Part shown: positions 1-64,000 of the stretch, piece after piece
Position numbering within the stretch: the first letter of the stretch is position 1
Layout of the letters: every line of letters starts with the position of its first letter
From: Candidatus Latescibacterota bacterium
GTDB lineage: Bacteria > Latescibacterota > UBA2968
Direction of reading: 5' to 3'
Assembly (NCBI GenBank): GCA_965204745.1
Contig: OZ242010.1
Location: forward strand, 2,208,001-2,272,000
Length of the DNA stretch: 64,000 bases
Notes under the pieces: generated by a model
The model's input: only the letters and a program-made list of their open reading frames with translations
Databases searched by the model: none
What the model was told of the DNA's origin: nothing
Program-made: the position numbers and the translations under genes

Positions 1-519
1 GGCGATTTCGTGTTGGGCGATAAGTTGACGTTTGGCACGCAAATCCCGGACCGCGTGCCCATATTTAATAACAAATTGCCCTCGTTTCGCGTGCCGGGGT
101 TCTCGACCCCCAAGCCGGGGGATCTGGTCATTTTTGAATTTCCCGGCGATGACTCGCGCGATTTTATTAAGCGGTGCATCGCGGCTGAAGGGCAAACCGT
201 GGAAATCAAAAATAAAATCGTGTACGTGGATGGAAAGCGATTCGATAATCCCCAAGGCGTGAAGTACGAAGACCCCACTGTGCTGAGCAAACGGGATGGC
301 CCGCGCGACAACTACGACCCGCGCAAGGTGCCGCCCGGGCACATTTTCGTGATGGGCGACAACCGCGACAGCAGTTACGACAGCCGATATTTTGGGATGG
401 TGCCGATAGAGAAAGTCAAGGCGCACCCCTTGTTTATTTACTATTCGTGGGACAGCCAAAAGCCGTTGTGGAATATTTTTGAGAAAATCCGCTGGGGCAG
501 GCTGGGGCTTTTGGATTGA
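1..519 (+). CDS. lepB: Signal peptidase I (5'-truncated by window edge)
   Basis: DFIKRCIA (catalytic Lys box) and MGDNRDSSYDSR box; frame is open at position 1. Confidence 0.95.
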   Translation, partial: GDFVLGDKLTFGTQIPDRVPIFNNKLPSFRVPGFSTPKPGDLVIFEFPGDDSRDFIKRCIAAEGQTVEIKNKIVYVDGKRFDNPQGVKYEDPTVLSKRDGPRDNYDPRKVPPGHIFVMGDNRDSSYDSRYFGMVPIEKVKAHPLFIYYSWDSQKPLWNIFEKIRWGRLGLLD

Positions 520-535
520 TGGGTACCTAAGAGGC

Positions 536-664
536 AAGACGTAAGACGTAAGACGTAAGACGTAAGACGCAAGACGCAAGACGTAAGACGCAAGACGCAA
601 GACGCAAGACGCAAGACGTAAGACGTAAGACGTAAGACGTAAGACGCAAGACGTAAGACGTAAG
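536..664. repeat. Intergenic heptamer microsatellite (AAGACGY)x18
   Basis: 18 tandem AAGACG[T/C] units read directly; last-base pattern TTTTCCTCCCCTTTTCTT. Confidence 0.97.
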
Positions 665-712
665 TGGGCAGGGTCCGAATTTGTTTGAACCAGTCTTGAG
701 GCGAAACCGACA

Positions 713-3607
713 ATGCGACGAACGACATATCCAAGAAAAAGCAGTGAGGGAGAAAGATCGACGACAGGGGCTTGGTTTCTTTTTTTTGTAGCCGCTGTTT
801 TTTGTTTTTTGACCGCGGTGCCGATCCGGGCCGCAGAGGTGGTGTTGCTCTACACGGGCGATACGCAGAGTTTTTTGGAAGTGTGTGGCTGTGCGGACAA
901 CCAACTCGGCGGCATTGCGCGGCGGGCGACGATGGTGCGGGATTTGAGGCGGTCACATCCCGATGCGGTGTTGTTGGACGCGGGCGGCCTGTTTGCCGGC
1001 GATACGGTCTTGGATCAACTGCGATGCAAAATCCACCTAAACGCGATGAAGGCCATGCGCTACGATGTCGCCAATGCGGGGGTGGGCGAATTGCGCTTTG
1101 GGCAGGCGTTTTTTGAAACCATGCGCGATTCCGGAGGCGTGCCTTTTGCGAGTGCAAATCTGAAGGTCGATGGCGTGCGGATGGGCGCGGAAACGCGAAT
1201 TTTGAATGCGGGCGATGTGCGCGTGGGCATCGTGGGGGTGGCGGGCGAACGCGAGCTCGAAGCCCACGGCATGGCGATGGGCGCATCGCGCTTGCACCTG
1301 CCCGATGGCGTGGAGGTCGCGCTCGATGGCATCGAAGCGGCGATAGCAAAGGCGAGTCGCGCCGCCGATCTCGTGGTGGTGTTGAGCGATTTGGACCGCG
1401 ACTCAGAACGCGAGCTCATCCGGCAAAACGCGGAGATAGATGTGGTGATCAGCACGCGGTCAAATGAGACCGCGCAACGGGTCGGCAACGCGCTGTTGCT
1501 GGGGACACAGGCGCAGGGCAAGGCGATAGGGCAGGCGGTATTGACACTGGAAACCGGGCGCGTGACAGCCGAACGGGTCAAGCCCATCCTCCTCTCGGAA
1601 GCCATTGCCGAAGACCGCGCGATCAAACAACTCGTGGATGGCTTTTACACTCAGGTGGCGCAAACCGCAACGTTGCAACAGACCGCACGCCCCCGGTTTG
1701 CGGGCTTCGCGTTGGAGGATCAACTCGCCTTGGGCACCAACCGCTACGTGGGCGCAGAGGCGTGCGCCGGATGCCACACCGCAGAGGCCGAGGATTGGGA
1801 ACACTCGCATCACGCGGGGGCGTTTAACCGGCTGTTGCAGCAACAAAAACACTATCAGCCCGATTGCGTGACGTGCCATACCACCGGGTTCGGCTATCCA
1901 ACCGGCTTTCGGATCGGCAAAGATGTGCTGACCCATGTGCAGTGCGAAGTGTGTCACGGGCCGGGAGAGCGACACGCGCGCCGGCCCGAAGCGCGGAATA
2001 TCCGGCGCACCCCGCCGCCCGAGTTGTGCCAACGCTGTCACGATGCCGACCAAACGCCGGATTTTGATGTGCGATTTCCGCAGATGCTGGCCGAGGTGAA
2101 CCACACCGGATCGCACGCCGAATCCCACGCACCTGCCGAGCAAGAGGAACTCGGCCGAGAGGGTCGGCCGCTGGTCGAGTTGTTCGTCATGGCAGATTGC
2201 CCTTATGGCATCCGCGCAGAACAAAATTTGGGGCAGATGTTTCACGCCTTGCGGGATCAGATCAATTTTCAACTGTATTTTATCGCAGAGGAAGCGGAGA
2301 ACGGGGAGGCCGAGGTCGTGCGTGCGCCGGTCAATCCCATGCCGTCGGGCCCAGGATGTCAGGCGACGACCGCGACTGGCACCGGGCGTTTTCGCAGTTT
2401 GCACGGCGATGTGGAAGTGGCCGAGGGCATCCGGCAAACAGCGGTGATGTCATTGTATCCCGAGCGGTTTTGGGATTATATCCTCTGCCGCAATCAGGCG
2501 GGGATCGCGACCGAGTGGCGCGGTTGTGCAACGCAGGTGGGGATGGATGCAGACAAAATCGCCGCGCTGGCCGAAAGTGCCGCGGGCGAGGATTTGTTTG
2601 CCGAGAATATCCGCCGCGCCAATGTGTTGGGCGTCCAAGCGTCGCCCACGTTGCGCGTAAATGGGCGTGCCGTGAATGCGTCTCTTGATGCGGGGGCCAT
2701 AGCGCAAGTGCTTTGTCGCAATGGCGATGCCCTGCGGTTTTGCGCGGATGTTCCCGCGTGCCGTGCGGATGTGGATTGCGCGCAACCGGGCAAAGTGGGC
2801 GTGTGTCGCAAAGGTGGAACGCCCGAGGCGCGTTGCGAATTTTTGGATCCGGTGTCGTTTCAAGCCACGATTCTCAATGACGCGACCTGTGAGGTGTGCG
2901 ACACGTACGCGCTGATTCGATCCACCCTGTCCCTGTTTCCCGGCGCGACGTTTCAAACCGTGGATGTGAACAGTTGGGCGGGGCAAAATTTGATTTCGCG
3001 CTATGGCCTAGACCGCGTGCCGGCTACCGTGCTGATGGAGGGCTTTGAAAAGACGGCCCGGTTTGGGCAATACGCCCATCTCATGCAGCGCGTTGGCGAT
3101 CAGTTCGTGCCCTCTGTGCGATTGAACCCGGTGACGCGGCTGTTGCGCGGCCGGGAGTTGGCGGGTATGGATTTGTTTTTGGATGTGGAATCGCGCACGT
3201 CTTTGGACATCGCCGCGCGCTTGTTGGACTGGATAAAAAAGGTCGATGCGCCTGCGCGCTTGCGCTTGCACTTCGCGGGCGATAGCGAGCAAAACGCGCT
3301 GTTTCGACAGGCGCAACAGGTCGCGCCAAACCGAGTCGGCGACGCGTTGTTGTGCCATTATCAAAAGCGGGCTTCTGCGGCGGACTGCATCGGTCAAGCG
3401 GGCATTGCCGGGCAGGGGCGAGACGATCACGCAGCCGTTCTCGCGCTGGCGCAAGCGCTCGGGGTGTCGTCTATCGTGCCCGCAGTGGTGATCGATGGTG
3501 GTTTTGTGGTGCAAGCCAATGGGCTCAAGCAGGTGGAAGCGGTCTTTTACAGCCTGCATCCCGAAGTCGTCCAACGCGACAGGAATTTGTTATCCGACAC
3601 CAACTGA
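713..3607 (+). CDS. Exported fusion: degenerate 5'-nucleotidase(UshA)-like domain + tetraheme c-type cytochrome + thioredoxin-like domains
   Basis: Signal peptide; GDTQSFLEVCGC...GG and LLDAGG; four CxxCH (CAGCH, CVTCH, CEVCH, CQRCH); ELFVMADCPYG and SPTLRVNG; second CEVC. Confidence 0.85.
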   Translation: MRRTTYPRKSSEGERSTTGAWFLFFVAAVFCFLTAVPIRAAEVVLLYTGDTQSFLEVCGCADNQLGGIARRATMVRDLRRSHPDAVLLDAGGLFAGDTVLDQLRCKIHLNAMKAMRYDVANAGVGELRFGQAFFETMRDSGGVPFASANLKVDGVRMGAETRILNAGDVRVGIVGVAGERELEAHGMAMGASRLHLPDGVEVALDGIEAAIAKASRAADLVVVLSDLDRDSERELIRQNAEIDVVISTRSNETAQRVGNALLLGTQAQGKAIGQAVLTLETGRVTAERVKPILLSEAIAEDRAIKQLVDGFYTQVAQTATLQQTARPRFAGFALEDQLALGTNRYVGAEACAGCHTAEAEDWEHSHHAGAFNRLLQQQKHYQPDCVTCHTTGFGYPTGFRIGKDVLTHVQCEVCHGPGERHARRPEARNIRRTPPPELCQRCHDADQTPDFDVRFPQMLAEVNHTGSHAESHAPAEQEELGREGRPLVELFVMADCPYGIRAEQNLGQMFHALRDQINFQLYFIAEEAENGEAEVVRAPVNPMPSGPGCQATTATGTGRFRSLHGDVEVAEGIRQTAVMSLYPERFWDYILCRNQAGIATEWRGCATQVGMDADKIAALAESAAGEDLFAENIRRANVLGVQASPTLRVNGRAVNASLDAGAIAQVLCRNGDALRFCADVPACRADVDCAQPGKVGVCRKGGTPEARCEFLDPVSFQATILNDATCEVCDTYALIRSTLSLFPGATFQTVDVNSWAGQNLISRYGLDRVPATVLMEGFEKTARFGQYAHLMQRVGDQFVPSVRLNPVTRLLRGRELAGMDLFLDVESRTSLDIAARLLDWIKKVDAPARLRLHFAGDSEQNALFRQAQQVAPNRVGDALLCHYQKRASAADCIGQAGIAGQGRDDHAAVLALAQALGVSSIVPAVVIDGGFVVQANGLKQVEAVFYSLHPEVVQRDRNLLSDTN

Positions 3608-3625
3608 CCTCATGGAGGAACGATT

Positions 3626-4249
3626 ATGACCGCCTTGAAGAGAATCGGATTCGGCCCATTGTTTTGCGCGTTCGCGCTGTGTGGCCTGCTCGCGGCTTTG
3701 GGGTGTAAGCCGATTCCCACGGCCCCCACTGCGGATGATGACGTTTTCGACGGGCTTTCGTATTTCAACGAACAATGGAAGTTTCAAATCAGCCGTCCAG
3801 ACAGCCAGTGGGGGATTCAGGTCTCGACGGACAACCTCAACCGAGATAGCAATGGTTTGTACCCCGTGACCGTACGCATTTTCAGCCCCAGGACATCAGA
3901 TGAATTCCGCCCGTACTTCTACTTTTTTCCTCGGGCATTGCAAACCAATACGCCGCTGGATTCGCTCATCGTGAATTTTGAAGAGCAACAGTTAATGCTG
4001 GCATTTGATCGATATCGGGTCGTTGGTGAAAAACAGCGCGTGCAACTCGAGACGGGCGAGGCGATGCAGTGGGAGTTTCGCTATTCCCAACTGGAACGAT
4101 CCAACCAGCGATTTCCCGGCAACCGTTTTTTCGCCGCCGTGGCCCGCCACAATCAGGTGGGGTATTACATGATCGGCAATGGCAGCCGAGACGCTATCTA
4201 TCCGGTCGACGCATACCGGCAGATCGTCGCCAGCTTGGAATTTCGATAG
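3626..4249 (+). CDS. Hypothetical lipoprotein
   Basis: GGAGG RBS; basic N-terminus, hydrophobic stretch and lipobox-like AALGC. Confidence 0.75.
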   Translation: MTALKRIGFGPLFCAFALCGLLAALGCKPIPTAPTADDDVFDGLSYFNEQWKFQISRPDSQWGIQVSTDNLNRDSNGLYPVTVRIFSPRTSDEFRPYFYFFPRALQTNTPLDSLIVNFEEQQLMLAFDRYRVVGEKQRVQLETGEAMQWEFRYSQLERSNQRFPGNRFFAAVARHNQVGYYMIGNGSRDAIYPVDAYRQIVASLEFR

Positions 4250-4333
4250 ACGCCGCACCCCGTCCTGTTCCCCCTCGGCCTTCCTTTAACGAGGGTTCTG
4301 CGCGGTTTTTTGTGAACCAATAATAGGTTGAGC

Positions 4334-5110
4334 ATGCCCAAAAATCCATTCTGGGAATTTGATCGCGTTCTCCCATCCGAAAAGACGGCCGAAAAGCGCG
4401 TCAGCGGCTCGTTATCCACAACGCGCAATCCGTTCGGAGAATTTGCCGAAAGTGCAACCGAAAAGCGCGGTCTGCCCATGGATGAGATTTTGGCGTCTCA
4501 CGCCTCGGCAATGGGTCGCTTGACAGACGCCTATCGCGCATTGGTTGCCGAATGCATGGGCGAGGGGTTGTGGCAAGCCAATCGCAAGACCATTGAAATG
4601 ACCTATCGCACCGCGTCGCGGATCGTGCGCGAGATCGATTGGGAAATGGCCGACATCGAAGCGTTTTGCACGCATGCCTTGCAAAGCGATGATGCGGCTT
4701 TTTTTGTGATCGAACCCCTCGGCCTGTTCCTGTCGGCCTTTTGCAACGCATCTTCCCAAGCGGAAATTCGCCTCGAGCTCACAGGTTGCGATTTGCGCTT
4801 GTCCCTGATGGGCTATCGCCTCCGCCATGGCGCCTCGCTCACTATCGCGGGCGATTTGGGCGACCTGACGGGCATTTCGCTCATGGGCGGCCACTTAAAA
4901 ATCGAGGGCGATGTGGGTCACTATCTCGGCGCGGGAATGACCGCCGGGCGGATCGAAGTATCGGGCAATGCCGGCAAATCTATCGGCGAGCAGATGACGG
5001 GTGGCGAAATTCACATCAACGGGCGATTGGGCGGCATCGGCCACGCCGAAGGGGGCGCGGTTTATCACCGTCAACACGCGCTCAGAGGAACGGGGATTAC
5101 TGACTCATGA
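4334..5110 (+). CDS. GXGXG (FwdC/GltB C-terminal-like) beta-helix protein
   Basis: Repeats IAGDLGDLTGISLMGG / IEGDVGHYLGAGMTAG / VSGNAGKSIGEQMTGG; ATGA overlap with next gene. Confidence 0.8.
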   Translation: MPKNPFWEFDRVLPSEKTAEKRVSGSLSTTRNPFGEFAESATEKRGLPMDEILASHASAMGRLTDAYRALVAECMGEGLWQANRKTIEMTYRTASRIVREIDWEMADIEAFCTHALQSDDAAFFVIEPLGLFLSAFCNASSQAEIRLELTGCDLRLSLMGYRLRHGASLTIAGDLGDLTGISLMGGHLKIEGDVGHYLGAGMTAGRIEVSGNAGKSIGEQMTGGEIHINGRLGGIGHAEGGAVYHRQHALRGTGITDS

Positions 5111-6636
5111 ATTTTGACACCATCATCCAGCGCGTTTGGCCCTCTGTGCGCCAACGCTATCTGTTTCCCGAATTGCCGATGCCCGAAGTGGTCGAGTCGG
5201 GCGATGGAGATGTGTGCATCCAGATGAAGGACAAAGTGATCCAGTTGAATGCCGTGCGCTTGACCGCCCTCGCAGAGGTGATGGACGCAGAAGACGCCAC
5301 CGCCGCGCTGTTGGATCACGGGGTGGGGCACCACGCGGTTTGTCCGTGGGATTTTGAGACCCATCTCGACCTGTACGCCGCGCTCAAGCCCATCCTCTTG
5401 GACGGGGTACGGGTCAAGCAGGTGGTCGCGTATTTTATGGATGTGGTGGTCGATACCCATGCCGTGCGCGAGCGCGAATCGAAGTTGCCCGAAGTGTATC
5501 GGCACGCGGAACCGGGCGAGGTGACGGATGTGATTCGCGCCTTGTACCAACGCCTGTGGGGCGAGGATTTGGGCGTGGATGACCGCGCCGAAGTCGATAG
5601 GCTCGCGCGCATTCCCTATTTGGACGCGGCGCGATGGGGCGACAGCCTCCGGGCCTTTGCCCAAGTGATCGCCCCGTTGATCGCGCAGGCCGCAGAGCAG
5701 GGGCAAGGCGGGATGATGGGCGATGTGCAACAGTATTCGGCAGACGAACTCGCCGCGGGATTGGCGCGATTCGCGGATCAGGGGTTTTACGCATTTCGGG
5801 AAATGGTGCGCGATTTTAAGGACGAGTTGGAAGACGCGGATGCACTGCCCAACATGGGCCGGGGCAAGGGCGCGCCCTCAGATGCCGATCTGCTGTTCTA
5901 CATGGCGCGCGCCGCTGCCTTTCGCTTGCCCGTGCAACCCATGCCCATGAAAAAAGTGGGCGGACTGCATCCGCATTCTCATTCGCCGTGGGAAATCGGC
6001 AAACCCGTGCAGCATATCGACGTGTGGACGAGCTTTGGGCGCGTGATGCCGGGCATTTCCCAGATGTGGAACTGGCGAGATGGAGAGACCCACGGCCATG
6101 GCGATGGCGTGCCCGATTGCGCGATCCTCGTCGATTCCTCGGGCAGCATGGTCGATCCCTGCCGGGAACTATCCCACGCGGTTTTGGGCGCCGGATGCGC
6201 GGCAGATGCGTATTTGCGCCGGGGCAAGCGCGTTGCGGTGTACAATTTTAGCGATGCCCAAGCCGGCGGCAAAGCGGTGCTGGATTTTTCACGAGACCGA
6301 AAGCGCGTCTTTTTCGCGCTGTGCCGGTATTTCGGCGGGGGAACCGCGTTGCACCTGCCCGATCTGCAACCGCTGCTCAAAAATCATGCGGATGTCTTTT
6401 TGATGACGGACATGCAGATCACCAATCTCGATGCCCTGATGCAATTTTTGATGGGCCGCGAAAATCGCGTCACAGCGGTTCATGTGGCACAGAACCGAGA
6501 CGCACAGCGGTTTCGCCAGCGCGCCGATGCCGCGGATCACATGTGCGTCTATGCGGTTGAGCGCGCGGAGGATATTCCCAATATCGTGCTGTCCGAAGTC
6601 GAGGCGCGATTTCGCGGGGCGGAGTTCGCACCTTAA
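5107..6636 (+). CDS. VWA domain protein
   Basis: MIDAS ILVDSSGSM, GGGT and LMTD; N-terminal HGVGHH (HExxH-like). Confidence 0.85.
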   Translation: MNFDTIIQRVWPSVRQRYLFPELPMPEVVESGDGDVCIQMKDKVIQLNAVRLTALAEVMDAEDATAALLDHGVGHHAVCPWDFETHLDLYAALKPILLDGVRVKQVVAYFMDVVVDTHAVRERESKLPEVYRHAEPGEVTDVIRALYQRLWGEDLGVDDRAEVDRLARIPYLDAARWGDSLRAFAQVIAPLIAQAAEQGQGGMMGDVQQYSADELAAGLARFADQGFYAFREMVRDFKDELEDADALPNMGRGKGAPSDADLLFYMARAAAFRLPVQPMPMKKVGGLHPHSHSPWEIGKPVQHIDVWTSFGRVMPGISQMWNWRDGETHGHGDGVPDCAILVDSSGSMVDPCRELSHAVLGAGCAADAYLRRGKRVAVYNFSDAQAGGKAVLDFSRDRKRVFFALCRYFGGGTALHLPDLQPLLKNHADVFLMTDMQITNLDALMQFLMGRENRVTAVHVAQNRDAQRFRQRADAADHMCVYAVERAEDIPNIVLSEVEARFRGAEFAP

Positions 6637-6689
6637 AATGTGGCTGTGAGTTTTGGCTCGTGTCGCTGGTTATTTTCAAAGGAGATACT

Positions 6690-7385
6690 ATGAGGCGTTT
6701 TTTTGCGGTATGCCTGACCGCTGGCGCGTTGGGTTGCCAAAGTCAGGAGAAACCCGAATTTGTGGAAGTTGACTTGGAGAACGAGCACCACGAGCAGAGT
6801 TATGCCCTGGGCTTAAATTTGTCCGATCAACTCAAACAGCAGGGTGTAGATGTCGATGTCGATGTGTTTATGCAGGGGTTCAAAGACGGGTATGCCGGAG
6901 AGTCCGCGCTGCTGACTTCGGACCAGGCAATGGAGGTTCTCATCCAAAGGGAGCGAGAACAACGGGCGCAACAACAAGCGGAGCAAACCAAGATGGCAGA
7001 GGAAAACAAAAAAGCCGGCGAGGCGTTCCTCGCGGAAAATGGGAAAAAGGAGGGCGTGATCACACTGGACAGCGGCTTGCAATACAAGGTGATCAAAGCG
7101 GGCGAAGGCCCCAAGCCTAAAAAGACCGATACGGTCGTGTGCCACTATCGCGGCACCTTGCTCGACGGCACGCAATTCGACAGTTCTTACGACCGCGGCG
7201 AGCCGGCGGAGTTTCGCGTGGACAAACTCATCCCCGGCTGGACAGAGGCGTTGCAACTCATGCCTGCGGGCTCGAAATGGGAGCTCTATATTCCGCCCTA
7301 TCTGGGGTACGGTGCGCGACAAGCCGGGCAAATCGGCCCAAACGCCACGCTCATTTTTGAATTGGAATTGCTCGAGGTGAAATAA
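6690..7385 (+). CDS. FKBP-type peptidyl-prolyl isomerase, FkpA/Mip-like lipoprotein
   Basis: SYALG N-domain, SGLQY, HYRGTLLDGTQFDSS, IPGWTEAL, TLIFELEL; AAGGAG RBS before ATG 6690; GALGC lipobox. Confidence 0.95.
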   Translation: MRRFFAVCLTAGALGCQSQEKPEFVEVDLENEHHEQSYALGLNLSDQLKQQGVDVDVDVFMQGFKDGYAGESALLTSDQAMEVLIQREREQRAQQQAEQTKMAEENKKAGEAFLAENGKKEGVITLDSGLQYKVIKAGEGPKPKKTDTVVCHYRGTLLDGTQFDSSYDRGEPAEFRVDKLIPGWTEALQLMPAGSKWELYIPPYLGYGARQAGQIGPNATLIFELELLEVK

Positions 7386-7402
7386 TCTCACAGGAGGTCG
7401 GT

Positions 7403-9298
7403 ATGGGAAGTCCAGCAAAAAAGGCGATTGTGATCGGGATGGATGGGGCGAGTATGGAAATTGTGAAAAACATGGTCGATTGGGGGCACATGCCCAATTT
7501 GGCAAAACTGGTCGAGCGCGGCGCGTGGCGACCGATGGTGGGCGTGTTTCCCACCCTCACGCCGCCGGGCTGGACCGCGGTCTCCACCGGGTCGTGGCCG
7601 GGCAATCACGAGGTGATGGATTTCAACATCCGCGCCCTGGGCGAGCGCCTGGATCAAACCGTGTGGGGCATCGATACGGGCCTGTCCAAATCGGAATACA
7701 TTTGGAACACCTTTGAGCGGGCCGGGAAAACGCCGATCCTGGTCAAGTGGGAAATGTCGTGGCCCCCCACAGTGACGACCGGGATTCAGGTGGAAGGCAC
7801 GGGGCCCGGGGTGTCCAATCACCATCAGGTCGCCGGGTATCACTTGTTTGTAGGCGGCAAGTGGGCGCCGCGCCGATTGGTGTTGCAGCGCGATCCCGAG
7901 ACGCTGGATCCGAGTGCGTTGCAAACGGTTTCGGAATTTGATCCCGTGACCCTCAAACCCGCCGAGGGGTGGACCGCGCTTCCTGCTTCCGAGAAGGCAC
8001 CGCTCGAAGTCGAGCTGGTGATTCGGCCTTTGGCGCGGGGGCGCGCGCCGATGAATCGCGGAAAGAAGGGCACGCCCAAGGCGTTTTTCGGTTTGATTTA
8101 CGCCACGACCGCCAAGGGGTACGACCGCGTGCGCGTGTGTCGCAACCGAGACGGGGGGTCACAAGTGTGCGATTTGGGCGAGGGCGAATGGAGCGAGTGG
8201 TGGCTCGACAGCTTTGAAATCGACGGGGAGCAGGTGCGCGGTTACGTGCAGATGAAGTTGATCGCGCTGACCCACAATGCGGATATGTTCGAGTTGTTCG
8301 TGCCGCAAATTTGGCCGCCCGATGGCTATACGCAACCGGCGGTCATTGCGCGAGAAATCGACGAACATGTCGGCAATTTTTTGCAGAACCCGGCCCGCGA
8401 TGCCTTGGGCAAGATCGACGATGACACGTATTTTGAGTTGTTGGATTTCCACCACCAGCGCTTGGCCGATGTCGCGCAGTATTTGACCGGGTCTCGGGAT
8501 TGGGACTTGTTGATGATCGAGACGCACGCTTCGGATTATACGAGCCACTTCTTTTTGGGGCAGGCCGATCCCACGAGCGGCGCCGCGCAAGCCGTGCTAG
8601 ACAGGTCGCGCGAGGGGGTCTTCCGAACCTATCAATCCATCGACGGCATGATCGGGCGTCTGATGGACGATGTCGCGGATGGGGATACGGTCATCGCCGT
8701 GGTGGCGGATCACGGGGGCACGTCCAATCAATTCCCGGCGGTCAATATCCGCAAGGTGCTCGCGGAGACCGGGTTTGTGAAATACGCGGAAGATGGGGGG
8801 ATCGACTGGCGCCAAACGCGCGCATGCGACGTGGGCTTGGTGCATATCTTCATCAATCTGGAAGGCCGCGAACCAGATGGCATCGTTTCCCCGCAGGATT
8901 ACGAAAGCGTGCGCCGAGAACTGATCGCCGCGCTGATGGAATACAAGGACGAAGCCACCGGTCGCCACCCCTTCGCGCTGGCATTGACCCGGGAAAATGC
9001 CGAGATGGTCAATTTGTGGGGCGATCTGGTCGGCGATGTGGTCTATGCCCTGCACCCGGAATTCGACGGCGCGCACGGCAAGCAATTGCCGTCCGTGAGT
9101 TTTGGCATGGGGGGGCAACATTCGGCATTTGTGATCGCGGGCGCGGGCATTAAGCAGGCGGGCATGCTCACCAAACAAGTGCGCTCCATCGACGTTGCCC
9201 CCACGATCTGCTATCTCACCGGCGTGCCCATGCCCAAACAGGTCGAAGGCGGCGTGGTCTATGAGGCCCTCGAAGACCCGGACTGGCATTTGAAATAA
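7403..9298 (+). CDS. Alkaline phosphatase superfamily (type I phosphodiesterase/nucleotide pyrophosphatase-like)
   Basis: VIGMDGA, PTLTPPGW..STG, VADHG, IDVAPTI. Confidence 0.9.
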   Translation: MGSPAKKAIVIGMDGASMEIVKNMVDWGHMPNLAKLVERGAWRPMVGVFPTLTPPGWTAVSTGSWPGNHEVMDFNIRALGERLDQTVWGIDTGLSKSEYIWNTFERAGKTPILVKWEMSWPPTVTTGIQVEGTGPGVSNHHQVAGYHLFVGGKWAPRRLVLQRDPETLDPSALQTVSEFDPVTLKPAEGWTALPASEKAPLEVELVIRPLARGRAPMNRGKKGTPKAFFGLIYATTAKGYDRVRVCRNRDGGSQVCDLGEGEWSEWWLDSFEIDGEQVRGYVQMKLIALTHNADMFELFVPQIWPPDGYTQPAVIAREIDEHVGNFLQNPARDALGKIDDDTYFELLDFHHQRLADVAQYLTGSRDWDLLMIETHASDYTSHFFLGQADPTSGAAQAVLDRSREGVFRTYQSIDGMIGRLMDDVADGDTVIAVVADHGGTSNQFPAVNIRKVLAETGFVKYAEDGGIDWRQTRACDVGLVHIFINLEGREPDGIVSPQDYESVRRELIAALMEYKDEATGRHPFALALTRENAEMVNLWGDLVGDVVYALHPEFDGAHGKQLPSVSFGMGGQHSAFVIAGAGIKQAGMLTKQVRSIDVAPTICYLTGVPMPKQVEGGVVYEALEDPDWHLK

Positions 9299-9312
9299 GA
9301 CGCGCAGACGAA

Positions 9313-9355
9313 AAACAACAAGCCCGAGTTCCTTGCGAACCCGGGCTTTTGTTTT
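9313..9355. terminator. Bidirectional terminator hairpin; copy 1 of island-bounding direct repeat
   Basis: AAGCCCGAGTTC-CTTGC-GAACCCGGGCTT with A-run before and T-run after, between convergent genes. Confidence 0.85.
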
Positions 9356-9375
9356 GCGAACATCGTTTTTACGCA

Positions 9376-12300
9376 TCAGCCTCCAGTGCCGAATTGGTCG
9401 GTGAGGATCTGGCCATCGGAAAATCCAATTTCGCCATCGCTGTCGAGATCGTACCGCGCATCGTACTCCGCATCGCCTCGGCGCGTCCCATACTTAAAAA
9501 TAAAGGCTATGAAGTCGGCAAAATTAACCTGACCATCGCCATTGAAGTCGGCGGTCGGTTGTTGCACTTCAAGGGTGAACGTCAGCGAGGCGAAATCGCC
9601 ATCTGCATCAAACGCCGACAAGGTGTATTCGGTCTCGGTCATCACCTTGCTCGGCGTGCCGGAGATCGTGTGCGTGGCCGAGTCGAATCGCAATCCCTTC
9701 GGTAGGATCGGCAGTAGGATATAGACCAGCGTGCCATCGCCACCGGTGGCTTCGGGCAGGGTCATGCGGACATTGCCCCCGATGAAGTAGCGTTGCGCGG
9801 CAACCCGTGTCCCATCGCCAAAGGCAGGCAGTCGGTCCGCTATGACCGCGAGCGTGAAGGTCAATGTCGTCGCATCGCCATCTGTATCGGTTGCAGTTAG
9901 CGTGTATTCGGTTTCGTCCATTATCTCGCCCGGCGTGCCAGACAGTTCCCGCGTTGTCGCGTCAAAGGTCAGTCCCGATGGCAGAGCGGGCGTTAGGGCG
10001 TAGGTCAGTGCCTCATCGCCGCCGGTTGCCTGCGGCAAGGTGATGTTGATGGCTGTCCCTGTCCGATAGCGTTGCGCGGTGACTGTTGAACCCTTGAAGG
10101 ATGGCAGATAGTCTGGGGTGGGGTCGGGCGGGGCAGGCGGATCAGGCGGGGGCGGCGAGGGCGGTCTGTCACTGGGCGTCCCCGTTACGCCCACCGAGGG
10201 TTGCCCATCGTCGGCGTTGGTCAGGGTGGCGATGACGCGCACAGTGTATTCCGTGCCCGCGGTCAGACCGGCGATTGTCGCACTCGTCTTGCCACCGTTG
10301 TCGATGACTTGCTGACGGTCAGAGGCGTACAACGCATCCCCGGATTTCCACTGCACTTTGTAACCGGTCGCCCCGTTCACCGCATCCCACGACACGCCCA
10401 AATAGCCCTCGCCGGGCGCGACTGTCACACCCGTCACTTGCCCCGGTTCTGTCACCACTGTGACCGGCCCCGTCCCCTGCGCGGCTGTCACGGTGAAGGT
10501 CACGGACTTGTCAATATCCGCGACGTCGATAATTGCCTTAACTGTATTCGCGCCCGCAGTACCCAGGGTCAACCTCGTCGAGGCGCGCCCATTGGCATCG
10601 GTGGTATCGGTTGTGGTACTGAGCGAGCCACCGCCCGCCGTGACCGAAAAAGTGACCGGCACCCCGGCAAAGGCAACATCGTTCTGATCCCGCACTTCAA
10701 CGATGAACGGATCGGACAGGCGAGAACCAGCCGTGCCGGTTTGGTCATCGCCCGAGATTTTTACCAAACTGGCCAAGGTGCGGGAAGAGTAGCCGTAGTC
10801 TACAAAAACGCCTCGGCTCCCTAGATCCGAGATGTAGGTAGCGCGAGAAAGATAGTTTAAGGGATTACCCGTAAGCTCTATCCGTCTCAGGCTGGTTAAG
10901 CCCAACAGGGCTGAGATATCCGAGATGTTGTTTTCTTGACAATATAACCGGATCAAGCTAGTGAGACCCCGAAGCGGCGAGATATCCGAGATACGGTTTT
11001 TGTCAATATCCAGCTCTTTCAGGCTGGTTAAGCCCGACAAGGCCGAGATATCAGAGATGCGGTTGCTTTCAAGAGACAGCGTTGTCAGGCTGGTTAAGCC
11101 CGACAAGGCCGAGATATCAGAGATGTTGTTGTTGTAAAGCCACAGCCTTGTCAGGCTGGTTAAGCCCGACAAGGCCGAGATATCAGAGATATCAGAGATG
11201 CCGCTGCTGAAAAGCCACAGCGTTGTCAGGCTGGTTAAGCCCGACAAGGCCGAGATATCAGAGATGCCTCTGCTACTAAGACTCAGAAATGTCAGGCTGG
11301 TTAAGCCCGACAGGGCCGAGATATCAGAGATGCGCCAGTTGTAGGCAAGAGCCAGATGTGTCAGGCTAGTTAAGCCCGACAGGGCCGAGATATCAGAGAT
11401 GCGGTTGCCGGAAAGACCCAGATATTCCAGGCTAGTTGCATGCTCCAGCCCGGTCAAATCACCTATGCGTAAAGCCGGATCATCATCAAAGTGGAACAAG
11501 TCAAGGCGGGTCAGGGTCGCCATCTCACTTGGGGTAATGATCGCACCGCTCGATTTTTTTAGTGCGCTCTCAATGGCAGCACGCAAGTTGGCGTCGGGAA
11601 TGTTCACGTCGCGCACAACGGTCACTGTGTAGGTTTTCGTCGTCGTCCCATCTTCTGCTGTGACCACTATGGTAATGGGATTTTCGCCCACACTGAGGGA
11701 AATGGCACTGCTCGCACTGCCACTCGATACCGAAGTGCCGTTCACCGTGATCGTGGCACCGTCGTAATTGCTCGTCGGCATAATGGTCAGGCTGTCGATG
11801 CTGTGCGCCACGGTCGCCGTGTAGGAGAGAGAGTCATACACAAAGGCAGGAACCAGCGTCCCTGCCGAGAGGGTCAAGCCGATCAGGTCCGCTGTCCCAC
11901 CTGTTGCCGTGGTGAAGGTCACGGACTTGTCAATGCCCGAGACGTCGATAGCTGCTACAACCGTGTCCGCGCCCACAGTCCCCAGCGTCAACCTCGTCGA
12001 GGCGCGCCCATTGGCGTCTGTGGTATCGGTTGTGGTACTGAGCGACCCTCCGCCCGCCGTGACCGAAAAAGCGACCAGCACCCCGGCAAAGGCAACGTCG
12101 TTCTGATCCCGCACTTCAACGATGAGCGGATCGGACAGGCGATCAGTGCTACTGGTTATTTGGTCATCGCCCGAGATTTTTACCAAACTGGTCAAGGTGC
12201 GGGGAATATAGTATACATTGACGCCTCGGCTCTGGAGAGCCGGGATATGGGTAGCGAGGGAAGGATAGTTCAATAAATTATAATGAATCTCCAGACTTGT

Positions 12301-13965
12301 CAGGCTAGTGAGATCCTGAAGTGGAAGTGCCGAAATATCCGAGATGCGGTTGAAACGAAGATCCAAATATGTCAGGCTGGTTAAGCCCGATAGGGCCGAG
12401 ATATCAGAGATATGGTTTTGGTTAAGAATCAGCTCTTTCAGGCTGGTTAAGCCCGATAGTGAGATAGCCGAGATGTTGTTGCCGGAAAGATTCAGATTTG
12501 TCAGGCTGGTTAAGCCCGATAGTGAGATAGCCGAGATGTTGTTGCCGGAAAGATTCAGCGTTGTCAGGCTGGTTAAGCCCGACAGGGCCGAGATATCAGA
12601 GATGGAGTTCCTATCAAGATTCAGCGTTGTCAGGCTGGTTAAGCCCGACAGGGCCGAGATATCAGAGATGGAGTTCCTATCAAGATTCAGCGTTGTCAGG
12701 CTGGTTAAGCCCGACAGGGCCGAGTTATCAGAGATGGAGTTCCTATCAAGATTCAGCGTTGTCAGGCTGGTTAAGCCCGACAGGGCCGAGATGTCCGAGA
12801 TGCCGTTGCCGCTAAGAGACAGCGTTGTCAAGCTGGTTAAGCCCGATAGGGCCGACGACAGGGCCGAGATATCAGAGATGCCGCTAAGAGACAGCGTTGT
12901 CAGGCTGGTTAAGCCCGATAGGGCCGAGATATCAGAGATGCCGTTGACGTTTAGAAACAGCGTTGTCAGGCTAGTTAAGCCCGACAGGGCCGAGATATCA
13001 GAGATGCCGTTGACGTTTAGAGACAGCGTTGTCAGGCTGGTTAAGCCCGACAGGGCCGAGATATCCGAAAAGCGGTTGTTGTAAAGATACAGCGTTGTCA
13101 GGCTGGTTGCATGCTCCAGCCCGGTCAAATCACCTATGGGTAAATACAGACCATTGAACTTTAAGTCAAGGCTGGTCAGGGTCGCCATCTCACTTGGGGT
13201 AATGATCGCACCGCTCGATTTTTCTAGTGCGCCCTCAATAGCAGCACGCAAGTTGGCGTCGGGGATGTTCACGCCGCGCTCAACGGTCACTGTGTAGGTT
13301 TTCGTCGTGGTCCCATCTTCTGCTGTGACCACTATGGTAATGGTGTTTTCACCCACACTGAGGGAAATGGCACTGCTCGCATTACCACTCGATACCGAAG
13401 TGCCGTTCACCGTGATCGTGGCGCCGTTGTGATTGCTCGTCGGCGTAACGGTCAAGCTGTCGATGCTGTGCGCCACGGTCGCGGTGTAGGCGAGAGAGTC
13501 GCGGGCAAAGGCCGGAACCAGCGTCCCGGTCGAGAGCGTCAGACCGCTCAAATCCTCATCGCTTGAAGCGGTATTCTGCGTGTTCACACCGCGCTCAACG
13601 GTCACTGTGTAGGTTTTCGTCGTCGTCCCATCTTCTGCTGTGACCACTATGGTAATGGTGTTTTCGCCCACACTGAGGGAAATGGCACGGCTCGCGTTGC
13701 CACTCGATACCGAAGTGCCGTTCACCGTGATCGTGGCACCGTTGTGGTTGCTCGTCGGCGTGACGGTCAGGCTGTCGATGCTGTTCGCCACGGTCGCGGT
13801 GTAGGCGAGAGAGTCACGCACAAAGGCCGGAGCCAGCGTCCCTGCCGAGAGCGTCAGGCCGCTCAGGTCCGCATCGCTTGAAGCGGTATTCTGCGCGGCG
13901 GATTCGCCACAAACAACGAGCAGGGCGCAGAGCAGAAGAACGGAGCTAAAAGGGCGGTAGGTCAT
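9376..13965 (-). CDS. Secreted internalin-like LRR surface protein 1: SP-CadBS-CadBS-LRR-Big-CadBS-LRR-Big-FN3-Pro linker-He_PIG x2-EF-hand pair
   Basis: IPDANLRAAI cap, LTSLTxLxLxxNxISDISALSG repeats, TAEDGTTTKTYTVTV, GYKVQWKSG, LPSGLTFD..ISGTP, ADFNGDGQVNFADF; start placed at MTYRPF by paralogy and GGAG. Confidence 0.9.
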   Translation of the reverse strand: MTYRPFSSVLLLCALLVVCGESAAQNTASSDADLSGLTLSAGTLAPAFVRDSLAYTATVANSIDSLTVTPTSNHNGATITVNGTSVSSGNASRAISLSVGENTITIVVTAEDGTTTKTYTVTVERGVNTQNTASSDEDLSGLTLSTGTLVPAFARDSLAYTATVAHSIDSLTVTPTSNHNGATITVNGTSVSSGNASSAISLSVGENTITIVVTAEDGTTTKTYTVTVERGVNIPDANLRAAIEGALEKSSGAIITPSEMATLTSLDLKFNGLYLPIGDLTGLEHATSLTTLYLYNNRFSDISALSGLTSLTTLSLNVNGISDISALSGLTSLTTLFLNVNGISDISALSGLTSLTTLSLSGISDISALSSALSGLTSLTTLSLSGNGISDISALSGLTSLTTLNLDRNSISDNSALSGLTSLTTLNLDRNSISDISALSGLTSLTTLNLDRNSISDISALSGLTSLTTLNLSGNNISAISLSGLTSLTNLNLSGNNISAISLSGLTSLKELILNQNHISDISALSGLTSLTYLDLRFNRISDISALPLQDLTSLTSLEIHYNLLNYPSLATHIPALQSRGVNVYYIPRTLTSLVKISGDDQITSSTDRLSDPLIVEVRDQNDVAFAGVLVAFSVTAGGGSLSTTTDTTDANGRASTRLTLGTVGADTVVAAIDVSGIDKSVTFTTATGGTADLIGLTLSAGTLVPAFVYDSLSYTATVAHSIDSLTIMPTSNYDGATITVNGTSVSSGSASSAISLSVGENPITIVVTAEDGTTTKTYTVTVVRDVNIPDANLRAAIESALKKSSGAIITPSEMATLTRLDLFHFDDDPALRIGDLTGLEHATSLEYLGLSGNRISDISALSGLTSLTHLALAYNWRISDISALSGLTSLTFLSLSSRGISDISALSGLTSLTTLWLFSSGISDISDISALSGLTSLTRLWLYNNNISDISALSGLTSLTTLSLESNRISDISALSGLTSLKELDIDKNRISDISPLRGLTSLIRLYCQENNISDISALLGLTSLRRIELTGNPLNYLSRATYISDLGSRGVFVDYGYSSRTLASLVKISGDDQTGTAGSRLSDPFIVEVRDQNDVAFAGVPVTFSVTAGGGSLSTTTDTTDANGRASTRLTLGTAGANTVKAIIDVADIDKSVTFTVTAAQGTGPVTVVTEPGQVTGVTVAPGEGYLGVSWDAVNGATGYKVQWKSGDALYASDRQQVIDNGGKTSATIAGLTAGTEYTVRVIATLTNADDGQPSVGVTGTPSDRPPSPPPPDPPAPPDPTPDYLPSFKGSTVTAQRYRTGTAINITLPQATGGDEALTYALTPALPSGLTFDATTRELSGTPGEIMDETEYTLTATDTDGDATTLTFTLAVIADRLPAFGDGTRVAAQRYFIGGNVRMTLPEATGGDGTLVYILLPILPKGLRFDSATHTISGTPSKVMTETEYTLSAFDADGDFASLTFTLEVQQPTADFNGDGQVNFADFIAFIFKYGTRRGDAEYDARYDLDSDGEIGFSDGQILTDQFGTGG

Positions 13966-14044
13966 GATAAACTCCAAAAGTTATACTGCCGGGCGGTGAA
14001 AAAAATAGAATATACGCGATTGTAGCGTGATTGGATGCCACGCC

Positions 14045-17000
14045 TTAGTCCGCCGAGCCAAAGCTGTCGGCGAAGATCAGGAAATCGGAAAATCCAATCT
14101 CGCCATCGCCATTGAGATCGCACCGCGCATCATACCGCTCCTCGCCTCGGCGCGTCCCAAACTTGCCCGCAAAGGTCAAAAAGTCGGCGAAAGTCACCTG
14201 CCCATCGCCATCAAAATCGGCCGTGGGCAATAACACGCCAAGCGCGAACAGCAACGAGGTGAGATCCCCATCCGCGGCCAGCGCGCTCAAGATATGGGCC
14301 GTTTCTGCCACATCCATTGAGATCGCCGCCTTACTGGGAGGGGAGCAGTTCGGACGGAGGCTGCAGATGTAGGATTCAATGGCTTGAGAGGTCGTGCGCG
14401 TAGCATTTTGCTCGATGACGTTCCCTCGGATGAGGGCCTCGTTCCGAAAGAAGAGGACGTATCGAATGATCAGGATTATATCCGAGAACAGCCTCACATC
14501 GCCATCGCCATCCACATCGAGAATGTTCTGATTGACCAACGTGTCGAGGTAGGGTTGAATTTCTTGAGCGGTCGTGCGCGTGGCATCTGGCTCGATGACG
14601 TTGCCTCGGATGAGGGCCTCTCCCCGGAAGAAAAGGACGTATCGTTTGATCAGGATTATATCCGAGAACAGTTTCACCTCGCCATTGCCATCGATATCCA
14701 AGCTGGCAGGCATGCCGGTCACCTCCACTGGGTCGCTGTCGGTTGCATGGCGGCGCGTGGCGATCACTTGAACCGTGTAGGTCGTCCCTGCTTTTAGATC
14801 GGGGATTGTGTCGGTCGTGGTCGTCGGCGGGCGCTCACGGATCGCCGAGTAGGTGGTATCCGATCCTGACTTCCACCGCACTTTGTACCCATTCGCAGTG
14901 GTCACGGTATCCCAAGACACGATTATTGCGGCCACCCAAGGCTTTACCTGCACATTGGTTGGCTTGCCCGGCCTGGCGAGTGCGTTGCGTACCGCGAGGG
15001 TGAAGGTCAAGGTGTCGGTATCGCTTGCCGCTATGTTGGCATCCGTAGCGGTTGCTGTCAGCGTGTACGTGCGCGCAGGCGCCGCAGTGGTCGGCGTGCC
15101 AGCAATGACGCCCCCATTGCCCGAAGTGGCGGCTTTGTACGTCAGACTATCCGGCAGGGCAGGGGTCAAGGCGTAGGTCAGCGTGCCAGTGCCACCGGTG
15201 GCCCCAGGTAGCGTATCCGAGACCGCGGTGTTCACCGTATAGGTCGTGTCCCGCTTCGTCGCCGCAAAGGTCGGGGCGCTATATACTGAGATGGTAAAGG
15301 TCAAGGTGTCGGTATCGCTTGCCGCTGTGTTGGCATGGCATCCGCATCGGTTGCTGTCAGCGTGTACGTGCGCGCAGACGCCGCCGTGGTTGGCGTGCCA
15401 GAGATGACCCGCGTCATGTTGTTGAAGGTCAGGCCTGTCGGCAGTTTGGGAGTCAAGGCATAGGTCAGTTTGCCATTGCCGCTCGTGGCAAGAGCCGCGG
15501 GTAGGGTATCCAAGACCTCCACCTTCGCCGTATATGTGGTATCCCTCACCGTCGCCGTGTCAAAATTCGGTGCCTTGTCCGGCTGTGCGGCAAACTGTGC
15601 GGTGGTGTCGTGGCCGGCATATCTTAAGACCGGATATTGGTTGGACTCGCCGAAACTCCACGGATTATCTGGACTATTATTATGGGGGGTGGTGGACGTG
15701 CTATCTACGTTCACGTCCCAAGCAGAGTAGATGGCATTAGCGCCGTTACCCAAAGTGGAAGTATAAGAAGTAGGGGCCTGCAACTGCGCGGTGGTCTTGG
15801 CACCAGTGTGCGTTCCGCTGACTTCGGTGGTCACGCTGTCGTAGTAGCTATGCGTGATGTGCCCGCTACCAACCAAGCCCTGGCTACTACCGCTCACCTT
15901 GCCGATGGCATAACTCGTGATGATCGCGCTTAAGTTGTAGCCTACCAGCGCGCCAACACTGCTGGAGCCGGTGACGGAGGCGGTTGAGTAAGAGGCGATG
16001 ACACGCCCATTGTTGTCATTTTTACCGACCAAGCCGCCGACACTGGTCCTGCCAGAAACAGTACCAGTGACGTAGGAGTTGACGACGGTTCCTTTGTTGA
16101 TGCCCACCAACGCACCAACGTCATTAACGTCATTAACGTCATGATTGCCGGTGACTTTCGCGTTAATCAACCCGACGCCTTCAATACGTCCGCTATCGTT
16201 GATGGAATGAAACAGTCCGACGCCGGTGGTGGAGCTATTGATGAAGAGGTTGGAGATGGTGTGACCGTTGCCCTTGAAAATGGCAGTAAATTCTTGATCG
16301 TTCCGGCCGATGGGCACAAATCCGGTACTGTCCCTCGTGCCTATAGAAAAAAAGTCCGTGTTATCGGCCACGGTAATCAGGCCATCCCCGTTGGTGTCAA
16401 AGTCCAGGTCGTTCAGCAGTTCATAGCCAGTGCAGGAGGACGGACAGCCCATGGAAGATAGACCAGGGATCGGTCCTATATCGGGGAAGGCGAGGGCATA
16501 GGCGTTGACATCGGCAGTATGAACATCACCATCGCCATTCAAGTCGTAGCGGATGGCATTTAGTTGCGCCAAGTTCCTCACGTCAATCAGGCCATCGCCG
16601 TCCGCATCATAGTTTTTAGATCCCTTTCTCGTCACTGCAATGGTATAGGTAGTCGTGTCTCCGTTTGCTGCTGTCACTTTGACGGTGATTGGAGTTGTAC
16701 TTATAGTGTCATAAGTAGCTGGCTTGACGAGATTGACTTGATGGCCGGCCAGGCTACGACTATCTTCTGGTTTAATAGTGTACGTGGCTGTGCTATCATT
16801 CGTCGTCGGCTTCACGGTCAAAAAGGTCACCTTGGCCTCTACGGTGAAGCGAAAGGTGTCGCGGATGGTCAAGTGGTGAAAAGTAAAGTCTTCTATCTGT
16901 ATATTTTTCAAGTTCGCGTCATCAGATCCCGTTTGTCCGCCTACACCTCCTGTTTGTCCTCCCACACCGCTTGCCGCTTGCTCGACGCTGTAGAACGTCA

Positions 17001-17433
17001 GCCTGCTCAAAGTCGCGTCTGAAGACAGGGTGACCGAGAGGGTAAAAGTCAGCGCGGTTGTGGCATTGTTCGCATCGGTCACTGTCAGCGTGTACGTGCG
17101 CGCAGATGCCGCCGTGGTCGGCGTGCCAGCAATGACGCCCCCATTACCCGAAGTGGCGGCTTTGTACGTCAGCCCATCCGGCAGGGCAGGGGTCGTCGTC
17201 AAGGCGTAGGTCAGCGTGCCAGTGCCACCGGTGGCCCCAGGTAGCGTATCCGAGACCGTCGCTCTCACCGTATAGGTCGTGTCCCGCTTCGTCGCCGCGC
17301 CAAAGGTCGGCGTCGTCTGTGCGATGGCCGACTTGGGGGCGAGGATCAACAGCGGTGCGGTCAGGGTCAACAGTGCGATAATCGCCCTCCAGTTGCGGAG
17401 GACAGGGAAAAAATGGATCAAACGGTTCGGCAT
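14045..17433 (-). pseudogene. Secreted GLUG/He_PIG/FN3/dockerin-like protein split by a 5-bp frameshift (ORFs 15301-17433 and 14045-15304)
   Basis: TGGCATGGCA at 15331-15340 where the internal paralogous module near 15030 has one TGGCA; removing one copy gives a single 1127-aa frame. Confidence 0.85.
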
Positions 17434-17545
17434 GTGCTTCTCCTTATTAGAAATCCTACACTACGGTTGCAATTTGTAACCAATATAATAGATATAATAG
17501 CCCATAAAAGAAAAATCGTAGCCAATTAGAAAAAAATGTAATGGA

Positions 17546-17628
17546 CCCGCAAAGGTCAAAAAGTCGGCGAAAGTCACCTGCCCATCGCCATCAAAATCGG
17601 GCGTGGGCACTAATACGCCAAGCGCGAA
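17546..17628 (-). repeat. Orphan 83-bp EF-hand fragment, direct repeat of 14166-14248
   Basis: Near-identical DNA encoding ALGVLxPTxDFDGDGQVTFADFLTFAG. Confidence 0.9.
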
Positions 17629-17647
17629 TCGACGCACAGACGAAAAA

Positions 17648-17687
17648 CAAAAAGCCCGAGTTCCTTGCGAACCCGGGCTTTTTGTTT
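17648..17687. terminator. Terminator hairpin, copy 2
   Basis: Same AAGCCCGAGTTCCTTGCGAACCCGGGCTT stem-loop as at 9320. Confidence 0.85.
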
Positions 17688-17705
17688 GAACATCGTTTTT
17701 ACTCA

Positions 17706-18245
17706 TCAACCGCCAGTGCCGAATTGGTCGATGAGGATCTGGCCATCGGAAAATCCAATTTCGCCATCGCTGTCGAGATCGTACCGCGCATCGTACTCCG
17801 CATCGCCTCGGCGCATCCCATACTTGAAAATAAAGGCTATGAAGTCGGCAAAATTAACCTGACCATCGCCATTGAAGTCGGCGGTCGGTTGTTGCACTTC
17901 AAGGGTGAACGTCAGCGAGGTGAAATCGCCATCTGCATCAAACGCCGACAAGGTGTATTCGGTCTCGGTCATCACCTTGCTCGGCGTGCCGGAGATCGTG
18001 TGCGTGGCCGAGTCGAATCGCAATCCCTTCGGTAGGGTCGGCAGTAGGATATAGACCAGCGTGCCATCGCCGCCGGTGGCTTCGGGCAAGATCACGCGGA
18101 CGCTGTCCCCGATGATGTAGCGTTGCGCGGCAACCCGTGTCGAATCGCCAAAGGCCGGCAGTCGATCCGCCGTGACCGAGAGCATAAACTTCAACGGGGC
18201 CGCGACGCCGTCTTCATCTGTGGCGGTCAGGGAACAGGCTTTCAT
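17706..18245 (-). CDS. Detached C-terminal cassette (He_PIG + EF-hand pair), no signal peptide
   Basis: Most of it is nearly identical to the 3' end of gene 9376-13965 (offset 8330); ATGA overlap with upstream LRR gene. Confidence 0.7.
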   Translation of the reverse strand: MKACSLTATDEDGVAAPLKFMLSVTADRLPAFGDSTRVAAQRYIIGDSVRVILPEATGGDGTLVYILLPTLPKGLRFDSATHTISGTPSKVMTETEYTLSAFDADGDFTSLTFTLEVQQPTADFNGDGQVNFADFIAFIFKYGMRRGDAEYDARYDLDSDGEIGFSDGQILIDQFGTGG

Positions 18246-21200
18246 TGGAAGTGGGAGGCGGGATAGAGGCTTCGGATGTAGGATTCAATATCTTGCGGGG
18301 TCGTGCGCGTGGCATCTGAAGAGACAGCACGATTGATGAGGGCCTCTTCCCGGAAGAAGAGGACGTATCGAGTGATCAGGATGATATCCGAGAACAGTTC
18401 CACCTCGCCATTGCCATCCACATCGAGAATTTTCTGATCGACCAAAATGGCGATGTAGGATTCAATGTCTTGCGGGGTCGTGCGCGTGGCATCTAAAGAG
18501 ACAGCACGATTGATGAGGGCCTCTTCCCGGAAGAAGAGGACGTATCGAGTGATCAGGATGATATCCGAGAACAGTTCCACCCGGCCATTGCCATCCACAT
18601 CCAAGTTGGCACTCGGTGTGTCGTCATCGGTCAGGGTCACGGGCGAGGGAGGCGAGGTCGTTCTGGCACTGGGCGTCCCCGTCACGCCCACCGAGGGCGG
18701 GCCATCGTCGGCATTGGTTAGGGTGGCGATGACGCGCACAGTGTATTCCGTGCCTGCGGTCAGACCGGCGATTGTCGCACTCGTCTTACTGCCGTTGTCG
18801 ATGATTTGCTGACGGTCAGATGAGTACAACGCCTCCCCGGATTTCCACTGCACTTTGTAACCGGTCGCCCCGTTCACCGCATTCCACGACACGCCCAAAT
18901 AGCCCACGCCGGGCGTGACTTCCACACCCGTCACTTGCCCCGGTTCTGTCACCACTGTGACCGGTCCCGTCCCCTGCGCGGGCGTCACGGTGACCGATCC
19001 CGTCGTCAAGTCCTCGCTACCAGAATGGGCCGCGGCCTTCACGGTCACGCGCAAACTCTGATTCGCGTCAAAACCCAACCCGGTATAAGCGAGCGTCAGT
19101 TGGGCGACGGTGGCGGAGGTTCTGACAGGCGTACCGCTGATGCTCGCGCCCTGCGGTGCGGTGTGCAATGCGAAGTGGTTGGCGGCGAGGGTCTCGTTGT
19201 AGGTGGCACCGGTCAGGGTGATGTTGACTTTTGCCCCGTCGAGATTGGTTTCTGTCAGCGCGTCCGGAACCGTCGATGATATCGCTACCCCCTCTGCCGT
19301 GGCGGTGAAGGTCACGGACTTGTCAATGTTCGAGACGTCGATAGCTGCTACAACCGTGTCCACACCCGCAGCACCCAGCGTGTCGGCACCCGTAGCACCT
19401 AGCGTCAACCTTGTCGAGGCACGCCCGTTGGCATCGGTGGTATCGGTTGTGGTACTGAGCGACCCACCGCCCGCCGTGACCGAAAAAGCGACCGGCACCC
19501 CGGCAAAGGCGACGGCGTTCTGATCCCGCACTTCAACGATGAACGGATCGGACAGGCGAGAACTAGCAGTGCCGGTTTGGTCATCGCCCGAGATTTTTAC
19601 CAAACTGGTCAAGGTGCGGGTATCGTAGCGTACATCAACGCCTCGGCTCTGGAGAGCCGGGATATGGGTAGCGAGGGAAGGATAGTTCAAGGGATTACCC
19701 GTAAGCCACAGACCGGTCAGGCTGGTTAAGCCCGACAAGGCCGAGATATCAGAGATGTTGTTGCTTCTAAGAAACAGACCGGTCAGGCTGGTTAAGCCCG
19801 ACAAGGCCGAGATATCAGAGATGCGGTTGGTGTCAAGATACAGAAATGTCAGGCTGGTTAAGCCCGACAAGGCCGAGATATCAGAGATGTTGTTGCTTCC
19901 AAGATACAGACGGGTCAGGCTAGTTAAGCCCGACAAGGCCGAGATATCAGAGATGCGGTTGGTGGAAAGACCTAGATCGGTCAGGTAGGTTAAGCCCGAC
20001 AAGGCCGAGATATCAGAGATGCGGTTGGTGGAAAGACGCAGATCGGTCAGGCTGGTTAAGCCCGACAGGGCCGAGATATCAGAGATACGGTTGTCGGAAA
20101 GATCCAGAAATATCAGGCTGGTTAAGCCCGACAAGGCCGAGATATCAGAGATGCGGTTGTCGGAAAGATGCAACGCACTCAAGCTGGTTAAGCCGGATAG
20201 CGGCGAGACATCCGAGATGCTTAAGTTGCTGTTAAGATTCAGATCTCTCAGGTTGGTTAAGTTGGATAGCGGCGAGACATCCGAGATGTTGCTACCGGAA
20301 AGATCTAGAAATGTCAGGCTGGTTAAGCCCGACAAGGCCGAGATATCCGAGACGCTGTTGCTGTCAAGATTTAGCGTTGTCAGGCGGGTTGCATGCTCTA
20401 GCCCGGTCAAATCACTAATGTTCTGACTCACAGCAACAAGGCGGGTCAGGGTCGCCATCTCACTTGGGGTAATGATCGCACCGCTCGATTTTTTCAGTGC
20501 GCCCTCAATGGCAGCACGCAAGTTGGCGTCGGGGATGTTCACGCCGCGCACAACGGTCACTGTGTAGGTTTTCGTCGTGGTCCCATCTTCTGCTGTGACC
20601 ACAATGGTAATGGTGTTTTCGCCCACACTGAGGGAAATGGCACTGCTCGCACTGCTGCTCGATACCGAAGTGTCGTTCACCGTGATCGTGGCGCCGTTGT
20701 AACTGCTCGTCGGCGTGACGGTCAGGCTGTCGATGCTGTCCGCCACGGTCGCCGTGTAGGAGAGAGAATCACGGGCGAAGGCCGGATCCAGCGTCCCTGC
20801 CGAGAGCGTCAGGCCGCTCAAATCCGCATCGCTTGAGGTCCTACCTGTTGCCGTGGCGGTGAAGGTCACGGACTTGTCAATGTCCGAGACGTCGATAGCC
20901 GCTACAACCGTGTCCACACCCGCAGCACCCAGCGTGTCGGCACCCGTAGCACCTAGCGTCAACCTCGTCGAGGCACGCCCGTTGGCATCGGTTGTATCGG
21001 TTGTGGTACTGAGCGACCCACCGCCCGCCGTGACCGAAAAGGCGACCAGCACCCCGGCAAAGGCGACGTCGTTCTGATCCCGCACTTCAACGATGAGCGG
21101 ATCGGACAGGCGAGAACCAGCAGTACCGGTTTGGTCATCGCCCGAAATTTTTACCAAACTGGTCAACGTGCGGGTATCGTAGCTTACACCAACGCCTCGG

Positions 21201-22339
21201 CTCCGAAGATCCGGGATGTGGGTAGTGAGAGAAGGATAGTTCAAGAGATTACCCGGAAGATACACCGTTTTCAGGGTGGTGTGCCCCTTAAGCGGCGAGA
21301 TATCCGAGATAAGGTTGTTGTTAAGATACACCGTTGTCAGGCTGAGCCCCTTAAGCGGCGAGATATCCGAGATGCGGTTGGCGTAAAGCCACAGCACTTC
21401 CAAGCTGGTTAAGCCCGACAGGGCCGAGATATCAGAGATGCGGTTGTTGTTAAGATATAGACGTTCCAGGCTGGTTAAGCCCGACAGTGCCGAGATATCA
21501 GAGACGCTGATGCGGCCAAGATTCAGCACTTTCAGACTGGTTAAGCTCGACAGGGCCGAGATATCAGAGATGCTGGTGGTGCCGAAAAGATTCAGCACTT
21601 TCAGGCTGGTTAAGCCCGACAGTGCCGAGATATCAGAGATGCGGTTGTTGTCGAGACTCAACCATCTCAAGCTAGTGAGCCCCTGAAGCGACGAGATATC
21701 CGAGATGTGGTTGGCGGAAAGAGACAGATATATCAGGCTGGTGAGATCCTGAAGCGACGAGATATCCGAGATGCGGTTGTCGGAAAGAGACAGCGTGTCC
21801 AAATTGGTTGCATACTCCAGCCCGGTCAAATCACTAATGTTCTGATTCCTAGCATCGAGATCAGTCAGGGTCGCCATCTCGCTTGGGGTAATGATCGCAC
21901 CGCTCGATTTTTTTAGAGCTCTCTCAATGGCAGCACGCAAGGTGGCGTCGGGGATGTTCACGCCGCGCACAACGATCACTGTGTAGGTTTTCGTCGTGGT
22001 GCTATCCTCTGCGGCAACCACTATGGTAATGGTGTTTTCGCCCACACTGAGGGAAATGGCACTGCTGGCACTGCCACTCGATACCGAAGTGCCGTTCACC
22101 GTGATCGTGGCGCCGTTGTGGTTGCTCGTCGGCGTGACGGTCAGGCTGTCGATGCTGTTCGCCACGGTCGCGGTGTAGGAGAGAGAGTCACGCACAAAGG
22201 CCGGATCCAGCGTCCCTGCCGAGAGCGTCAGGCCGCTCAAATCCGCATCGCTTGAAGCGGTATTCTGCGCGGCGGATTCGCCACAAACAACGAGCAGGGT
22301 GCAGAGCATAAGAACGGATCTAAAAGAGCGATAGATCAT
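18242..22339 (-). CDS. Secreted LRR surface protein: SP-CadBS-LRR-Big-CadBS-LRR-Big-Ig-like-FN3-dockerin-like x2
   Basis: Same modules as protein 1; ends in two LDVDGNGxVELFSDIILITRY repeats. Confidence 0.9.
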   Translation of the reverse strand: MIYRSFRSVLMLCTLLVVCGESAAQNTASSDADLSGLTLSAGTLDPAFVRDSLSYTATVANSIDSLTVTPTSNHNGATITVNGTSVSSGSASSAISLSVGENTITIVVAAEDSTTTKTYTVIVVRGVNIPDATLRAAIERALKKSSGAIITPSEMATLTDLDARNQNISDLTGLEYATNLDTLSLSDNRISDISSLQDLTSLIYLSLSANHISDISSLQGLTSLRWLSLDNNRISDISALSGLTSLKVLNLFGTTSISDISALSSLTSLKVLNLGRISVSDISALSGLTSLERLYLNNNRISDISALSGLTSLEVLWLYANRISDISPLKGLSLTTVYLNNNLISDISPLKGHTTLKTVYLPGNLLNYPSLTTHIPDLRSRGVGVSYDTRTLTSLVKISGDDQTGTAGSRLSDPLIVEVRDQNDVAFAGVLVAFSVTAGGGSLSTTTDTTDANGRASTRLTLGATGADTLGAAGVDTVVAAIDVSDIDKSVTFTATATGRTSSDADLSGLTLSAGTLDPAFARDSLSYTATVADSIDSLTVTPTSSYNGATITVNDTSVSSSSASSAISLSVGENTITIVVTAEDGTTTKTYTVTVVRGVNIPDANLRAAIEGALKKSSGAIITPSEMATLTRLVAVSQNISDLTGLEHATRLTTLNLDSNSVSDISALSGLTSLTFLDLSGSNISDVSPLSNLTNLRDLNLNSNLSISDVSPLSGLTSLSALHLSDNRISDISALSGLTSLIFLDLSDNRISDISALSGLTSLTDLRLSTNRISDISALSGLTYLTDLGLSTNRISDISALSGLTSLTRLYLGSNNISDISALSGLTSLTFLYLDTNRISDISALSGLTSLTGLFLRSNNISDISALSGLTSLTGLWLTGNPLNYPSLATHIPALQSRGVDVRYDTRTLTSLVKISGDDQTGTASSRLSDPFIVEVRDQNAVAFAGVPVAFSVTAGGGSLSTTTDTTDANGRASTRLTLGATGADTLGAAGVDTVVAAIDVSNIDKSVTFTATAEGVAISSTVPDALTETNLDGAKVNITLTGATYNETLAANHFALHTAPQGASISGTPVRTSATVAQLTLAYTGLGFDANQSLRVTVKAAAHSGSEDLTTGSVTVTPAQGTGPVTVVTEPGQVTGVEVTPGVGYLGVSWNAVNGATGYKVQWKSGEALYSSDRQQIIDNGSKTSATIAGLTAGTEYTVRVIATLTNADDGPPSVGVTGTPSARTTSPPSPVTLTDDDTPSANLDVDGNGRVELFSDIILITRYVLFFREEALINRAVSLDATRTTPQDIESYIAILVDQKILDVDGNGEVELFSDIILITRYVLFFREEALINRAVSSDATRTTPQDIESYIRSLYPASHFQ

Positions 22340-22389
22340 GATGAACTCCTGTCAAAAAGAGTGATACTGCTGGTGACGCCGTTGGGTAA

Positions 22390-22419
22390 AATATACGCGA
22401 TTTAGGATACGACAGTCAA
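22390..22419 (-). promoter_or_regulatory. Sigma70-like promoter TTGACT-N18-TATATT
   Basis: Reverse complement TTGACTGTCGTATCCTAAATCGCGTATATT; identical copy upstream of next paralogue. Confidence 0.7.
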
Positions 22420-22457
22420 TTTTTTTGGCATTTGATGCGAACATCGTTTTTCGTGCG

Positions 22458-25400
22458 TCAACCGCCAGTGCCGAAATTGCTGGCGAAGATCAGGAAATCG
22501 GAAAATCCAATTTCGCCATCGCTGTCGAGATCGTACCGCGCATCGTACTCCGCATCGCCTCGGCGCGTCCCAAACTTGCCGACAAAGGACAAGAAGTCGG
22601 CAAAATCAACCTGACCATCGCCATCGATGTCGGCGGTTGGTCGTTGCACTTCAAGGGTGAACGTCAGCGAAGCACTATCGCCATCTGCATCCAACGCCGA
22701 CAAAGTGTATTCGGTCTCGGTCAGCACCCTGCTCGGCATACCGGAAATCGTGCGCGTGGCCGAGTCGAACCGCAACCCGCTCGGTAGGAACGGCAGTAGG
22801 ATATAGACTAGCGTGCCATCGCCGCCGGTGGCTTCGGGCAGGGTCACGCGGATGCTGTCCCCGATGATGTAGCGTTGCGCGGCAACCCGTGTCGAAGTGC
22901 CAAAGGCAGGCAGTCGGTCCGCTATAACCGAGATCGTGAACGTCAATGTCGCTCCATCGCCATCTGTTGCCAGCGTGTATTCGGTTTCATCCATCACCTC
23001 GCGTGGCGTGCCAGCAATGACTCGCGTTGTCGCGTCAAAGGTCAACCCCGATGGCAGATCGGGCGTCAGGCTATAAGTCAGCGTTCCATAGCCGCCGGTT
23101 ACCTGCGGCAAAGTGATGCTGATGGTCGTCCCAGCCGTGAGCGTCAGGCCGATAAAATCCGCGGGCGTCCCCGTCACGCCCACCGAGGGCGGGCCATCGT
23201 CGGCATTGGTCAAGGTGGCTATGACGCGCACAGTGTATTCCGTGCCCGCGGTCAGACCGGGGATTGTCGAACTCGTCGTACCGCCGTTGCCGATGACTCG
23301 CTGACGGTCGGAGGCGTACACCGCATCCTCGGATTTCCACTGCACTTTGTAACCGGTCGCCCCGTTCACCGCATTCCAGGACACATCCAAATATCTCACG
23401 CCGGACATGACTTCCACACCCGTCACTTGAGCCAGTTCTGTCACCACCGTGCCCGGCCCCGTCACCTGCGCGGGCGTCACGGTGACCGATTCTGTCGTCA
23501 AGTCCCCGCTACCGGAATGGGCCGCGGCCTTCACGGTCACGCGCAAGCTCTGATTCGCGTCAAAACCCAACCCGGTATAAGCGAGCGTCAGTTGGGCGAC
23601 TGTGGCGGAGGTTCTGACGGGCGTACCGCTGATGCTCGCGCCCTGAGGTGCGGTGTGCAATGCGAAGTGGTCGGCGTCGAGAGTCTCGTTGTAGGTGGTG
23701 CCGGTCAAGGTGATGTTGACTTTTGCCCCGTCGAGATTTGCCGCTGTCAGCGCGTCCGGAACCGTCGATGATATCGCTGCCTCCTCTACCGTTGTCCCAC
23801 CGGTTGCCGTGGCAGTGAAATTCACGGACTTGTCAATGTCCGTGACGTCGATAGCCGCCACAACCGTGTCCACGCCCGCAGCACCTAACGTCAACCTCGT
23901 CGAGGCACGCCCGTCGGCGTCGGTTGCATCGGTTGTGGTACTGAGTGCCCCACCGCCGCCTGTAACTGAAAAAGCGACCGGCACCCCGGCAAAGGCGACG
24001 TCGTTCTGATCCCGCACTTCAACGATGAACGGATCGGACAGGCGAGAACCAGCCGTGCCGGTTTGGTCATCGCCCGAGATTTTTACCAAACTGGTCAAGG
24101 TGCGGGCATCGTAACTCACATAAACGCTTCGGGACTCAAAGGCGGGGATATGCGTGGCGAGGGAAGGATAGGTCAAAAAATTACCACTAAGATACAACTC
24201 GGTCAGGCTAGTTAAGCCGGATAGCGACGAGATGTCCGAGACGTTGGTGTTGGAAAGACTCAACTCTCTCAGGCTGGTAAGCCCTTGAAGCGACGAAATA
24301 TCCGAGACGCCGGTGTAGGAAAGCCCCAGCGAGAACAGGCTGAGACCTTGAAGCGGCGAGATATCCGAGACGTTGGTGTTGGAAAGACTCAGTTCTCTCA
24401 GGCTGGAGAGACCCTTAAGCGGCGAGATATCCGAGACGTTGGTGTAGATAAGACGCAGAGATATCAGGCTATTAAGCCCTTGAAGTGCCGAGATATCCGA
24501 GACGCTGTTTTGGCTAAAAGACAGCGAGGTCAGGCTGGTTAAGCCCGACAGGGCCGAGATATCCGAGATGCGGTTGTCGGAAAGATGCAGAACTGTCAGG
24601 CTATTAAGCCCTTGAAGCGACGAAATATCCGAGATGCGGTTGCCCGCAAGATCCAGCGCGGTCAGACTAATTGCATGTTCCAACCCGGTCAAATCGCTAA
24701 TTTCCCTCAAACTAAAATAAAGGTCAGTCATGGTCGCCATCTCACTTGGGGTAATGATCGCACCGCTCGATTTTTTCAGTGCGCCCTCAATGGCAGCACG
24801 CAAGTTGGCGTCGGGGATGTTCACGCCGCGCTCAACGGTCACTGTGTAGGTTTTCGTCGTGGTCCCATCTTCTGCTGTGACCACAATGGCAATGGTGTTT
24901 TCGCCCACACTGAGGGAAATGGCACTGCTCGCACTGCCACTCGATACCGAAGTGCCGTTCACCGTGATCGTGGCGCCGTTGTGGTTGCTCGTCGGCGTGA
25001 CGGTCAGACTGGTTGTGCTGTTCGCCACGGTCGCGGTGTAGGCGAGAGAGTCGCGGGCGAAGGCCGGAGCCAGCGTCCCTGCCGAGAGCGTCAGGCCGCT
25101 CAAATCCGCATCGTCAGACGAGGTAGGCGAGGGCGGGGTGGGCGGCGGCGAGGGCGGCTGAGTCCTGGCAATGGGCGTCCCCGTCACGCCCACCGAGGGC
25201 GGGCCATCGTCGGCATTGGTCAAGGTGGCGATGACGCACACAGTGTATTCCGTGCCCGCGGTCAGACCGGGGATTGTCGCACTCGTCGTGCCACCGTTGC
25301 CGATGACTTGCTGACGGTCGGAGGCGTACAACGCCTCCCCGGATTTCCACTGCACTTTGTAACCGGTCGCCCCATTCACCGCATTCCAGGACACATCCAA

Positions 25401-27212
25401 ATAGCCCTCGCCGGGCGTGACTGTCACACCCGTCACTTGCCCCACTTCTGTCACCACTGTGACCGGCCCCGTCACCTGCGCGGGCGTCACGGTGACCGAT
25501 CCCGTCGTCAAGTCCCCGCTACCGGAATGGGCCGCGGCCTTCACGGTCACGCGCAAGCTCTGATTCGCGTCAAAACCCAACCCGGTATAAGTGAGCGTCA
25601 GTTGGGCGACGGTGGCGGAGGTTCTGACGGGCGTACCGCTGATGCTCGCGCCCTGAGGTGCGGTGTGCAATGCGAAGTGGTCGGCGTCGAGAGTCTCGTT
25701 GTAGGTGGTGCCGGTCAGGGTAATGTTGACTTTTGCCCCGTCGAGATTTGCCTCTGTCAGCGCGTCCGGAACCGTCGATGAGATCGTTGCCCCCTCTACC
25801 GTTGTCCCACCGGTTGCCGTGGCAGTGAAAGTCACGGACTTGTCAATGTCCGAGACGTCGATAATTGCCTTAACTGTATTCGCGCCCGCAGCACCTAACG
25901 TCAACCTCGTCGAGGCACGCCCGTCGGCGTCGGTTGCATCGGTTGTGGTACTGAGCGACCCGCCGCCCGCCGTGACCGAAAAAGCGACCGGCACCCCGGC
26001 AAAGGCGACGTCGTTCTGATCCCGCACTTCAACGATGAACGGATCGGACAGACGAGAACTAGCCGTGCCGGTTTGGTCATCGCCCGAGATTTTTACCAAA
26101 CTGGTCAAGGTGCGGGCATCGTAGCTCACATAAACGCCTCGGGACCGAAAGGCGGGGATATGCGTGGCGAGGGAAGGATAGGTCAAAAAATTACCACTAA
26201 GATACAACTCGGTCAGGCTAGTTAAGCCGGATAGCGACGAGATGTCCGAGACGCCGGTGTTGGAAAGACTCAACTCTCTCAGGCTGGTAAGCCCTTGAAG
26301 CGACGAAATATCCGAGACGTTGGTGTAGGAAAGCCCCAGCGAGAACAGGCTGAGACCCTTAAGCGGCGAGATATCCGAGACGTTGGTGTTGGAAAGACTC
26401 AGATCTCTCAAGCTGGAGAGACCCTTAAGCGGCGAGATATCCGAGACGTTGGTGTAGATAAGACGCAGAGATATCAGGCTGTTAAGCCCTTGAAGTGCCG
26501 AGATATCCGAGACGCTGTTTTGGCTAAAAGACAGCGAGGTCAGGCTGGTTAAGCCCGACAGGGCCGAGATATCCGAGATACGGTTGTCGGAAAGATGCAG
26601 AACTGTCAGGCTGGTAAGCCCTTGAAGCGACGAAATATCCGAGATGCGATTGCCGGCAAGATCCAGCGCGGTCAGACTAATTGCATGTTCCAGCCCGGTC
26701 AAATCGCTAATTCCCCTCGAACTAAAATAAAGGCCAGTCAAGGTCGCCATCTCACTTGGGGTAATGATCGCACCGCTCGATTTTTTCAGTGCGCCCTCAA
26801 TGGCAGCACGCAAGTTGGCGTCGGGGATGTTCACGCCGCGCTCAACGGTCACTGTGTAGGTTTTCGTCGTGGTCCCATCTTCTGCGGCAACCACAATGGC
26901 AATGGTGTTTTCGCCCACACCGAGGGAAATGGCACTGCTCGCACTGCCGCTCGATACCGAAGTGCCGTTCACCGTGATCGTGGCGCCGTTGTGATTGCTC
27001 GTCGGCGTGACGGTCAGGCTGGTTGTATTGTTCGCCACGGTCGTGGTGTAGGCGAGCGAGTCGCGGGCGAAGGCCGGATCCAGCGTCCCTGCCGAGAGCG
27101 TCAGGCCGCTCAAATCCGCATCGCTTGAAGCGGTATTCTGCGCGGCGGATTCGCCACAGACAACGAGCAGGGCGCAGAGCAGAAGAACGGAGCTAAAAGG
27201 GCGATAGGTCAT
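22458..27212 (-). CDS. Secreted LRR surface protein: SP-[CadBS-LRR-Big-Ig-like-FN3]x2-He_PIG x2-EF-hand pair
   Basis: Internal duplication 23163-25113 / 25173-27123 (period 2010 bp); same modules as paralogues. Confidence 0.9.
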   Translation of the reverse strand: MTYRPFSSVLLLCALLVVCGESAAQNTASSDADLSGLTLSAGTLDPAFARDSLAYTTTVANNTTSLTVTPTSNHNGATITVNGTSVSSGSASSAISLGVGENTIAIVVAAEDGTTTKTYTVTVERGVNIPDANLRAAIEGALKKSSGAIITPSEMATLTGLYFSSRGISDLTGLEHAISLTALDLAGNRISDISSLQGLTSLTVLHLSDNRISDISALSGLTSLTSLSFSQNSVSDISALQGLNSLISLRLIYTNVSDISPLKGLSSLRDLSLSNTNVSDISPLKGLSLFSLGLSYTNVSDISSLQGLTSLRELSLSNTGVSDISSLSGLTSLTELYLSGNFLTYPSLATHIPAFRSRGVYVSYDARTLTSLVKISGDDQTGTASSRLSDPFIVEVRDQNDVAFAGVPVAFSVTAGGGSLSTTTDATDADGRASTRLTLGAAGANTVKAIIDVSDIDKSVTFTATATGGTTVEGATISSTVPDALTEANLDGAKVNITLTGTTYNETLDADHFALHTAPQGASISGTPVRTSATVAQLTLTYTGLGFDANQSLRVTVKAAAHSGSGDLTTGSVTVTPAQVTGPVTVVTEVGQVTGVTVTPGEGYLDVSWNAVNGATGYKVQWKSGEALYASDRQQVIGNGGTTSATIPGLTAGTEYTVCVIATLTNADDGPPSVGVTGTPIARTQPPSPPPTPPSPTSSDDADLSGLTLSAGTLAPAFARDSLAYTATVANSTTSLTVTPTSNHNGATITVNGTSVSSGSASSAISLSVGENTIAIVVTAEDGTTTKTYTVTVERGVNIPDANLRAAIEGALKKSSGAIITPSEMATMTDLYFSLREISDLTGLEHAISLTALDLAGNRISDISSLQGLNSLTVLHLSDNRISDISALSGLTSLTSLSFSQNSVSDISALQGLNSLISLRLIYTNVSDISPLKGLSSLRELSLSNTNVSDISPLQGLSLFSLGLSYTGVSDISSLQGLTSLRELSLSNTNVSDISSLSGLTSLTELYLSGNFLTYPSLATHIPAFESRSVYVSYDARTLTSLVKISGDDQTGTAGSRLSDPFIVEVRDQNDVAFAGVPVAFSVTGGGGALSTTTDATDADGRASTRLTLGAAGVDTVVAAIDVTDIDKSVNFTATATGGTTVEEAAISSTVPDALTAANLDGAKVNITLTGTTYNETLDADHFALHTAPQGASISGTPVRTSATVAQLTLAYTGLGFDANQSLRVTVKAAAHSGSGDLTTESVTVTPAQVTGPGTVVTELAQVTGVEVMSGVRYLDVSWNAVNGATGYKVQWKSEDAVYASDRQRVIGNGGTTSSTIPGLTAGTEYTVRVIATLTNADDGPPSVGVTGTPADFIGLTLTAGTTISITLPQVTGGYGTLTYSLTPDLPSGLTFDATTRVIAGTPREVMDETEYTLATDGDGATLTFTISVIADRLPAFGTSTRVAAQRYIIGDSIRVTLPEATGGDGTLVYILLPFLPSGLRFDSATRTISGMPSRVLTETEYTLSALDADGDSASLTFTLEVQRPTADIDGDGQVDFADFLSFVGKFGTRRGDAEYDARYDLDSDGEIGFSDFLIFASNFGTGG

Positions 27213-27263
27213 GATGATACTCCTCTCAAAAAGAGTGATACTGCTGGTAATCCCATTAAAAAA

Positions 27264-27293
27264 AATATACGCGATTTAGGATACGACAGTCAA
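27264..27293 (-). promoter_or_regulatory. Sigma70-like promoter TTGACT-N18-TATATT (second copy)
   Basis: Identical to 22390-22419; AGGAG RBS before ATG 27212. Confidence 0.7.
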
Positions 27294-27389
27294 TTTTTTT
27301 GGCATTTGACTTGATCGACAACGGTGTTGCCCTTTCGAAAAAAGAAAATGCTCATCTGCATACCAATGGCGTTCAAATAGCGTTCAAGG

Positions 27390-27527
27390 TCCCCAAAGGT
27401 GAAACTCCCGAATTGATTAGATCGACAAAACGCTATAAATTATCGAGCACAGCACCCAATTCGCGGGGATGATTTTTTTTGTTTTGAAACGCGCTCGGTA
27501 TCTTTCTGTGCCTTCCAACTTCCACAT
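27390..27527 (-). pseudogene. Possible decayed small gene (RelE-like toxin?)
   Basis: MWKLEGTERYRARFK, then a frame change at an A-run to KNHPRELGAVLDNL*RFVDL; family call is recollection only. Confidence 0.3.
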
Positions 27528-27570
27528 AGCCAAGATATTCTCTCACCTCTCACCTTTGGGATGTGGGATT

Positions 27571-27589
27571 AATCCGCGATTCAGACAAA
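27571..27589 (+). repeat. 19-bp repeat AATCCGCGATTCAGACAAA left of TA module
   Basis: Exact copy at 28331-28349; 17-bp copy at 52236-52252. Confidence 0.9.
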
Positions 27590-27602
27590 GTTGTTCTGTC
27601 CC

Positions 27603-27630
27603 TTGACATTTTCTTTTTTCATCGTACAAT
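27603..27630 (+). promoter_or_regulatory. Sigma70-like promoter TTGACA-N16-TACAAT of TA operon
   Basis: Near-consensus hexamers followed by AAAGGAGG. Confidence 0.7.
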
Positions 27631-27654
27631 AGATGGTATCTAAAGGAGGTCGTT

Positions 27655-28056
27655 CTGAACATTGTGATTGACACGTCAGCGATTATTGCGGTGATCGTCG
27701 CTGAACCCGAGAGAGACGCGATTATTGCGGCGACATGGGGGCACGCACTTATCGGCCCCGGTTCTATTCCTTGGGAAATTGGGAATGCCTTCTCGGCGAT
27801 GATAAAGCAACGTCGCGTCAATGTTGCAGATGCCCAGCAGGGGCTGGAGATTTTCGACAGCATCCCGTTGCGATATGTGGATGTTGACATGGCAAATGTC
27901 CTGTCTATCGTTGCCCGAGTAAACGCGTACGCTTATGATGCCTACTTTTTGGACTGCGCCTTGCAACAGGCGGCCCCTTTGTTGACATTGGATCGATCTC
28001 TTAGACGTGCCGCAGGTACCCTCGGCGTCGATCTCATTGATTTGGAGAAAAAATAA
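27655..28056 (+). CDS. PIN-domain (VapC-like) toxin
   Basis: IVIDTSA, WEIGNA, AYDAYFL, LLTLD acidic PIN residues; start CTG 27655 or GTG 27664. Confidence 0.9.
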   Translation: MNIVIDTSAIIAVIVAEPERDAIIAATWGHALIGPGSIPWEIGNAFSAMIKQRRVNVADAQQGLEIFDSIPLRYVDVDMANVLSIVARVNAYAYDAYFLDCALQQAAPLLTLDRSLRRAAGTLGVDLIDLEKK

Positions 28057-28057
28057 A

Positions 28058-28321
28058 ATGGCAGTCTATACGTACTCAGAAGCCAGACAGAAACTCGCCA
28101 GCGTGCTCGATGAAGCCGAGACTACGGGTAAGGTTCTCATTCGCAGAAAAGATGGCAGGACGTATGCCCTGGTGCCAGAGCACTCACCCACATCACCCCT
28201 GAATGTTCCCGCTATTGAGGCGGACATCTCCACGCGGGAAATCGTCACACTCGTCAGGGAGCAAAGAGGCAAAACAAGGGGCGTTGGGACGAAGGGCGGG
28301 GTTAATCCGCACAATTCATAA
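28058..28321 (+). CDS. Phd/YefM-type antitoxin
   Basis: YTYSEARQKLASVLDEA..G.VLIRRKDG; starts 1 nt after the toxin stop. Confidence 0.88.
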   Translation: MAVYTYSEARQKLASVLDEAETTGKVLIRRKDGRTYALVPEHSPTSPLNVPAIEADISTREIVTLVREQRGKTRGVGTKGGVNPHNS

Positions 28322-28330
28322 CTCCGCGAC

Positions 28331-28389
28331 AATCCGCGATTCAGACAAACAACAAGCCCGAGTTCCTTGCGAACCCGGGCTTTTTGTTT
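28331..28389. terminator. 19-bp repeat fused to terminator hairpin copy 3 (right island boundary)
   Basis: 28347-28384 is identical over 38 bp to 9313-9350. Confidence 0.88.
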
Positions 28390-28532
28390 GGCGTAGGCGG
28401 ACGGATAACGGACGACGGACCGCTGACCGCGATTTAGAAAACAGTTGCTATTGTGGGCGTTTTGGGCGACTTTGGAAGTCGTTGTCTATCTTCGATTTTG
28501 TTGCGCGTTGTGAAACACAGAGGGTTACACCT

Positions 28533-30506
28533 GTGGCAGAAGCATCGACATATCCGACAGAAACCGCTGAGGTTCATCGCGGTCGCGCTGTCACGCCTCG
28601 GTGCGTTTTGGCGGGCATTGGGATCATCATCCTGACGGTGTTGTGGGACGAGTGGACCGCCTATTACATGCGCGGGTCCAACATCAGCCGCAGCCATTTT
28701 CCCATGGCATTGTTCTTTCCGTTTTTGTCCTTGGCCGTGGTGAACATGCTCACGCGCCTGATCCGGCCTTCTGCCGCGCTCACGCCCTCCGAGTTGCGCG
28801 TGGTGTTGGGGATGGGGTTGGTCGCTGCGATTGTGCCTTACGATGGCGTGACCGGGCATCTCATCGGGGTGTTGGCCGGGGTGTACTATTTTGCCACGCC
28901 GGAAAATGGTTGGGATGTGTACTTGCATCACCACATCCCGACGTGGTTGGCGCCCCAAAATGACGCCGGTGCCATGAACTGGTTTTACGAAGGCACGCCC
29001 GCAGGACACATGCCCGCGGTCAGCGCGTGGGCCACGCCCCTGTTTTGGTGGACGTGTTTCTTGGGCGCGGTGGCGTTTGCGATCTTCTGCCTCGTCGTGA
29101 TGTTGCGCCGGCAGTGGGTCGATCACGAGCGGTTGACCTATCCCATCGTCGAGGTGGGCAAGTTGTTGACCGAAACAGAAGCGGGCGGCAGGCTCAGCCG
29201 GGTCTTTTGGTCGCCCCTGTTCTGGATCGCGTTTGGCATTGTCATGCTGATGAAAGTGTGGAACATCGGGTCGTATTTCATGCCTGCTTTTCCGCCCATT
29301 CCATTTGAAGGCGGGCAGTTTCGGTTTTATCCCGACTTTCCCTTTTTGATCCGCAGGGTCAGTTTTTACGCGATTGGATTCGGGTACTTTGCGCGCTTGG
29401 ACGTGTTGTTCAGTGTTTGGGTGTGGGTCTTTTTGTCCGGCTTTGAGGTCTTTTTGTTCAACCGATTTGGGTACACCCCAGGCGCGGCAGACCGGCAGTG
29501 GCAAAGCCCTGCGCTGGGTTGGCAAAGCGGGGGCGCGCTCATTTTTTTGGCGATCTGGAGTTTGTGGATGGGCCGGCAACACCTCGTGGATGTTTGGCGA
29601 AAAGCCACGCGCACGGGGTGGGAAGGCATTGACGACGGCCGGGAATTGTTGTCCTATCGCACGGCTGTGATCGGCCTGCTCGCCTCCTTGGCATTTGTCG
29701 TCGCGTGGTTGTACGCCGCCGGGATGGACCTGTTCGTCATTCTGACATTTGTGCCGATCTCCCTCTTGACATTTTTGGGGCTTTCCCGCGTGGTCGCCGA
29801 ACTGGGCTTGGTGTACGTGTATTACCAAGTGCAGCCCTTTGACGCGGTTTTGCAAATTTGGGGCACGCCGACCATTGGCGGGCAAAGCGTGACGACCCTG
29901 TCGTTTATGCGCGTCTTCAACAGCGCGGGCAAAGGCTATGTCATGCCCGCGATGACGCAGTCGGTCAAGGTGGTTGACGGCGTGGTCAAACCCCGACAAA
30001 TCGCCCTGATGATGGGGGTGTCCCTGGTCGTGGGCTACATCGTTTCCGTCGCCAATACCCTGTATTTGGGCTATGCGTATGGCGCGTACAACTTGGGCAA
30101 CATGGGCTTGAAGAACGCGGCACCGGGCGCGCTTAACAAGGCGATCAATGCCATCCGCAATCCGATTCCCATGGGCGGCAAGGGCGGGTTGGCCCTGTGG
30201 GCCGTCATCGGCGCAGTCGCCATGGGCGGGTTCACGCTGGCGCGCTATTGGTTGCCGTGGTGGCCCCTGCATCCGATTGGCTTGGCTATCCAAGGCAATT
30301 ACGGGGTGACAAAGATCGTGTTTTCCATCGTGATCGTATGGGCCGCCAAGTCCCTGCTGATGAGCATAGGCGGCGTAAATCTGTACGAACGCGCCAAGCC
30401 CTTTTTCGTGGGCTTGATCGTCGCACAGGCCGTCAGCACCGCGCTGGTCTTTGCCCTCGACTGCGTGTGGTTCCCCGCACGCGGGCACAATGTGCATAAT
30501 TACTAG
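28533..30506 (+). CDS. DUF6785/DUF6784-like polytopic membrane protein 1
   Basis: Many TM segments; YYFATPENGW, RRQWVDHERLTYP, WWPLHPIG; GTG start after GAGG. Confidence 0.8.
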   Translation: MAEASTYPTETAEVHRGRAVTPRCVLAGIGIIILTVLWDEWTAYYMRGSNISRSHFPMALFFPFLSLAVVNMLTRLIRPSAALTPSELRVVLGMGLVAAIVPYDGVTGHLIGVLAGVYYFATPENGWDVYLHHHIPTWLAPQNDAGAMNWFYEGTPAGHMPAVSAWATPLFWWTCFLGAVAFAIFCLVVMLRRQWVDHERLTYPIVEVGKLLTETEAGGRLSRVFWSPLFWIAFGIVMLMKVWNIGSYFMPAFPPIPFEGGQFRFYPDFPFLIRRVSFYAIGFGYFARLDVLFSVWVWVFLSGFEVFLFNRFGYTPGAADRQWQSPALGWQSGGALIFLAIWSLWMGRQHLVDVWRKATRTGWEGIDDGRELLSYRTAVIGLLASLAFVVAWLYAAGMDLFVILTFVPISLLTFLGLSRVVAELGLVYVYYQVQPFDAVLQIWGTPTIGGQSVTTLSFMRVFNSAGKGYVMPAMTQSVKVVDGVVKPRQIALMMGVSLVVGYIVSVANTLYLGYAYGAYNLGNMGLKNAAPGALNKAINAIRNPIPMGGKGGLALWAVIGAVAMGGFTLARYWLPWWPLHPIGLAIQGNYGVTKIVFSIVIVWAAKSLLMSIGGVNLYERAKPFFVGLIVAQAVSTALVFALDCVWFPARGHNVHNY

Positions 30507-30580
30507 ATTGATTTTAGGCGGGCGATTGCGTATTCTGCACGCGCTTGTAGCGAACACCACATTCAACGAAAGGATATGAG

Positions 30581-31417
30581 ATGGAGCTCACGTACATGAT
30601 GTTCACAAAGCACCTCGAGGGCATGGATATTCCCGAGATCATCGAGGCACTCCAAGACGTGGGGGTGCAAGGGGCTGATTTGTGTGTGCGCCCGGGATAT
30701 CCGGTGAATCCGGAAAATATCGCCGGGGCATTGCCGGATGCGGCCAAGCAGTTTGAGGCCGCGGGCCTGTGCATTCCGCTGGTGACGGCCCCCGGGGATT
30801 TTAGCCGCCCGGACCTCGACTATGCCGAGCGTTATTACGGCGCGTTGGGCGATGCGGGTGTGCCGCATGTCAAGTTGGGGTACTGGCACTGGTCGGCCGA
30901 GAAACACTATTGGGATCAGTTGGAGGAAATCCGAGGCTGGATGGCGGGCTTTGAGAAATTGTCGGCAAAGCACGGGGTGAAAACAGTGGTCCACAACCAT
31001 TCGGGCAAGTCGATGGGCCTCAATTCGTGCGCGATCATGAACGTGGTCAAGGGGTTCGATCCCGCGCATGTGGGCGTGTTTTCCGATCCGGGGCATTTGT
31101 CGATCTGCGGCGAGCCTATCGAAATGGCATTGGACATCGTGCGCGACTACCTCTCGGTGCTGGCATTTAAGGATTTGATTCGCCAACGCCCCTTGGGGCG
31201 ACCCACGCAAGGCGCGCCCACGGGCGGCACCATGCGCTTGGGGCAGGGCTTTGGCGATTGGCCCGCGGTGGTGCAAACGCTGGATCGCTTGAACTTTGAA
31301 GGGCCGGTGAGTTTCCACAGCGAATACAGCGGCGAGCCAGTGGAAACCGTGATCGACCTCGCGCGGATCGACGTGCGCTTTTTTGATGCGATGCGGGCGC
31401 AATACGAAGGCGCGTAG
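30581..31417 (+). CDS. Sugar phosphate isomerase/epimerase (xylose isomerase-like TIM barrel)
   Basis: HNHSG, DPGH, FKD, GPVSFHSEY. Confidence 0.88.
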   Translation: MELTYMMFTKHLEGMDIPEIIEALQDVGVQGADLCVRPGYPVNPENIAGALPDAAKQFEAAGLCIPLVTAPGDFSRPDLDYAERYYGALGDAGVPHVKLGYWHWSAEKHYWDQLEEIRGWMAGFEKLSAKHGVKTVVHNHSGKSMGLNSCAIMNVVKGFDPAHVGVFSDPGHLSICGEPIEMALDIVRDYLSVLAFKDLIRQRPLGRPTQGAPTGGTMRLGQGFGDWPAVVQTLDRLNFEGPVSFHSEYSGEPVETVIDLARIDVRFFDAMRAQYEGA

Positions 31418-31426
31418 GAGACGAGC

Positions 31427-32761
31427 ATGGACCAACACCCCAACATCTTGCTCATCATGAGCGACGAACACGATCCCGCGGTCACCGGTTGTTACGGTCA
31501 TCCCCACGTTGACACGCCGCACTTGGACCGCCTCGCATCCGAAGGCGCGACTTTTGAGAATGCGTACACCGCTTGCCCGATCTGCGTGCCGGCGCGCCTG
31601 TCCTGTATGACCGGGCAGTACATCCACCAAATCGGCGCGTGGGACAATGGCTCGTCCCTGCCCGATGCCGTCCCCACGATGGGCAGTTATCTCGAAGCCG
31701 CCGGTTATGAGACCGCGCTGTGTGGGCGCACGCATTTTGTCGGCCCTGATCGCCTGCGCGGTTTTGGCGAACGCCTGTTGGACGACGCGGAAAAATGGCA
31801 ACATGGGCGCACGCCTTCTCGTGCGCCCAATGCCCGACGCGGTAGCAACAGCCACGTCACCGAATGCGGGCCGGGCGACCACTGGCACAACGCTTATGAC
31901 CGCACGGCCGCGGATCGCTCGGAACGCTTTCTCAAATCCCGCGCCCAATCCCCAGATCGCCCCTTCCTCCTGTACACGGGGTTCATAAACCCGCACTTCC
32001 CCCTGTTGTGCCCGCGGGAATATTTCGACCGCTACTATCCGGATCGCGTCACCTTGCCGCCCACGCGCGCCGAACCCTGGGAAACCCAGCACCCCGCGAT
32101 TCGGCAACTCCGCTATTGGCTCCGCAACGAAGAACCTTTGGACGACGCCATCTCGATCACCGCAACCGCCGCGTATTACGGCTTGGTCTCGTTCACGGAT
32201 CACCTCGTCGGTCGCCTGCTCGACATTGTCGATAACTCGCCCTTGCGCGACAATACGGTCGTCATCTACGTCAGCGACCACGGCGAAATGGCCGGGCATC
32301 ACGGCTTGTGGCAAAAGCAATGTTTTTACGACCACGCCGTGCGCGTGCCCATGATCATTCGCCATCCCCATGCCGCGGGCCACCAGCGCGTCTCCGCAGG
32401 CGCCAGTCTCATCGACATCCTGCCCACCCTGCTCGACCTCGCGGATCGCGCACCCGCGCCCTTGCCCGGCGCCAGCCTGTTACCGGCTGTTTTCGGCAAT
32501 GAATTTCCAGATCGCCCGATCTTCAGCGAATACCACACCCTCGGTTCCACCACGGGCGGTTTTATGATCAAAAAAGGCGACTGGAAATACATCCACTACG
32601 TCGGCCTGCCCGATCAGTTGTTCAATGTGGATCGCGACCCGGACGAGCTCGAAAACTGCGCCGCCGATCCCTCATGCGCCCACATCCTCGCGGACCTCCG
32701 CACGGACCTCCACGCTATCGTCACACCCGAAGAAGTTGACCGCCGCGCCAAGGAGAGATAG
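31427..32761 (+). CDS. Cys-type sulfatase (choline-sulfatase-like)
   Basis: PNILLIMSDEH, CVPARLSCMTG (CxPxR), SDHGEM. Confidence 0.93.
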   Translation: MDQHPNILLIMSDEHDPAVTGCYGHPHVDTPHLDRLASEGATFENAYTACPICVPARLSCMTGQYIHQIGAWDNGSSLPDAVPTMGSYLEAAGYETALCGRTHFVGPDRLRGFGERLLDDAEKWQHGRTPSRAPNARRGSNSHVTECGPGDHWHNAYDRTAADRSERFLKSRAQSPDRPFLLYTGFINPHFPLLCPREYFDRYYPDRVTLPPTRAEPWETQHPAIRQLRYWLRNEEPLDDAISITATAAYYGLVSFTDHLVGRLLDIVDNSPLRDNTVVIYVSDHGEMAGHHGLWQKQCFYDHAVRVPMIIRHPHAAGHQRVSAGASLIDILPTLLDLADRAPAPLPGASLLPAVFGNEFPDRPIFSEYHTLGSTTGGFMIKKGDWKYIHYVGLPDQLFNVDRDPDELENCAADPSCAHILADLRTDLHAIVTPEEVDRRAKER

Positions 32762-32792
32762 GGGGGAGAGGACATTTTAAGTTGAACCGTTC

Positions 32793-33210
32793 TAGGTCAT
32801 GTTGACATTTTATTTTTTTTGACGTTACGCACAGATTAGCAAATGTGTTGCTTGCTCATTTAATGCGTTTGGTCCTACAGCCTCGTTGGTTGCCTTTGAT
32901 GCCTTCGGCGACTTACTTTTTTTCAACAGCAAAAAAAAGTAAGCAAAAAATGCCGCTCTCAAACGCCGAGGGGCTTGCACAGCGCAAATCGCTTTTGTAA
33001 CAGAACGACATGCGTTGGCCTGCAAAGTGGGTTGCAAAATGGACATTGGTTGCGAGACGGACTTGCGCGCTGTGCGTTATGGCTTTAGCTGATGGACTTT
33101 TGCGAGGGCACTTATTGTGATGCCTTCTTTGAACTGCGGAACGTCAGGGCTTGATTTTCTCGATAAACCGCTCAAGCCGGTGCATGGCTCGTAAATGTCA
33201 ACACAACCTA
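32793..33210. mobile_element. MITE family A, complete copy (418 bp)
   Basis: TIRs TAGGTCATGTTGACATTT / AAATGTCAACACAACCTA (16/18), TA at both ends; inverted homologue at 59400-59761. Confidence 0.8.
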
Positions 33211-33254
33211 ATACCAAATTGATAGGAAAAATAAAAATCAAATTGGGATAAAAC

Positions 33255-33282
33255 AAAAAGCCAGACAATACGTCTGGCTTTT
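33255..33282. terminator. Terminator hairpin downstream of NUDIX gene
   Basis: AAAAGCCAGAC-AATAC-GTCTGGCTTTT. Confidence 0.7.
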
Positions 33283-33404
33283 GCATTTTCAGGGCGGTTG
33301 CGAATGTGAAAATGCGATTCGAGAATGGGCGCGATGAGCACAGAAGTTCGCCAATCCGAGATGTATAAATTGTCGCATGGGGATGCAACGCGGGGAGCAA
33401 AACT

Positions 33405-33884
33405 TCAATAATCCGTTGAAACCACTTGGCTGGTCGCGACGGTTTCGCAGTCTGGGGCAAAGGTGAACACGGCTTTGACGCGCTGGTTGTTGAGCACGAG
33501 CGGGTACCAATAGGAGGCATCGTCCCACATGGCACTGAAGGGCAAGTGGTCGATGGCGAACCACTCGGGGCGGATTTCGCGGGATTCCGTTGGCCTGCCC
33601 TGATAGTCGCGTCCCCAAAAAACATGGGTGGTGAGATCCCAGTTGGGGCGTGCGGGAAAATAGAACGCCACATGCCCGGCATCTAAGAGGTCGCGGGGCG
33701 ACAGCACAACGCCGGTTTCTTCATGCATTTCGCGCACCGCGGCTTCGCGCACGGGTTCGCCGGGTTCGATTTTGCCGCCAATGCCCGTGTATTTCCCCGC
33801 GCCAAAACCGCGCTTTTTGTACCCGAGCAACACATGGGTTATGGGATCGCCCCTGACGAGCAATATCAGCGTGGTGCGCTTCAC
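33405..33884 (-). CDS. NUDIX hydrolase, MutT/MTH1-like 8-oxo-dGTP diphosphatase
   Basis: KKRGFGAGK, Nudix box GGKIEPGEPVREAAVREMHEETG, MWDDA. Confidence 0.9.
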   Translation of the reverse strand: MKRTTLILLVRGDPITHVLLGYKKRGFGAGKYTGIGGKIEPGEPVREAAVREMHEETGVVLSPRDLLDAGHVAFYFPARPNWDLTTHVFWGRDYQGRPTESREIRPEWFAIDHLPFSAMWDDASYWYPLVLNNQRVKAVFTFAPDCETVATSQVVSTDY

Positions 33885-33900
33885 GATACACCTATAAGAA

Positions 33901-34000
33901 AGTAAGAGGGAAGAAGGGAGAGGTGAGAGTCAGTAGTCAGTAGTCAGTAGTCAGTAGTCAGTAGTCAGTTGTCAGTTGCCAGTAGTCAGTTGTCAGTTGT
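33901..34000. repeat. Heptamer microsatellite (AGTCAGT/TGTCAGT) ~10 units preceded by AAGAGGG-type units
   Basis: Read directly. Confidence 0.93.
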
Positions 34001-34002
34001 CA

Positions 34003-34248
34003 ATGCGAATTAAGAGTAGAAAGCGAGTAAGAAGCAAGCCGCGGTCAATCGCCCAAAGACCTCAACGAGTCATACATTATCGGATCGCACCTTAGAACTT
34101 GTCTTAAAACAAACGATGGATGCCCTCTCCGCCGGCTCCTCCCTGCAACGGAGAGATGTTATTCCCCCTTCCTCGCAGGAAGGGGGGTTAGGGGGGTAGG
34201 TCCCAACAAAAAGACAAGTACGCGATGGATCCAACGCTTAATTCGCAT
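34003..34248. mobile_element. MITE family B with internal REP-like hairpin
   Basis: TIR ATGCGAATTAAG / CTTAATTCGCAT flanked by direct repeat TGTCA (33998-34002, 34249-34253). Confidence 0.8.
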
Positions 34249-34255
34249 TGTCAGT

Positions 34256-34400
34256 GGCTTTGTTGAATAAATAGATATTACCTGCTGTTTGGGGGTTGAA
34301 AAAAGACAGGCTCCTCCGTAGATCGGGCATGTTTGTCACTTCCAAAACTCACCCTTTCTCACAAGGGACCTGCCACGCCCAAGATAGCCTCTTCCTCTGC
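34256..34400 (+). mobile_element. Orphan IS end (IS903-like IR); no transposase
   Basis: GGCTTTGTTGAATAAAT matches the IS903 IR as recalled (GGCTTTGTTGAATAAATC); no partner IR seen. Confidence 0.45.
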
Positions 34401-34710
34401 ATCCGTCAAGACCCCTCGTCGCCGTCGCTGTGAGACTTGTCTATCGGGTGCGGAACTAGGCGGCCTTACGAGGCCGGCCTCAAGCAATGGATTGGATGGC
34501 AGTTGCGCGTGCGGTATAAGGATAACCAAGAGCACGCAAGCGCGGAAAGCCGCCCGCGCAAACCCCATCGTCACCTTAATGATACATTGAACGCGACGCG
34601 TGATGGCTTTTCCGCTGGCTTTTTGTGACGGTACTTTTTATTTGGGAATTATATACTTAACGAAACGAGGCTATGTTATTATATTCCTCCCTTAAGGCAA
34701 TGAATGAGAG

Positions 34711-34914
34711 GACTATTTTTTTGAAGGCGATGGCGCGGTTGGTTTTCCCGATTTTCTGCTGTTCGTCGCGCAGTTTGGATTGAGTCAGAATGATGAGGCG
34801 TATGATGCGCGGTTCGATTTGGATGGCGATGGCGCGATAGGGTTTGGCGATTTCCTGGTCTTTGCCAATCATTTCGGACAGGCCGTATCGCCGCCCGGGT
34901 CTTCTAGCGGTTAG
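34711..34914 (+). pseudogene. Orphan EF-hand/dockerin-like C-terminal module without in-frame start (absent from ORF track)
   Basis: Translates DYFFEGDGAVGFPDFLLFVAQFG...YDARFDLDGDGAIGFGDFLVFANHFG..*; in-frame TGA at 34705. Confidence 0.85.
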
Positions 34915-34956
34915 CCACCGCTCAAATTGTTCGCGGTATTCACGAAAGGAATTGCA

Positions 34957-35730
34957 ATGTATTTGTATGGGATTCGGAACACGAGTTTGAAGATGGATTG
35001 GGGGAAAGATGCCTTTGTCGCGGCCGGAAAGATGGGGTTTGATGGGGTGGAGATCGTGCTGCGAGAGGAAGACCGGTTGGACTGGCTGTTGACCGCGGCT
35101 GGCAAAGCAGAGGTGGCGACGTGGAGCGAGGAATCGGGCGCGCAGGCGTGTTCGATCAGTTTTGCCCTGTTTCGGGAATACAAGGGCAATGAGGCAGACC
35201 CTGCGGTGCGCGACCGCGTGGTGTCGCTCGTGCAAAAGGCGATTCGGGCGTGCAAGGGCATGGGCGGCGTCGGGATTTTGCTCCCGTATTTTGACGCGGA
35301 GAACCTCGACATGCCGCGCCAATATGTGAACTCGCTGATCGAAGACTTGCAGCAGTGCGCGCCCCTCGCCGAAGATTTGGGCATCAAAGTCGCGCTGGAG
35401 ACCAGCTTTTCAACCGGGCTGTTGCGAACGATTTGCGATGGCGTCGGCTCGGAGATGGTCGGGGTGTACCAAGACACGGCCAACGCCTTGATCTACGGAC
35501 ACGGCTCGGTTACAATGCTCACGGCGTTGCCCGAACACACCCAGTTGATCCACCTGAAGGATACGCAACGTTCAGACTTGGGCGAAGGCGACGTGGATTT
35601 CCCCGCGTGCCGCGATGCCATTGCAAAAATCGGGTACGAGGGCTGGTTGATCTTTGAAACCCCCGCGGGAGACGACCCCATCGCATCGGGCGAGAAAAAC
35701 CTGGCGTTCGCAAAAGCGATGTTTGGGTAG
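34957..35730 (+). CDS. Sugar phosphate isomerase/epimerase (xylose isomerase-like TIM barrel)
   Basis: GFDGVEI, VALET, DTAN, IHLKD, GYEGWLIFET; AAAGGA RBS. Confidence 0.9.
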   Translation: MYLYGIRNTSLKMDWGKDAFVAAGKMGFDGVEIVLREEDRLDWLLTAAGKAEVATWSEESGAQACSISFALFREYKGNEADPAVRDRVVSLVQKAIRACKGMGGVGILLPYFDAENLDMPRQYVNSLIEDLQQCAPLAEDLGIKVALETSFSTGLLRTICDGVGSEMVGVYQDTANALIYGHGSVTMLTALPEHTQLIHLKDTQRSDLGEGDVDFPACRDAIAKIGYEGWLIFETPAGDDPIASGEKNLAFAKAMFG

Positions 35731-35815
35731 GGAGGGAAGAGGGAAGAGGGAAGAGGTGAGACGTAAGATGGGAGATGGGAATTTAGCCACAAAGGGCACA
35801 AAAGGCACAAAAGGG
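35731..35815. repeat. Composite short repeats (GAGGGAA)n then (GCACAAAAG)n
   Basis: Read directly. Confidence 0.75.
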
Positions 35816-35910
35816 GTACAACTGGCGACAGCTAGTTCAAAGGCACGAGCAGGGTACTGCTGGCGACAGGCAACACTCGTCTGTCGCTTTTTTTATGAGG
35901 AATAGCCCCT

Positions 35911-37221
35911 GTGAGCAAGCGGGTAAAATACGTCCGATGGCTGTTGGTCACACTTCTCTTGCTGTCGGCTGGTCGCGTTGTGGGGTTTGCCGTTCTCTTT
36001 GGGCGAGAGAGCCTGCAACTGGACTTCTCGGCGTTTTACACGGCCGGGCAGGCAACGGCACGCGGCTTGTCCCCCTATCAGAACCACTTGGCACACACCC
36101 CGCCGATCTGGGATGGGTTCGGGCTTTTGCAACACAGCCGATTTCTGTACCCGCCTTTGGCGGCCCGATTGTTTCAGCCCCTCGCGCATTTGCCCTATCG
36201 CGTTGCCAAAGGAGTGTGGACGGGCCTCGCGCTGGTCTGCATCGCATTTGCCATGGGGGTGGCACACAAGTCATTGCGGGCGCGGATGGGCCGCGACGCA
36301 ATGATAGTCGCCGGGATATGCGTCTGCCTGTTCCACCCGGTCTTGGCCCTGTTGGAACGCGGGCAGGTCGATGGCATCACGCTGGCATTGCTCGCCGCAT
36401 TTGTTTATCTCGTGCAACGGGGAAAAAAACAACGCGCCGCGGCGGGCCTCTGCCTCGCGCTGGCGACGCTTTTGAAACTCCACTGCGTTTATTTCGCGCC
36501 GTTTCTGATTTTGCGAAAAAAATGGATCGCGCTGGCGGGATTTACGAGTGGGTGTCTCCTGATCGGGCTGTGTTCTCTCGCGCTGGATGGGTACGCGGCA
36601 AACCGGGACTATGTGCTGACGCACCTGCCCCGGATTTCCCAATACGGCGAAGGGGGAACCCGGGAGATGCTGTTGCCCCGCGCATTGGTGCAACCCCATT
36701 TGTCCGACCATCAGAACGGAATCGCGCAAAAGGAAGGCCATCGCTATCGCCTCGGCGCGTTTGATTTTGTGGGCAGCGCGACTCTGGTCGATGTGATCGC
36801 GCCGCGTTGGGGCAGTCCTTTCGGCGTATCGCTCGTCCTGATGGGGCTGTTTTTGCTGTTGATGATCGCGTGGCACCTGCGCGAGAAGCGATTTTTTGAC
36901 CGCCTCAATCCGACCGCAGAACTGACCTACTGGCAACTCATGGCAACCGCTGTTTTGCTGACCGCGCCCACGACTTGGGCGATGAATACGGTGTGGTTGT
37001 TGCCCGCCCTCCTCATCCTGATTCGATCCCAGCGGGCTCACCCCTTGGCACTTTATTGTGGGGCTATGGGCCTGTTGCTCGCGGGCCTGCCCGACCCGTA
37101 TAGCTTTCCCCTCATCGCCCCGTATCTGAACGACTGGTTCGAGTACAAATACGTGCTTGCCGAAGGCGCGCTCCTGATCAGTTTGGCATTGCTGTTGAGA
37201 AGATGTCTTAAAACGAAATAG
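35911..37221 (+). CDS. GT-C membrane glycosyltransferase (family 87-like)
   Basis: DFSAFYTAG, FLYPP, LERGQVD, LKLH; multiple TM segments. Confidence 0.85.
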   Translation: MSKRVKYVRWLLVTLLLLSAGRVVGFAVLFGRESLQLDFSAFYTAGQATARGLSPYQNHLAHTPPIWDGFGLLQHSRFLYPPLAARLFQPLAHLPYRVAKGVWTGLALVCIAFAMGVAHKSLRARMGRDAMIVAGICVCLFHPVLALLERGQVDGITLALLAAFVYLVQRGKKQRAAAGLCLALATLLKLHCVYFAPFLILRKKWIALAGFTSGCLLIGLCSLALDGYAANRDYVLTHLPRISQYGEGGTREMLLPRALVQPHLSDHQNGIAQKEGHRYRLGAFDFVGSATLVDVIAPRWGSPFGVSLVLMGLFLLLMIAWHLREKRFFDRLNPTAELTYWQLMATAVLLTAPTTWAMNTVWLLPALLILIRSQRAHPLALYCGAMGLLLAGLPDPYSFPLIAPYLNDWFEYKYVLAEGALLISLALLLRRCLKTK

Positions 37222-37267
37222 GCCCCCGCCCCGAGGCGGGCATCGAGATGGAGTAGAAAAAAAAGGA

Positions 37268-39259
37268 ATGGACGCCATGACTTTGACCGCAAATGCAATG
37301 GTCGATCCGAGAGATCGCGCAACCGCCGGCGCGACAGTGCGATCCCTGATATTCGGGCTCGTGCTGGTCGTTGCGATCAGCGCGTTGGCAACGGTCGTGC
37401 GCTATATTTTGCACAGTTCCTTCATGGCGTATAGCCACATGCCCATGGGCAATCTGATGCTGACGTTGCTGAGTGTGATCGCGTGTAGCGCGCTCGCACG
37501 GTGGTTTGGCAAACGATTTGCCTTTTCCCCGGGGGAATGGCTCGTGATTTTTTCGATGGGCTTCGTCAGTTCCCTCGGCCCGACTTATGGGGTCAGCGGG
37601 TATCTGGTCGGGGTCATCGTCACGCCTTACTATTTTGCCACGCCCGAAAACCGATGGGCAGAATTTTTGCATCCCTATTTGCCCGAGTGGATCATCCCAT
37701 CCAATCGCGATGGCGCGATGACGTGGTTTTACGACGGCTTGCCCGCTGGCGCGCCCGTGCCGTGGGCCGTGTGGCTCGGCCCGCTTTTTTGGTGGTTCAC
37801 CTTTGTGTGTGCGGTGGCGCTGGCCTGTTTTTGTGCATCCGTGATTATGCGGAAGCAGTGGGCAGAACACGAAAAACTGGTCTATCCCGCGATGGAGCCC
37901 ATCGTCGAATTGACCACGCAACCCGGCACGGGACAGACGTGGTTGCCCGATTTTATGCGGGGGCGAATGTTCTGGACCGGGTTTGGCGTGGTGGCTTTGG
38001 TCTTTGGGTGGAATATCATCGCTTGGTTTCATCCCGCGTTGCCCAAATTCCCCACTGCCGCGGGCACCTGGGTGCCCATCGGGCGAAATTTTCCGCCGCA
38101 GTGGGTGTTCGTCAGCACGGTGGGAATCTGCTTTTCGTACTTTGCGAGTTTGGAAGTGTTGCTCAGCTTGTGGGTTTTCGATCTGATGTTCACCGTCGAG
38201 TCCGGCATTTTGGATCAATTAGGCGTGCCGGCCTTTCACCGCTACTACGCCACCAAGCGCTATTCATGGCAAACGACGGGCGCGTTTGTCGGCCTCGCCT
38301 TGTGGTGGGTGTGGATTGCGCGGGCGCATCTGAAAGACGCATTCAAAAAAGCCCTGCATCCGAAAAGCGGGCATATCGATGACCGCGGGGAACTGATGTC
38401 CTATCGCGCGGCCTTTTGCTGTCTCGCGGTTTCAATCGCCTACGCGCTGGTGTGGTTGTCAGCGGCGGGCATCGCACCGAAGGTCATCGCCATTTTGTTG
38501 CCGACCATGTTTTTGACCTACGGTGCGGTCTCGAAAATTTTAGCCGATTCTGGCTTGATTTACGTCAATGCGCCGGCGTCGGCCTGGACCCTGACCACGG
38601 CGTTGATGGGCGGCGCACGCGCCATTCCCGCGGGGACACACGCCATGCTGTATCCGGCTTCGGTCGCCATCAACCACTTTCGCGGATTCACGTTTTCCGT
38701 GGGCACGCATCTCAACCGGTTGGCGGATTTCATCCCCGGCAACAAACGCCCCTTGTTCGGCGGCATCTGCATCGCGTTTGTCGTGGGCATCTGCTCATCC
38801 ATGTTGTTCACGATTTGGTTGGGCTATCGCATCGGCGGCTATAATTTTTCCCCCAACTGGCTCATCATCCGCGCTGGCGTGGGCGGGTACCAAAATGCGG
38901 TCAACGCCATTGTTTCGCCGCAACCCATGGAAGTGATCGATTACTGGTTTTTCGCTATCGGGTCTTGTGCGATGTTCGCCCTGTTGTTCTTGCGGTACCA
39001 ATTCACGCGGTGGCCCCTGCATCCCATCGGCCTCGCGTTGTCCGGCACGATGCTCGCCCGGCTCACCAGTTTCACCATTTTTGTCGCGTGGCTGATCAAG
39101 TTCGTTTTGCTGCGAATCGGCGGCGCGCCCTTTTACCGCAGGTCAAAGCCGTTTTTTGTGGGCATGCTGGTGGCGTATGTGTTGTCGACGGCCTTGGGCC
39201 TCGTTGTCGATGCGCTGTGGTTTATGCCCCGCGGGCACACCGTTCACAAATGGTATTGA
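37268..39259 (+). CDS. DUF6785/DUF6784-like polytopic membrane protein 2
   Basis: Paralogue of 28533-30506: YYFATPENRW, RKQWAEHEKLVYP, RWPLHPIG. Confidence 0.82.
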   Translation: MDAMTLTANAMVDPRDRATAGATVRSLIFGLVLVVAISALATVVRYILHSSFMAYSHMPMGNLMLTLLSVIACSALARWFGKRFAFSPGEWLVIFSMGFVSSLGPTYGVSGYLVGVIVTPYYFATPENRWAEFLHPYLPEWIIPSNRDGAMTWFYDGLPAGAPVPWAVWLGPLFWWFTFVCAVALACFCASVIMRKQWAEHEKLVYPAMEPIVELTTQPGTGQTWLPDFMRGRMFWTGFGVVALVFGWNIIAWFHPALPKFPTAAGTWVPIGRNFPPQWVFVSTVGICFSYFASLEVLLSLWVFDLMFTVESGILDQLGVPAFHRYYATKRYSWQTTGAFVGLALWWVWIARAHLKDAFKKALHPKSGHIDDRGELMSYRAAFCCLAVSIAYALVWLSAAGIAPKVIAILLPTMFLTYGAVSKILADSGLIYVNAPASAWTLTTALMGGARAIPAGTHAMLYPASVAINHFRGFTFSVGTHLNRLADFIPGNKRPLFGGICIAFVVGICSSMLFTIWLGYRIGGYNFSPNWLIIRAGVGGYQNAVNAIVSPQPMEVIDYWFFAIGSCAMFALLFLRYQFTRWPLHPIGLALSGTMLARLTSFTIFVAWLIKFVLLRIGGAPFYRRSKPFFVGMLVAYVLSTALGLVVDALWFMPRGHTVHKWY

Positions 39260-39322
39260 TTCGAGCCGCGCATTTCGCTACACTTGTGCAACAGGAAAAC
39301 AAAGCTTTTCGAGGGGAACGCC

Positions 39323-42300
39323 ATGGATCGTCGCCTGGGTCGGTTGGCATTGATCGGGTTTGTGGTGGTCGGGTTTGGGACCGTTATTTTGGGGCCGGAT
39401 ACGGTCGATCCGCTGTTGCGCGCTGCGTTGGGGTTGCAGACGCCCGAACCGGTCGCGCCCGCGCCTGTGCCGGGTGCCGATGTGGTGGCGGATCGGGTGA
39501 AGCGCGAAATCACCGAGGCCGAGGTGCGTGCGTTGATGGGGGCGTTTACGCAAGGCGGATCGCGCGTGCCGGGGTATCCGGGGCACGCTAGGGCCGCGGC
39601 GTTTATCGAAGAGCGGTTTCGATCCCTGGGGTTGGAAGATGTGGAGACCGAGGCTTACGGGGTGACGTCGCCTGTGGATGAAGGCAGCCGCTTGACCCTC
39701 GTCTCGTCTGGCGAGGTGTTCCCGCTGTTTGGGCTGTGGCCGAATCTGGTGAAGACCGCCACCTTGCCGCCGGGGGGCGTTCGCACGCGCTTGATCGACG
39801 GGGGCGATGGCGAGTTCAAGGCGTACGATGGCAAGGCCGTGGAGGGCGCGGTCGTGTTGTTGGATTTTAATACGTGGAACAGATGGCTCAACGCGGCGAT
39901 TTTGGGCGCGGAACAAGTCATTTTTATCGAACCGGATTCCACATCTTACTCGCAGGCCGAGACGAAATTTTTGCAAGTGCCCAACAGCATCGAGCGGTTT
40001 TGGATCGACCGAGAGCACGGGGAAAGGTTGCGCGCGCTGTTGGCAGACCGCGGGGAAATTGAGGTGCAACTCGAATCGCGGATGCCCTGGAAAAAAGGCG
40101 AGGTGGCCAATGTACTGGGCTGGATCGAGGGAACGGATGCGGAATTGTCGAAAAAAATCGTGGTGATCAACGCTTATTACGACGCGATGTCCGTGGTGCC
40201 CGCGCAGGCGCCGGGCGCGGAAATGGCGTGTGGCATCGTGGGGTTGATGCGGTTGGCCGCGTATTTTCGGGCGCATCGCCCCAAGTACACGCTGCTCTTT
40301 TTGGCATCGTCGGCGCATCACCTGGGATTTAGGGGGATCTGCGATTTTTTGAACCGGCATTCGCGCAAGGAAGAGCACTTTGCGGCCCTGATGACCGAAC
40401 CCATCGACATCGCGCTGTTCATCGGGTTGGACCTGTCTAGCCAGACCGCGGAGATGGGCGTGGCGAGTCAGACCGCTGGCTTTTCTGCGAACGCGGCGGT
40501 CAATTATTTTTACACGCGGTTTTTCGCGGTTTTTGGCAAGTCCTTCACGCGCTATGCCACCGCCATCGCCAAGGGCATCGGCGCGCCGTCAAAAGACGCG
40601 ATGGTCGATGGGATCAATCCCAAAGGCGGGATGACGTGGGATATGTACATCCCCGGGGAAAATATCAAGAGCGACAGCGAAGTGGTGTTGTACGCGGGCA
40701 CGCCTGCGCTGTCGTTGACCACGGTGAACGACGCGCGATTTCGGGTGGATACCCCGCTGGATCGGCCCGAGTTCGTGAATTACGACAATTTGACGCAGCA
40801 GATTCGCGTGCTCGCAGGCGTGCTGGATCTGTCGTTGAACAGCGATGACTTTTTGCCCGATTACAAGTTGGACCCCGATGATCGCATGCGCGGGCTGAAG
40901 GGCTTTGTCCGCACATTTCCCCGGCGGAGCATCACGCCGGACAAACCGCGCCCGGGCGCGATAGCCGCCATGCGGATGGGGTTGGAAAAGTCGATCAAGG
41001 GCGTGCGCCGGATTTATTACGACCTCGCAGACGACAACGGCGAGTACTATATCCCCGGCGTGGCAGAGCGCAGGGTACACGTGCGCGCGTACTATCTCGA
41101 CCCGGAAACCGGCGAGATCACGTACGCGCCCAACATGGGGCGGCAGGGCAAAATTTACAGCGGCAATTTCGACATGAACTGGTGGATCACCAAGCAAACC
41201 GTGATTTTGTTTCCGTGCGTGGCAACGGATTTTTACGGCACGGTGGACCCGCGCTACTTGACCACGTTGTCGAATATCAGCGTGTACGGGGCGGGCAATA
41301 CCGCGCCGCAGGAATACGGGTACGCGGTCGGGTTTGGCCCGGATGAACCGGTCGGCGTGGTCTTTACGTCGCCGGGGGAACGGGTGAAAATTGCGATGCG
41401 CGCCGGGGTGATCGGGGTGCGCTTTTTGTTGCTCAATTCCAAAAGCGCGGACGATGAGTGGGAGGCGCGCGGCGAGGGATTTCAAACCCTGTCGTCGGGC
41501 GCGCTGGTCCGCACGCCCTATCGCGCCGCGCGGGATATGTGGATGCTGAACGAGTCGCGCATGCGGAAGTTGCGCCAGTACTCGATAGAGAACCAGCGGC
41601 TAGAGGCCTTGCACGCACAGGCCAAAGAACACTTGGACGAGGCCGAGGTCGCGTTGCGGGAAAAGCAATGGGATGCGTTTGTCAAGCACACGCGCGCGGG
41701 CATGGGCATCGAGTCGCGGGCGTACCCAGATGTGAAATCCACGCAGAACGACGTGATCCGCGGCGTGATTTTCTTCATGCTGCTGGTGATCCCGTGTGCG
41801 TTTTTCCTCGAGCGGCTGATTTTTACCTTTGCCGATATTCGCATGCAAATCACCGGCTTTGGCGCGGTTTTTGTGGTGATCTGGATTTTCCTGTCGCAGG
41901 TGCATCCCGCGTTTGACTTGTCCAACCCCTTTGTGATTTTGCTGGCTTTTGTGATTATGGCACTGGCGATTTTTGTGATTTCGATTTTGGCGGGCCGGTT
42001 CAACGAGAATATCCGCCGCCTACGCAGCGCAGAGGTGTTGTTGCACGAAACCGATGTGGGCCGGGTCAGCGCGTCTGTGGCCGCGTTTCAGTTGGGCATC
42101 GCCAACATGAAAAAGCGCAAGTTGCGGACGTGGTTGACCTTTGCGACGCTGGTGTTGCTGACCTTTACCGTGCTGTCGTTCACGTCCATCAAATCCGCAT
42201 TGGAATTTCACCAACTCCAGCGAGACGCGGAAGGCGCGTATCCGGGGGTGTTGATCAGAAGCAAGTTTTGGGGGCCATTGGAAGATACGGCGTACGATTA

Positions 42301-43849
42301 TGCGCGGATCAATTTCAAAGACGCGGGCACGGTGGCGCCCCGGAGTTGGTACGTCGCGACGCGGGAACAAAAAAAATCGAAGGCCGTGCTGTGGTCGAAC
42401 AAAAAAAGTGCCCGCGCCCAAGGCGTGTTGGGCCTCGCGCCCGAAGAAGCACGGGTCACGCGCATCGACACCTTGTTGCGCGCCGGGCGATGGTTTCAAC
42501 CCGGGGAATCGGCCTGTGTTTTGCCCGACCGCATGGCAGAACTCTTGGGGGTGACAGCGGGGCAAGTGGGCGAAAAGTACATTCGCATTTTCGGCAAACA
42601 ACTGAAAGTGATCGGGGTGATCGATTCCGAGAAGATGCGGGCCTTTGTCGATTTGGATGAGGAAATTTTGACGCCCGCGGATTTTCAAGTGACCGATGAC
42701 GAGTTCATCACCGTCATGTCGCAGACCGAGAGCCGGGAGCGGCAGGGCTTGGAACGGCCCGAGGTCGAGACCGTGCCATTTGAACACCTCGATCCGGACG
42801 AGATCGCCATCGTGCCCTACGCGCTGTTGCGCGACGTGGGCAGCCCCTTGCAGTCCGTGGCCGTGCGCTTTCACGAGGCCGTGGATGTCGAGGCCGAGAT
42901 CAAGTCGTTTTTGTCGCGCCTGTCCGTGGTGCTGTTCGCGGGCATCCCGACCGCAGATGGGGGCATCCGAGTGGCGGTGTACAGTTCGCTGGGCGATACG
43001 TCCCTGCGGGGGTTGTCCAATTTGTTCATCCCCATTTTGGTGGCCGCGCTGATCGTGCTCAACACGATGATGGGGTCCGTGTACGAGCGATTTCGGGAAA
43101 TCGGGATTTATTCTTCGGTGGGCCTGGCGCCGGTTCACATCGCGTTTTTGTTCATCGCCGAGGCGTGTGTGTACGCGGTTTTGGGCACGGTGGCCGGGTA
43201 TTTGTTGGGGCAAAGCGTCGCCAAGTTTTTGTTGTGGCAAGACGCGCTGCAAGGGATGACCGTGAATTATTCCGCGCTTTCCACCGTGACGTCGTCCATG
43301 CTGGTGATGTTGGTGGTGCTGCTGTCCTCGGTCTATCCCGCGCGGCAGGCGTCCCTGATGGCCGTGCCGGATGTGACGCGCCGCTGGAAATTCCCAGAGC
43401 CAGAGGGCGATCACTGGCATTTTGAGTTTCCATTCACCGTCGGCGGCAAGGACGTCTTTGGGCTGTCCGTGTTCTTGGTCGATTATTTTCAAGCACACGC
43501 GGGCGAGAGTTTGGGCACGTTTTACACGGATGGCGCGCGCTTCGGCTCGGTTGAGACCCCGGCCGGACAGGGCTATGCGATAGACACGACCATCTGGTTG
43601 GCGCCTTATGATTTGGGCGTGAGCCAGCAGGTGCATTTTGAAGCCGTGCCCACGGGCGAACACAATATTTTTGCGATGGCACTGACGATAGACAGGCTGT
43701 CGGGCGACGCGTCTTCATGGCGGCGGGTCAATCAGAATTTTATGAATTTGTTGCGGAAGCAGTTCCTGATTTGGCGCACCGTGGCGCCAGAAGACAAGGC
43801 GCGATACACGGAAAAAGGGCGGGGCATGCTGGTCGAGGCGGTGGCTTGA
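39323..43849 (+). CDS. Degenerate M28 peptidase/PA domain fused to FtsX-like permease (1508 aa)
   Basis: NVLGWIEGTD..VVINAYYD, APGAEMACG; TM blocks; FtsX motif SVYERFREIGIYSSVGLAP. Confidence 0.85.
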   Translation: MDRRLGRLALIGFVVVGFGTVILGPDTVDPLLRAALGLQTPEPVAPAPVPGADVVADRVKREITEAEVRALMGAFTQGGSRVPGYPGHARAAAFIEERFRSLGLEDVETEAYGVTSPVDEGSRLTLVSSGEVFPLFGLWPNLVKTATLPPGGVRTRLIDGGDGEFKAYDGKAVEGAVVLLDFNTWNRWLNAAILGAEQVIFIEPDSTSYSQAETKFLQVPNSIERFWIDREHGERLRALLADRGEIEVQLESRMPWKKGEVANVLGWIEGTDAELSKKIVVINAYYDAMSVVPAQAPGAEMACGIVGLMRLAAYFRAHRPKYTLLFLASSAHHLGFRGICDFLNRHSRKEEHFAALMTEPIDIALFIGLDLSSQTAEMGVASQTAGFSANAAVNYFYTRFFAVFGKSFTRYATAIAKGIGAPSKDAMVDGINPKGGMTWDMYIPGENIKSDSEVVLYAGTPALSLTTVNDARFRVDTPLDRPEFVNYDNLTQQIRVLAGVLDLSLNSDDFLPDYKLDPDDRMRGLKGFVRTFPRRSITPDKPRPGAIAAMRMGLEKSIKGVRRIYYDLADDNGEYYIPGVAERRVHVRAYYLDPETGEITYAPNMGRQGKIYSGNFDMNWWITKQTVILFPCVATDFYGTVDPRYLTTLSNISVYGAGNTAPQEYGYAVGFGPDEPVGVVFTSPGERVKIAMRAGVIGVRFLLLNSKSADDEWEARGEGFQTLSSGALVRTPYRAARDMWMLNESRMRKLRQYSIENQRLEALHAQAKEHLDEAEVALREKQWDAFVKHTRAGMGIESRAYPDVKSTQNDVIRGVIFFMLLVIPCAFFLERLIFTFADIRMQITGFGAVFVVIWIFLSQVHPAFDLSNPFVILLAFVIMALAIFVISILAGRFNENIRRLRSAEVLLHETDVGRVSASVAAFQLGIANMKKRKLRTWLTFATLVLLTFTVLSFTSIKSALEFHQLQRDAEGAYPGVLIRSKFWGPLEDTAYDYARINFKDAGTVAPRSWYVATREQKKSKAVLWSNKKSARAQGVLGLAPEEARVTRIDTLLRAGRWFQPGESACVLPDRMAELLGVTAGQVGEKYIRIFGKQLKVIGVIDSEKMRAFVDLDEEILTPADFQVTDDEFITVMSQTESRERQGLERPEVETVPFEHLDPDEIAIVPYALLRDVGSPLQSVAVRFHEAVDVEAEIKSFLSRLSVVLFAGIPTADGGIRVAVYSSLGDTSLRGLSNLFIPILVAALIVLNTMMGSVYERFREIGIYSSVGLAPVHIAFLFIAEACVYAVLGTVAGYLLGQSVAKFLLWQDALQGMTVNYSALSTVTSSMLVMLVVLLSSVYPARQASLMAVPDVTRRWKFPEPEGDHWHFEFPFTVGGKDVFGLSVFLVDYFQAHAGESLGTFYTDGARFGSVETPAGQGYAIDTTIWLAPYDLGVSQQVHFEAVPTGEHNIFAMALTIDRLSGDASSWRRVNQNFMNLLRKQFLIWRTVAPEDKARYTEKGRGMLVEAVA

Positions 43850-43894
43850 GCGGAGAATATTGATCGCATTTCGCAGATATTTGGCGAAAAAGCA

Positions 43895-43923
43895 TTGACT
43901 TCTGACAAAAGAACGGGTATCTT
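43895..43923 (+). promoter_or_regulatory. Putative cspA promoter TTGACT-N17-TATCTT with ~140-nt leader
   Basis: Hexamers read directly; long leaders are typical of csp genes. Confidence 0.6.
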
Positions 43924-44066
43924 GTCCCATGTCTTACGAAGATGTTGTTTTGTTTCCTGTGCAATCGGCCTGAAAAAGACGGTATGGCAAGAATCGAAAC
44001 TTCTGATTCTTGCCTTTTTTTGGTTCTGTTGTGCAATTTTCGCCGTTAGAAAGGTGGTGAAGTACG

Positions 44067-44267
44067 TTGGCAGAAGGAAGAGTTAAGTGGTTTAACGACG
44101 CCAAGGGATTCGGTTTTATCGAACAGGAAGGGGGCGAAGATGTTTTCGTCCATTTTTCCGCGATTCAATCCGAGGGTTTTAAGTCTTTGGCCGAAGGTGA
44201 CTACGTCGAATTTGACATCACTCAGGGGCCGAAGGGACTCCAAGCCTCGAATGTCGTGAAGCAATGA
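44067..44267 (+). CDS. cspA: Cold-shock protein
   Basis: [24 protein letters not shown]; TTG start. Confidence 0.96.
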
Positions 44268-44290
44268 TCTGAACTCGATTCAGAATTATC

Positions 44291-44328
44291 AAAAGCACCA
44301 TCTCGTTTTGAGGTGGTGCTTTTTTTTT
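44291..44328 (+). terminator. Rho-independent terminator of cspA
   Basis: AAAAGCACCATCTC-GTTTT-GAGGTGGTGC followed by a T-run. Confidence 0.85.
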
Positions 44329-44353
44329 GGTGTGTTGACATTTGGAATATTTT

Positions 44354-44486
44354 TAGGTTCTGTTGACATTTACGAGCAATGCAACGAGATGGGGATAGGG
44401 CGGTTTATCGGGAAAATCAAGCCCTATCGCAGGATAGGCTCTCGATTTTTCTGTTTTGTTGCATCGCCTAAAAACAAAATGTCAAC
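44354..44486. mobile_element. MITE family A, short copy
   Basis: TAGGTTCTGTTGACATTTACGAGC...CGGTTTATCGGGAAAATCAAGCCCT resembles the reverse complement of the right end of 32793-33210; ends AAATGTCAAC. Confidence 0.7.
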
Positions 44487-44691
44487 TCGGGGGTCAGCGC
44501 GTAAGTCAGCGGGTCAGTGCCACCGGTTGCTTGCGGTAGCGTTAGGGACGCGATCTCTTGCGCGTATAGGCCAGTGCATCCACACTCGCATCGCCAAAGG
44601 ACAGCATCAGATTCGCGCTGATGGTGAGGAAGAAACCCAGGGTGTTCTCATCGCCATCTTCATCTGTGGCGGTCAGGGAACAGGCTTTCAT
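44487..44691 (-). pseudogene. Decayed He_PIG tail cassette
   Basis: MKACSLTATDEDG... (49 aa to TAA 44542), continues in a shifted frame as LTLPQATGGTDPLTYALTP, then cut by the MITE. Confidence 0.75.
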
Positions 44692-47600
44692 TGGAAGTGG
44701 GAGGCGGGATAGAGGCTTCGGATGTAGGGTTCAATTTCTTGAGCGGTCGTGCGCGTAGCAGTTTGCTCGATGACGTTCCCTCTGACGAGGGCCTCGTTCC
44801 GGAAGAAGAGGACGTATCGAATGATCAGGATTATATCCGAGAACAGCCTCACATCGCCATCGCCATCCACATCGAGAATGTTCTGATTGACCAACGTGTC
44901 GAGGTAGGGTTCAATTTCTTGAGCGGTCTTGCGCGTGGCAGTTGGCTCGATGACGTTCCCTCTGAGGAGGGCCTCGTTCCGGAAGAAGAGGACATATCGA
45001 ATGACCAGGATTATATCCGAGAACAATCTCACCCGGCCATCGCCATCCACATCCAAGTTGGCACTCGGGGTTTCGTCATCGATAATCGTCCCGGTGCCTT
45101 GCGCCGTGCTTATGGTCGCATTGGTCGCACTGCTCAGCGTCACGATCACGGTCTCGTTCGGCTCATCATCCCCGTCGTCGGTCACGGAAACAGGGATGGT
45201 CTGGATGGTATCGCCTACCGCGAAGGTCAGGGTCCCTGCGGTGAGCGCGGTGTAATCGGTCCCCGAAGTCGCGCTGCCCGTGCCCGCGTCTGCATACGCC
45301 ACCGTCACTTGTGCCGTGTGCGCCGGGCTTAGGTACACCCGAAAGGTTAGGGTCGCGCCGGTCGCGCCTTCAATCACGCTGGGCGAACCGATACTCAGCG
45401 CAGGCATGCCATCGTCATCGATAATCGTCCCTGTGCCTTGCGCCGTGCTTATGGTCGCATTGGTCGCACTGCTCAGCGTCACGATCACGGTCTCGTTCGG
45501 CTCATCATCCCCGTCGTCGCTCACAGAAACAGCGATGGTCTGGCTGGTCGTGCCCGCCGCAAAGGTCAGGGTCCCTGCGGTAAGCGCGGTGTAATCGGTC
45601 CCCGAAGTCGCGGTGCCCGTGCCCGCGTCTGCATACGCCACCGTCACCGCCTTGCCGCTCGCCGCATTCAATCTAACGGTGAACGTCAGGGCAGTGCCCT
45701 CAACCGCACTCGGCGAACTAATCGAGAGCCTCGGTTGAGGGTCATCATCGGTGATCGTTATCTCGGTCGGGAGGACCACACTGCCCTGGGCGTTGTCTGA
45801 CACAACGGACATGTCCACGTCGCGATTAAGTTCGTCTCGGGTGTTGTCCACCGCTGTGATGATCACTGTATCCGACGCGTTCGCGGTTTGCCCGGCCGCG
45901 ATGGTGATCGTCGAATCCGTCCCCACCGTGTAAGCACCCGCCACAGGACGCACCGTGATCGTCGTCGCCGCGCTCAACGGGTGTGCCAGCGTCGCGGTCA
46001 CGGTGCTCATCCCACCGCTTTCCGAGATCGACGAGGGCGTCAGTACCAACGTCACGACCGCGGGTTGAAGCTGAAATTGCACGATGGTGTCCAGGCCGGC
46101 ATACTTCAAGGCCGGATACTGATCCATCGTGCCAAAGGTCCACGGATCGTCGTTGCCGGCTTGTCCGTCTATGTTGGCGTTCCAGTTGTAGTAGGTGTCG
46201 TTGCTGGTGGCACCGTAGGTGGTGGGGCTCTGAAGCTCGCTGGTCGTCTTGCCCGCCGCGCCGCTACCGCCGAGGCTGGTTTGGCGTCCGCTGGTTTGGG
46301 TGTCCCAGTAGCTGCCGGTAACCGTGCCCGTGCCGGAAACTGCCTCGCCCAACAGCCCGCCGATAGATGTCATCGACCCGCTGGAGAGGCTGACCGCGCC
46401 GGTGGAGTAGGAGTTTGTTATGGAGCCGGTGGTCGCTTTTGAGCCTACCAGCCCACCGAGGTTCTGAGTCGCGCTGACGGATGCGAGGGAGTAGCTTGTG
46501 GAAATGGAGCCTCCGGTCCAGCCGACCAGACCGCCGACGACATTGTCGCCCGTCATGCGACCGGTGGTGTAGCAGGCGACGATTTCGCCGCGATTGCCGC
46601 CGACCAGAATGGCACTAAAGTCGTCTGCCGTAACATCGGCGTCGGTTACGCCCAGCGACTCGATGCGGGAGTTGGTGCCGGTGCCGCCGAACAGTGCTTG
46701 GTAGCTAACGGTGCTGCGGCTGATGAACAGGTTTTGGACGGTGTAGCCGTTGCCTTTGAAATCGCCTGTGTATCGTAACGCTGGGTTGGCGTCGGAGCCG
46801 ATGGGCATCCAGCCTTGGCCGCTATTCCAGTAGGCGGCGTCTGCTGAGGTGATTGCGCCATCGTTGTTCTCGTCAAAATCCAAATTGTTGAGCAGTTCGT
46901 AGCCAGTGCAACCGCTGGAAGGGCAACCCTTGCTCGCTGACAAGTTCCCGTTGGGAAAGGCGGCGTTGTAGGCGGTCGTATCGGCGGTCGTGGCACTTGA
47001 GTCTATGGCACCATCGCCATTGATATCCCAGCGCATGGCATGCAGTTGGGCCAAGGTCGAGACCTCGAGGAGGCCATCGCTATCCGTGTCGTAATTCACG
47101 GGTTGGGCAGCGTACTGCGCCGTGGTGTCCAGGCCGGCAAACGTCAAGACCGGATACTGCTTTGTCGTGCCAAAGGTCCAGGGATCATCATCGTTGGTCC
47201 CCGAAGCATCTATGGTCAGATCGTCCCAAGCGGCATAGATGCCACTCGCAGCCGTGACCGATTGTAAGTCGGAGGTCAGCTTGCCCTCCGGCGCAACAGT
47301 ATCGCTATCATCGGCAATGTCGCTTGTTTGCGTGTCCCAGTAGCTATCGGTCACTGTACCAGCCGAACTGCCCACCAACCCGCCTTTCGTGCCGGCACCC
47401 GTGACTGCGCCCGTCGCGTAACTGGCGGTCACGCCACCGCCGCTCGCGATTTGACCCACCAACCCGCCGCCCACCGCGTTGCTGTGTCCCGCGAACACAG
47501 AGCCCAGCGCGTAAGACGCCACCACCTCGGTCTGATCGGTCAGCCAACCCACCAAACCGCCAGCCATCCCGTCACTCGTCACAGTCGCAGGAATGCTCAC

Positions 47601-50291
47601 AGAGACGAGCGCGTAGCTGCTCACAATGCGGTTAGTGCCCGAAGTGCGATAAGACCGACCAACCAAACCACCCACACCCCACTTCGACCCCGAAACGCGA
47701 CCCGTCACATAACACGACGAGATGGTGCCCCCACCACCTTGATTACCGGCCAGACCCCCCACGCGGTCAGCACCGGTCACATTCACATTCAACAACCCCA
47801 ACCCCGAAACATCGCCATCAACCGCATGGAACAATCCTGTATCATGCCGAGACCCCCGGTCGATGAACAGGTGGGAGATCGTCTTGTTGTTGCCTTTGAA
47901 CGTGCCGCTGTAAGGCCCCAGAGGGAGCCAACCCGCGCCGCTATTCCAGTAGGTGGCGTCTGCTTGGGTGATCGCGCCGTCGTTGTTCTCGTCAAAATCC
48001 AAGTTGTTGAGCAGTTCGTAGCCAGTGCAACCGGTGGAAGGGCAACCCTTGCTCGCTGACAAGTTCCCGTTGGGAAAGGCGGCGTTGTAGGCGGTCGTAT
48101 CGGCGGTCGTGGCACTGGCGTCTATGAAACCATTGCCATCCAAATCCCAGCGCATGGCATGCAGTTGGGCCAAGGTCGAGACCTCGAGGAGGCCATCGCT
48201 ATCCGTGTCGTAATGCACGGGTTGGGCAGCGTACTGCGCCGTGGTGTCCAGACCGGCAAACGTCAAGGCCGGATACTGCTTTGTCGTGCCAAAGGTCCAG
48301 GGATCATCATCGTTGGTCCCTGAAGCATCTATGGTCAGATCGTCCCAGTTGGCATAGATGCCGCTCGCAGACGTGACCGATTGTAAGTCGGCAGTCAGCT
48401 TGCCCTCCGGCGTAGCAGTATCGCTATCATCGGCAATGTCGCTTGTTTGCGTGTCCCAGTAGCTATCGGTCACTGTACCTGAGTTTTCCGCCAGCCCATG
48501 CTTGTGCAGGCAGGCCCCCGTCACTGATCCCAGCGAGTAGCTCGACGCGATCGTCGCACCCGAACCATTGGCACCTACCAACCCGCCGCCAGTGGCCCAC
48601 GGCCCCGACTGATTGCACACCACAGACGCCGTGGCGTAACTCGCCACGATGTACGACCCCCTCTGAGCGGCGCCCACCAACCCGCCGACATTGGTGTTCG
48701 CCGTGACCGACCCCGTGACGTAACTCGCCGCGATCCGACCCTTGTTCAGACCCACCAGCGCGCCCACCGTGCCCTGACCCGTATTGATCACCGCGTTGAC
48801 CAACCCCAAAGAGCGGATGTGGGCAGTGGTATCCGTGCTTGCGAAAAATCCCGAAAAGTTGACGTAGCGGTTGATGTACAGGTGGGAGATCGTCTTGCCG
48901 TTGCCCTCAAATGTGGCGGTGTACGGGGCGGTGTTGCTACCGATGGGTGCCCAGCCCGCGCCGCCATTCCAGTAGGTGGTGTCTGCTTGGGTGATTGCGC
49001 CATCGTTGTTCTCGTCAAAATCCAAGTTGTTGAGCAGTTCGTAGCCGATGCAGGTACCGGATGGGCAACCCATCCGGCCGGTACTGCTGGTGTTGCGGAG
49101 GGGAAAGGCGGTGCCATAATCGGCGTGGGTAGCGTCGCCATTGCCGTTGAGGTCGTGGCGAATGGCGTTGAGTTGCGCCAAGGTGGTGATGTCAATCAGG
49201 CGGTCGTTGTCCAGGTCGTAGTCGGTGGCCGGTCGGCCCTGGGCAACCAGGGAATGACCGCTGTACTTCAGCACCGGATACTGCGATGACGTTCCGAAGT
49301 CCCAGGGGTCGTCGTTGCCGGAGTTGCTGTCTATGTTGACGTTCCATGCGGAGTAGATGCCGGTGTAGCCGGTGGGGCGCTGGAGGTCGTCGGTAGCATA
49401 GCCCGTGCCGCCGTCGCTTGTGGTCTGTACGCTGGTTGTGGTGTCCCAGTAGCAGGCGGTCAGGTTGCTACCGCCTGCTGTAATAGAGTCGCCCGTTAGC
49501 CCGCCGACGTAGTTACTGCCGCTGACTCGGCCGGTGGAATATGAGTTTGTTATAGCGTACCCGGTATGCAGAAATCCCACCAGGCCGCCGACGTAGCGAG
49601 TGCCGCTGACGGATGCGGTAGAGTAGCTTGTGGAGATAGATCCGCTTAGGTGTCCGATCAATCCGCCGCTAAGATCACCATTAGCGGTGACCGCGCCGGT
49701 GGTGTAACAGGCGACTACTGTGCCTCGATTGGTGCCAATCAGAATGCCGGTATTTTCATTCCCCGTTACATTGGCGTTGGTTACGCCTAGGGTTTCGATG
49801 AGGCTAGTGGAGTGAATAGCACCGAACAGCCCGACGTGGTTGATGGTGGAGCGGCTGATGAACAGGTTGTTGATGGTGTGGCCGTTGCCTTTGAAAGCGG
49901 CTTGGTATCTGGTTGATGCGCTGGCGTCAGTGCCGATGGGGGACCAGCCGTTGCCGCTGTTCCAGTAGGTGGCGTCTGCTGAGGTGATTGAGCCATCGTT
50001 GTTCTCGTCAAAGTCCAAGTTGTTCATCAACTCGTAGCCGGTGCAGGTGGCCTGGCAACCCATGCCCGAGGCGGCGTAGGGAAAGGCGTCGTTGTAGGCC
50101 ACGGTATCACCAGCGGCTACGGAACCATCGCCATTGAGGTCATAGCGAATGGCATTCAGTTGCGCCAAGGAGGTGACATCAATCAGGTTGTCGTTGTCCG
50201 TATCGTAGTCGGTTTGGGCAAAAGCCTGCCCCGATGCCACCAGCATGACCAGCGCGACCAGGGCCAACAAATGAGCGTAGCGGGGCGTCAT
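44688..50291 (-). CDS. Secreted protein: four GLUG-motif modules + Calx-beta x2 + dockerin-like x2 (1867 aa)
   Basis: Signal peptide MTPRY..AFA; 4x YDxDxDxLxxVxxLAQLxAxRxDxxG...CxGYEL; VGGLVG repeats; DDGDDEPNETV...GTGTIIDD. Confidence 0.88.
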   Translation of the reverse strand: MTPRYAHLLALVALVMLVASGQAFAQTDYDTDNDNLIDVTSLAQLNAIRYDLNGDGSVAAGDTVAYNDAFPYAASGMGCQATCTGYELMNNLDFDENNDGSITSADATYWNSGNGWSPIGTDASASTRYQAAFKGNGHTINNLFISRSTINHVGLFGAIHSTSLIETLGVTNANVTGNENTGILIGTNRGTVVACYTTGAVTANGDLSGGLIGHLSGSISTSYSTASVSGTRYVGGLVGFLHTGYAITNSYSTGRVSGSNYVGGLTGDSITAGGSNLTACYWDTTTSVQTTSDGGTGYATDDLQRPTGYTGIYSAWNVNIDSNSGNDDPWDFGTSSQYPVLKYSGHSLVAQGRPATDYDLDNDRLIDITTLAQLNAIRHDLNGNGDATHADYGTAFPLRNTSSTGRMGCPSGTCIGYELLNNLDFDENNDGAITQADTTYWNGGAGWAPIGSNTAPYTATFEGNGKTISHLYINRYVNFSGFFASTDTTAHIRSLGLVNAVINTGQGTVGALVGLNKGRIAASYVTGSVTANTNVGGLVGAAQRGSYIVASYATASVVCNQSGPWATGGGLVGANGSGATIASSYSLGSVTGACLHKHGLAENSGTVTDSYWDTQTSDIADDSDTATPEGKLTADLQSVTSASGIYANWDDLTIDASGTNDDDPWTFGTTKQYPALTFAGLDTTAQYAAQPVHYDTDSDGLLEVSTLAQLHAMRWDLDGNGFIDASATTADTTAYNAAFPNGNLSASKGCPSTGCTGYELLNNLDFDENNDGAITQADATYWNSGAGWLPLGPYSGTFKGNNKTISHLFIDRGSRHDTGLFHAVDGDVSGLGLLNVNVTGADRVGGLAGNQGGGGTISSCYVTGRVSGSKWGVGGLVGRSYRTSGTNRIVSSYALVSVSIPATVTSDGMAGGLVGWLTDQTEVVASYALGSVFAGHSNAVGGGLVGQIASGGGVTASYATGAVTGAGTKGGLVGSSAGTVTDSYWDTQTSDIADDSDTVAPEGKLTSDLQSVTAASGIYAAWDDLTIDASGTNDDDPWTFGTTKQYPVLTFAGLDTTAQYAAQPVNYDTDSDGLLEVSTLAQLHAMRWDINGDGAIDSSATTADTTAYNAAFPNGNLSASKGCPSSGCTGYELLNNLDFDENNDGAITSADAAYWNSGQGWMPIGSDANPALRYTGDFKGNGYTVQNLFISRSTVSYQALFGGTGTNSRIESLGVTDADVTADDFSAILVGGNRGEIVACYTTGRMTGDNVVGGLVGWTGGSISTSYSLASVSATQNLGGLVGSKATTGSITNSYSTGAVSLSSGSMTSIGGLLGEAVSGTGTVTGSYWDTQTSGRQTSLGGSGAAGKTTSELQSPTTYGATSNDTYYNWNANIDGQAGNDDPWTFGTMDQYPALKYAGLDTIVQFQLQPAVVTLVLTPSSISESGGMSTVTATLAHPLSAATTITVRPVAGAYTVGTDSTITIAAGQTANASDTVIITAVDNTRDELNRDVDMSVVSDNAQGSVVLPTEITITDDDPQPRLSISSPSAVEGTALTFTVRLNAASGKAVTVAYADAGTGTATSGTDYTALTAGTLTFAAGTTSQTIAVSVSDDGDDEPNETVIVTLSSATNATISTAQGTGTIIDDDGMPALSIGSPSVIEGATGATLTFRVYLSPAHTAQVTVAYADAGTGSATSGTDYTALTAGTLTFAVGDTIQTIPVSVTDDGDDEPNETVIVTLSSATNATISTAQGTGTIIDDETPSANLDVDGDGRVRLFSDIILVIRYVLFFRNEALLRGNVIEPTATRKTAQEIEPYLDTLVNQNILDVDGDGDVRLFSDIILIIRYVLFFRNEALVRGNVIEQTATRTTAQEIEPYIRSLYPASHFQ

Positions 50292-50611
50292 ATCAGACTC
50301 ATCTCGGGGGACTGTACTGATCATCCTAACGGACTGTTTCGCAATGAAATAGAACCGCACTCCAAGATGGGAATGGGCGATATGAACGCCAGTTTTCACG
50401 GTGGAAACATAGTGCCAAATGAGGTTCAAACAGCGGCTGAAAATGGCGGTAATCATCTGAATCCTCCTTTGCAAAAGCACTGTCGCACAGACCGGGCGCG
50501 GCTTTCCTTCGCACTCAAAATCGCAATGGTGAACGGAAAAAAATAAAAAATCGCGCTATTATTTTTCAAACGAAAAAATGACGATAGGATCGGTGGTCAG
50601 TCAAGCGAGAA

Positions 50612-50636
50612 GGACAGGCACGGGGCCTGTCTCTAC
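50612..50636 (-). repeat. GTAG-type REP palindrome
   Basis: Reverse complement GTAG-A-GACAGGC-CCCGT-GCCTGTC-C. Confidence 0.65.
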
Positions 50637-50754
50637 GGATGATGACGACAGGCCCCAAGCGGTCAGCGAGATGCTGTGACGCGCTGTGACTTGACATGGA
50701 ACCATTTTGGAGTAAATTCCAAAATAGTCTAACCAATTTGGAAAGGAGTTCAAA

Positions 50755-51921
50755 ATGGTACATTATGATCGGCGGTTAAAAATTGCGTTGCCCAGCAGAC
50801 AATCGGCCTTTTTGTGGGGGCCGCGCAAAACCGGCAAATCCACCTATCTCAAAGCAACATTTCCCAACAGCTTGGTCTATGACTTTCTGAAGACGGATCT
50901 GATGTTGGATTTTAACCGGCGGCCGGCCCTGTTGCGCGAGCAACTTCTCGCACAGCCCGATGCGGTGCTGGCGCGTCCGATTATCTTGGACGAGGTGCAG
51001 CGCGTGCCGCTCGTGTTGGACGAAGTGCATTGGCTCATCGAAAACAAGGGGTTGCGTTTTATCCTGTGCGGCTCCAGTGCGCGAAAGCTCAAGCGGGGCC
51101 GGGCGAATTTGCTCGGTGGTCGCGCGTGGCGATACGAGATGTTTCCGCTGGTGACAGATGAGTTGCCCGATAGCGATGTGGATCTGTTGACCATTTTGAA
51201 TCGCGGGCTGATACCCGATCATTTTGCCACCGCGCAATACCGCCGTTCCCTGAATGCCTATTTGCAAGATTACCTAAAGGAGGAAGTTTTTGCCGAGGGG
51301 TTGACGCGCAATATCCCGGCGTTTTCCAGATTTTTTGACGCGCTTGGATACACACACGGCGAGTTGACCAATTTTTCCAATATCGCACGCGAGTGCGGCG
51401 TGAGTTCCAAAACCGTGAAGGAGTATTATCAGATTCTCGTGGATACGCTTTTGGGGCGCGTGGTCGAACCGTTCAAAAGACGCCAAAGTCGCCAAGTGAT
51501 TTCCAAAGCATCCAAGTTCTATTTGTTCGATGTGGGCGTGGCCGGCGCGCTTGCAAAACGGCATTTGCCAGACGCGCACGGCGAGGTTTTTGGCAAGGCG
51601 TTTGAGCACTTTATTTTTGTCGAACTGGCCGCGCATGCTTCTTATGGCGCGTTGAATTACGACATTCACTTTTGGCGCACCAAGTCCGGGTTGGAGGTCG
51701 ATTTTGTGCTGGGCAATGGCGAGGTGGCCCTCGAGGTCAAAGGCGCGAGGCGAATAGATAACAAAACTCTCCGGCCCCTGCACGCATTTATCGAGGAATA
51801 CGCGCCCAAAAAAGCACTCCTCGTTTGCAATGAAACCGCAGAACGCGCGGTTGGCCCCATTCGCATTGTCCCGTGGAAAATATTTTTGCAATCGCTATGG
51901 GCAGGTGAGGTGATTTCGTGA
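50755..51921 (+). CDS. AAA_14-type ATPase with C-terminal DUF4143-like (PD-(D/E)XK-like) domain
   Basis: GPRKTGKS, IILDEVQ, CGSS, KFYLFDVG, FWRTKSGLEVDF..EVK. Confidence 0.9.
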   Translation: MVHYDRRLKIALPSRQSAFLWGPRKTGKSTYLKATFPNSLVYDFLKTDLMLDFNRRPALLREQLLAQPDAVLARPIILDEVQRVPLVLDEVHWLIENKGLRFILCGSSARKLKRGRANLLGGRAWRYEMFPLVTDELPDSDVDLLTILNRGLIPDHFATAQYRRSLNAYLQDYLKEEVFAEGLTRNIPAFSRFFDALGYTHGELTNFSNIARECGVSSKTVKEYYQILVDTLLGRVVEPFKRRQSRQVISKASKFYLFDVGVAGALAKRHLPDAHGEVFGKAFEHFIFVELAAHASYGALNYDIHFWRTKSGLEVDFVLGNGEVALEVKGARRIDNKTLRPLHAFIEEYAPKKALLVCNETAERAVGPIRIVPWKIFLQSLWAGEVIS

Positions 51922-51931
51922 TGGGCATAAC

Positions 51932-52252
51932 GGGGACTGGGGGGATAGGGCTTGCGAGGTGGGACCTACCCCCTGGCCCCGTTACTCGCTACGCTTCGTT
52001 GTAGGCTACGCCTGTGCCTGCGAGGAAGGGGGAATGGCGAAAGGTTTTGCGAGGGATTTGCGCGAGATTGGGTTTCTATGGCATTATCCATTCGCCCAAA
52101 GCCATCAAAACAGCCCTGGATGCAACCCTTTAAGAAAGCCATGCGCTCCCCCTTTCCTCGTAGGAAAGGGGGCCGGGGGGATAGGTTTTGCGGTAGGGTG
52201 GTGTGGGGTAATCCGCGCAATCCCCTAATCCGTTTAATCCGCGATTCAGACA
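51932..52252. repeat. Inverted pair of REP-like hairpins plus 9-mer repeats ending in AATCCGCGATTCAGACA
   Basis: CCTACCCCCTGGCCCC..CCTGCGAGGAAGGGGGA and CCCCCTTTCCTCGTAGGAAAGGGGG; related hairpin at 34163-34205. Confidence 0.7.
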
Positions 52253-52287
52253 CGGCAGGGCGGAAAGGACGGGCATGCCTTGCCTTC

Positions 52288-53121
52288 TTATGTGGTTGCG
52301 TCTAGTTGCTTTCGTCCGCCCAGTGTCGCGCCGCCGTCGATAGTCAGGGCTTGGCCCGTGATGTTTTTTCCCTTGTCGCTACACAAAAAGACGACCATGT
52401 GCCCCACGTCATCCGGGGTTTGTTCCCTGCCCAGGGGCACGCTGTTGCGGATCACATCGTCGAAAATTTGCCGGGCCGTGAACTTCTCGTACGCCGGGTT
52501 GGCGCCTTGGATTTGAGACGCGATCATCTGCCACGCGCGCGTCCACAGATAGCCCGGGCAGATCGCGTTCACCCTGATGCCGCGACCGGCGAGTTGGCGG
52601 GCCAAGGTGCGGGTCAAGTGAATCACCCCGGCCTTGGCCGCGCCATAGGCCGGCATGGAAACGCTGGGCATCAGCGCGGCAATCGACGCGATGTTCACGA
52701 TGCTGGAGCCGCGACCGAGATGCGGAATGGCTGCGCGGGAAGACACAAAGACCGTGCGGAGATTGGTCCGCAACTGCGCGTCCCAGCCCTCGGCGGACAA
52801 TTCGGTCAGCGGGATTTCCAATGACGCCTGGGCCGCATGGGTATCCGGCCCCCCGATGCCCGCGTTGTTGACCAAAATATCCAGCGCGCCGAATTTTGCC
52901 ACGACCCGCTCGAGTGCCGAGCGCATCGCGGCTTCATCAGACGCATCCGCGCACACGCCTATCGCCTGCGTCGCCAGCGTCCCCGCGGTCTCCTCTGCGC
53001 CCTCGGCATCCAAATCCACAATCGCAACCCGCGCGCCCGCACCTGACATAAGTTTTGCTATTGCCGCGCCAATCCCCCGCGCCGCGCCGGTGATGAGTGC
53101 GACTCGACCGTCTAAATCCAT
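52288..53121 (-). CDS. Short-chain dehydrogenase/reductase
   Basis: TGAARGIG, VNNAG, YGAAK, ITGQALTIDGG. Confidence 0.95.
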   Translation of the reverse strand: MDLDGRVALITGAARGIGAAIAKLMSGAGARVAIVDLDAEGAEETAGTLATQAIGVCADASDEAAMRSALERVVAKFGALDILVNNAGIGGPDTHAAQASLEIPLTELSAEGWDAQLRTNLRTVFVSSRAAIPHLGRGSSIVNIASIAALMPSVSMPAYGAAKAGVIHLTRTLARQLAGRGIRVNAICPGYLWTRAWQMIASQIQGANPAYEKFTARQIFDDVIRNSVPLGREQTPDDVGHMVVFLCSDKGKNITGQALTIDGGATLGGRKQLDATT

Positions 53122-53170
53122 GTGGCTATACCTCGCGTTTTGCGCTGTGAAGGCGACCGCGCCCCCACAG

Positions 53171-56077
53171 TCATCTGCGTTCATCTGCGGATGGTTTTTC
53201 GCGGTTCTCCATCAACTCCAACCCCAGTGTCTTCCCCTTTTCCACCGCGGGAATGCCCTCGGCCATCCACGCGGGTGCGGGTGCGTCTTTGAGGTGGTGG
53301 TCGAAAAACTGTTGCAAGCGGATGCTCCAATCCCTGCGGTTGTGGTGTTTGCGAATGCCGTGCGCCTCGCCATTGTAATTGACCAGATACGCGGGTTTGC
53401 CCAAGCGGCGCAGGGCCACAAAGAGTTCAATTCCCTGGTACCACGGCACCGCGCCGTCCTCGTCATTGTGCAAAATGAGCAGCGGCGTTTGAATTTTATC
53501 TGCCCAGAAAATCGGCGAATTTTCGATAAACCGCATCGGGGCCTCCCACAATGACCCGCCAATGCGGCTTTGGGTTCTTTCGTACTGCATCATGCGGCTC
53601 AGGCCCGAACCCCAGCGGATGCCGCCGTACGCGCTGACCATGTTCGACACGGGCGCGCCGGCCTCGGCTGCGCGGAAGATATTGGTGCGCGTGATCATAT
53701 ACGCGATCTGGTACCCGCCCCAACTGTGGCCTTGCACGCCGATGCGGTCCGGATGTACAAAGCCCTGGTTGACGAGATGCGTCACCCCAGAAACGACCGC
53801 GTTGACCGCGCTCTCCCCCGGAAAACCGACTTTGTAGGGAATGTCCGGGATGAACACGAGGTACCCCCGGCTCACGTAAAAGGGAAAATTGATCGACCCG
53901 CCAGAAGTTCGGGGCGTGCGGTGGGCGTGGAGCTGATGCGACATCCGCTCGTAAAAATAAACCAGCATGGGGTATTTTTTTGCTGGGTCAAACCCCTCGG
54001 GCTTGTACAAAATGCCCTGCAACACCTCGCCGTCGAGCGAGATCCAGTCCACGAGTTCGGCAGTGCCCCACAAATAATCCTTTTGCTGCGGGTTGACCTC
54101 GCTGATCTTCCGCGCATTTTGAAACCCGAGATCAGCCATCCACAGATCCGGATACTCTGCAAAATCCGATTGCCTGAACAGCAACACCTCCGCGTCCTCG
54201 GCCTTTTTCACATCGAGAAACCGCTTGTCGCGCCTGATGAGTTCGACCGGCGCGTCCCCGCCCGCGATCCGATCTCGGTAATAGCCCATCGCCTTGGTCT
54301 CGCGGTGAACCCCGGAAAACAACAACTCGGCTTTGGGATCGCGCGCGCGCTCCTCCGGGTCGAGACGCACGTACCGAAAGCGCGTCTCGGTCTCTCGACC
54401 AACCCCTTCGGTGATGGCGATAGGCGCGTTGCGCCCATTGGGATCCACGAGCCAAATATCGTAGCGGTCATAAATGAGAAATCCCTTGTCGCCGGTTGTC
54501 CACCCGGCATTGCCGTGAGCATCTGGCGGATAGGGGTGGTCGTGCAACTCATCGTGCAGCGGATGGGGAATATGCTTCCCCGCGTTGATGCGAATCGCGT
54601 TTTTGACCTGTTGCACGTACCAGGTCTTTTGCACCCGATCCCACCAATAAATATACTTGGACTCGGGCGAAAAATTGGGCCGCGCCTGCTGCTTGGTCAA
54701 CACGCGCCGAGACGCGCCGGTCTTGACGTCGATCAAATAACTGTCGTAATAGGCCGGCGTATCCCAAGAAATGAGTTGGCGATAGGGCAGAATCGAATAG
54801 CCTATCGCAACATCCGCCTCGCCCTCGCTTCCCAAGCGAATGTCGGGAATGGTCTCGGTGGCGAGTTGCACCACTTTGCCATTGTTCAGGTGAACCACTG
54901 CGCGATAGGCGCGCTCGCGCTCGTCTTTGGCGTCTTTGAGTTGCATGGGCTGGAGGTACGGGTCTTGCCAGTTCCAGATATCGACCACCACCTTTTCGTC
55001 GTCGGGCGTGTCGTCATCCGCTTCCGGTTCTGGCCGGGGCGCCGTGCCAAAAAACAGGCGTTTGCCATCTTTGGAAAACGAGAGGTTGCCGCGTTCGCTG
55101 ACCCACCAGTTGGCCGGGATGCCCGGCGTATTTGATCGGGCGCGCACTTTTGCCCGATCTTTTGACCCCACGCGCCAGGAATAGAGGGCGTACTCTTGTT
55201 GCTCTGTGTCAAAGCTGTCGCGGTTGGCGACAAATGCGAGCTGGGTACTGGACTCGTCGCAAGTGATCTTTTTGTAATCCCCCGCGCCGCGCAGAACAAC
55301 CGTGGAATCGCCCGTGCTCGTGCGGATGGCATAGATCCCATCGGCGGTGCTGTCTTTGCTCGCAGCGGCAAAAATGAGATGCGCGCCGTTTTCCGTGAAC
55401 GCATAAGAAACCACATGGGCGTATCGCGTTTCCGCGCCCGTTTGCAGGTTGCGAAGCACGAGCGTCGTGCCCTCGGCTTTTTTGCGTTTCTTCTTTTTGT
55501 CGTCCTTTTCTCCTTCCTTTTTCGCTTTCTTCCCTTCTGTCTTCTCGGGTTCCGGTTCTTCTTTGCCCGCGGATGTCTTCTCCTTTTTCGCTTTTGTGCT
55601 GTCCTTTTTCGCCACTTCCTTCTCCAGCAAATACGCGACCCAATCGCTGTTTTCTTTGGGCAATTTGAAAAATTTGACCCGCGCTGCCTTAAAGAGATCG
55701 CCCGTTTCGAGCGCGAGGACCCCGAGCGAATCCTTGGGCGATTCCTCCGGCTTCTTCTCGTCGCGCTTTGCCTGCTTCACCGAATCCTCAAACGCCTTGA
55801 TGAGCGCGATCACATAGCGCGAATCCCTCGTAAATCGCACGGATGCCCCCCGCGGGATCGCGTACGTGCGGTCGTCCCCAAGGCTCACGATGCGGAGTTC
55901 CAAGTCCTTTTCCTCTGGCCCAACAGACAGAAAAGCCCATTGCCCATTGCTGGAAATCGCATGGGCGCGCATGCGATTCCACACGTCATACGCATCGTGA
56001 TCCAACGGCTTCTTCTCGCCAAAAACAGCCGCCGCCAAAACCATCAAAACCGACAACACACCGAAACCCAAACGCAT
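53171..56077 (-). CDS. Secreted S9 (prolyl oligopeptidase family) peptidase
   Basis: Signal peptide MRLGFGVLS..; GHSWGGY, NDEDGAV, EAHG catalytic triad. Confidence 0.95.
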   Translation of the reverse strand: MRLGFGVLSVLMVLAAAVFGEKKPLDHDAYDVWNRMRAHAISSNGQWAFLSVGPEEKDLELRIVSLGDDRTYAIPRGASVRFTRDSRYVIALIKAFEDSVKQAKRDEKKPEESPKDSLGVLALETGDLFKAARVKFFKLPKENSDWVAYLLEKEVAKKDSTKAKKEKTSAGKEEPEPEKTEGKKAKKEGEKDDKKKKRKKAEGTTLVLRNLQTGAETRYAHVVSYAFTENGAHLIFAAASKDSTADGIYAIRTSTGDSTVVLRGAGDYKKITCDESSTQLAFVANRDSFDTEQQEYALYSWRVGSKDRAKVRARSNTPGIPANWWVSERGNLSFSKDGKRLFFGTAPRPEPEADDDTPDDEKVVVDIWNWQDPYLQPMQLKDAKDERERAYRAVVHLNNGKVVQLATETIPDIRLGSEGEADVAIGYSILPYRQLISWDTPAYYDSYLIDVKTGASRRVLTKQQARPNFSPESKYIYWWDRVQKTWYVQQVKNAIRINAGKHIPHPLHDELHDHPYPPDAHGNAGWTTGDKGFLIYDRYDIWLVDPNGRNAPIAITEGVGRETETRFRYVRLDPEERARDPKAELLFSGVHRETKAMGYYRDRIAGGDAPVELIRRDKRFLDVKKAEDAEVLLFRQSDFAEYPDLWMADLGFQNARKISEVNPQQKDYLWGTAELVDWISLDGEVLQGILYKPEGFDPAKKYPMLVYFYERMSHQLHAHRTPRTSGGSINFPFYVSRGYLVFIPDIPYKVGFPGESAVNAVVSGVTHLVNQGFVHPDRIGVQGHSWGGYQIAYMITRTNIFRAAEAGAPVSNMVSAYGGIRWGSGLSRMMQYERTQSRIGGSLWEAPMRFIENSPIFWADKIQTPLLILHNDEDGAVPWYQGIELFVALRRLGKPAYLVNYNGEAHGIRKHHNRRDWSIRLQQFFDHHLKDAPAPAWMAEGIPAVEKGKTLGLELMENREKPSADERR

Positions 56078-56248
56078 GGCAAACCCCTCGATAACAGGTG
56101 ACGAAAATCGAACGCTACCCAATATAACAGATACCCGCGCCGTGGAAAAACAAAAGCGGATTCGCCACAAAGACGCTTGCAACACTGTCACTTTTACCCT
56201 ACATTTTAAGATATGAACGAACCATCGCGATTCTAATGGAGGCGAAAG

Positions 56249-56674
56249 ATGACTGTTTCGACACTCGCCATCCCCAAATGGCACGGGCAAAGCATTATGG
56301 ACGAGCCTGCATTGCTGGAAGGCCGTCTGATGGCCGTGAATTGGGCCTGCGGCACAGCGGAGTTACACCGTAGGCATGGGGCGGTTGTGCCCTTGTGTTT
56401 TGGCCCCGCGCTCAACGACGCCGTGCGCGGCCTAACAACGCAACACGTCGAGATCAGAGGCCGCGGCCGCTTCAACGCCGAGGATCGGTGGGAGGTGGTT
56501 TGCGTGGAGCAAATCACCGGCACGCGGTCATTGTCAGAGCCGTTCGACCTCGAGGCATTTCGCAACAACCCCAATCCGAAGATATTCGACCCGGATAAAG
56601 TCATCGCGCTCGACCTAACGCAAGAAGAGTGGGAATCTTTCAACCGTGCGATACGCGAAGGAAGGGATGCCTGA
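56249..56674 (+). CDS. Hypothetical protein, probable antitoxin
   Basis: GGAGG RBS; TGATG overlap with PIN gene; acidic C-terminus EEWESFNRAIREGR. Confidence 0.65.
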   Translation: MTVSTLAIPKWHGQSIMDEPALLEGRLMAVNWACGTAELHRRHGAVVPLCFGPALNDAVRGLTTQHVEIRGRGRFNAEDRWEVVCVEQITGTRSLSEPFDLEAFRNNPNPKIFDPDKVIALDLTQEEWESFNRAIREGRDA

Positions 56675-57084
56675 TGCTTGCGAGTTTGCCCATCGTGCTC
56701 GATACCAGTGTCGTCTCAATACTCATGCGCCGAGAAGAATCGGCTACCTACTACTTGGATCGGACAGAGGGACGGCGTGCGGTCATTTCGTTCCAAACGC
56801 TGGAAGAGTTGTGGTTTGGTGCCTACAAAAGAGGCTGGGGCGACAGACAGATGAATGCCCTAAGGCAAAGCCTTGACCTATATGAAGTTCTGTGGCCGAA
56901 CATCGACATGGTGTATATCTCCGCGCATCTCCGTAGCCAACGGGAGTACGCGGGCCGCAGGCTAAACACAGCAGATTCATGGATCGCCGCAACCGCGATT
57001 GTGTTGGGTTGTCCCCTTGCGTCCCATGATCGAGACTTCTCCGGCATTCCCGGTTTGGAACTCATCCGAGCACCGTCACCATAA
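56674..57084 (+). CDS. PIN-domain (VapC-like) toxin
   Basis: IVLDTSV, TLEEL, DSWIAATA, SHDRDF. Confidence 0.92.
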   Translation: MLASLPIVLDTSVVSILMRREESATYYLDRTEGRRAVISFQTLEELWFGAYKRGWGDRQMNALRQSLDLYEVLWPNIDMVYISAHLRSQREYAGRRLNTADSWIAATAIVLGCPLASHDRDFSGIPGLELIRAPSP

Positions 57085-57110
57085 CCCGCCAAGCCCTGTG
57101 CAGAAAATAG

Positions 57111-57142
57111 AAAAGCCGACGCTATGCAAACGTCGGCTTTTT
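57111..57142. terminator. Bidirectional terminator
   Basis: AAAAGCCGACG-CTATGCAAA-CGTCGGCTTTT between convergent genes. Confidence 0.8.
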
Positions 57143-57170
57143 CGTTGAAGTCCTTTTTTGACCAGATCAA

Positions 57171-58367
57171 TCACGTTTCCCGAAAGATCGTGTTCTCGCG
57201 CTCAAACCACTTGGCGCATCCGTATAGGCTAAGGCCCGCGAGGGCGATGAGCGAGGCATAGACCTCGAGCAACAAGGGAAAGGTGATGGTGCCGGACAAA
57301 ATATCTTTGGTCGCGAGGGAGATATTCAAAACCGGGATGAATGCCGTCACCGCATCGAGTTCAACGCCGGGCAAAAGCCCGAGCGCCGCGGGAACGATGA
57401 TCACGATATTGAGCGGCGTCATAATGCTCTGCGCCTCTTTGAAAGACCTGGCAAAAATGGACAGAGACATCAGCGCAGCCGCAAAAAAGATGATCAGGGG
57501 CAAAAACAGGGAAATGACCAAGAGAACCGAGGCAATGTCGAACGTCCCTTGCAGGGCTTGGAGAATTTTTGCGACGAGTTCCCGGCTAAGAAAAAACACA
57601 GAAAAAAGACCGATAAAACTGACGGTCACGGAAACGAATCCCGATAGCACGATCACACCACATTTGCCCAGCAAGATATGAAACCTGCTGACCGGTGCCA
57701 CGAGCAACGTCTCCAGCGTGCCGCGTTCTTTCTCTCCCGCGCCCAAGTCGATGGCCGGATACATACACCCCATAAACCCCATCAACACAAAAATATAAGG
57801 CAAAAACCCTCCGATGCTCTTTCCCACTTTCTCCCGCACAGACGCGATGTCGTGGCGTTGGACCTGCACGGGATCCACGATCTTTCGGTCGAGCGAAAGC
57901 CGCTGGAATCGGTCATCCACGAGTTGATTTTCGTAGTGCCGAATCAAACTGGTCAGGCGCGTGCGCGACTCGTTTAAGTTCTTGGACGAATTGAAATAGA
58001 GGTGAATCCGACCCGATTGCAAATCCGCGACTCGCGCGTCGAATTGCGCGTCAAAGCGAATCGCCGCATCCAAGCTGTCGGATTGAATCAAAGCGCGGAT
58101 CTCGTCCTCGCGCACATCTTCCCGAATCTTCAAATCCCCGCGCTTGAGCAAGGTATCGCGGAACGCAACCGCATTGCCGTGCGCGATCAACGCCACCGCG
58201 AGCGTTTTCGTCTTCGCCTTCTTCGCTTGCCGCATCGTCACCGCGCCCACGAGCGTGATCAACACCGGAAACAACAGCATCGGCAGGACGATCATCATCA
58301 CCATCGACCGCCTGTCGCGGGTAATGTCCTTGAACTCTTTTTTGAAAATCGTCAAAATGGGTTTCAC
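57171..58367 (-). CDS. ABC-2 permease, NatB-like
   Basis: IFKKEFKDITRDRR, AGEKERGTLETLL, ARSFKEAQ. Confidence 0.92.
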   Translation of the reverse strand: MKPILTIFKKEFKDITRDRRSMVMMIVLPMLLFPVLITLVGAVTMRQAKKAKTKTLAVALIAHGNAVAFRDTLLKRGDLKIREDVREDEIRALIQSDSLDAAIRFDAQFDARVADLQSGRIHLYFNSSKNLNESRTRLTSLIRHYENQLVDDRFQRLSLDRKIVDPVQVQRHDIASVREKVGKSIGGFLPYIFVLMGFMGCMYPAIDLGAGEKERGTLETLLVAPVSRFHILLGKCGVIVLSGFVSVTVSFIGLFSVFFLSRELVAKILQALQGTFDIASVLLVISLFLPLIIFFAAALMSLSIFARSFKEAQSIMTPLNIVIIVPAALGLLPGVELDAVTAFIPVLNISLATKDILSGTITFPLLLEVYASLIALAGLSLYGCAKWFERENTIFRET

Positions 58368-58518
58368 AACGACCTCTCCTGAAAATTGGAATTGTCCCAA
58401 TAGATGAAAACCTTTTTCATGGTTCTATTCTCCTAACAAAACGAAAGGGGCTCTCGCCTCTGCGTTTGAAAATCAGCAAGTTGTTTTGCCGACCGCTGAC
58501 TCGCCCTTCAGCCATCTC

Positions 58519-59286
58519 TCATGCCTCTTCAACAATGCGAATAAACTCATCTTCGAGCGTAGGCGTTTGCATCTGATCCTGAAACTCCGCAAACGTCCCG
58601 TCGAACCGCAACTGGCCCTTGTGAATAATGGCGAGGTCGTCACTGAGCAGGCTGACTTCCCCCATGCGGTGCGTGGAAAACAGCACGGTCTTTCCCGCAT
58701 CTCGGCAGTTGCGGATGAGGCGCACAATATTGCGCGACGTGACGACGTCGAGACCGGCGGTGGGTTCGTCGAACACGATGACATCGGGATCGTGAATGAT
58801 CGTGCGTACTATCGACACCTTTTGCTTCATGCCCGTGGAGAGCTTGCCAATGCGCCGGTCTGCAAATCCCTCCATGTCCAGCAACCCAAAGAGATGATCG
58901 CGCCGCCCTTGGTAATCCGCGCGGTTCAAGCCGTGCAAGTCCGCGAAATACTGCACCATTTCATCGGGCGTCAAGCGGTCGTACAAACCCGTGTTGCCCG
59001 TGAGAAAGCCGAGGTTTTGGCGCGCGGCATGGCTTTGTTCGACCGTGTCGTATCCCGCCACGCTGATGCGACCCGAGGTGGGTTTGAGCATGGTGGCGAT
59101 CATCCGCAGCGCAGTGGTCTTGCCCGCGCCATTGGGTCCCAACAGCGCGAACACGCGCCCGGGCCGGCACGTAAAACTGATATGCTGCACCGCGTCAATG
59201 GTATTCCCCTGAAACCCATCCTCCATCTCCCGCTTCTGCTGCCGCGACAGGGTGAAGGTTTTGACAATATTCTCTACGACAACCAT
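58519..59286 (-). CDS. ABC ATP-binding protein, NatA-like
   Basis: GPNGAGKT, LSTGMKQK, VFDEP, STH. Confidence 0.95.
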   Translation of the reverse strand: MVVVENIVKTFTLSRQQKREMEDGFQGNTIDAVQHISFTCRPGRVFALLGPNGAGKTTALRMIATMLKPTSGRISVAGYDTVEQSHAARQNLGFLTGNTGLYDRLTPDEMVQYFADLHGLNRADYQGRRDHLFGLLDMEGFADRRIGKLSTGMKQKVSIVRTIIHDPDVIVFDEPTAGLDVVTSRNIVRLIRNCRDAGKTVLFSTHRMGEVSLLSDDLAIIHKGQLRFDGTFAEFQDQMQTPTLEDEFIRIVEEA

Positions 59287-59399
59287 ACGCGCTCCGAGAT
59301 TGCGGTCCTAAAAGTGAGAAATCCAACTGCACTCCAACACTATATCATACCAAATTGAATTGCTGTTGTCCTGATGCGATATGCAGACAGCAAGCGATC

Positions 59400-59761
59400 C
59401 CTTTGACGTTCCGCAATCATTCAGAGAAGCCCTTGCAACCATGCCATCGCAAAAGCCCATCAGCTAAAGCCATCACGCACAGCGCGCAAGTCCGTCTCGC
59501 AACCAACATCCATGTAGCAACCCACTTTGCAGGCTGGCGCATGTCGTCCTGCTACAAAAGCGCTTTGCGCTGTGCAAGCCCCTCGGCGTTTGAGAGCGGC
59601 ATTTTTTGCCTACTTTTTTTTGCTGTTGAAAAAAAGTAGGTCGCCGAAGGCATCGGAGGCAACCAACGAGGCTGTAGGACCAAACGCCTTAAATGAGCAA
59701 GCAACACATTTGCTACTCTGTGCATAACGTCAGGAAAAAAATAAAATGTCAACACAACCTA
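59400..59761. mobile_element. MITE family A, inverted copy lacking one end
   Basis: Reverse-complement homologue of ~32793-33150; ends AAATGTCAACACAACCTA. Confidence 0.82.
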
Positions 59762-59810
59762 CGCATTTCGATTCGTAGATGACCTAAACGGTCAGTTGTA
59801 CCCCATCCGT

Positions 59811-59845
59811 AGATTCGCCGATTCGCCGATTCGCCGATTCGCCGA
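59811..59845. repeat. Octamer tandem (GATTCGCC)x4
   Basis: Read directly. Confidence 0.85.
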
Positions 59846-59917
59846 AACGAACATTTGACTTTGCCCGTTAGACATTGCAACTTGCACGCCCACCTGATGC
59901 GACTCAAAGGAGAAACC

Positions 59918-61159
59918 ATGGACAAACTCAACCTCGCGCTGATCGGTTGCGGCGGCATGGGAACGCGCCATTTGTATGGGCTGCGCGAACTGGCACGGAC
60001 GCCGTTTAACAACATCGCATTGCGCGCCCTGTGCGACCTCAACCGCGACAACGCCGAACTCGCCGCACGCGAAGCCGAACACTTGCTCGGCTCAAAACCG
60101 CCCGTCTTTACCTCGCTGGAAGCGATGGTGCAAGCCATCCCGGATTTGATGGCGGTCGATGTCGTCACCGATCCCTCTGTACATCACACAGTAGCGTGTC
60201 AGGCATTGGATATGGGATTGCACGTACTGGTGGAAAAGCCCATGGCCATTTCCGTGAAAGCCTGCCATGCCATGATCGCCGCCGCCGAGCGCAACCGGTG
60301 CAAATTGTCAGTCGCGGAAAATTACCGCCGCGATCCCTCTGCCCGCTTGACCCGGCACTTGCTGGACACCGGGCGCATTGGCACGCCGTATATGGCGACG
60401 CTACACGCCTTGCGCGGGGGCGATGAAATTTTTATCACGCCTTGGCGACATTTGAAAGACCGCGGCGGGCCATTGATCGACATGGGCGTGCATTATGCGG
60501 ACCTGATCCGCTACCAACTCGGGGATGTGGCAGAGGTCTATGGCGATGCGCGCTTGGTGGCGCCCATCCGCAAAAAACAGCGGGCCATCCGCGACAGGTA
60601 CGCATTTTACCAGCAACGATTTCGCGCCATGCCCAGCGAAGTACCGGCCACAGCAGAAGACACGGCCATGGCGATGTTGAAGATGGAAAGCGGCGTAACC
60701 GTGAGTTTTATCATGGGCATTGCCGGGCACGGCGCGTGCCGCAGCCAGTTGATCTTGGGCGACAAGGGGTGCTTGCAGAGCTTTGGCAACCGCGGCGGTC
60801 AAGCGATCTGGCGATCCGCAGATGGCGCGGTGCGGGATCAGAATGCGATTTTAGACGCCATTGATGACTTTGAATTGCATCCGCTCTTAGACCACTTTTT
60901 CCCCACCGTGAACAGCGCGGGCGACCAGGCCGTGGATTGGAAATTGATCGCGTATGAACAATACGAACTCGCCTGCGCGGTCTTAAACGACGATCCCATC
61001 GAGGTGGATGGCACAGAAGGCATGAAAGACGTCGCCGCCATCTACGCGATCTGCGAATCCGCCCGCGCAGGCCGCACAGTGACAGCAACAGAGGTCGAGC
61101 GCGGAGATGTGTACGCCTACCAAGCAGAGATCGACGATGCGCTGGGGATAGATATTTGA
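59918..61159 (+). CDS. Gfo/Idh/MocA family oxidoreductase
   Basis: ALIGCGGMG, HVLVEKPMA, DMGVH; AAAGGAG RBS. Confidence 0.93.
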   Translation: MDKLNLALIGCGGMGTRHLYGLRELARTPFNNIALRALCDLNRDNAELAAREAEHLLGSKPPVFTSLEAMVQAIPDLMAVDVVTDPSVHHTVACQALDMGLHVLVEKPMAISVKACHAMIAAAERNRCKLSVAENYRRDPSARLTRHLLDTGRIGTPYMATLHALRGGDEIFITPWRHLKDRGGPLIDMGVHYADLIRYQLGDVAEVYGDARLVAPIRKKQRAIRDRYAFYQQRFRAMPSEVPATAEDTAMAMLKMESGVTVSFIMGIAGHGACRSQLILGDKGCLQSFGNRGGQAIWRSADGAVRDQNAILDAIDDFELHPLLDHFFPTVNSAGDQAVDWKLIAYEQYELACAVLNDDPIEVDGTEGMKDVAAIYAICESARAGRTVTATEVERGDVYAYQAEIDDALGIDI

Positions 61160-61162
61160 AAC

Positions 61163-61768
61163 TCAGGCGAGGTACAAATTGCGGATGCGATCCAATGTCC
61201 GTTTCAAACTGACAGATGCAGAAGCAGCGCGTTCCAAATTCCAATGATCGCGCACGAACTCGGCAAAACGCGCGTTAAATCCCGTGCCGACTTTCGCGGT
61301 AGTCGCGCTCGGGGCGGGAACCAATTCGCGCTTTAATTTTGTTTTTCTACTCCTTCGCGCAAGCGAAACGAGAAACTCTTTGGGATTTTCTATGCGGTCA
61401 GTGCTTTGCGGAATCCGATTGAGAGGTATCGACAGAAATTCCGCGATGCCCCTGCGATCTGCCATAATCCAAGATTCGATTTCCACGACCGCAACGCGAA
61501 AAATGAACCCAGAGTTTAGAGGCACGCCAACCCAAGATTGAATGAGTTTTGACGGACAATTTTGGAGAGAATCCAAATCCGTCAACAGAAAGACATTGTA
61601 AAACCCCCTGGCTACTTGGTTGAGTCCGGGGGCTTTTTGTTGGAGATAAGAATTTCCCTTATATCCAATTCTCTGTGCGATTTCGAGACCGAAGTATTCG
61701 AGAATTTTAGTCGAAACCGCATCGCTGAGTCTATCCTCAACAGCGAGGATGAAGGGTTCTGATCTCAT
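61163..61768 (-). CDS. DUF4276-like (TOPRIM-like) protein
   Basis: AVED, LTDLD, VEIESWIMAD, NPKE; ATGA overlap with upstream ATPase. Confidence 0.75.
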   Translation of the reverse strand: MRSEPFILAVEDRLSDAVSTKILEYFGLEIAQRIGYKGNSYLQQKAPGLNQVARGFYNVFLLTDLDSLQNCPSKLIQSWVGVPLNSGFIFRVAVVEIESWIMADRRGIAEFLSIPLNRIPQSTDRIENPKEFLVSLARRSRKTKLKRELVPAPSATTAKVGTGFNARFAEFVRDHWNLERAASASVSLKRTLDRIRNLYLA

Positions 61769-62925
61769 TCCAATAAACTCAACTGTTCGGCCCGCTCGGG
61801 TCGGGTTCTCGGCAACACGGCTTCACCCACTGTAAAACCCGCCTCGAGAAGTGTTCGCACGGCATCGATGTCAGAGGCGATTTGTACTTCTGTGCCCTCT
61901 CGCGCCGCTGTGAGCAACAGCACTTCCCCGCCATCAATGCCCTGTTCCGTAAGCAGGGCATCGCTATGCGTGCTCACAAAGACCTGTGGCCGCCTGTTTC
62001 TTTGCATTCGGGAAATAAAAGGCGCGATTTGAGAAACGATTCCCGCATTCAATGACAACTCTGGCTCTTCTAATAAGAGCACGGAGTCGCTGTCGAGGAG
62101 AGACCACAACAAGCCCATAAGCCGGAGCGTCCCGTCGGAGAATTGGTCTTCGCGTTGCAACCCCGCATTGGGCCGCCAGTGGGAATAAAGGGCTTGCAAA
62201 TGAGGCCGCCCCGTGATTTCATCGCGGATAAATTCCAACTGATCGAGTTGGGGCACGGCAATTTTGAGGGCGCGTTCAATTTTTTGCAGGCGGGAACGGC
62301 GCGTCCTTTCCGTGACTCTGGCAAGCCTTTCCAAAAACCCTTGCCCAAAGGGATCTTCTTCGACAACCCTGCCCTGAATCGAATCGGCAAATCGCAAGAG
62401 TTGAGGCACCAGATGCAAATAGGTCATGGCTTGAAAAAACCGCACGAGTTCCCGAAAATCCGCATTGACATTGATTTGCTCGAGAAAAGTCTGCGTGAGG
62501 CGATCCCTGTCCGATTCGTCGCCCGCATCTGGCCTATCGAGAATTTGTTGACCCTCTTTCCACAGGCGTTCATAAGTGAGAAAGGGCTGGCGATACCCAC
62601 GGGGTTCTTGGCGAATCCCGATTGCATATCGCCAGGCGTCAGGCGCGTCTGCGTTGTCCGCGAGGTGAATTTCAATGGCGATTTCCGGATCTTGCCGCGC
62701 CGCCAAATTTCGGATTTTAGATACGCCCCCGCGGTCTTTGACCGCTTTTTGCAAGCCGCCCCCTTCGGCCTTGACGACATCTCGAAGAAAGCGAAAAATG
62801 TCGAGGAGATTGGATTTCCCCGACGCATTCGCGCCTACGATGAACTGGCGTTCGCGCAAGCGCGCATCGATGTGCCGAAAATTGCGCCAGTTTTTTGCGA
62901 TGAGACGCTTGATCATCATAGCCAC
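61765..62925 (-). CDS. Soluble ABC-fold (AAA_21-like) ATPase
   Basis: KNWRNF, GANASGKSN, FSDGT, LLEEPE, STHS. Confidence 0.92.
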   Translation of the reverse strand: MAMMIKRLIAKNWRNFRHIDARLRERQFIVGANASGKSNLLDIFRFLRDVVKAEGGGLQKAVKDRGGVSKIRNLAARQDPEIAIEIHLADNADAPDAWRYAIGIRQEPRGYRQPFLTYERLWKEGQQILDRPDAGDESDRDRLTQTFLEQINVNADFRELVRFFQAMTYLHLVPQLLRFADSIQGRVVEEDPFGQGFLERLARVTERTRRSRLQKIERALKIAVPQLDQLEFIRDEITGRPHLQALYSHWRPNAGLQREDQFSDGTLRLMGLLWSLLDSDSVLLLEEPELSLNAGIVSQIAPFISRMQRNRRPQVFVSTHSDALLTEQGIDGGEVLLLTAAREGTEVQIASDIDAVRTLLEAGFTVGEAVLPRTRPERAEQLSLLE

Positions 62926-62955
62926 GACCTCCCGATTGGAGTTGGATTTTCTTTT

Positions 62956-64000
62956 TTATTGTGTCACGCTCATGTACCCGATCAGCATTTCGTCAAAACT
63001 CTGCTCGCCCCAGCGGACCGTTGCAGAGGGATCGGGGTTCAATTTGTTTTTCGCCGAGTTATCAAAGACCGCATGGCTGACCACGCGCGTGCCGGCCGGG
63101 AGGGATTTGGGGGTTGCAAGCGTGTAAAATCGTTGCCAGTTGAACGTGTAATTCGGCACGGAAAGGAGGGTCTCGTGGCTACCATCCGGGTAGTGGGCCA
63201 CATAGCGGAAGCCCGCGCCGCGAAAGTGCATGTGGGGAAAGAGGCTGTAAAGCGTGACGTCCGTTTTGAAAATTTTGACAGACGAATCCCGGTGCGCGCT
63301 GGCATGGGGCGGGATTTTGATTTTCGGATTGGCCGGGCCGACCACGATGTTTTCCCGCAAATTTTGGGCGTCTGTAAAATACAGGCCCAACGCGCTCTCA
63401 TCCACTTCCGGCCGCCCCGTGGTCGTGTAGTGGAGTTGAAACTGAATTTTACTCCCCGCGGGTAACAACCGCGCCGTGCCCTCGGGCAACATCACCCCGT
63501 CCATGCCCGGTACATACGAGGCAAAAATACCGTCTAACCAGCGGTTCTCCGCGGGCTTCATCTCGTGGTTTTTGGGATAGATCACCCGCGCCAAGGCGTG
63601 GTGCATCGCCGTGGGATTGCCCGGCAAAAACTCCGTGCCGCGCACCCACACATCGCGGTCGATAGGCACGGTCATTTTGAGATACCGGTAATCCACAATG
63701 CCGGTTGCCGGGACTTCTTGGCGGGCCAACGCCATGACCAAATCCGGTTGCCCATACGCCCAAGTCGTGGCGTGCGTGGGATTGTCAGCCAAGGGATCAC
63801 CCCCCTCCCCACGCGGCGCGCCGGCTTCTATCCAATGGATGAGGGTTTGTTCTTCGGGAATGCCGAGCGACATGTCATTGCTAAACGTGCCGAAGTGCGG
63901 GTCCGCGTGCCACGGGGGCATGCGCCGGGTTCGCACCACCTCGCGCATCATCGGCGCCCAGCCCGCGATGTCTTTGTACTCGGTCATATCAAACGGGGCA
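62956..64000 (-). CDS. Copper type II ascorbate-dependent monooxygenase-like protein (5'-truncated)
   Basis: MHHAL, QLHY, PHMH, DEM copper ligands; MPPW; frame open to window edge. Confidence 0.85.
   Translation of the reverse strand, partial: APFDMTEYKDIAGWAPMMREVVRTRRMPPWHADPHFGTFSNDMSLGIPEEQTLIHWIEAGAPRGEGGDPLADNPTHATTWAYGQPDLVMALARQEVPATGIVDYRYLKMTVPIDRDVWVRGTEFLPGNPTAMHHALARVIYPKNHEMKPAENRWLDGIFASYVPGMDGVMLPEGTARLLPAGSKIQFQLHYTTTGRPEVDESALGLYFTDAQNLRENIVVGPANPKIKIPPHASAHRDSSVKIFKTDVTLYSLFPHMHFRGAGFRYVAHYPDGSHETLLSVPNYTFNWQRFYTLATPKSLPAGTRVVSHAVFDNSAKNKLNPDPSATVRWGEQSFDEMLIGYMSVTQ

Follow-up and report, generated by a model that had tools for sequence, protein, structure and literature searches.

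The six arrays of leucine-rich repeats (LRRs) that are found in the window, i.e., the whole 64,000-nucleotide stretch of Candidatus Latescibacterota DNA analysed here, are probably germline-fixed domains of the internalin type, which arose by tandem duplication, were partly homogenised by conversion of their framework, diverged in the past under selection on the concave face and are conserved at present, without a generator of diversity. The genes that harbor the arrays are best read as a paralogous family of large, putative secreted or surface multi-domain "eukaryotic-like" adhesins of sponge-associated Ca. Latescibacterota; the location at the surface is one that we infer.

According to this reading, a 66-bp founder unit would have been duplicated in tandem to build each array. 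Short-tract gene conversion or unequal recombination would have kept the units of some arrays similar in their convex "framework" half. Six concave or ascending-loop positions (x2, x3, x5, x7, x8 and x10) would have diverged because diversifying selection favoured separate binding surfaces; at present these variable positions would be specific to each unit and conserved, such that each array would represent one specificity. The proteins are predicted, most likely, to bind host or environmental ligands via concave faces rich in Y, W, N, D and S.

Genes, repeat units and predicted fold

All six 66-bp-period LRR arrays are located on the minus strand, within three large open reading frames (ORFs) of 1533, 1365 and 1584 aa, which agrees with the six blocks of ~66-bp units described in the initial annotation. 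The arrays were mapped using Tandem Repeats Finder (TRF, period 66) and the units were anchored on an ISDIS-type motif; genes A-C were characterised by ORF, translation and Pfam. The features are (TRF limits in brackets):

9376..13977, minus strand: gene A, 1533 aa
12310..13035, minus strand: first LRR array of gene A, 11 ISDIS-anchored units (TRF 12370-13108)
10891..11430, minus strand: second LRR array of gene A, 8 units (TRF 10978-11421)
14045..15304, minus strand: neighbour gene, 419 aa, fn3 and a dockerin/EF-hand-like C-terminus
15301..17433, minus strand: neighbour gene, 710 aa, Cadherin-like, GLUG and He_PIG
18242..22339, minus strand: gene B, 1365 aa
21275..21802, minus strand: first LRR array of gene B, 8 units (TRF 21354-21794)
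19721..20383, minus strand: second LRR array of gene B, 10 units (TRF 19708-20370), the source of the NNT/NNC example in the initial annotation and the array that was modelled
22458..27212, minus strand: gene C, 1584 aa
26217..26675, minus strand: first LRR array of gene C, 7 units with a different framework (VSDISPLKGLSS type) (TRF 26233-26644)
24207..24665, minus strand: second LRR array of gene C, 7 units, collinear with the first (TRF 24223-24634)

In gene A, whose true start is likely the ATG four codons into the ORF, a hydrophobic N-terminal signal is followed by two Cadherin-like domains, an LRR array, Big_1, a Cadherin-like domain, the second LRR array, Big_1, fn3, two He_PIG domains and a dockerin-like C-terminus (Pfam: LRR_4 4e-91, Cadherin-like 7e-65, Big_1 8e-17, He_PIG 1e-17, fn3 4e-9, Dockerin_1 4e-4). 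Three units of its first array carry an identical variable patch, and a 109-nt exact repeat is found between aa 418 and aa 440. Gene B is composed of a signal, a Cadherin-like domain, LRR, Big_1, a second Cadherin-like domain, LRR, Big_1, fn3 and a C-terminal duplicated 59-aa DVDGNG module (a 177-bp tandem repeat at 18275-18601, TRF). In gene C, which like A and B encodes a signal peptide, a module of ~650 codons (Cadherin-like, LRR, Big_1, an unnamed domain, fn3) is internally duplicated and followed by two He_PIG domains and a dockerin-like domain. Across the three genes the LRR_4 E-values range from 2e-83 to 4e-91. The He_PIG and dockerin-like domains are found in genes A and C, not in B, and all three C-termini are either dockerin/EF-hand-like or a DVDGNG repeat; LPXTG or GW modules, i.e., those used in cell-wall anchoring of the Listeria type, were not among the Pfam matches of genes A-C. 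The neighbours of the arrays are further adhesin-like genes, and no conserved accessory gene was seen adjoining the arrays. The 419-aa neighbour is a member of the same surface-protein gene cluster.

The window contains 51 ISDIS-type anchors, 42 of which define canonical in-register units of 22 aa (66 bp) with the consensus LxxLxLxxNxIsDIsxLxxLtxL. The claim that a 42-nt framework is nearly invariant, also at synonymous sites, holds: it occurs 29 times with at most four mismatches, i.e., in 29/51 units (three with 0, ten with 1, eight with 2, five with 3 and three with 4 mismatches). The gene C arrays, where the framework differs, contribute only 2 of these 29 matches. Among the 42 canonical units, framework codons are fixed for TCG at S15 (41/42), GAT at D13 (39/42) and AGC (37/42), and the leucine codons for CTT at L6 (35/42) and TTA at L20 (28/42), at a genome-wide leucine usage of 7% CTT and 3% TTA (2205 long ORFs). 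The hypervariable positions are x2, x3, x5, x7, x8 and x10, with an amino-acid entropy of 2.3-3.7 bits compared to at most 1.24 bits at all other positions. The variable residues had been described as rich in Y, F, W, R, D and S. This description applies in part, as the enrichment of W (8.3-fold) and Y (5.1-fold) is mainly at x5, whereas the commonest residues overall are S, N, T, R and D.

An AlphaFold2 (AF2) model of the second array of gene B (pLDDT 85.4, pTM 0.84) displays a curved, internalin-like solenoid in which unit positions 3-7 form the beta-strand of each repeat. In LRR solenoids this strand lines the concave face. The proposed concave location of the variable sites thus draws on the model for the strand and on general knowledge of LRR solenoids for the face itself. 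The best folds are the C. tepidum Roco LRR, InlA and InlF, at 36-46% identity, and Foldseek gave TMq values of 0.83 for InlF, 0.81 for SDS22 and up to 0.79 for InlA (all E <= 1e-13). The arrays of genes A-C are internalin-like LRR domains (22-residue, SDS22-like), and are filed as internalin-like rather than as internalins because the LPXTG/GW anchoring modules are lacking.

Third-base pattern, selection and conversion

The codons that the initial annotation quoted for positions 19755-20180 are exact (x5: TTT, TAT, TAT, GGT, CGT, GAT, CAT; x8: AGC, ACC and GAC types), and the TGG/NNG codons that it mentioned are found as well: at x5, 38/42 window units have NNT and the others TGG (two) or GGG (two). 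Among the 97 distinct units of the genome, the NNY codons at x5 end in T in 78/78 cases, where 29.9 would be expected from codon usage (p 3e-33), and the third base is never C. At x8 and x10, NNC mostly reflects a context bias shared by the whole genome, where NNY codons end in C in 92% of cases before AAC and in 78% before ATC. The question whether the third-base bias simply reflects genome usage thus has two answers; codon usage and context account for x8 and x10, but not for x5. Position x3 is NNT or NNG, the third base of x7 is other than C in 27% of the 97 units, and among the same units the third bases of x2, x3 and x7 vary. The third base of x5 (x5.3) has an array-specific state. Genes A-G have T, whereas a second subfamily, with TTA at L4, has C or G; in one array of the genus genome G014 it is C in 6/7 units. 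Duplication of a founder unit would result in shared rare codons and array-specific third bases, and the NNT/NNC pattern is best read as the product of founder-unit descent combined with genome context bias and selection.

Position-specific locking of codons is not fully explained by this reading: L6 is CTT in 247/253 genus units, from loci picked by BLASTN to the arrays of this genome and hence possibly biased, whereas L17 uses six codons. A universal synonymous constraint on the beta-strand half, considered in view of L6, was rejected; in 38 orthologous unit pairs, from loci picked in the same way, synonymous change was 0.062 in codons 1-13 vs 0.094 in codons 14-22, a difference that is not significant (p 0.14), and such a constraint is contradicted by the arrays that are fixed for C at x5.3. 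Long antisense ORFs are found at 12344-13084 and 24585-25781, and antisense coding as a cause of third-base conservation was rejected from a comparison of frames by hand. This comparison showed that sense and antisense wobble bases coincide in one antisense frame, and that TTA becomes a stop in the codon-aligned frame.

Within the variable codons, the p-distance is 0.646 at bases 1+2 and 0.356 at base 3, compared to 0.155 in the framework; piN of the variable codons is 0.61 vs a piS of 0.20-0.38 in the framework. The NG86 piS of the variable codons themselves, 0.32, is inflated by multi-step paths, and positive selection as the cause of the past divergence is accordingly inferred from raw base-position distances and the x5 T/C count. 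The framework p-distance is 0.000-0.10 in 7/13 arrays (of at least three units) and 0.10-0.22 in the others. In the youngest-looking arrays it is 0.025 (F) and 0.000-0.061 (G), whereas bases 1+2 of their variable codons have diverged by 0.59-0.67. Taking framework identity as a measure of age, these arrays would require an omega far above 10, which is extreme for selection alone and is relieved only by assuming conversion of the framework.

Five comparisons of orthologous arrays across species pairs are all collinear. The values of pN(variable) were 0.030, 0.031, 0.010, 0.044 and 0.056, and those of pS(framework) 0.110, 0.048, 0.083, 0.132 and 0.089, respectively, i.e., the "variable" codons evolve more slowly than synonymous sites in all five. 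Left out was L004 vs L012, where 15/15 units are identical and which evidently represents the same or a near-identical genome; L007 vs L126, with 0 units paired, gives no figure. The two internal copies of gene C behave similarly, with 3/42 variable codons differing in amino acid and 33 synonymous codon differences in 669 aligned codons; one codon harbors a two-base change (AAC/GGC) between these otherwise near-identical copies. Among the species sampled, no collinear ortholog of the window's own six arrays was found, and present conservation therefore holds for the sister arrays rather than for these six. Compared to the closest named relative, the flanking domains have a dS of 0.29-0.64 and the best unit matches share 4-7 of 9 positions, three of which are fixed. 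Close species thus have conserved arrays, while paralogues, and species further apart, have entirely different ones. Identity of arrays across strains, which the initial annotation had named as evidence against its proposal, was found in its nearest form, in the orthologous arrays of other species.

Conversion of the framework is seen in one of four orthologous array pairs. In the pair G010/G015, the framework distance among units (0.054) equals the ortholog distance (0.054), and a framework variant is present in 4/7 units of one species but in 0/7 of its counterpart, although orthology of the variable patches is retained. The remaining three pairs have a within-array framework distance, 0.18-0.26, that is far above the ortholog distance of 0.02-0.05. 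Diversifying selection with homogenisation of the framework, as had been proposed, thus stands as history (0.646 vs 0.356 within codons, 0 C in 78 NNY codons at x5, and one pair with spread framework variants), but not as a description of the present, in which the residues of the sister arrays are conserved.

An explanation without positive selection, where the exposed x positions drifted and nothing but homogenisation or selection at synonymous sites sets the framework apart, is unlikely, even though LRR proteins normally vary at the x positions of LxxLxLxxN. It would be consistent with the conversion seen in the pair above, with the context bias behind NNC at x8 and x10, and with the unusual fixation of the beta-strand leucine codons. 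However, base 3 has diverged little more than half as much as bases 1+2 of the same codons, and the always-synonymous choice between T and C at x5 is 78:0. Drift would randomise all bases alike and conversion cannot separate bases within a codon, which disfavours this explanation. The arrays fixed for C at x5.3 and the absence of a significant deficit of synonymous change in codons 1-13 argue against universal codon constraint, and the enrichment of W and Y at x5 also speaks against drift.

Other sources of variation

Less probable than drift are cassettes of the kind seen in VLRs or in antigenic variation, in which copying from silent donors or shuffling between paralogues would result in variation at the population level. 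The identical 42-nt frameworks are long enough for homologous recombination, whole units are duplicated as exact repeats of 109 nt and 187 nt inside genes A and D, AAC and GGC are swapped at x10 between the two copies of gene C, and joints between arrays are seen in short-read contigs. Yet every unit resides in a full-length ORF, with a signal peptide wherever the N-terminus is present. No promoter-less or silent cassette field was found, as the framework units all lie in the coding arrays of seven genes and the second subfamily. Only one variable patch, of 77 nt, recurs in another gene (at aa 281 of B and aa 2256 of D), whereas the non-LRR domains share exact runs of up to 153 nt, and orthologous arrays are collinear between species. 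The joints have sides of 20-35 nt and originate from k=31 metagenome unitigs, where repeats and related strains yield such joints. Against positions 9300-27300, the contigs of 4/13 public runs gave hundreds of pieces of 200-900 nt with 417 differences, which in k=31 metagenome unitigs are inseparable from paralogues, related strains and graph artefacts. Arrays of this kind collapse in short-read assemblies, such that only long-read metagenome-assembled genomes (MAGs) show them correctly.

Marginally less probable again is a mechanism independent of reverse transcriptase (RT) that targets the first two bases of variable codons episodically, i.e., a process that would rewrite only the ligand-facing codon bases at the birth of an LRR array and then freeze the array. 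Such a mechanism could account for the near-identical frameworks of arrays F and G at a divergence of 0.59-0.67 in variable bases 1+2, for the absence of C at x5.3 in 97 units and for the two-base change between the gene C copies. We know of no precedent for such targeting. It is also at odds with the adhesin-like character of the neighbours, with the lack of a conserved accessory gene beside the arrays, with the stability of variable codons over a dS of about 0.05-0.13 and with the varying third bases of x2, x3 and x7, and the pattern is fitted by duplication, selection and conversion. If such a process did exist, each symbiont species would have its own germline repertoire of at least 14 binding surfaces.

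The least credible explanation is a diversity-generating retroelement (DGR) that would act, or would have acted in the past, on the variable codons in trans, through mutagenesis at the adenines of an AAY-rich template repeat. For this genome it stands refuted, barring an RT that cannot be recognised as such. In its favour, NNT at x5 and NNC at x7, x8 and x10 look like codons templated by AAT/AAC, and the genus does harbor a real DGR, in genome G016, with 17/17 repeat mismatches at adenines of a template copy that adjoins an Avd-like ORF and a 375-aa RT. However, the search for an RT in the closed, single-contig genome of 5.48 Mb (97.65% complete) gave one RVT_1 (PF00078) match, a retron Ec67-type RT-Toprim (724 bits to PADLOC RT-Toprim_I-C, 708 bits to NF038237), which is not of the DGR type. 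Neither the G016 DGR RT nor the G016 Avd-like protein, the latter used as a single protein query rather than a family model, had a match in this genome. Across the genus, any RT was found in just 8/20 genomes, while the 12/20 in which none was found carry the LRR family.

The substitution spectrum points in the same direction. Framework mismatches to the consensus are 8.9% at A, 10.8% at C, 11.0% at G and 7.1% at T, i.e., without adenine bias, and positions that would not be A in a template vary (x2.2 is C in 43, A in 33, G in 12 and T in 9 units). The earlier objection that TTA does not vary to TTG is borne out genome-wide, where this synonymous change is found in 1/97 units. Among 99 framework matches in the genome, none lies outside coding arrays and none has three or more AAY codons among x3, x5, x7, x8 and x10, such that no AAY-rich non-coding template was found. 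In addition, the arrays are located inside genes rather than at the 3' end, and the G016 DGR targets an FGE/C-type-lectin-like protein, not an LRR. The initial annotation's suggestion of templated mutagenesis in trans, as part of a "VLR-like diversification system", is therefore not supported: a DGR-type RT, Avd, an adenine spectrum, an AAY-rich template and silent cassettes were not found, the arrays are collinear, and the "variable" residues are conserved in five orthologous comparisons as well as between the internal copies of gene C. A tempting false positive is thereby removed, i.e., the resemblance of NNT/NNC codons on an LRR concave face to DGR output.

Spread of the family and relation to known systems

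The genome contains 102 canonical units in seven genes and 14 arrays of at least four units. The LRR family is present in 20/20 genomes of the genus, and a second family within the order has it in 15/16 genomes, which documents a large, lineage-wide family of internalin-like LRR adhesins of high internal conservation. At least 6961 similar large LRR proteins are found in public metagenomes, one of them named "internalin A" by its source, and the closest named relatives are Ca. Latescibacterota MAGs. In 19 loci of other phyla and one distant Latescibacteria record, the Cadherin-like, Big_1 and fn3 parts are shared, but units of the LRR pattern number 0. The stretch occurs in runs that carry the label sponge metagenome (four runs, with 0.31-0.49 of the sampled words).

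The variable lymphocyte receptors (VLRs) of lamprey and hagfish are LRR scaffolds whose concave face varies and bears many aromatic and polar residues. The arrays described here likewise combine an LRR scaffold with variable concave-face residues, but unlike VLRs they show neither an incomplete germline gene nor silent cassettes at its flanks, and no sign of somatic or population-level assembly. The Listeria internalins (InlA, InlB, InlF and InlH) share the 22-residue unit, the fold (TMq 0.55-0.83) and an Ig-like domain after the LRR. In InlA, the concave face is the binding surface for E-cadherin. The internalins are LPXTG/GW-anchored proteins of a Gram-positive pathogen, whereas the window proteins lack this anchoring and belong to a sponge symbiont, where a binding role is predicted. 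Other differences are the two LRR modules per protein, each between a Cadherin-like beta-sandwich and Big_1, the presence of fn3, He_PIG and a dockerin-like tail, and a likeness of the framework between units at the DNA level that is far greater than in Listeria internalins.

The likeness to DGRs is limited to the look of NNT/NNC codons at ligand-facing positions. DGRs act on one 3' variable region, whereas here there are many internal units without a DGR RT, Avd, template repeat or adenine-specific spectrum. Abstracts on published DGRs describe variable proteins with a C-type-lectin fold, and the genus's own DGR likewise targets a C-type-lectin-type protein, from which the LRR arrays differ. 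The "eukaryotic-like" proteins of sponge symbionts (LRR, ANK, TPR, fn3, cadherin) share both habitat and phylum with the arrays, whose relatives originate from consortia of the sponge type. A report that gives domain counts only lists LRR and FN3 proteins for 10/10 sponge-associated Latescibacterota MAGs (PMC12993501). In the titles and abstract openings of the literature searched, sponge-symbiont LRRs combined with "positive selection" were not found.

The closest known kind is that of high-internal-conservation (HIC) repeats, e.g., the fungal HNWD WD40 repeats, of which the present arrays would be an ordinary case. HNWD and fungal NLR repeats are described as near-identical in DNA by concerted evolution, with a few hypervariable interaction-surface positions under diversifying selection (PMC1805685, PMC12222747); HIC WD40 repeats are stated to be frequent in bacteria, and one HIC LRR NLR is cited from sea urchin (PMC12222747). 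As in het-d/het-e of Podospora, the units here are near-identical in DNA with few hypervariable positions each. In contrast, HNWD repeats are the WD40 domains of intracellular NLR sensors, whereas here an LRR is part of a secreted, adhesin-like bacterial protein. Exchange of units between loci is rare here (one shared patch), there is no RIP, and species share conserved orthologous arrays of this family, while het-d/e alleles are highly polymorphic. If the arrays bind molecules of host or prey, they would constitute a candidate recognition layer of sponge-symbiont specificity and a bacterial LRR counterpart of the fungal HIC repeat receptors.

Architecture and codon pattern of the LRR genes

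Five consecutive minus-strand genes, three of which (A, B and C) share the six leucine-rich repeat (LRR) blocks, appear from their domain content to form a cluster of adhesin-like surface-protein genes (A-C defined by ORF and translation):

9376-13977, minus, gene A, 1533 aa
14045-15304, minus, fn3 and dockerin domains
15301-17433, minus, Cadherin-like, GLUG and He_PIG domains
18242-22339, minus, gene B, 1365 aa
22458-27212, minus, gene C, 1584 aa

The A-C proteins begin with a hydrophobic, signal-like N-terminus, followed by repeated modules (Cadherin-like beta-sandwich, LRR array, Big_1) and then fn3 (Pfam); genes A and C also encode two He_PIG Ig-like domains and a dockerin/EF-hand-like tail. 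The place of this tail is occupied in gene B by two copies of a 59-aa module starting DVDGNG, encoded by a 177-bp tandem repeat (18275-18601, 1.8 copies, 97% matches) and without a Pfam match. The window also encodes two paralogous DUF6785+DUF6784 proteins (28203-30506 and 37268-39259; 767 and 663 aa) and, near them, a 1521-aa FtsX/MacB-like protein (39284-43849) and a 1930-aa Calx-beta/GLUG protein (44688-50480). Long plus-strand antisense ORFs across the LRR arrays (12344-13084, 20019-20426, 24585-25781 and 26595-27128) are most likely by-products of the repeat codon pattern, not genes.

All six blocks have a period of 66 (Tandem Repeats Finder), with 51 ISDIS-type anchors and 42 canonical in-register 22-residue units in the window. 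The near-invariant framework described in the initial annotation, synonymous sites included, was borne out: its 42-nt sequence has 29 matches in the window at ≤4 mismatches and 87 genome-wide at ≤6. Even rare codons are almost fixed, i.e., TTA at leucine L20 (28/42 units) and CTT at L6 (35/42), which account for 3% and 7%, respectively, of genome leucine codons (2205 long ORFs). Among 253 units from 16 genomes of the genus (L003-L011, L103-L109), the beta-strand leucine L6 is CTT in 247, L1 is CTG in 228 and L4 is CTG in 217, while L17, unlike L6, uses six different codons; these loci were chosen by DNA similarity, which may bias the counts.

The proposed NNT/NNC pattern of the variable codons held at position x5, but at x8 and x10 NNC mostly reflects a genome-wide context bias, where NNY ends in C in 92% of cases before AAC and 78% before ATC. 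Because NNY before CTT ends in T in only 36-46% of cases genome-wide, this rule does not explain x5, which is NNT in 38/42 window units; in 97 distinct units from the seven family genes (A-G), every NNY codon at this position has T as its third base (78/78; 29.9 expected, p 3e-33). At x5, W and Y are enriched 8.3-fold and 5.1-fold.

Probable origin from founder units, conversion and past selection

The feature appears to be an ordinary, clean tandem-repeat binding domain, a product of duplication, partial homogenisation and past selection. Further family members in the genome include:

G000:C1:2878806-2879334, second subfamily
G000:C1:2884236-2884764, second subfamily
G000:C1:5228363-5228900, second subfamily
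G000:C1:5276291-5278267 (L112:795-2771), gene F, 658 aa, with signal peptide
G000:C1:5279049-5282708 (L112:3565-7212), gene G, 1215 aa, starting inside the LRR N-cap

The second subfamily (L110, L111; consensus LTxLxLxxNQISDIAALSGLTK) has its own locked codons: TTA at L4 (25/25 units), CTT at L6 and TTA at L20. Gene G lacks a signal peptide and lies ~790 bp from gene F; an insertion or frameshift may have split a single gene into the two, or the repeat may have been misassembled.

The wobble base inside variable codons is array-specific. The third base of x5 is T in genes A-G, C or G in the second subfamily, and C in 6/7 units of one array of a relative (G014). Such states are predicted by descent from a founder unit. 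In 38 pairs of orthologous units, synonymous change was not significantly lower in codons 1-13 than in codons 14-22.

Framework homogenisation by recombination had also been proposed. In one species pair (G010/G015) orthology cannot be read from the framework, where distances within the array, between orthologs and between non-orthologs all equal 0.054. A framework variant found in 4/7 units of one species is found in 0/7 of the other, with the variable patches still orthologous; this is a case of short-tract conversion. In three other orthologous pairs the framework has diverged within the array (0.18-0.26) and orthology is clear (0.02-0.05); homogenisation is thus real but not general. In arrays F and G framework divergence is near zero and variable bases are saturated, a contrast that requires conversion or very strong selection. 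In gene C (24207-24665 versus 26217-26675), two adjacent units of array copies that are nearly identical elsewhere show reciprocal two-base AAC<->GGC swaps at x10 (aa 298/968 and 320/990), which resemble a short tract converted between those units and not point mutations. Flanks of the paralogues are either young or homogenised, with dS 0.07-0.19 and omega 0.2-0.4 in the Cadherin-like module. Relative to the closest named relative, flank dS is 0.29-0.64 and unit-level orthology is gone, i.e., arrays turn over on that timescale.

Within variable codons, divergence is far higher at bases 1+2 than at base 3 (0.646 vs 0.356; framework 0.155). Drift and conversion would both affect the bases of a codon alike, and we therefore infer that the concave face was formerly under diversifying selection. 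In sister arrays of the family, the earlier suggestion of such selection does not extend to the present: variable codons evolve more slowly than framework synonymous sites in 5/5 comparisons between species.

Orthologous arrays in relatives' genomes (units paired at ≥57/66 identical bases)
Pair; pN (variable); pS (framework); units paired
G010/G015; 0.030; 0.110; 7/8
G004/G014; 0.031; 0.048; 9/9
G035/G027; 0.010; 0.083; 7/7
G035/G030; 0.044; 0.132; 6 of 6-7
G008/G003; 0.056; 0.089; 15 of 16-18

Evidence against cassette exchange and templated mutagenesis

The same comparisons argue against a cassette or VLR-like system and against mutation at present; these arrays are collinear. The species sampled contain no close ortholog of the window's own six arrays, and public reads of the region are highly fragmented. 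An internal duplication of ~650 codons lies in gene C. Over 669 aligned codons, 33 synonymous and 59 non-synonymous codon differences separate the two copies, with a terminal linker that is not homologous counted among the differences; their seven-unit arrays are collinear, with amino-acid changes in only 3/42 variable codons. Only one variable patch is common to different genes of the genome.

The initial annotation also considered a diversity-generating retroelement (DGR) acting on the LRR codons. The genome is a single 5.48-Mb contig of 97.65% completeness, in which RVT_1 matches once, 2.8 Mb from the window:

G000:C1:5010687-5012423 (L001:1369-3105), RT-Toprim, retron Ec67-type, type I-C defence gene

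The LRR family is present in 20/20 genus genomes and RVT_1 in 8/20; the relatives' nameable reverse transcriptases (RTs) are of group II intron or retron types. One RT without a type assignment, in G016, proved to belong to a textbook DGR, which NCBIfam and PADLOC models did not recognize (L090, G016:C1:4214608-4218246):

1-783, target ORF
660-773, variable repeat
918-1316, Avd-like ORF
1246-2373, RT, 375 aa
2374-2487, template repeat

In its 114-nt repeat, each of the 17 mismatches lies at an adenine of the downstream (template) copy. Its target is FGE/C-type-lectin-like (C-terminal motif GGSW...GFRVA), i.e., the LRRs are not targeted, and neither its RT nor its Avd-like protein has a match in the source genome. 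This element serves as a positive control for the appearance of a DGR in this lineage. In contrast to its adenine-restricted mismatches, those of LRR units to their consensus are evenly distributed among the bases (A 8.9%, C 10.8%, G 11.0%, T 7.1%), non-A positions vary freely and TTA→TTG occurs in 1/97 units; no unit is AAY-rich or lies outside coding arrays. The DGR reading, like the VLR reading, is refuted as far as testable here.

Relation to known repeat proteins

In the AF2 model of gene B (residues 612-905; pLDDT 85.4), unit positions 3-7 form the strand in each repeat. The model superposes on InlF, InlA, the C. tepidum Roco LRR and SDS22. The LRR domain of A-C is of the internalin type; the whole proteins, however, are not internalins, because they lack Listeria-type anchors. 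Large LRR proteins similar to these number at least 6961 in public metagenome data, and LRR and FN3 “eukaryotic-like proteins” of sponge-associated Latescibacterota MAGs have already been counted (PMC12993501). Repeats of “high internal conservation” with hypervariable interaction-surface sites are described for Podospora HNWD WD40 repeats (PMC1805685); according to PMC12222747, further repeat types and bacteria have them too. The evolutionary mode of the LRR arrays discussed here appears to match that of such repeats.
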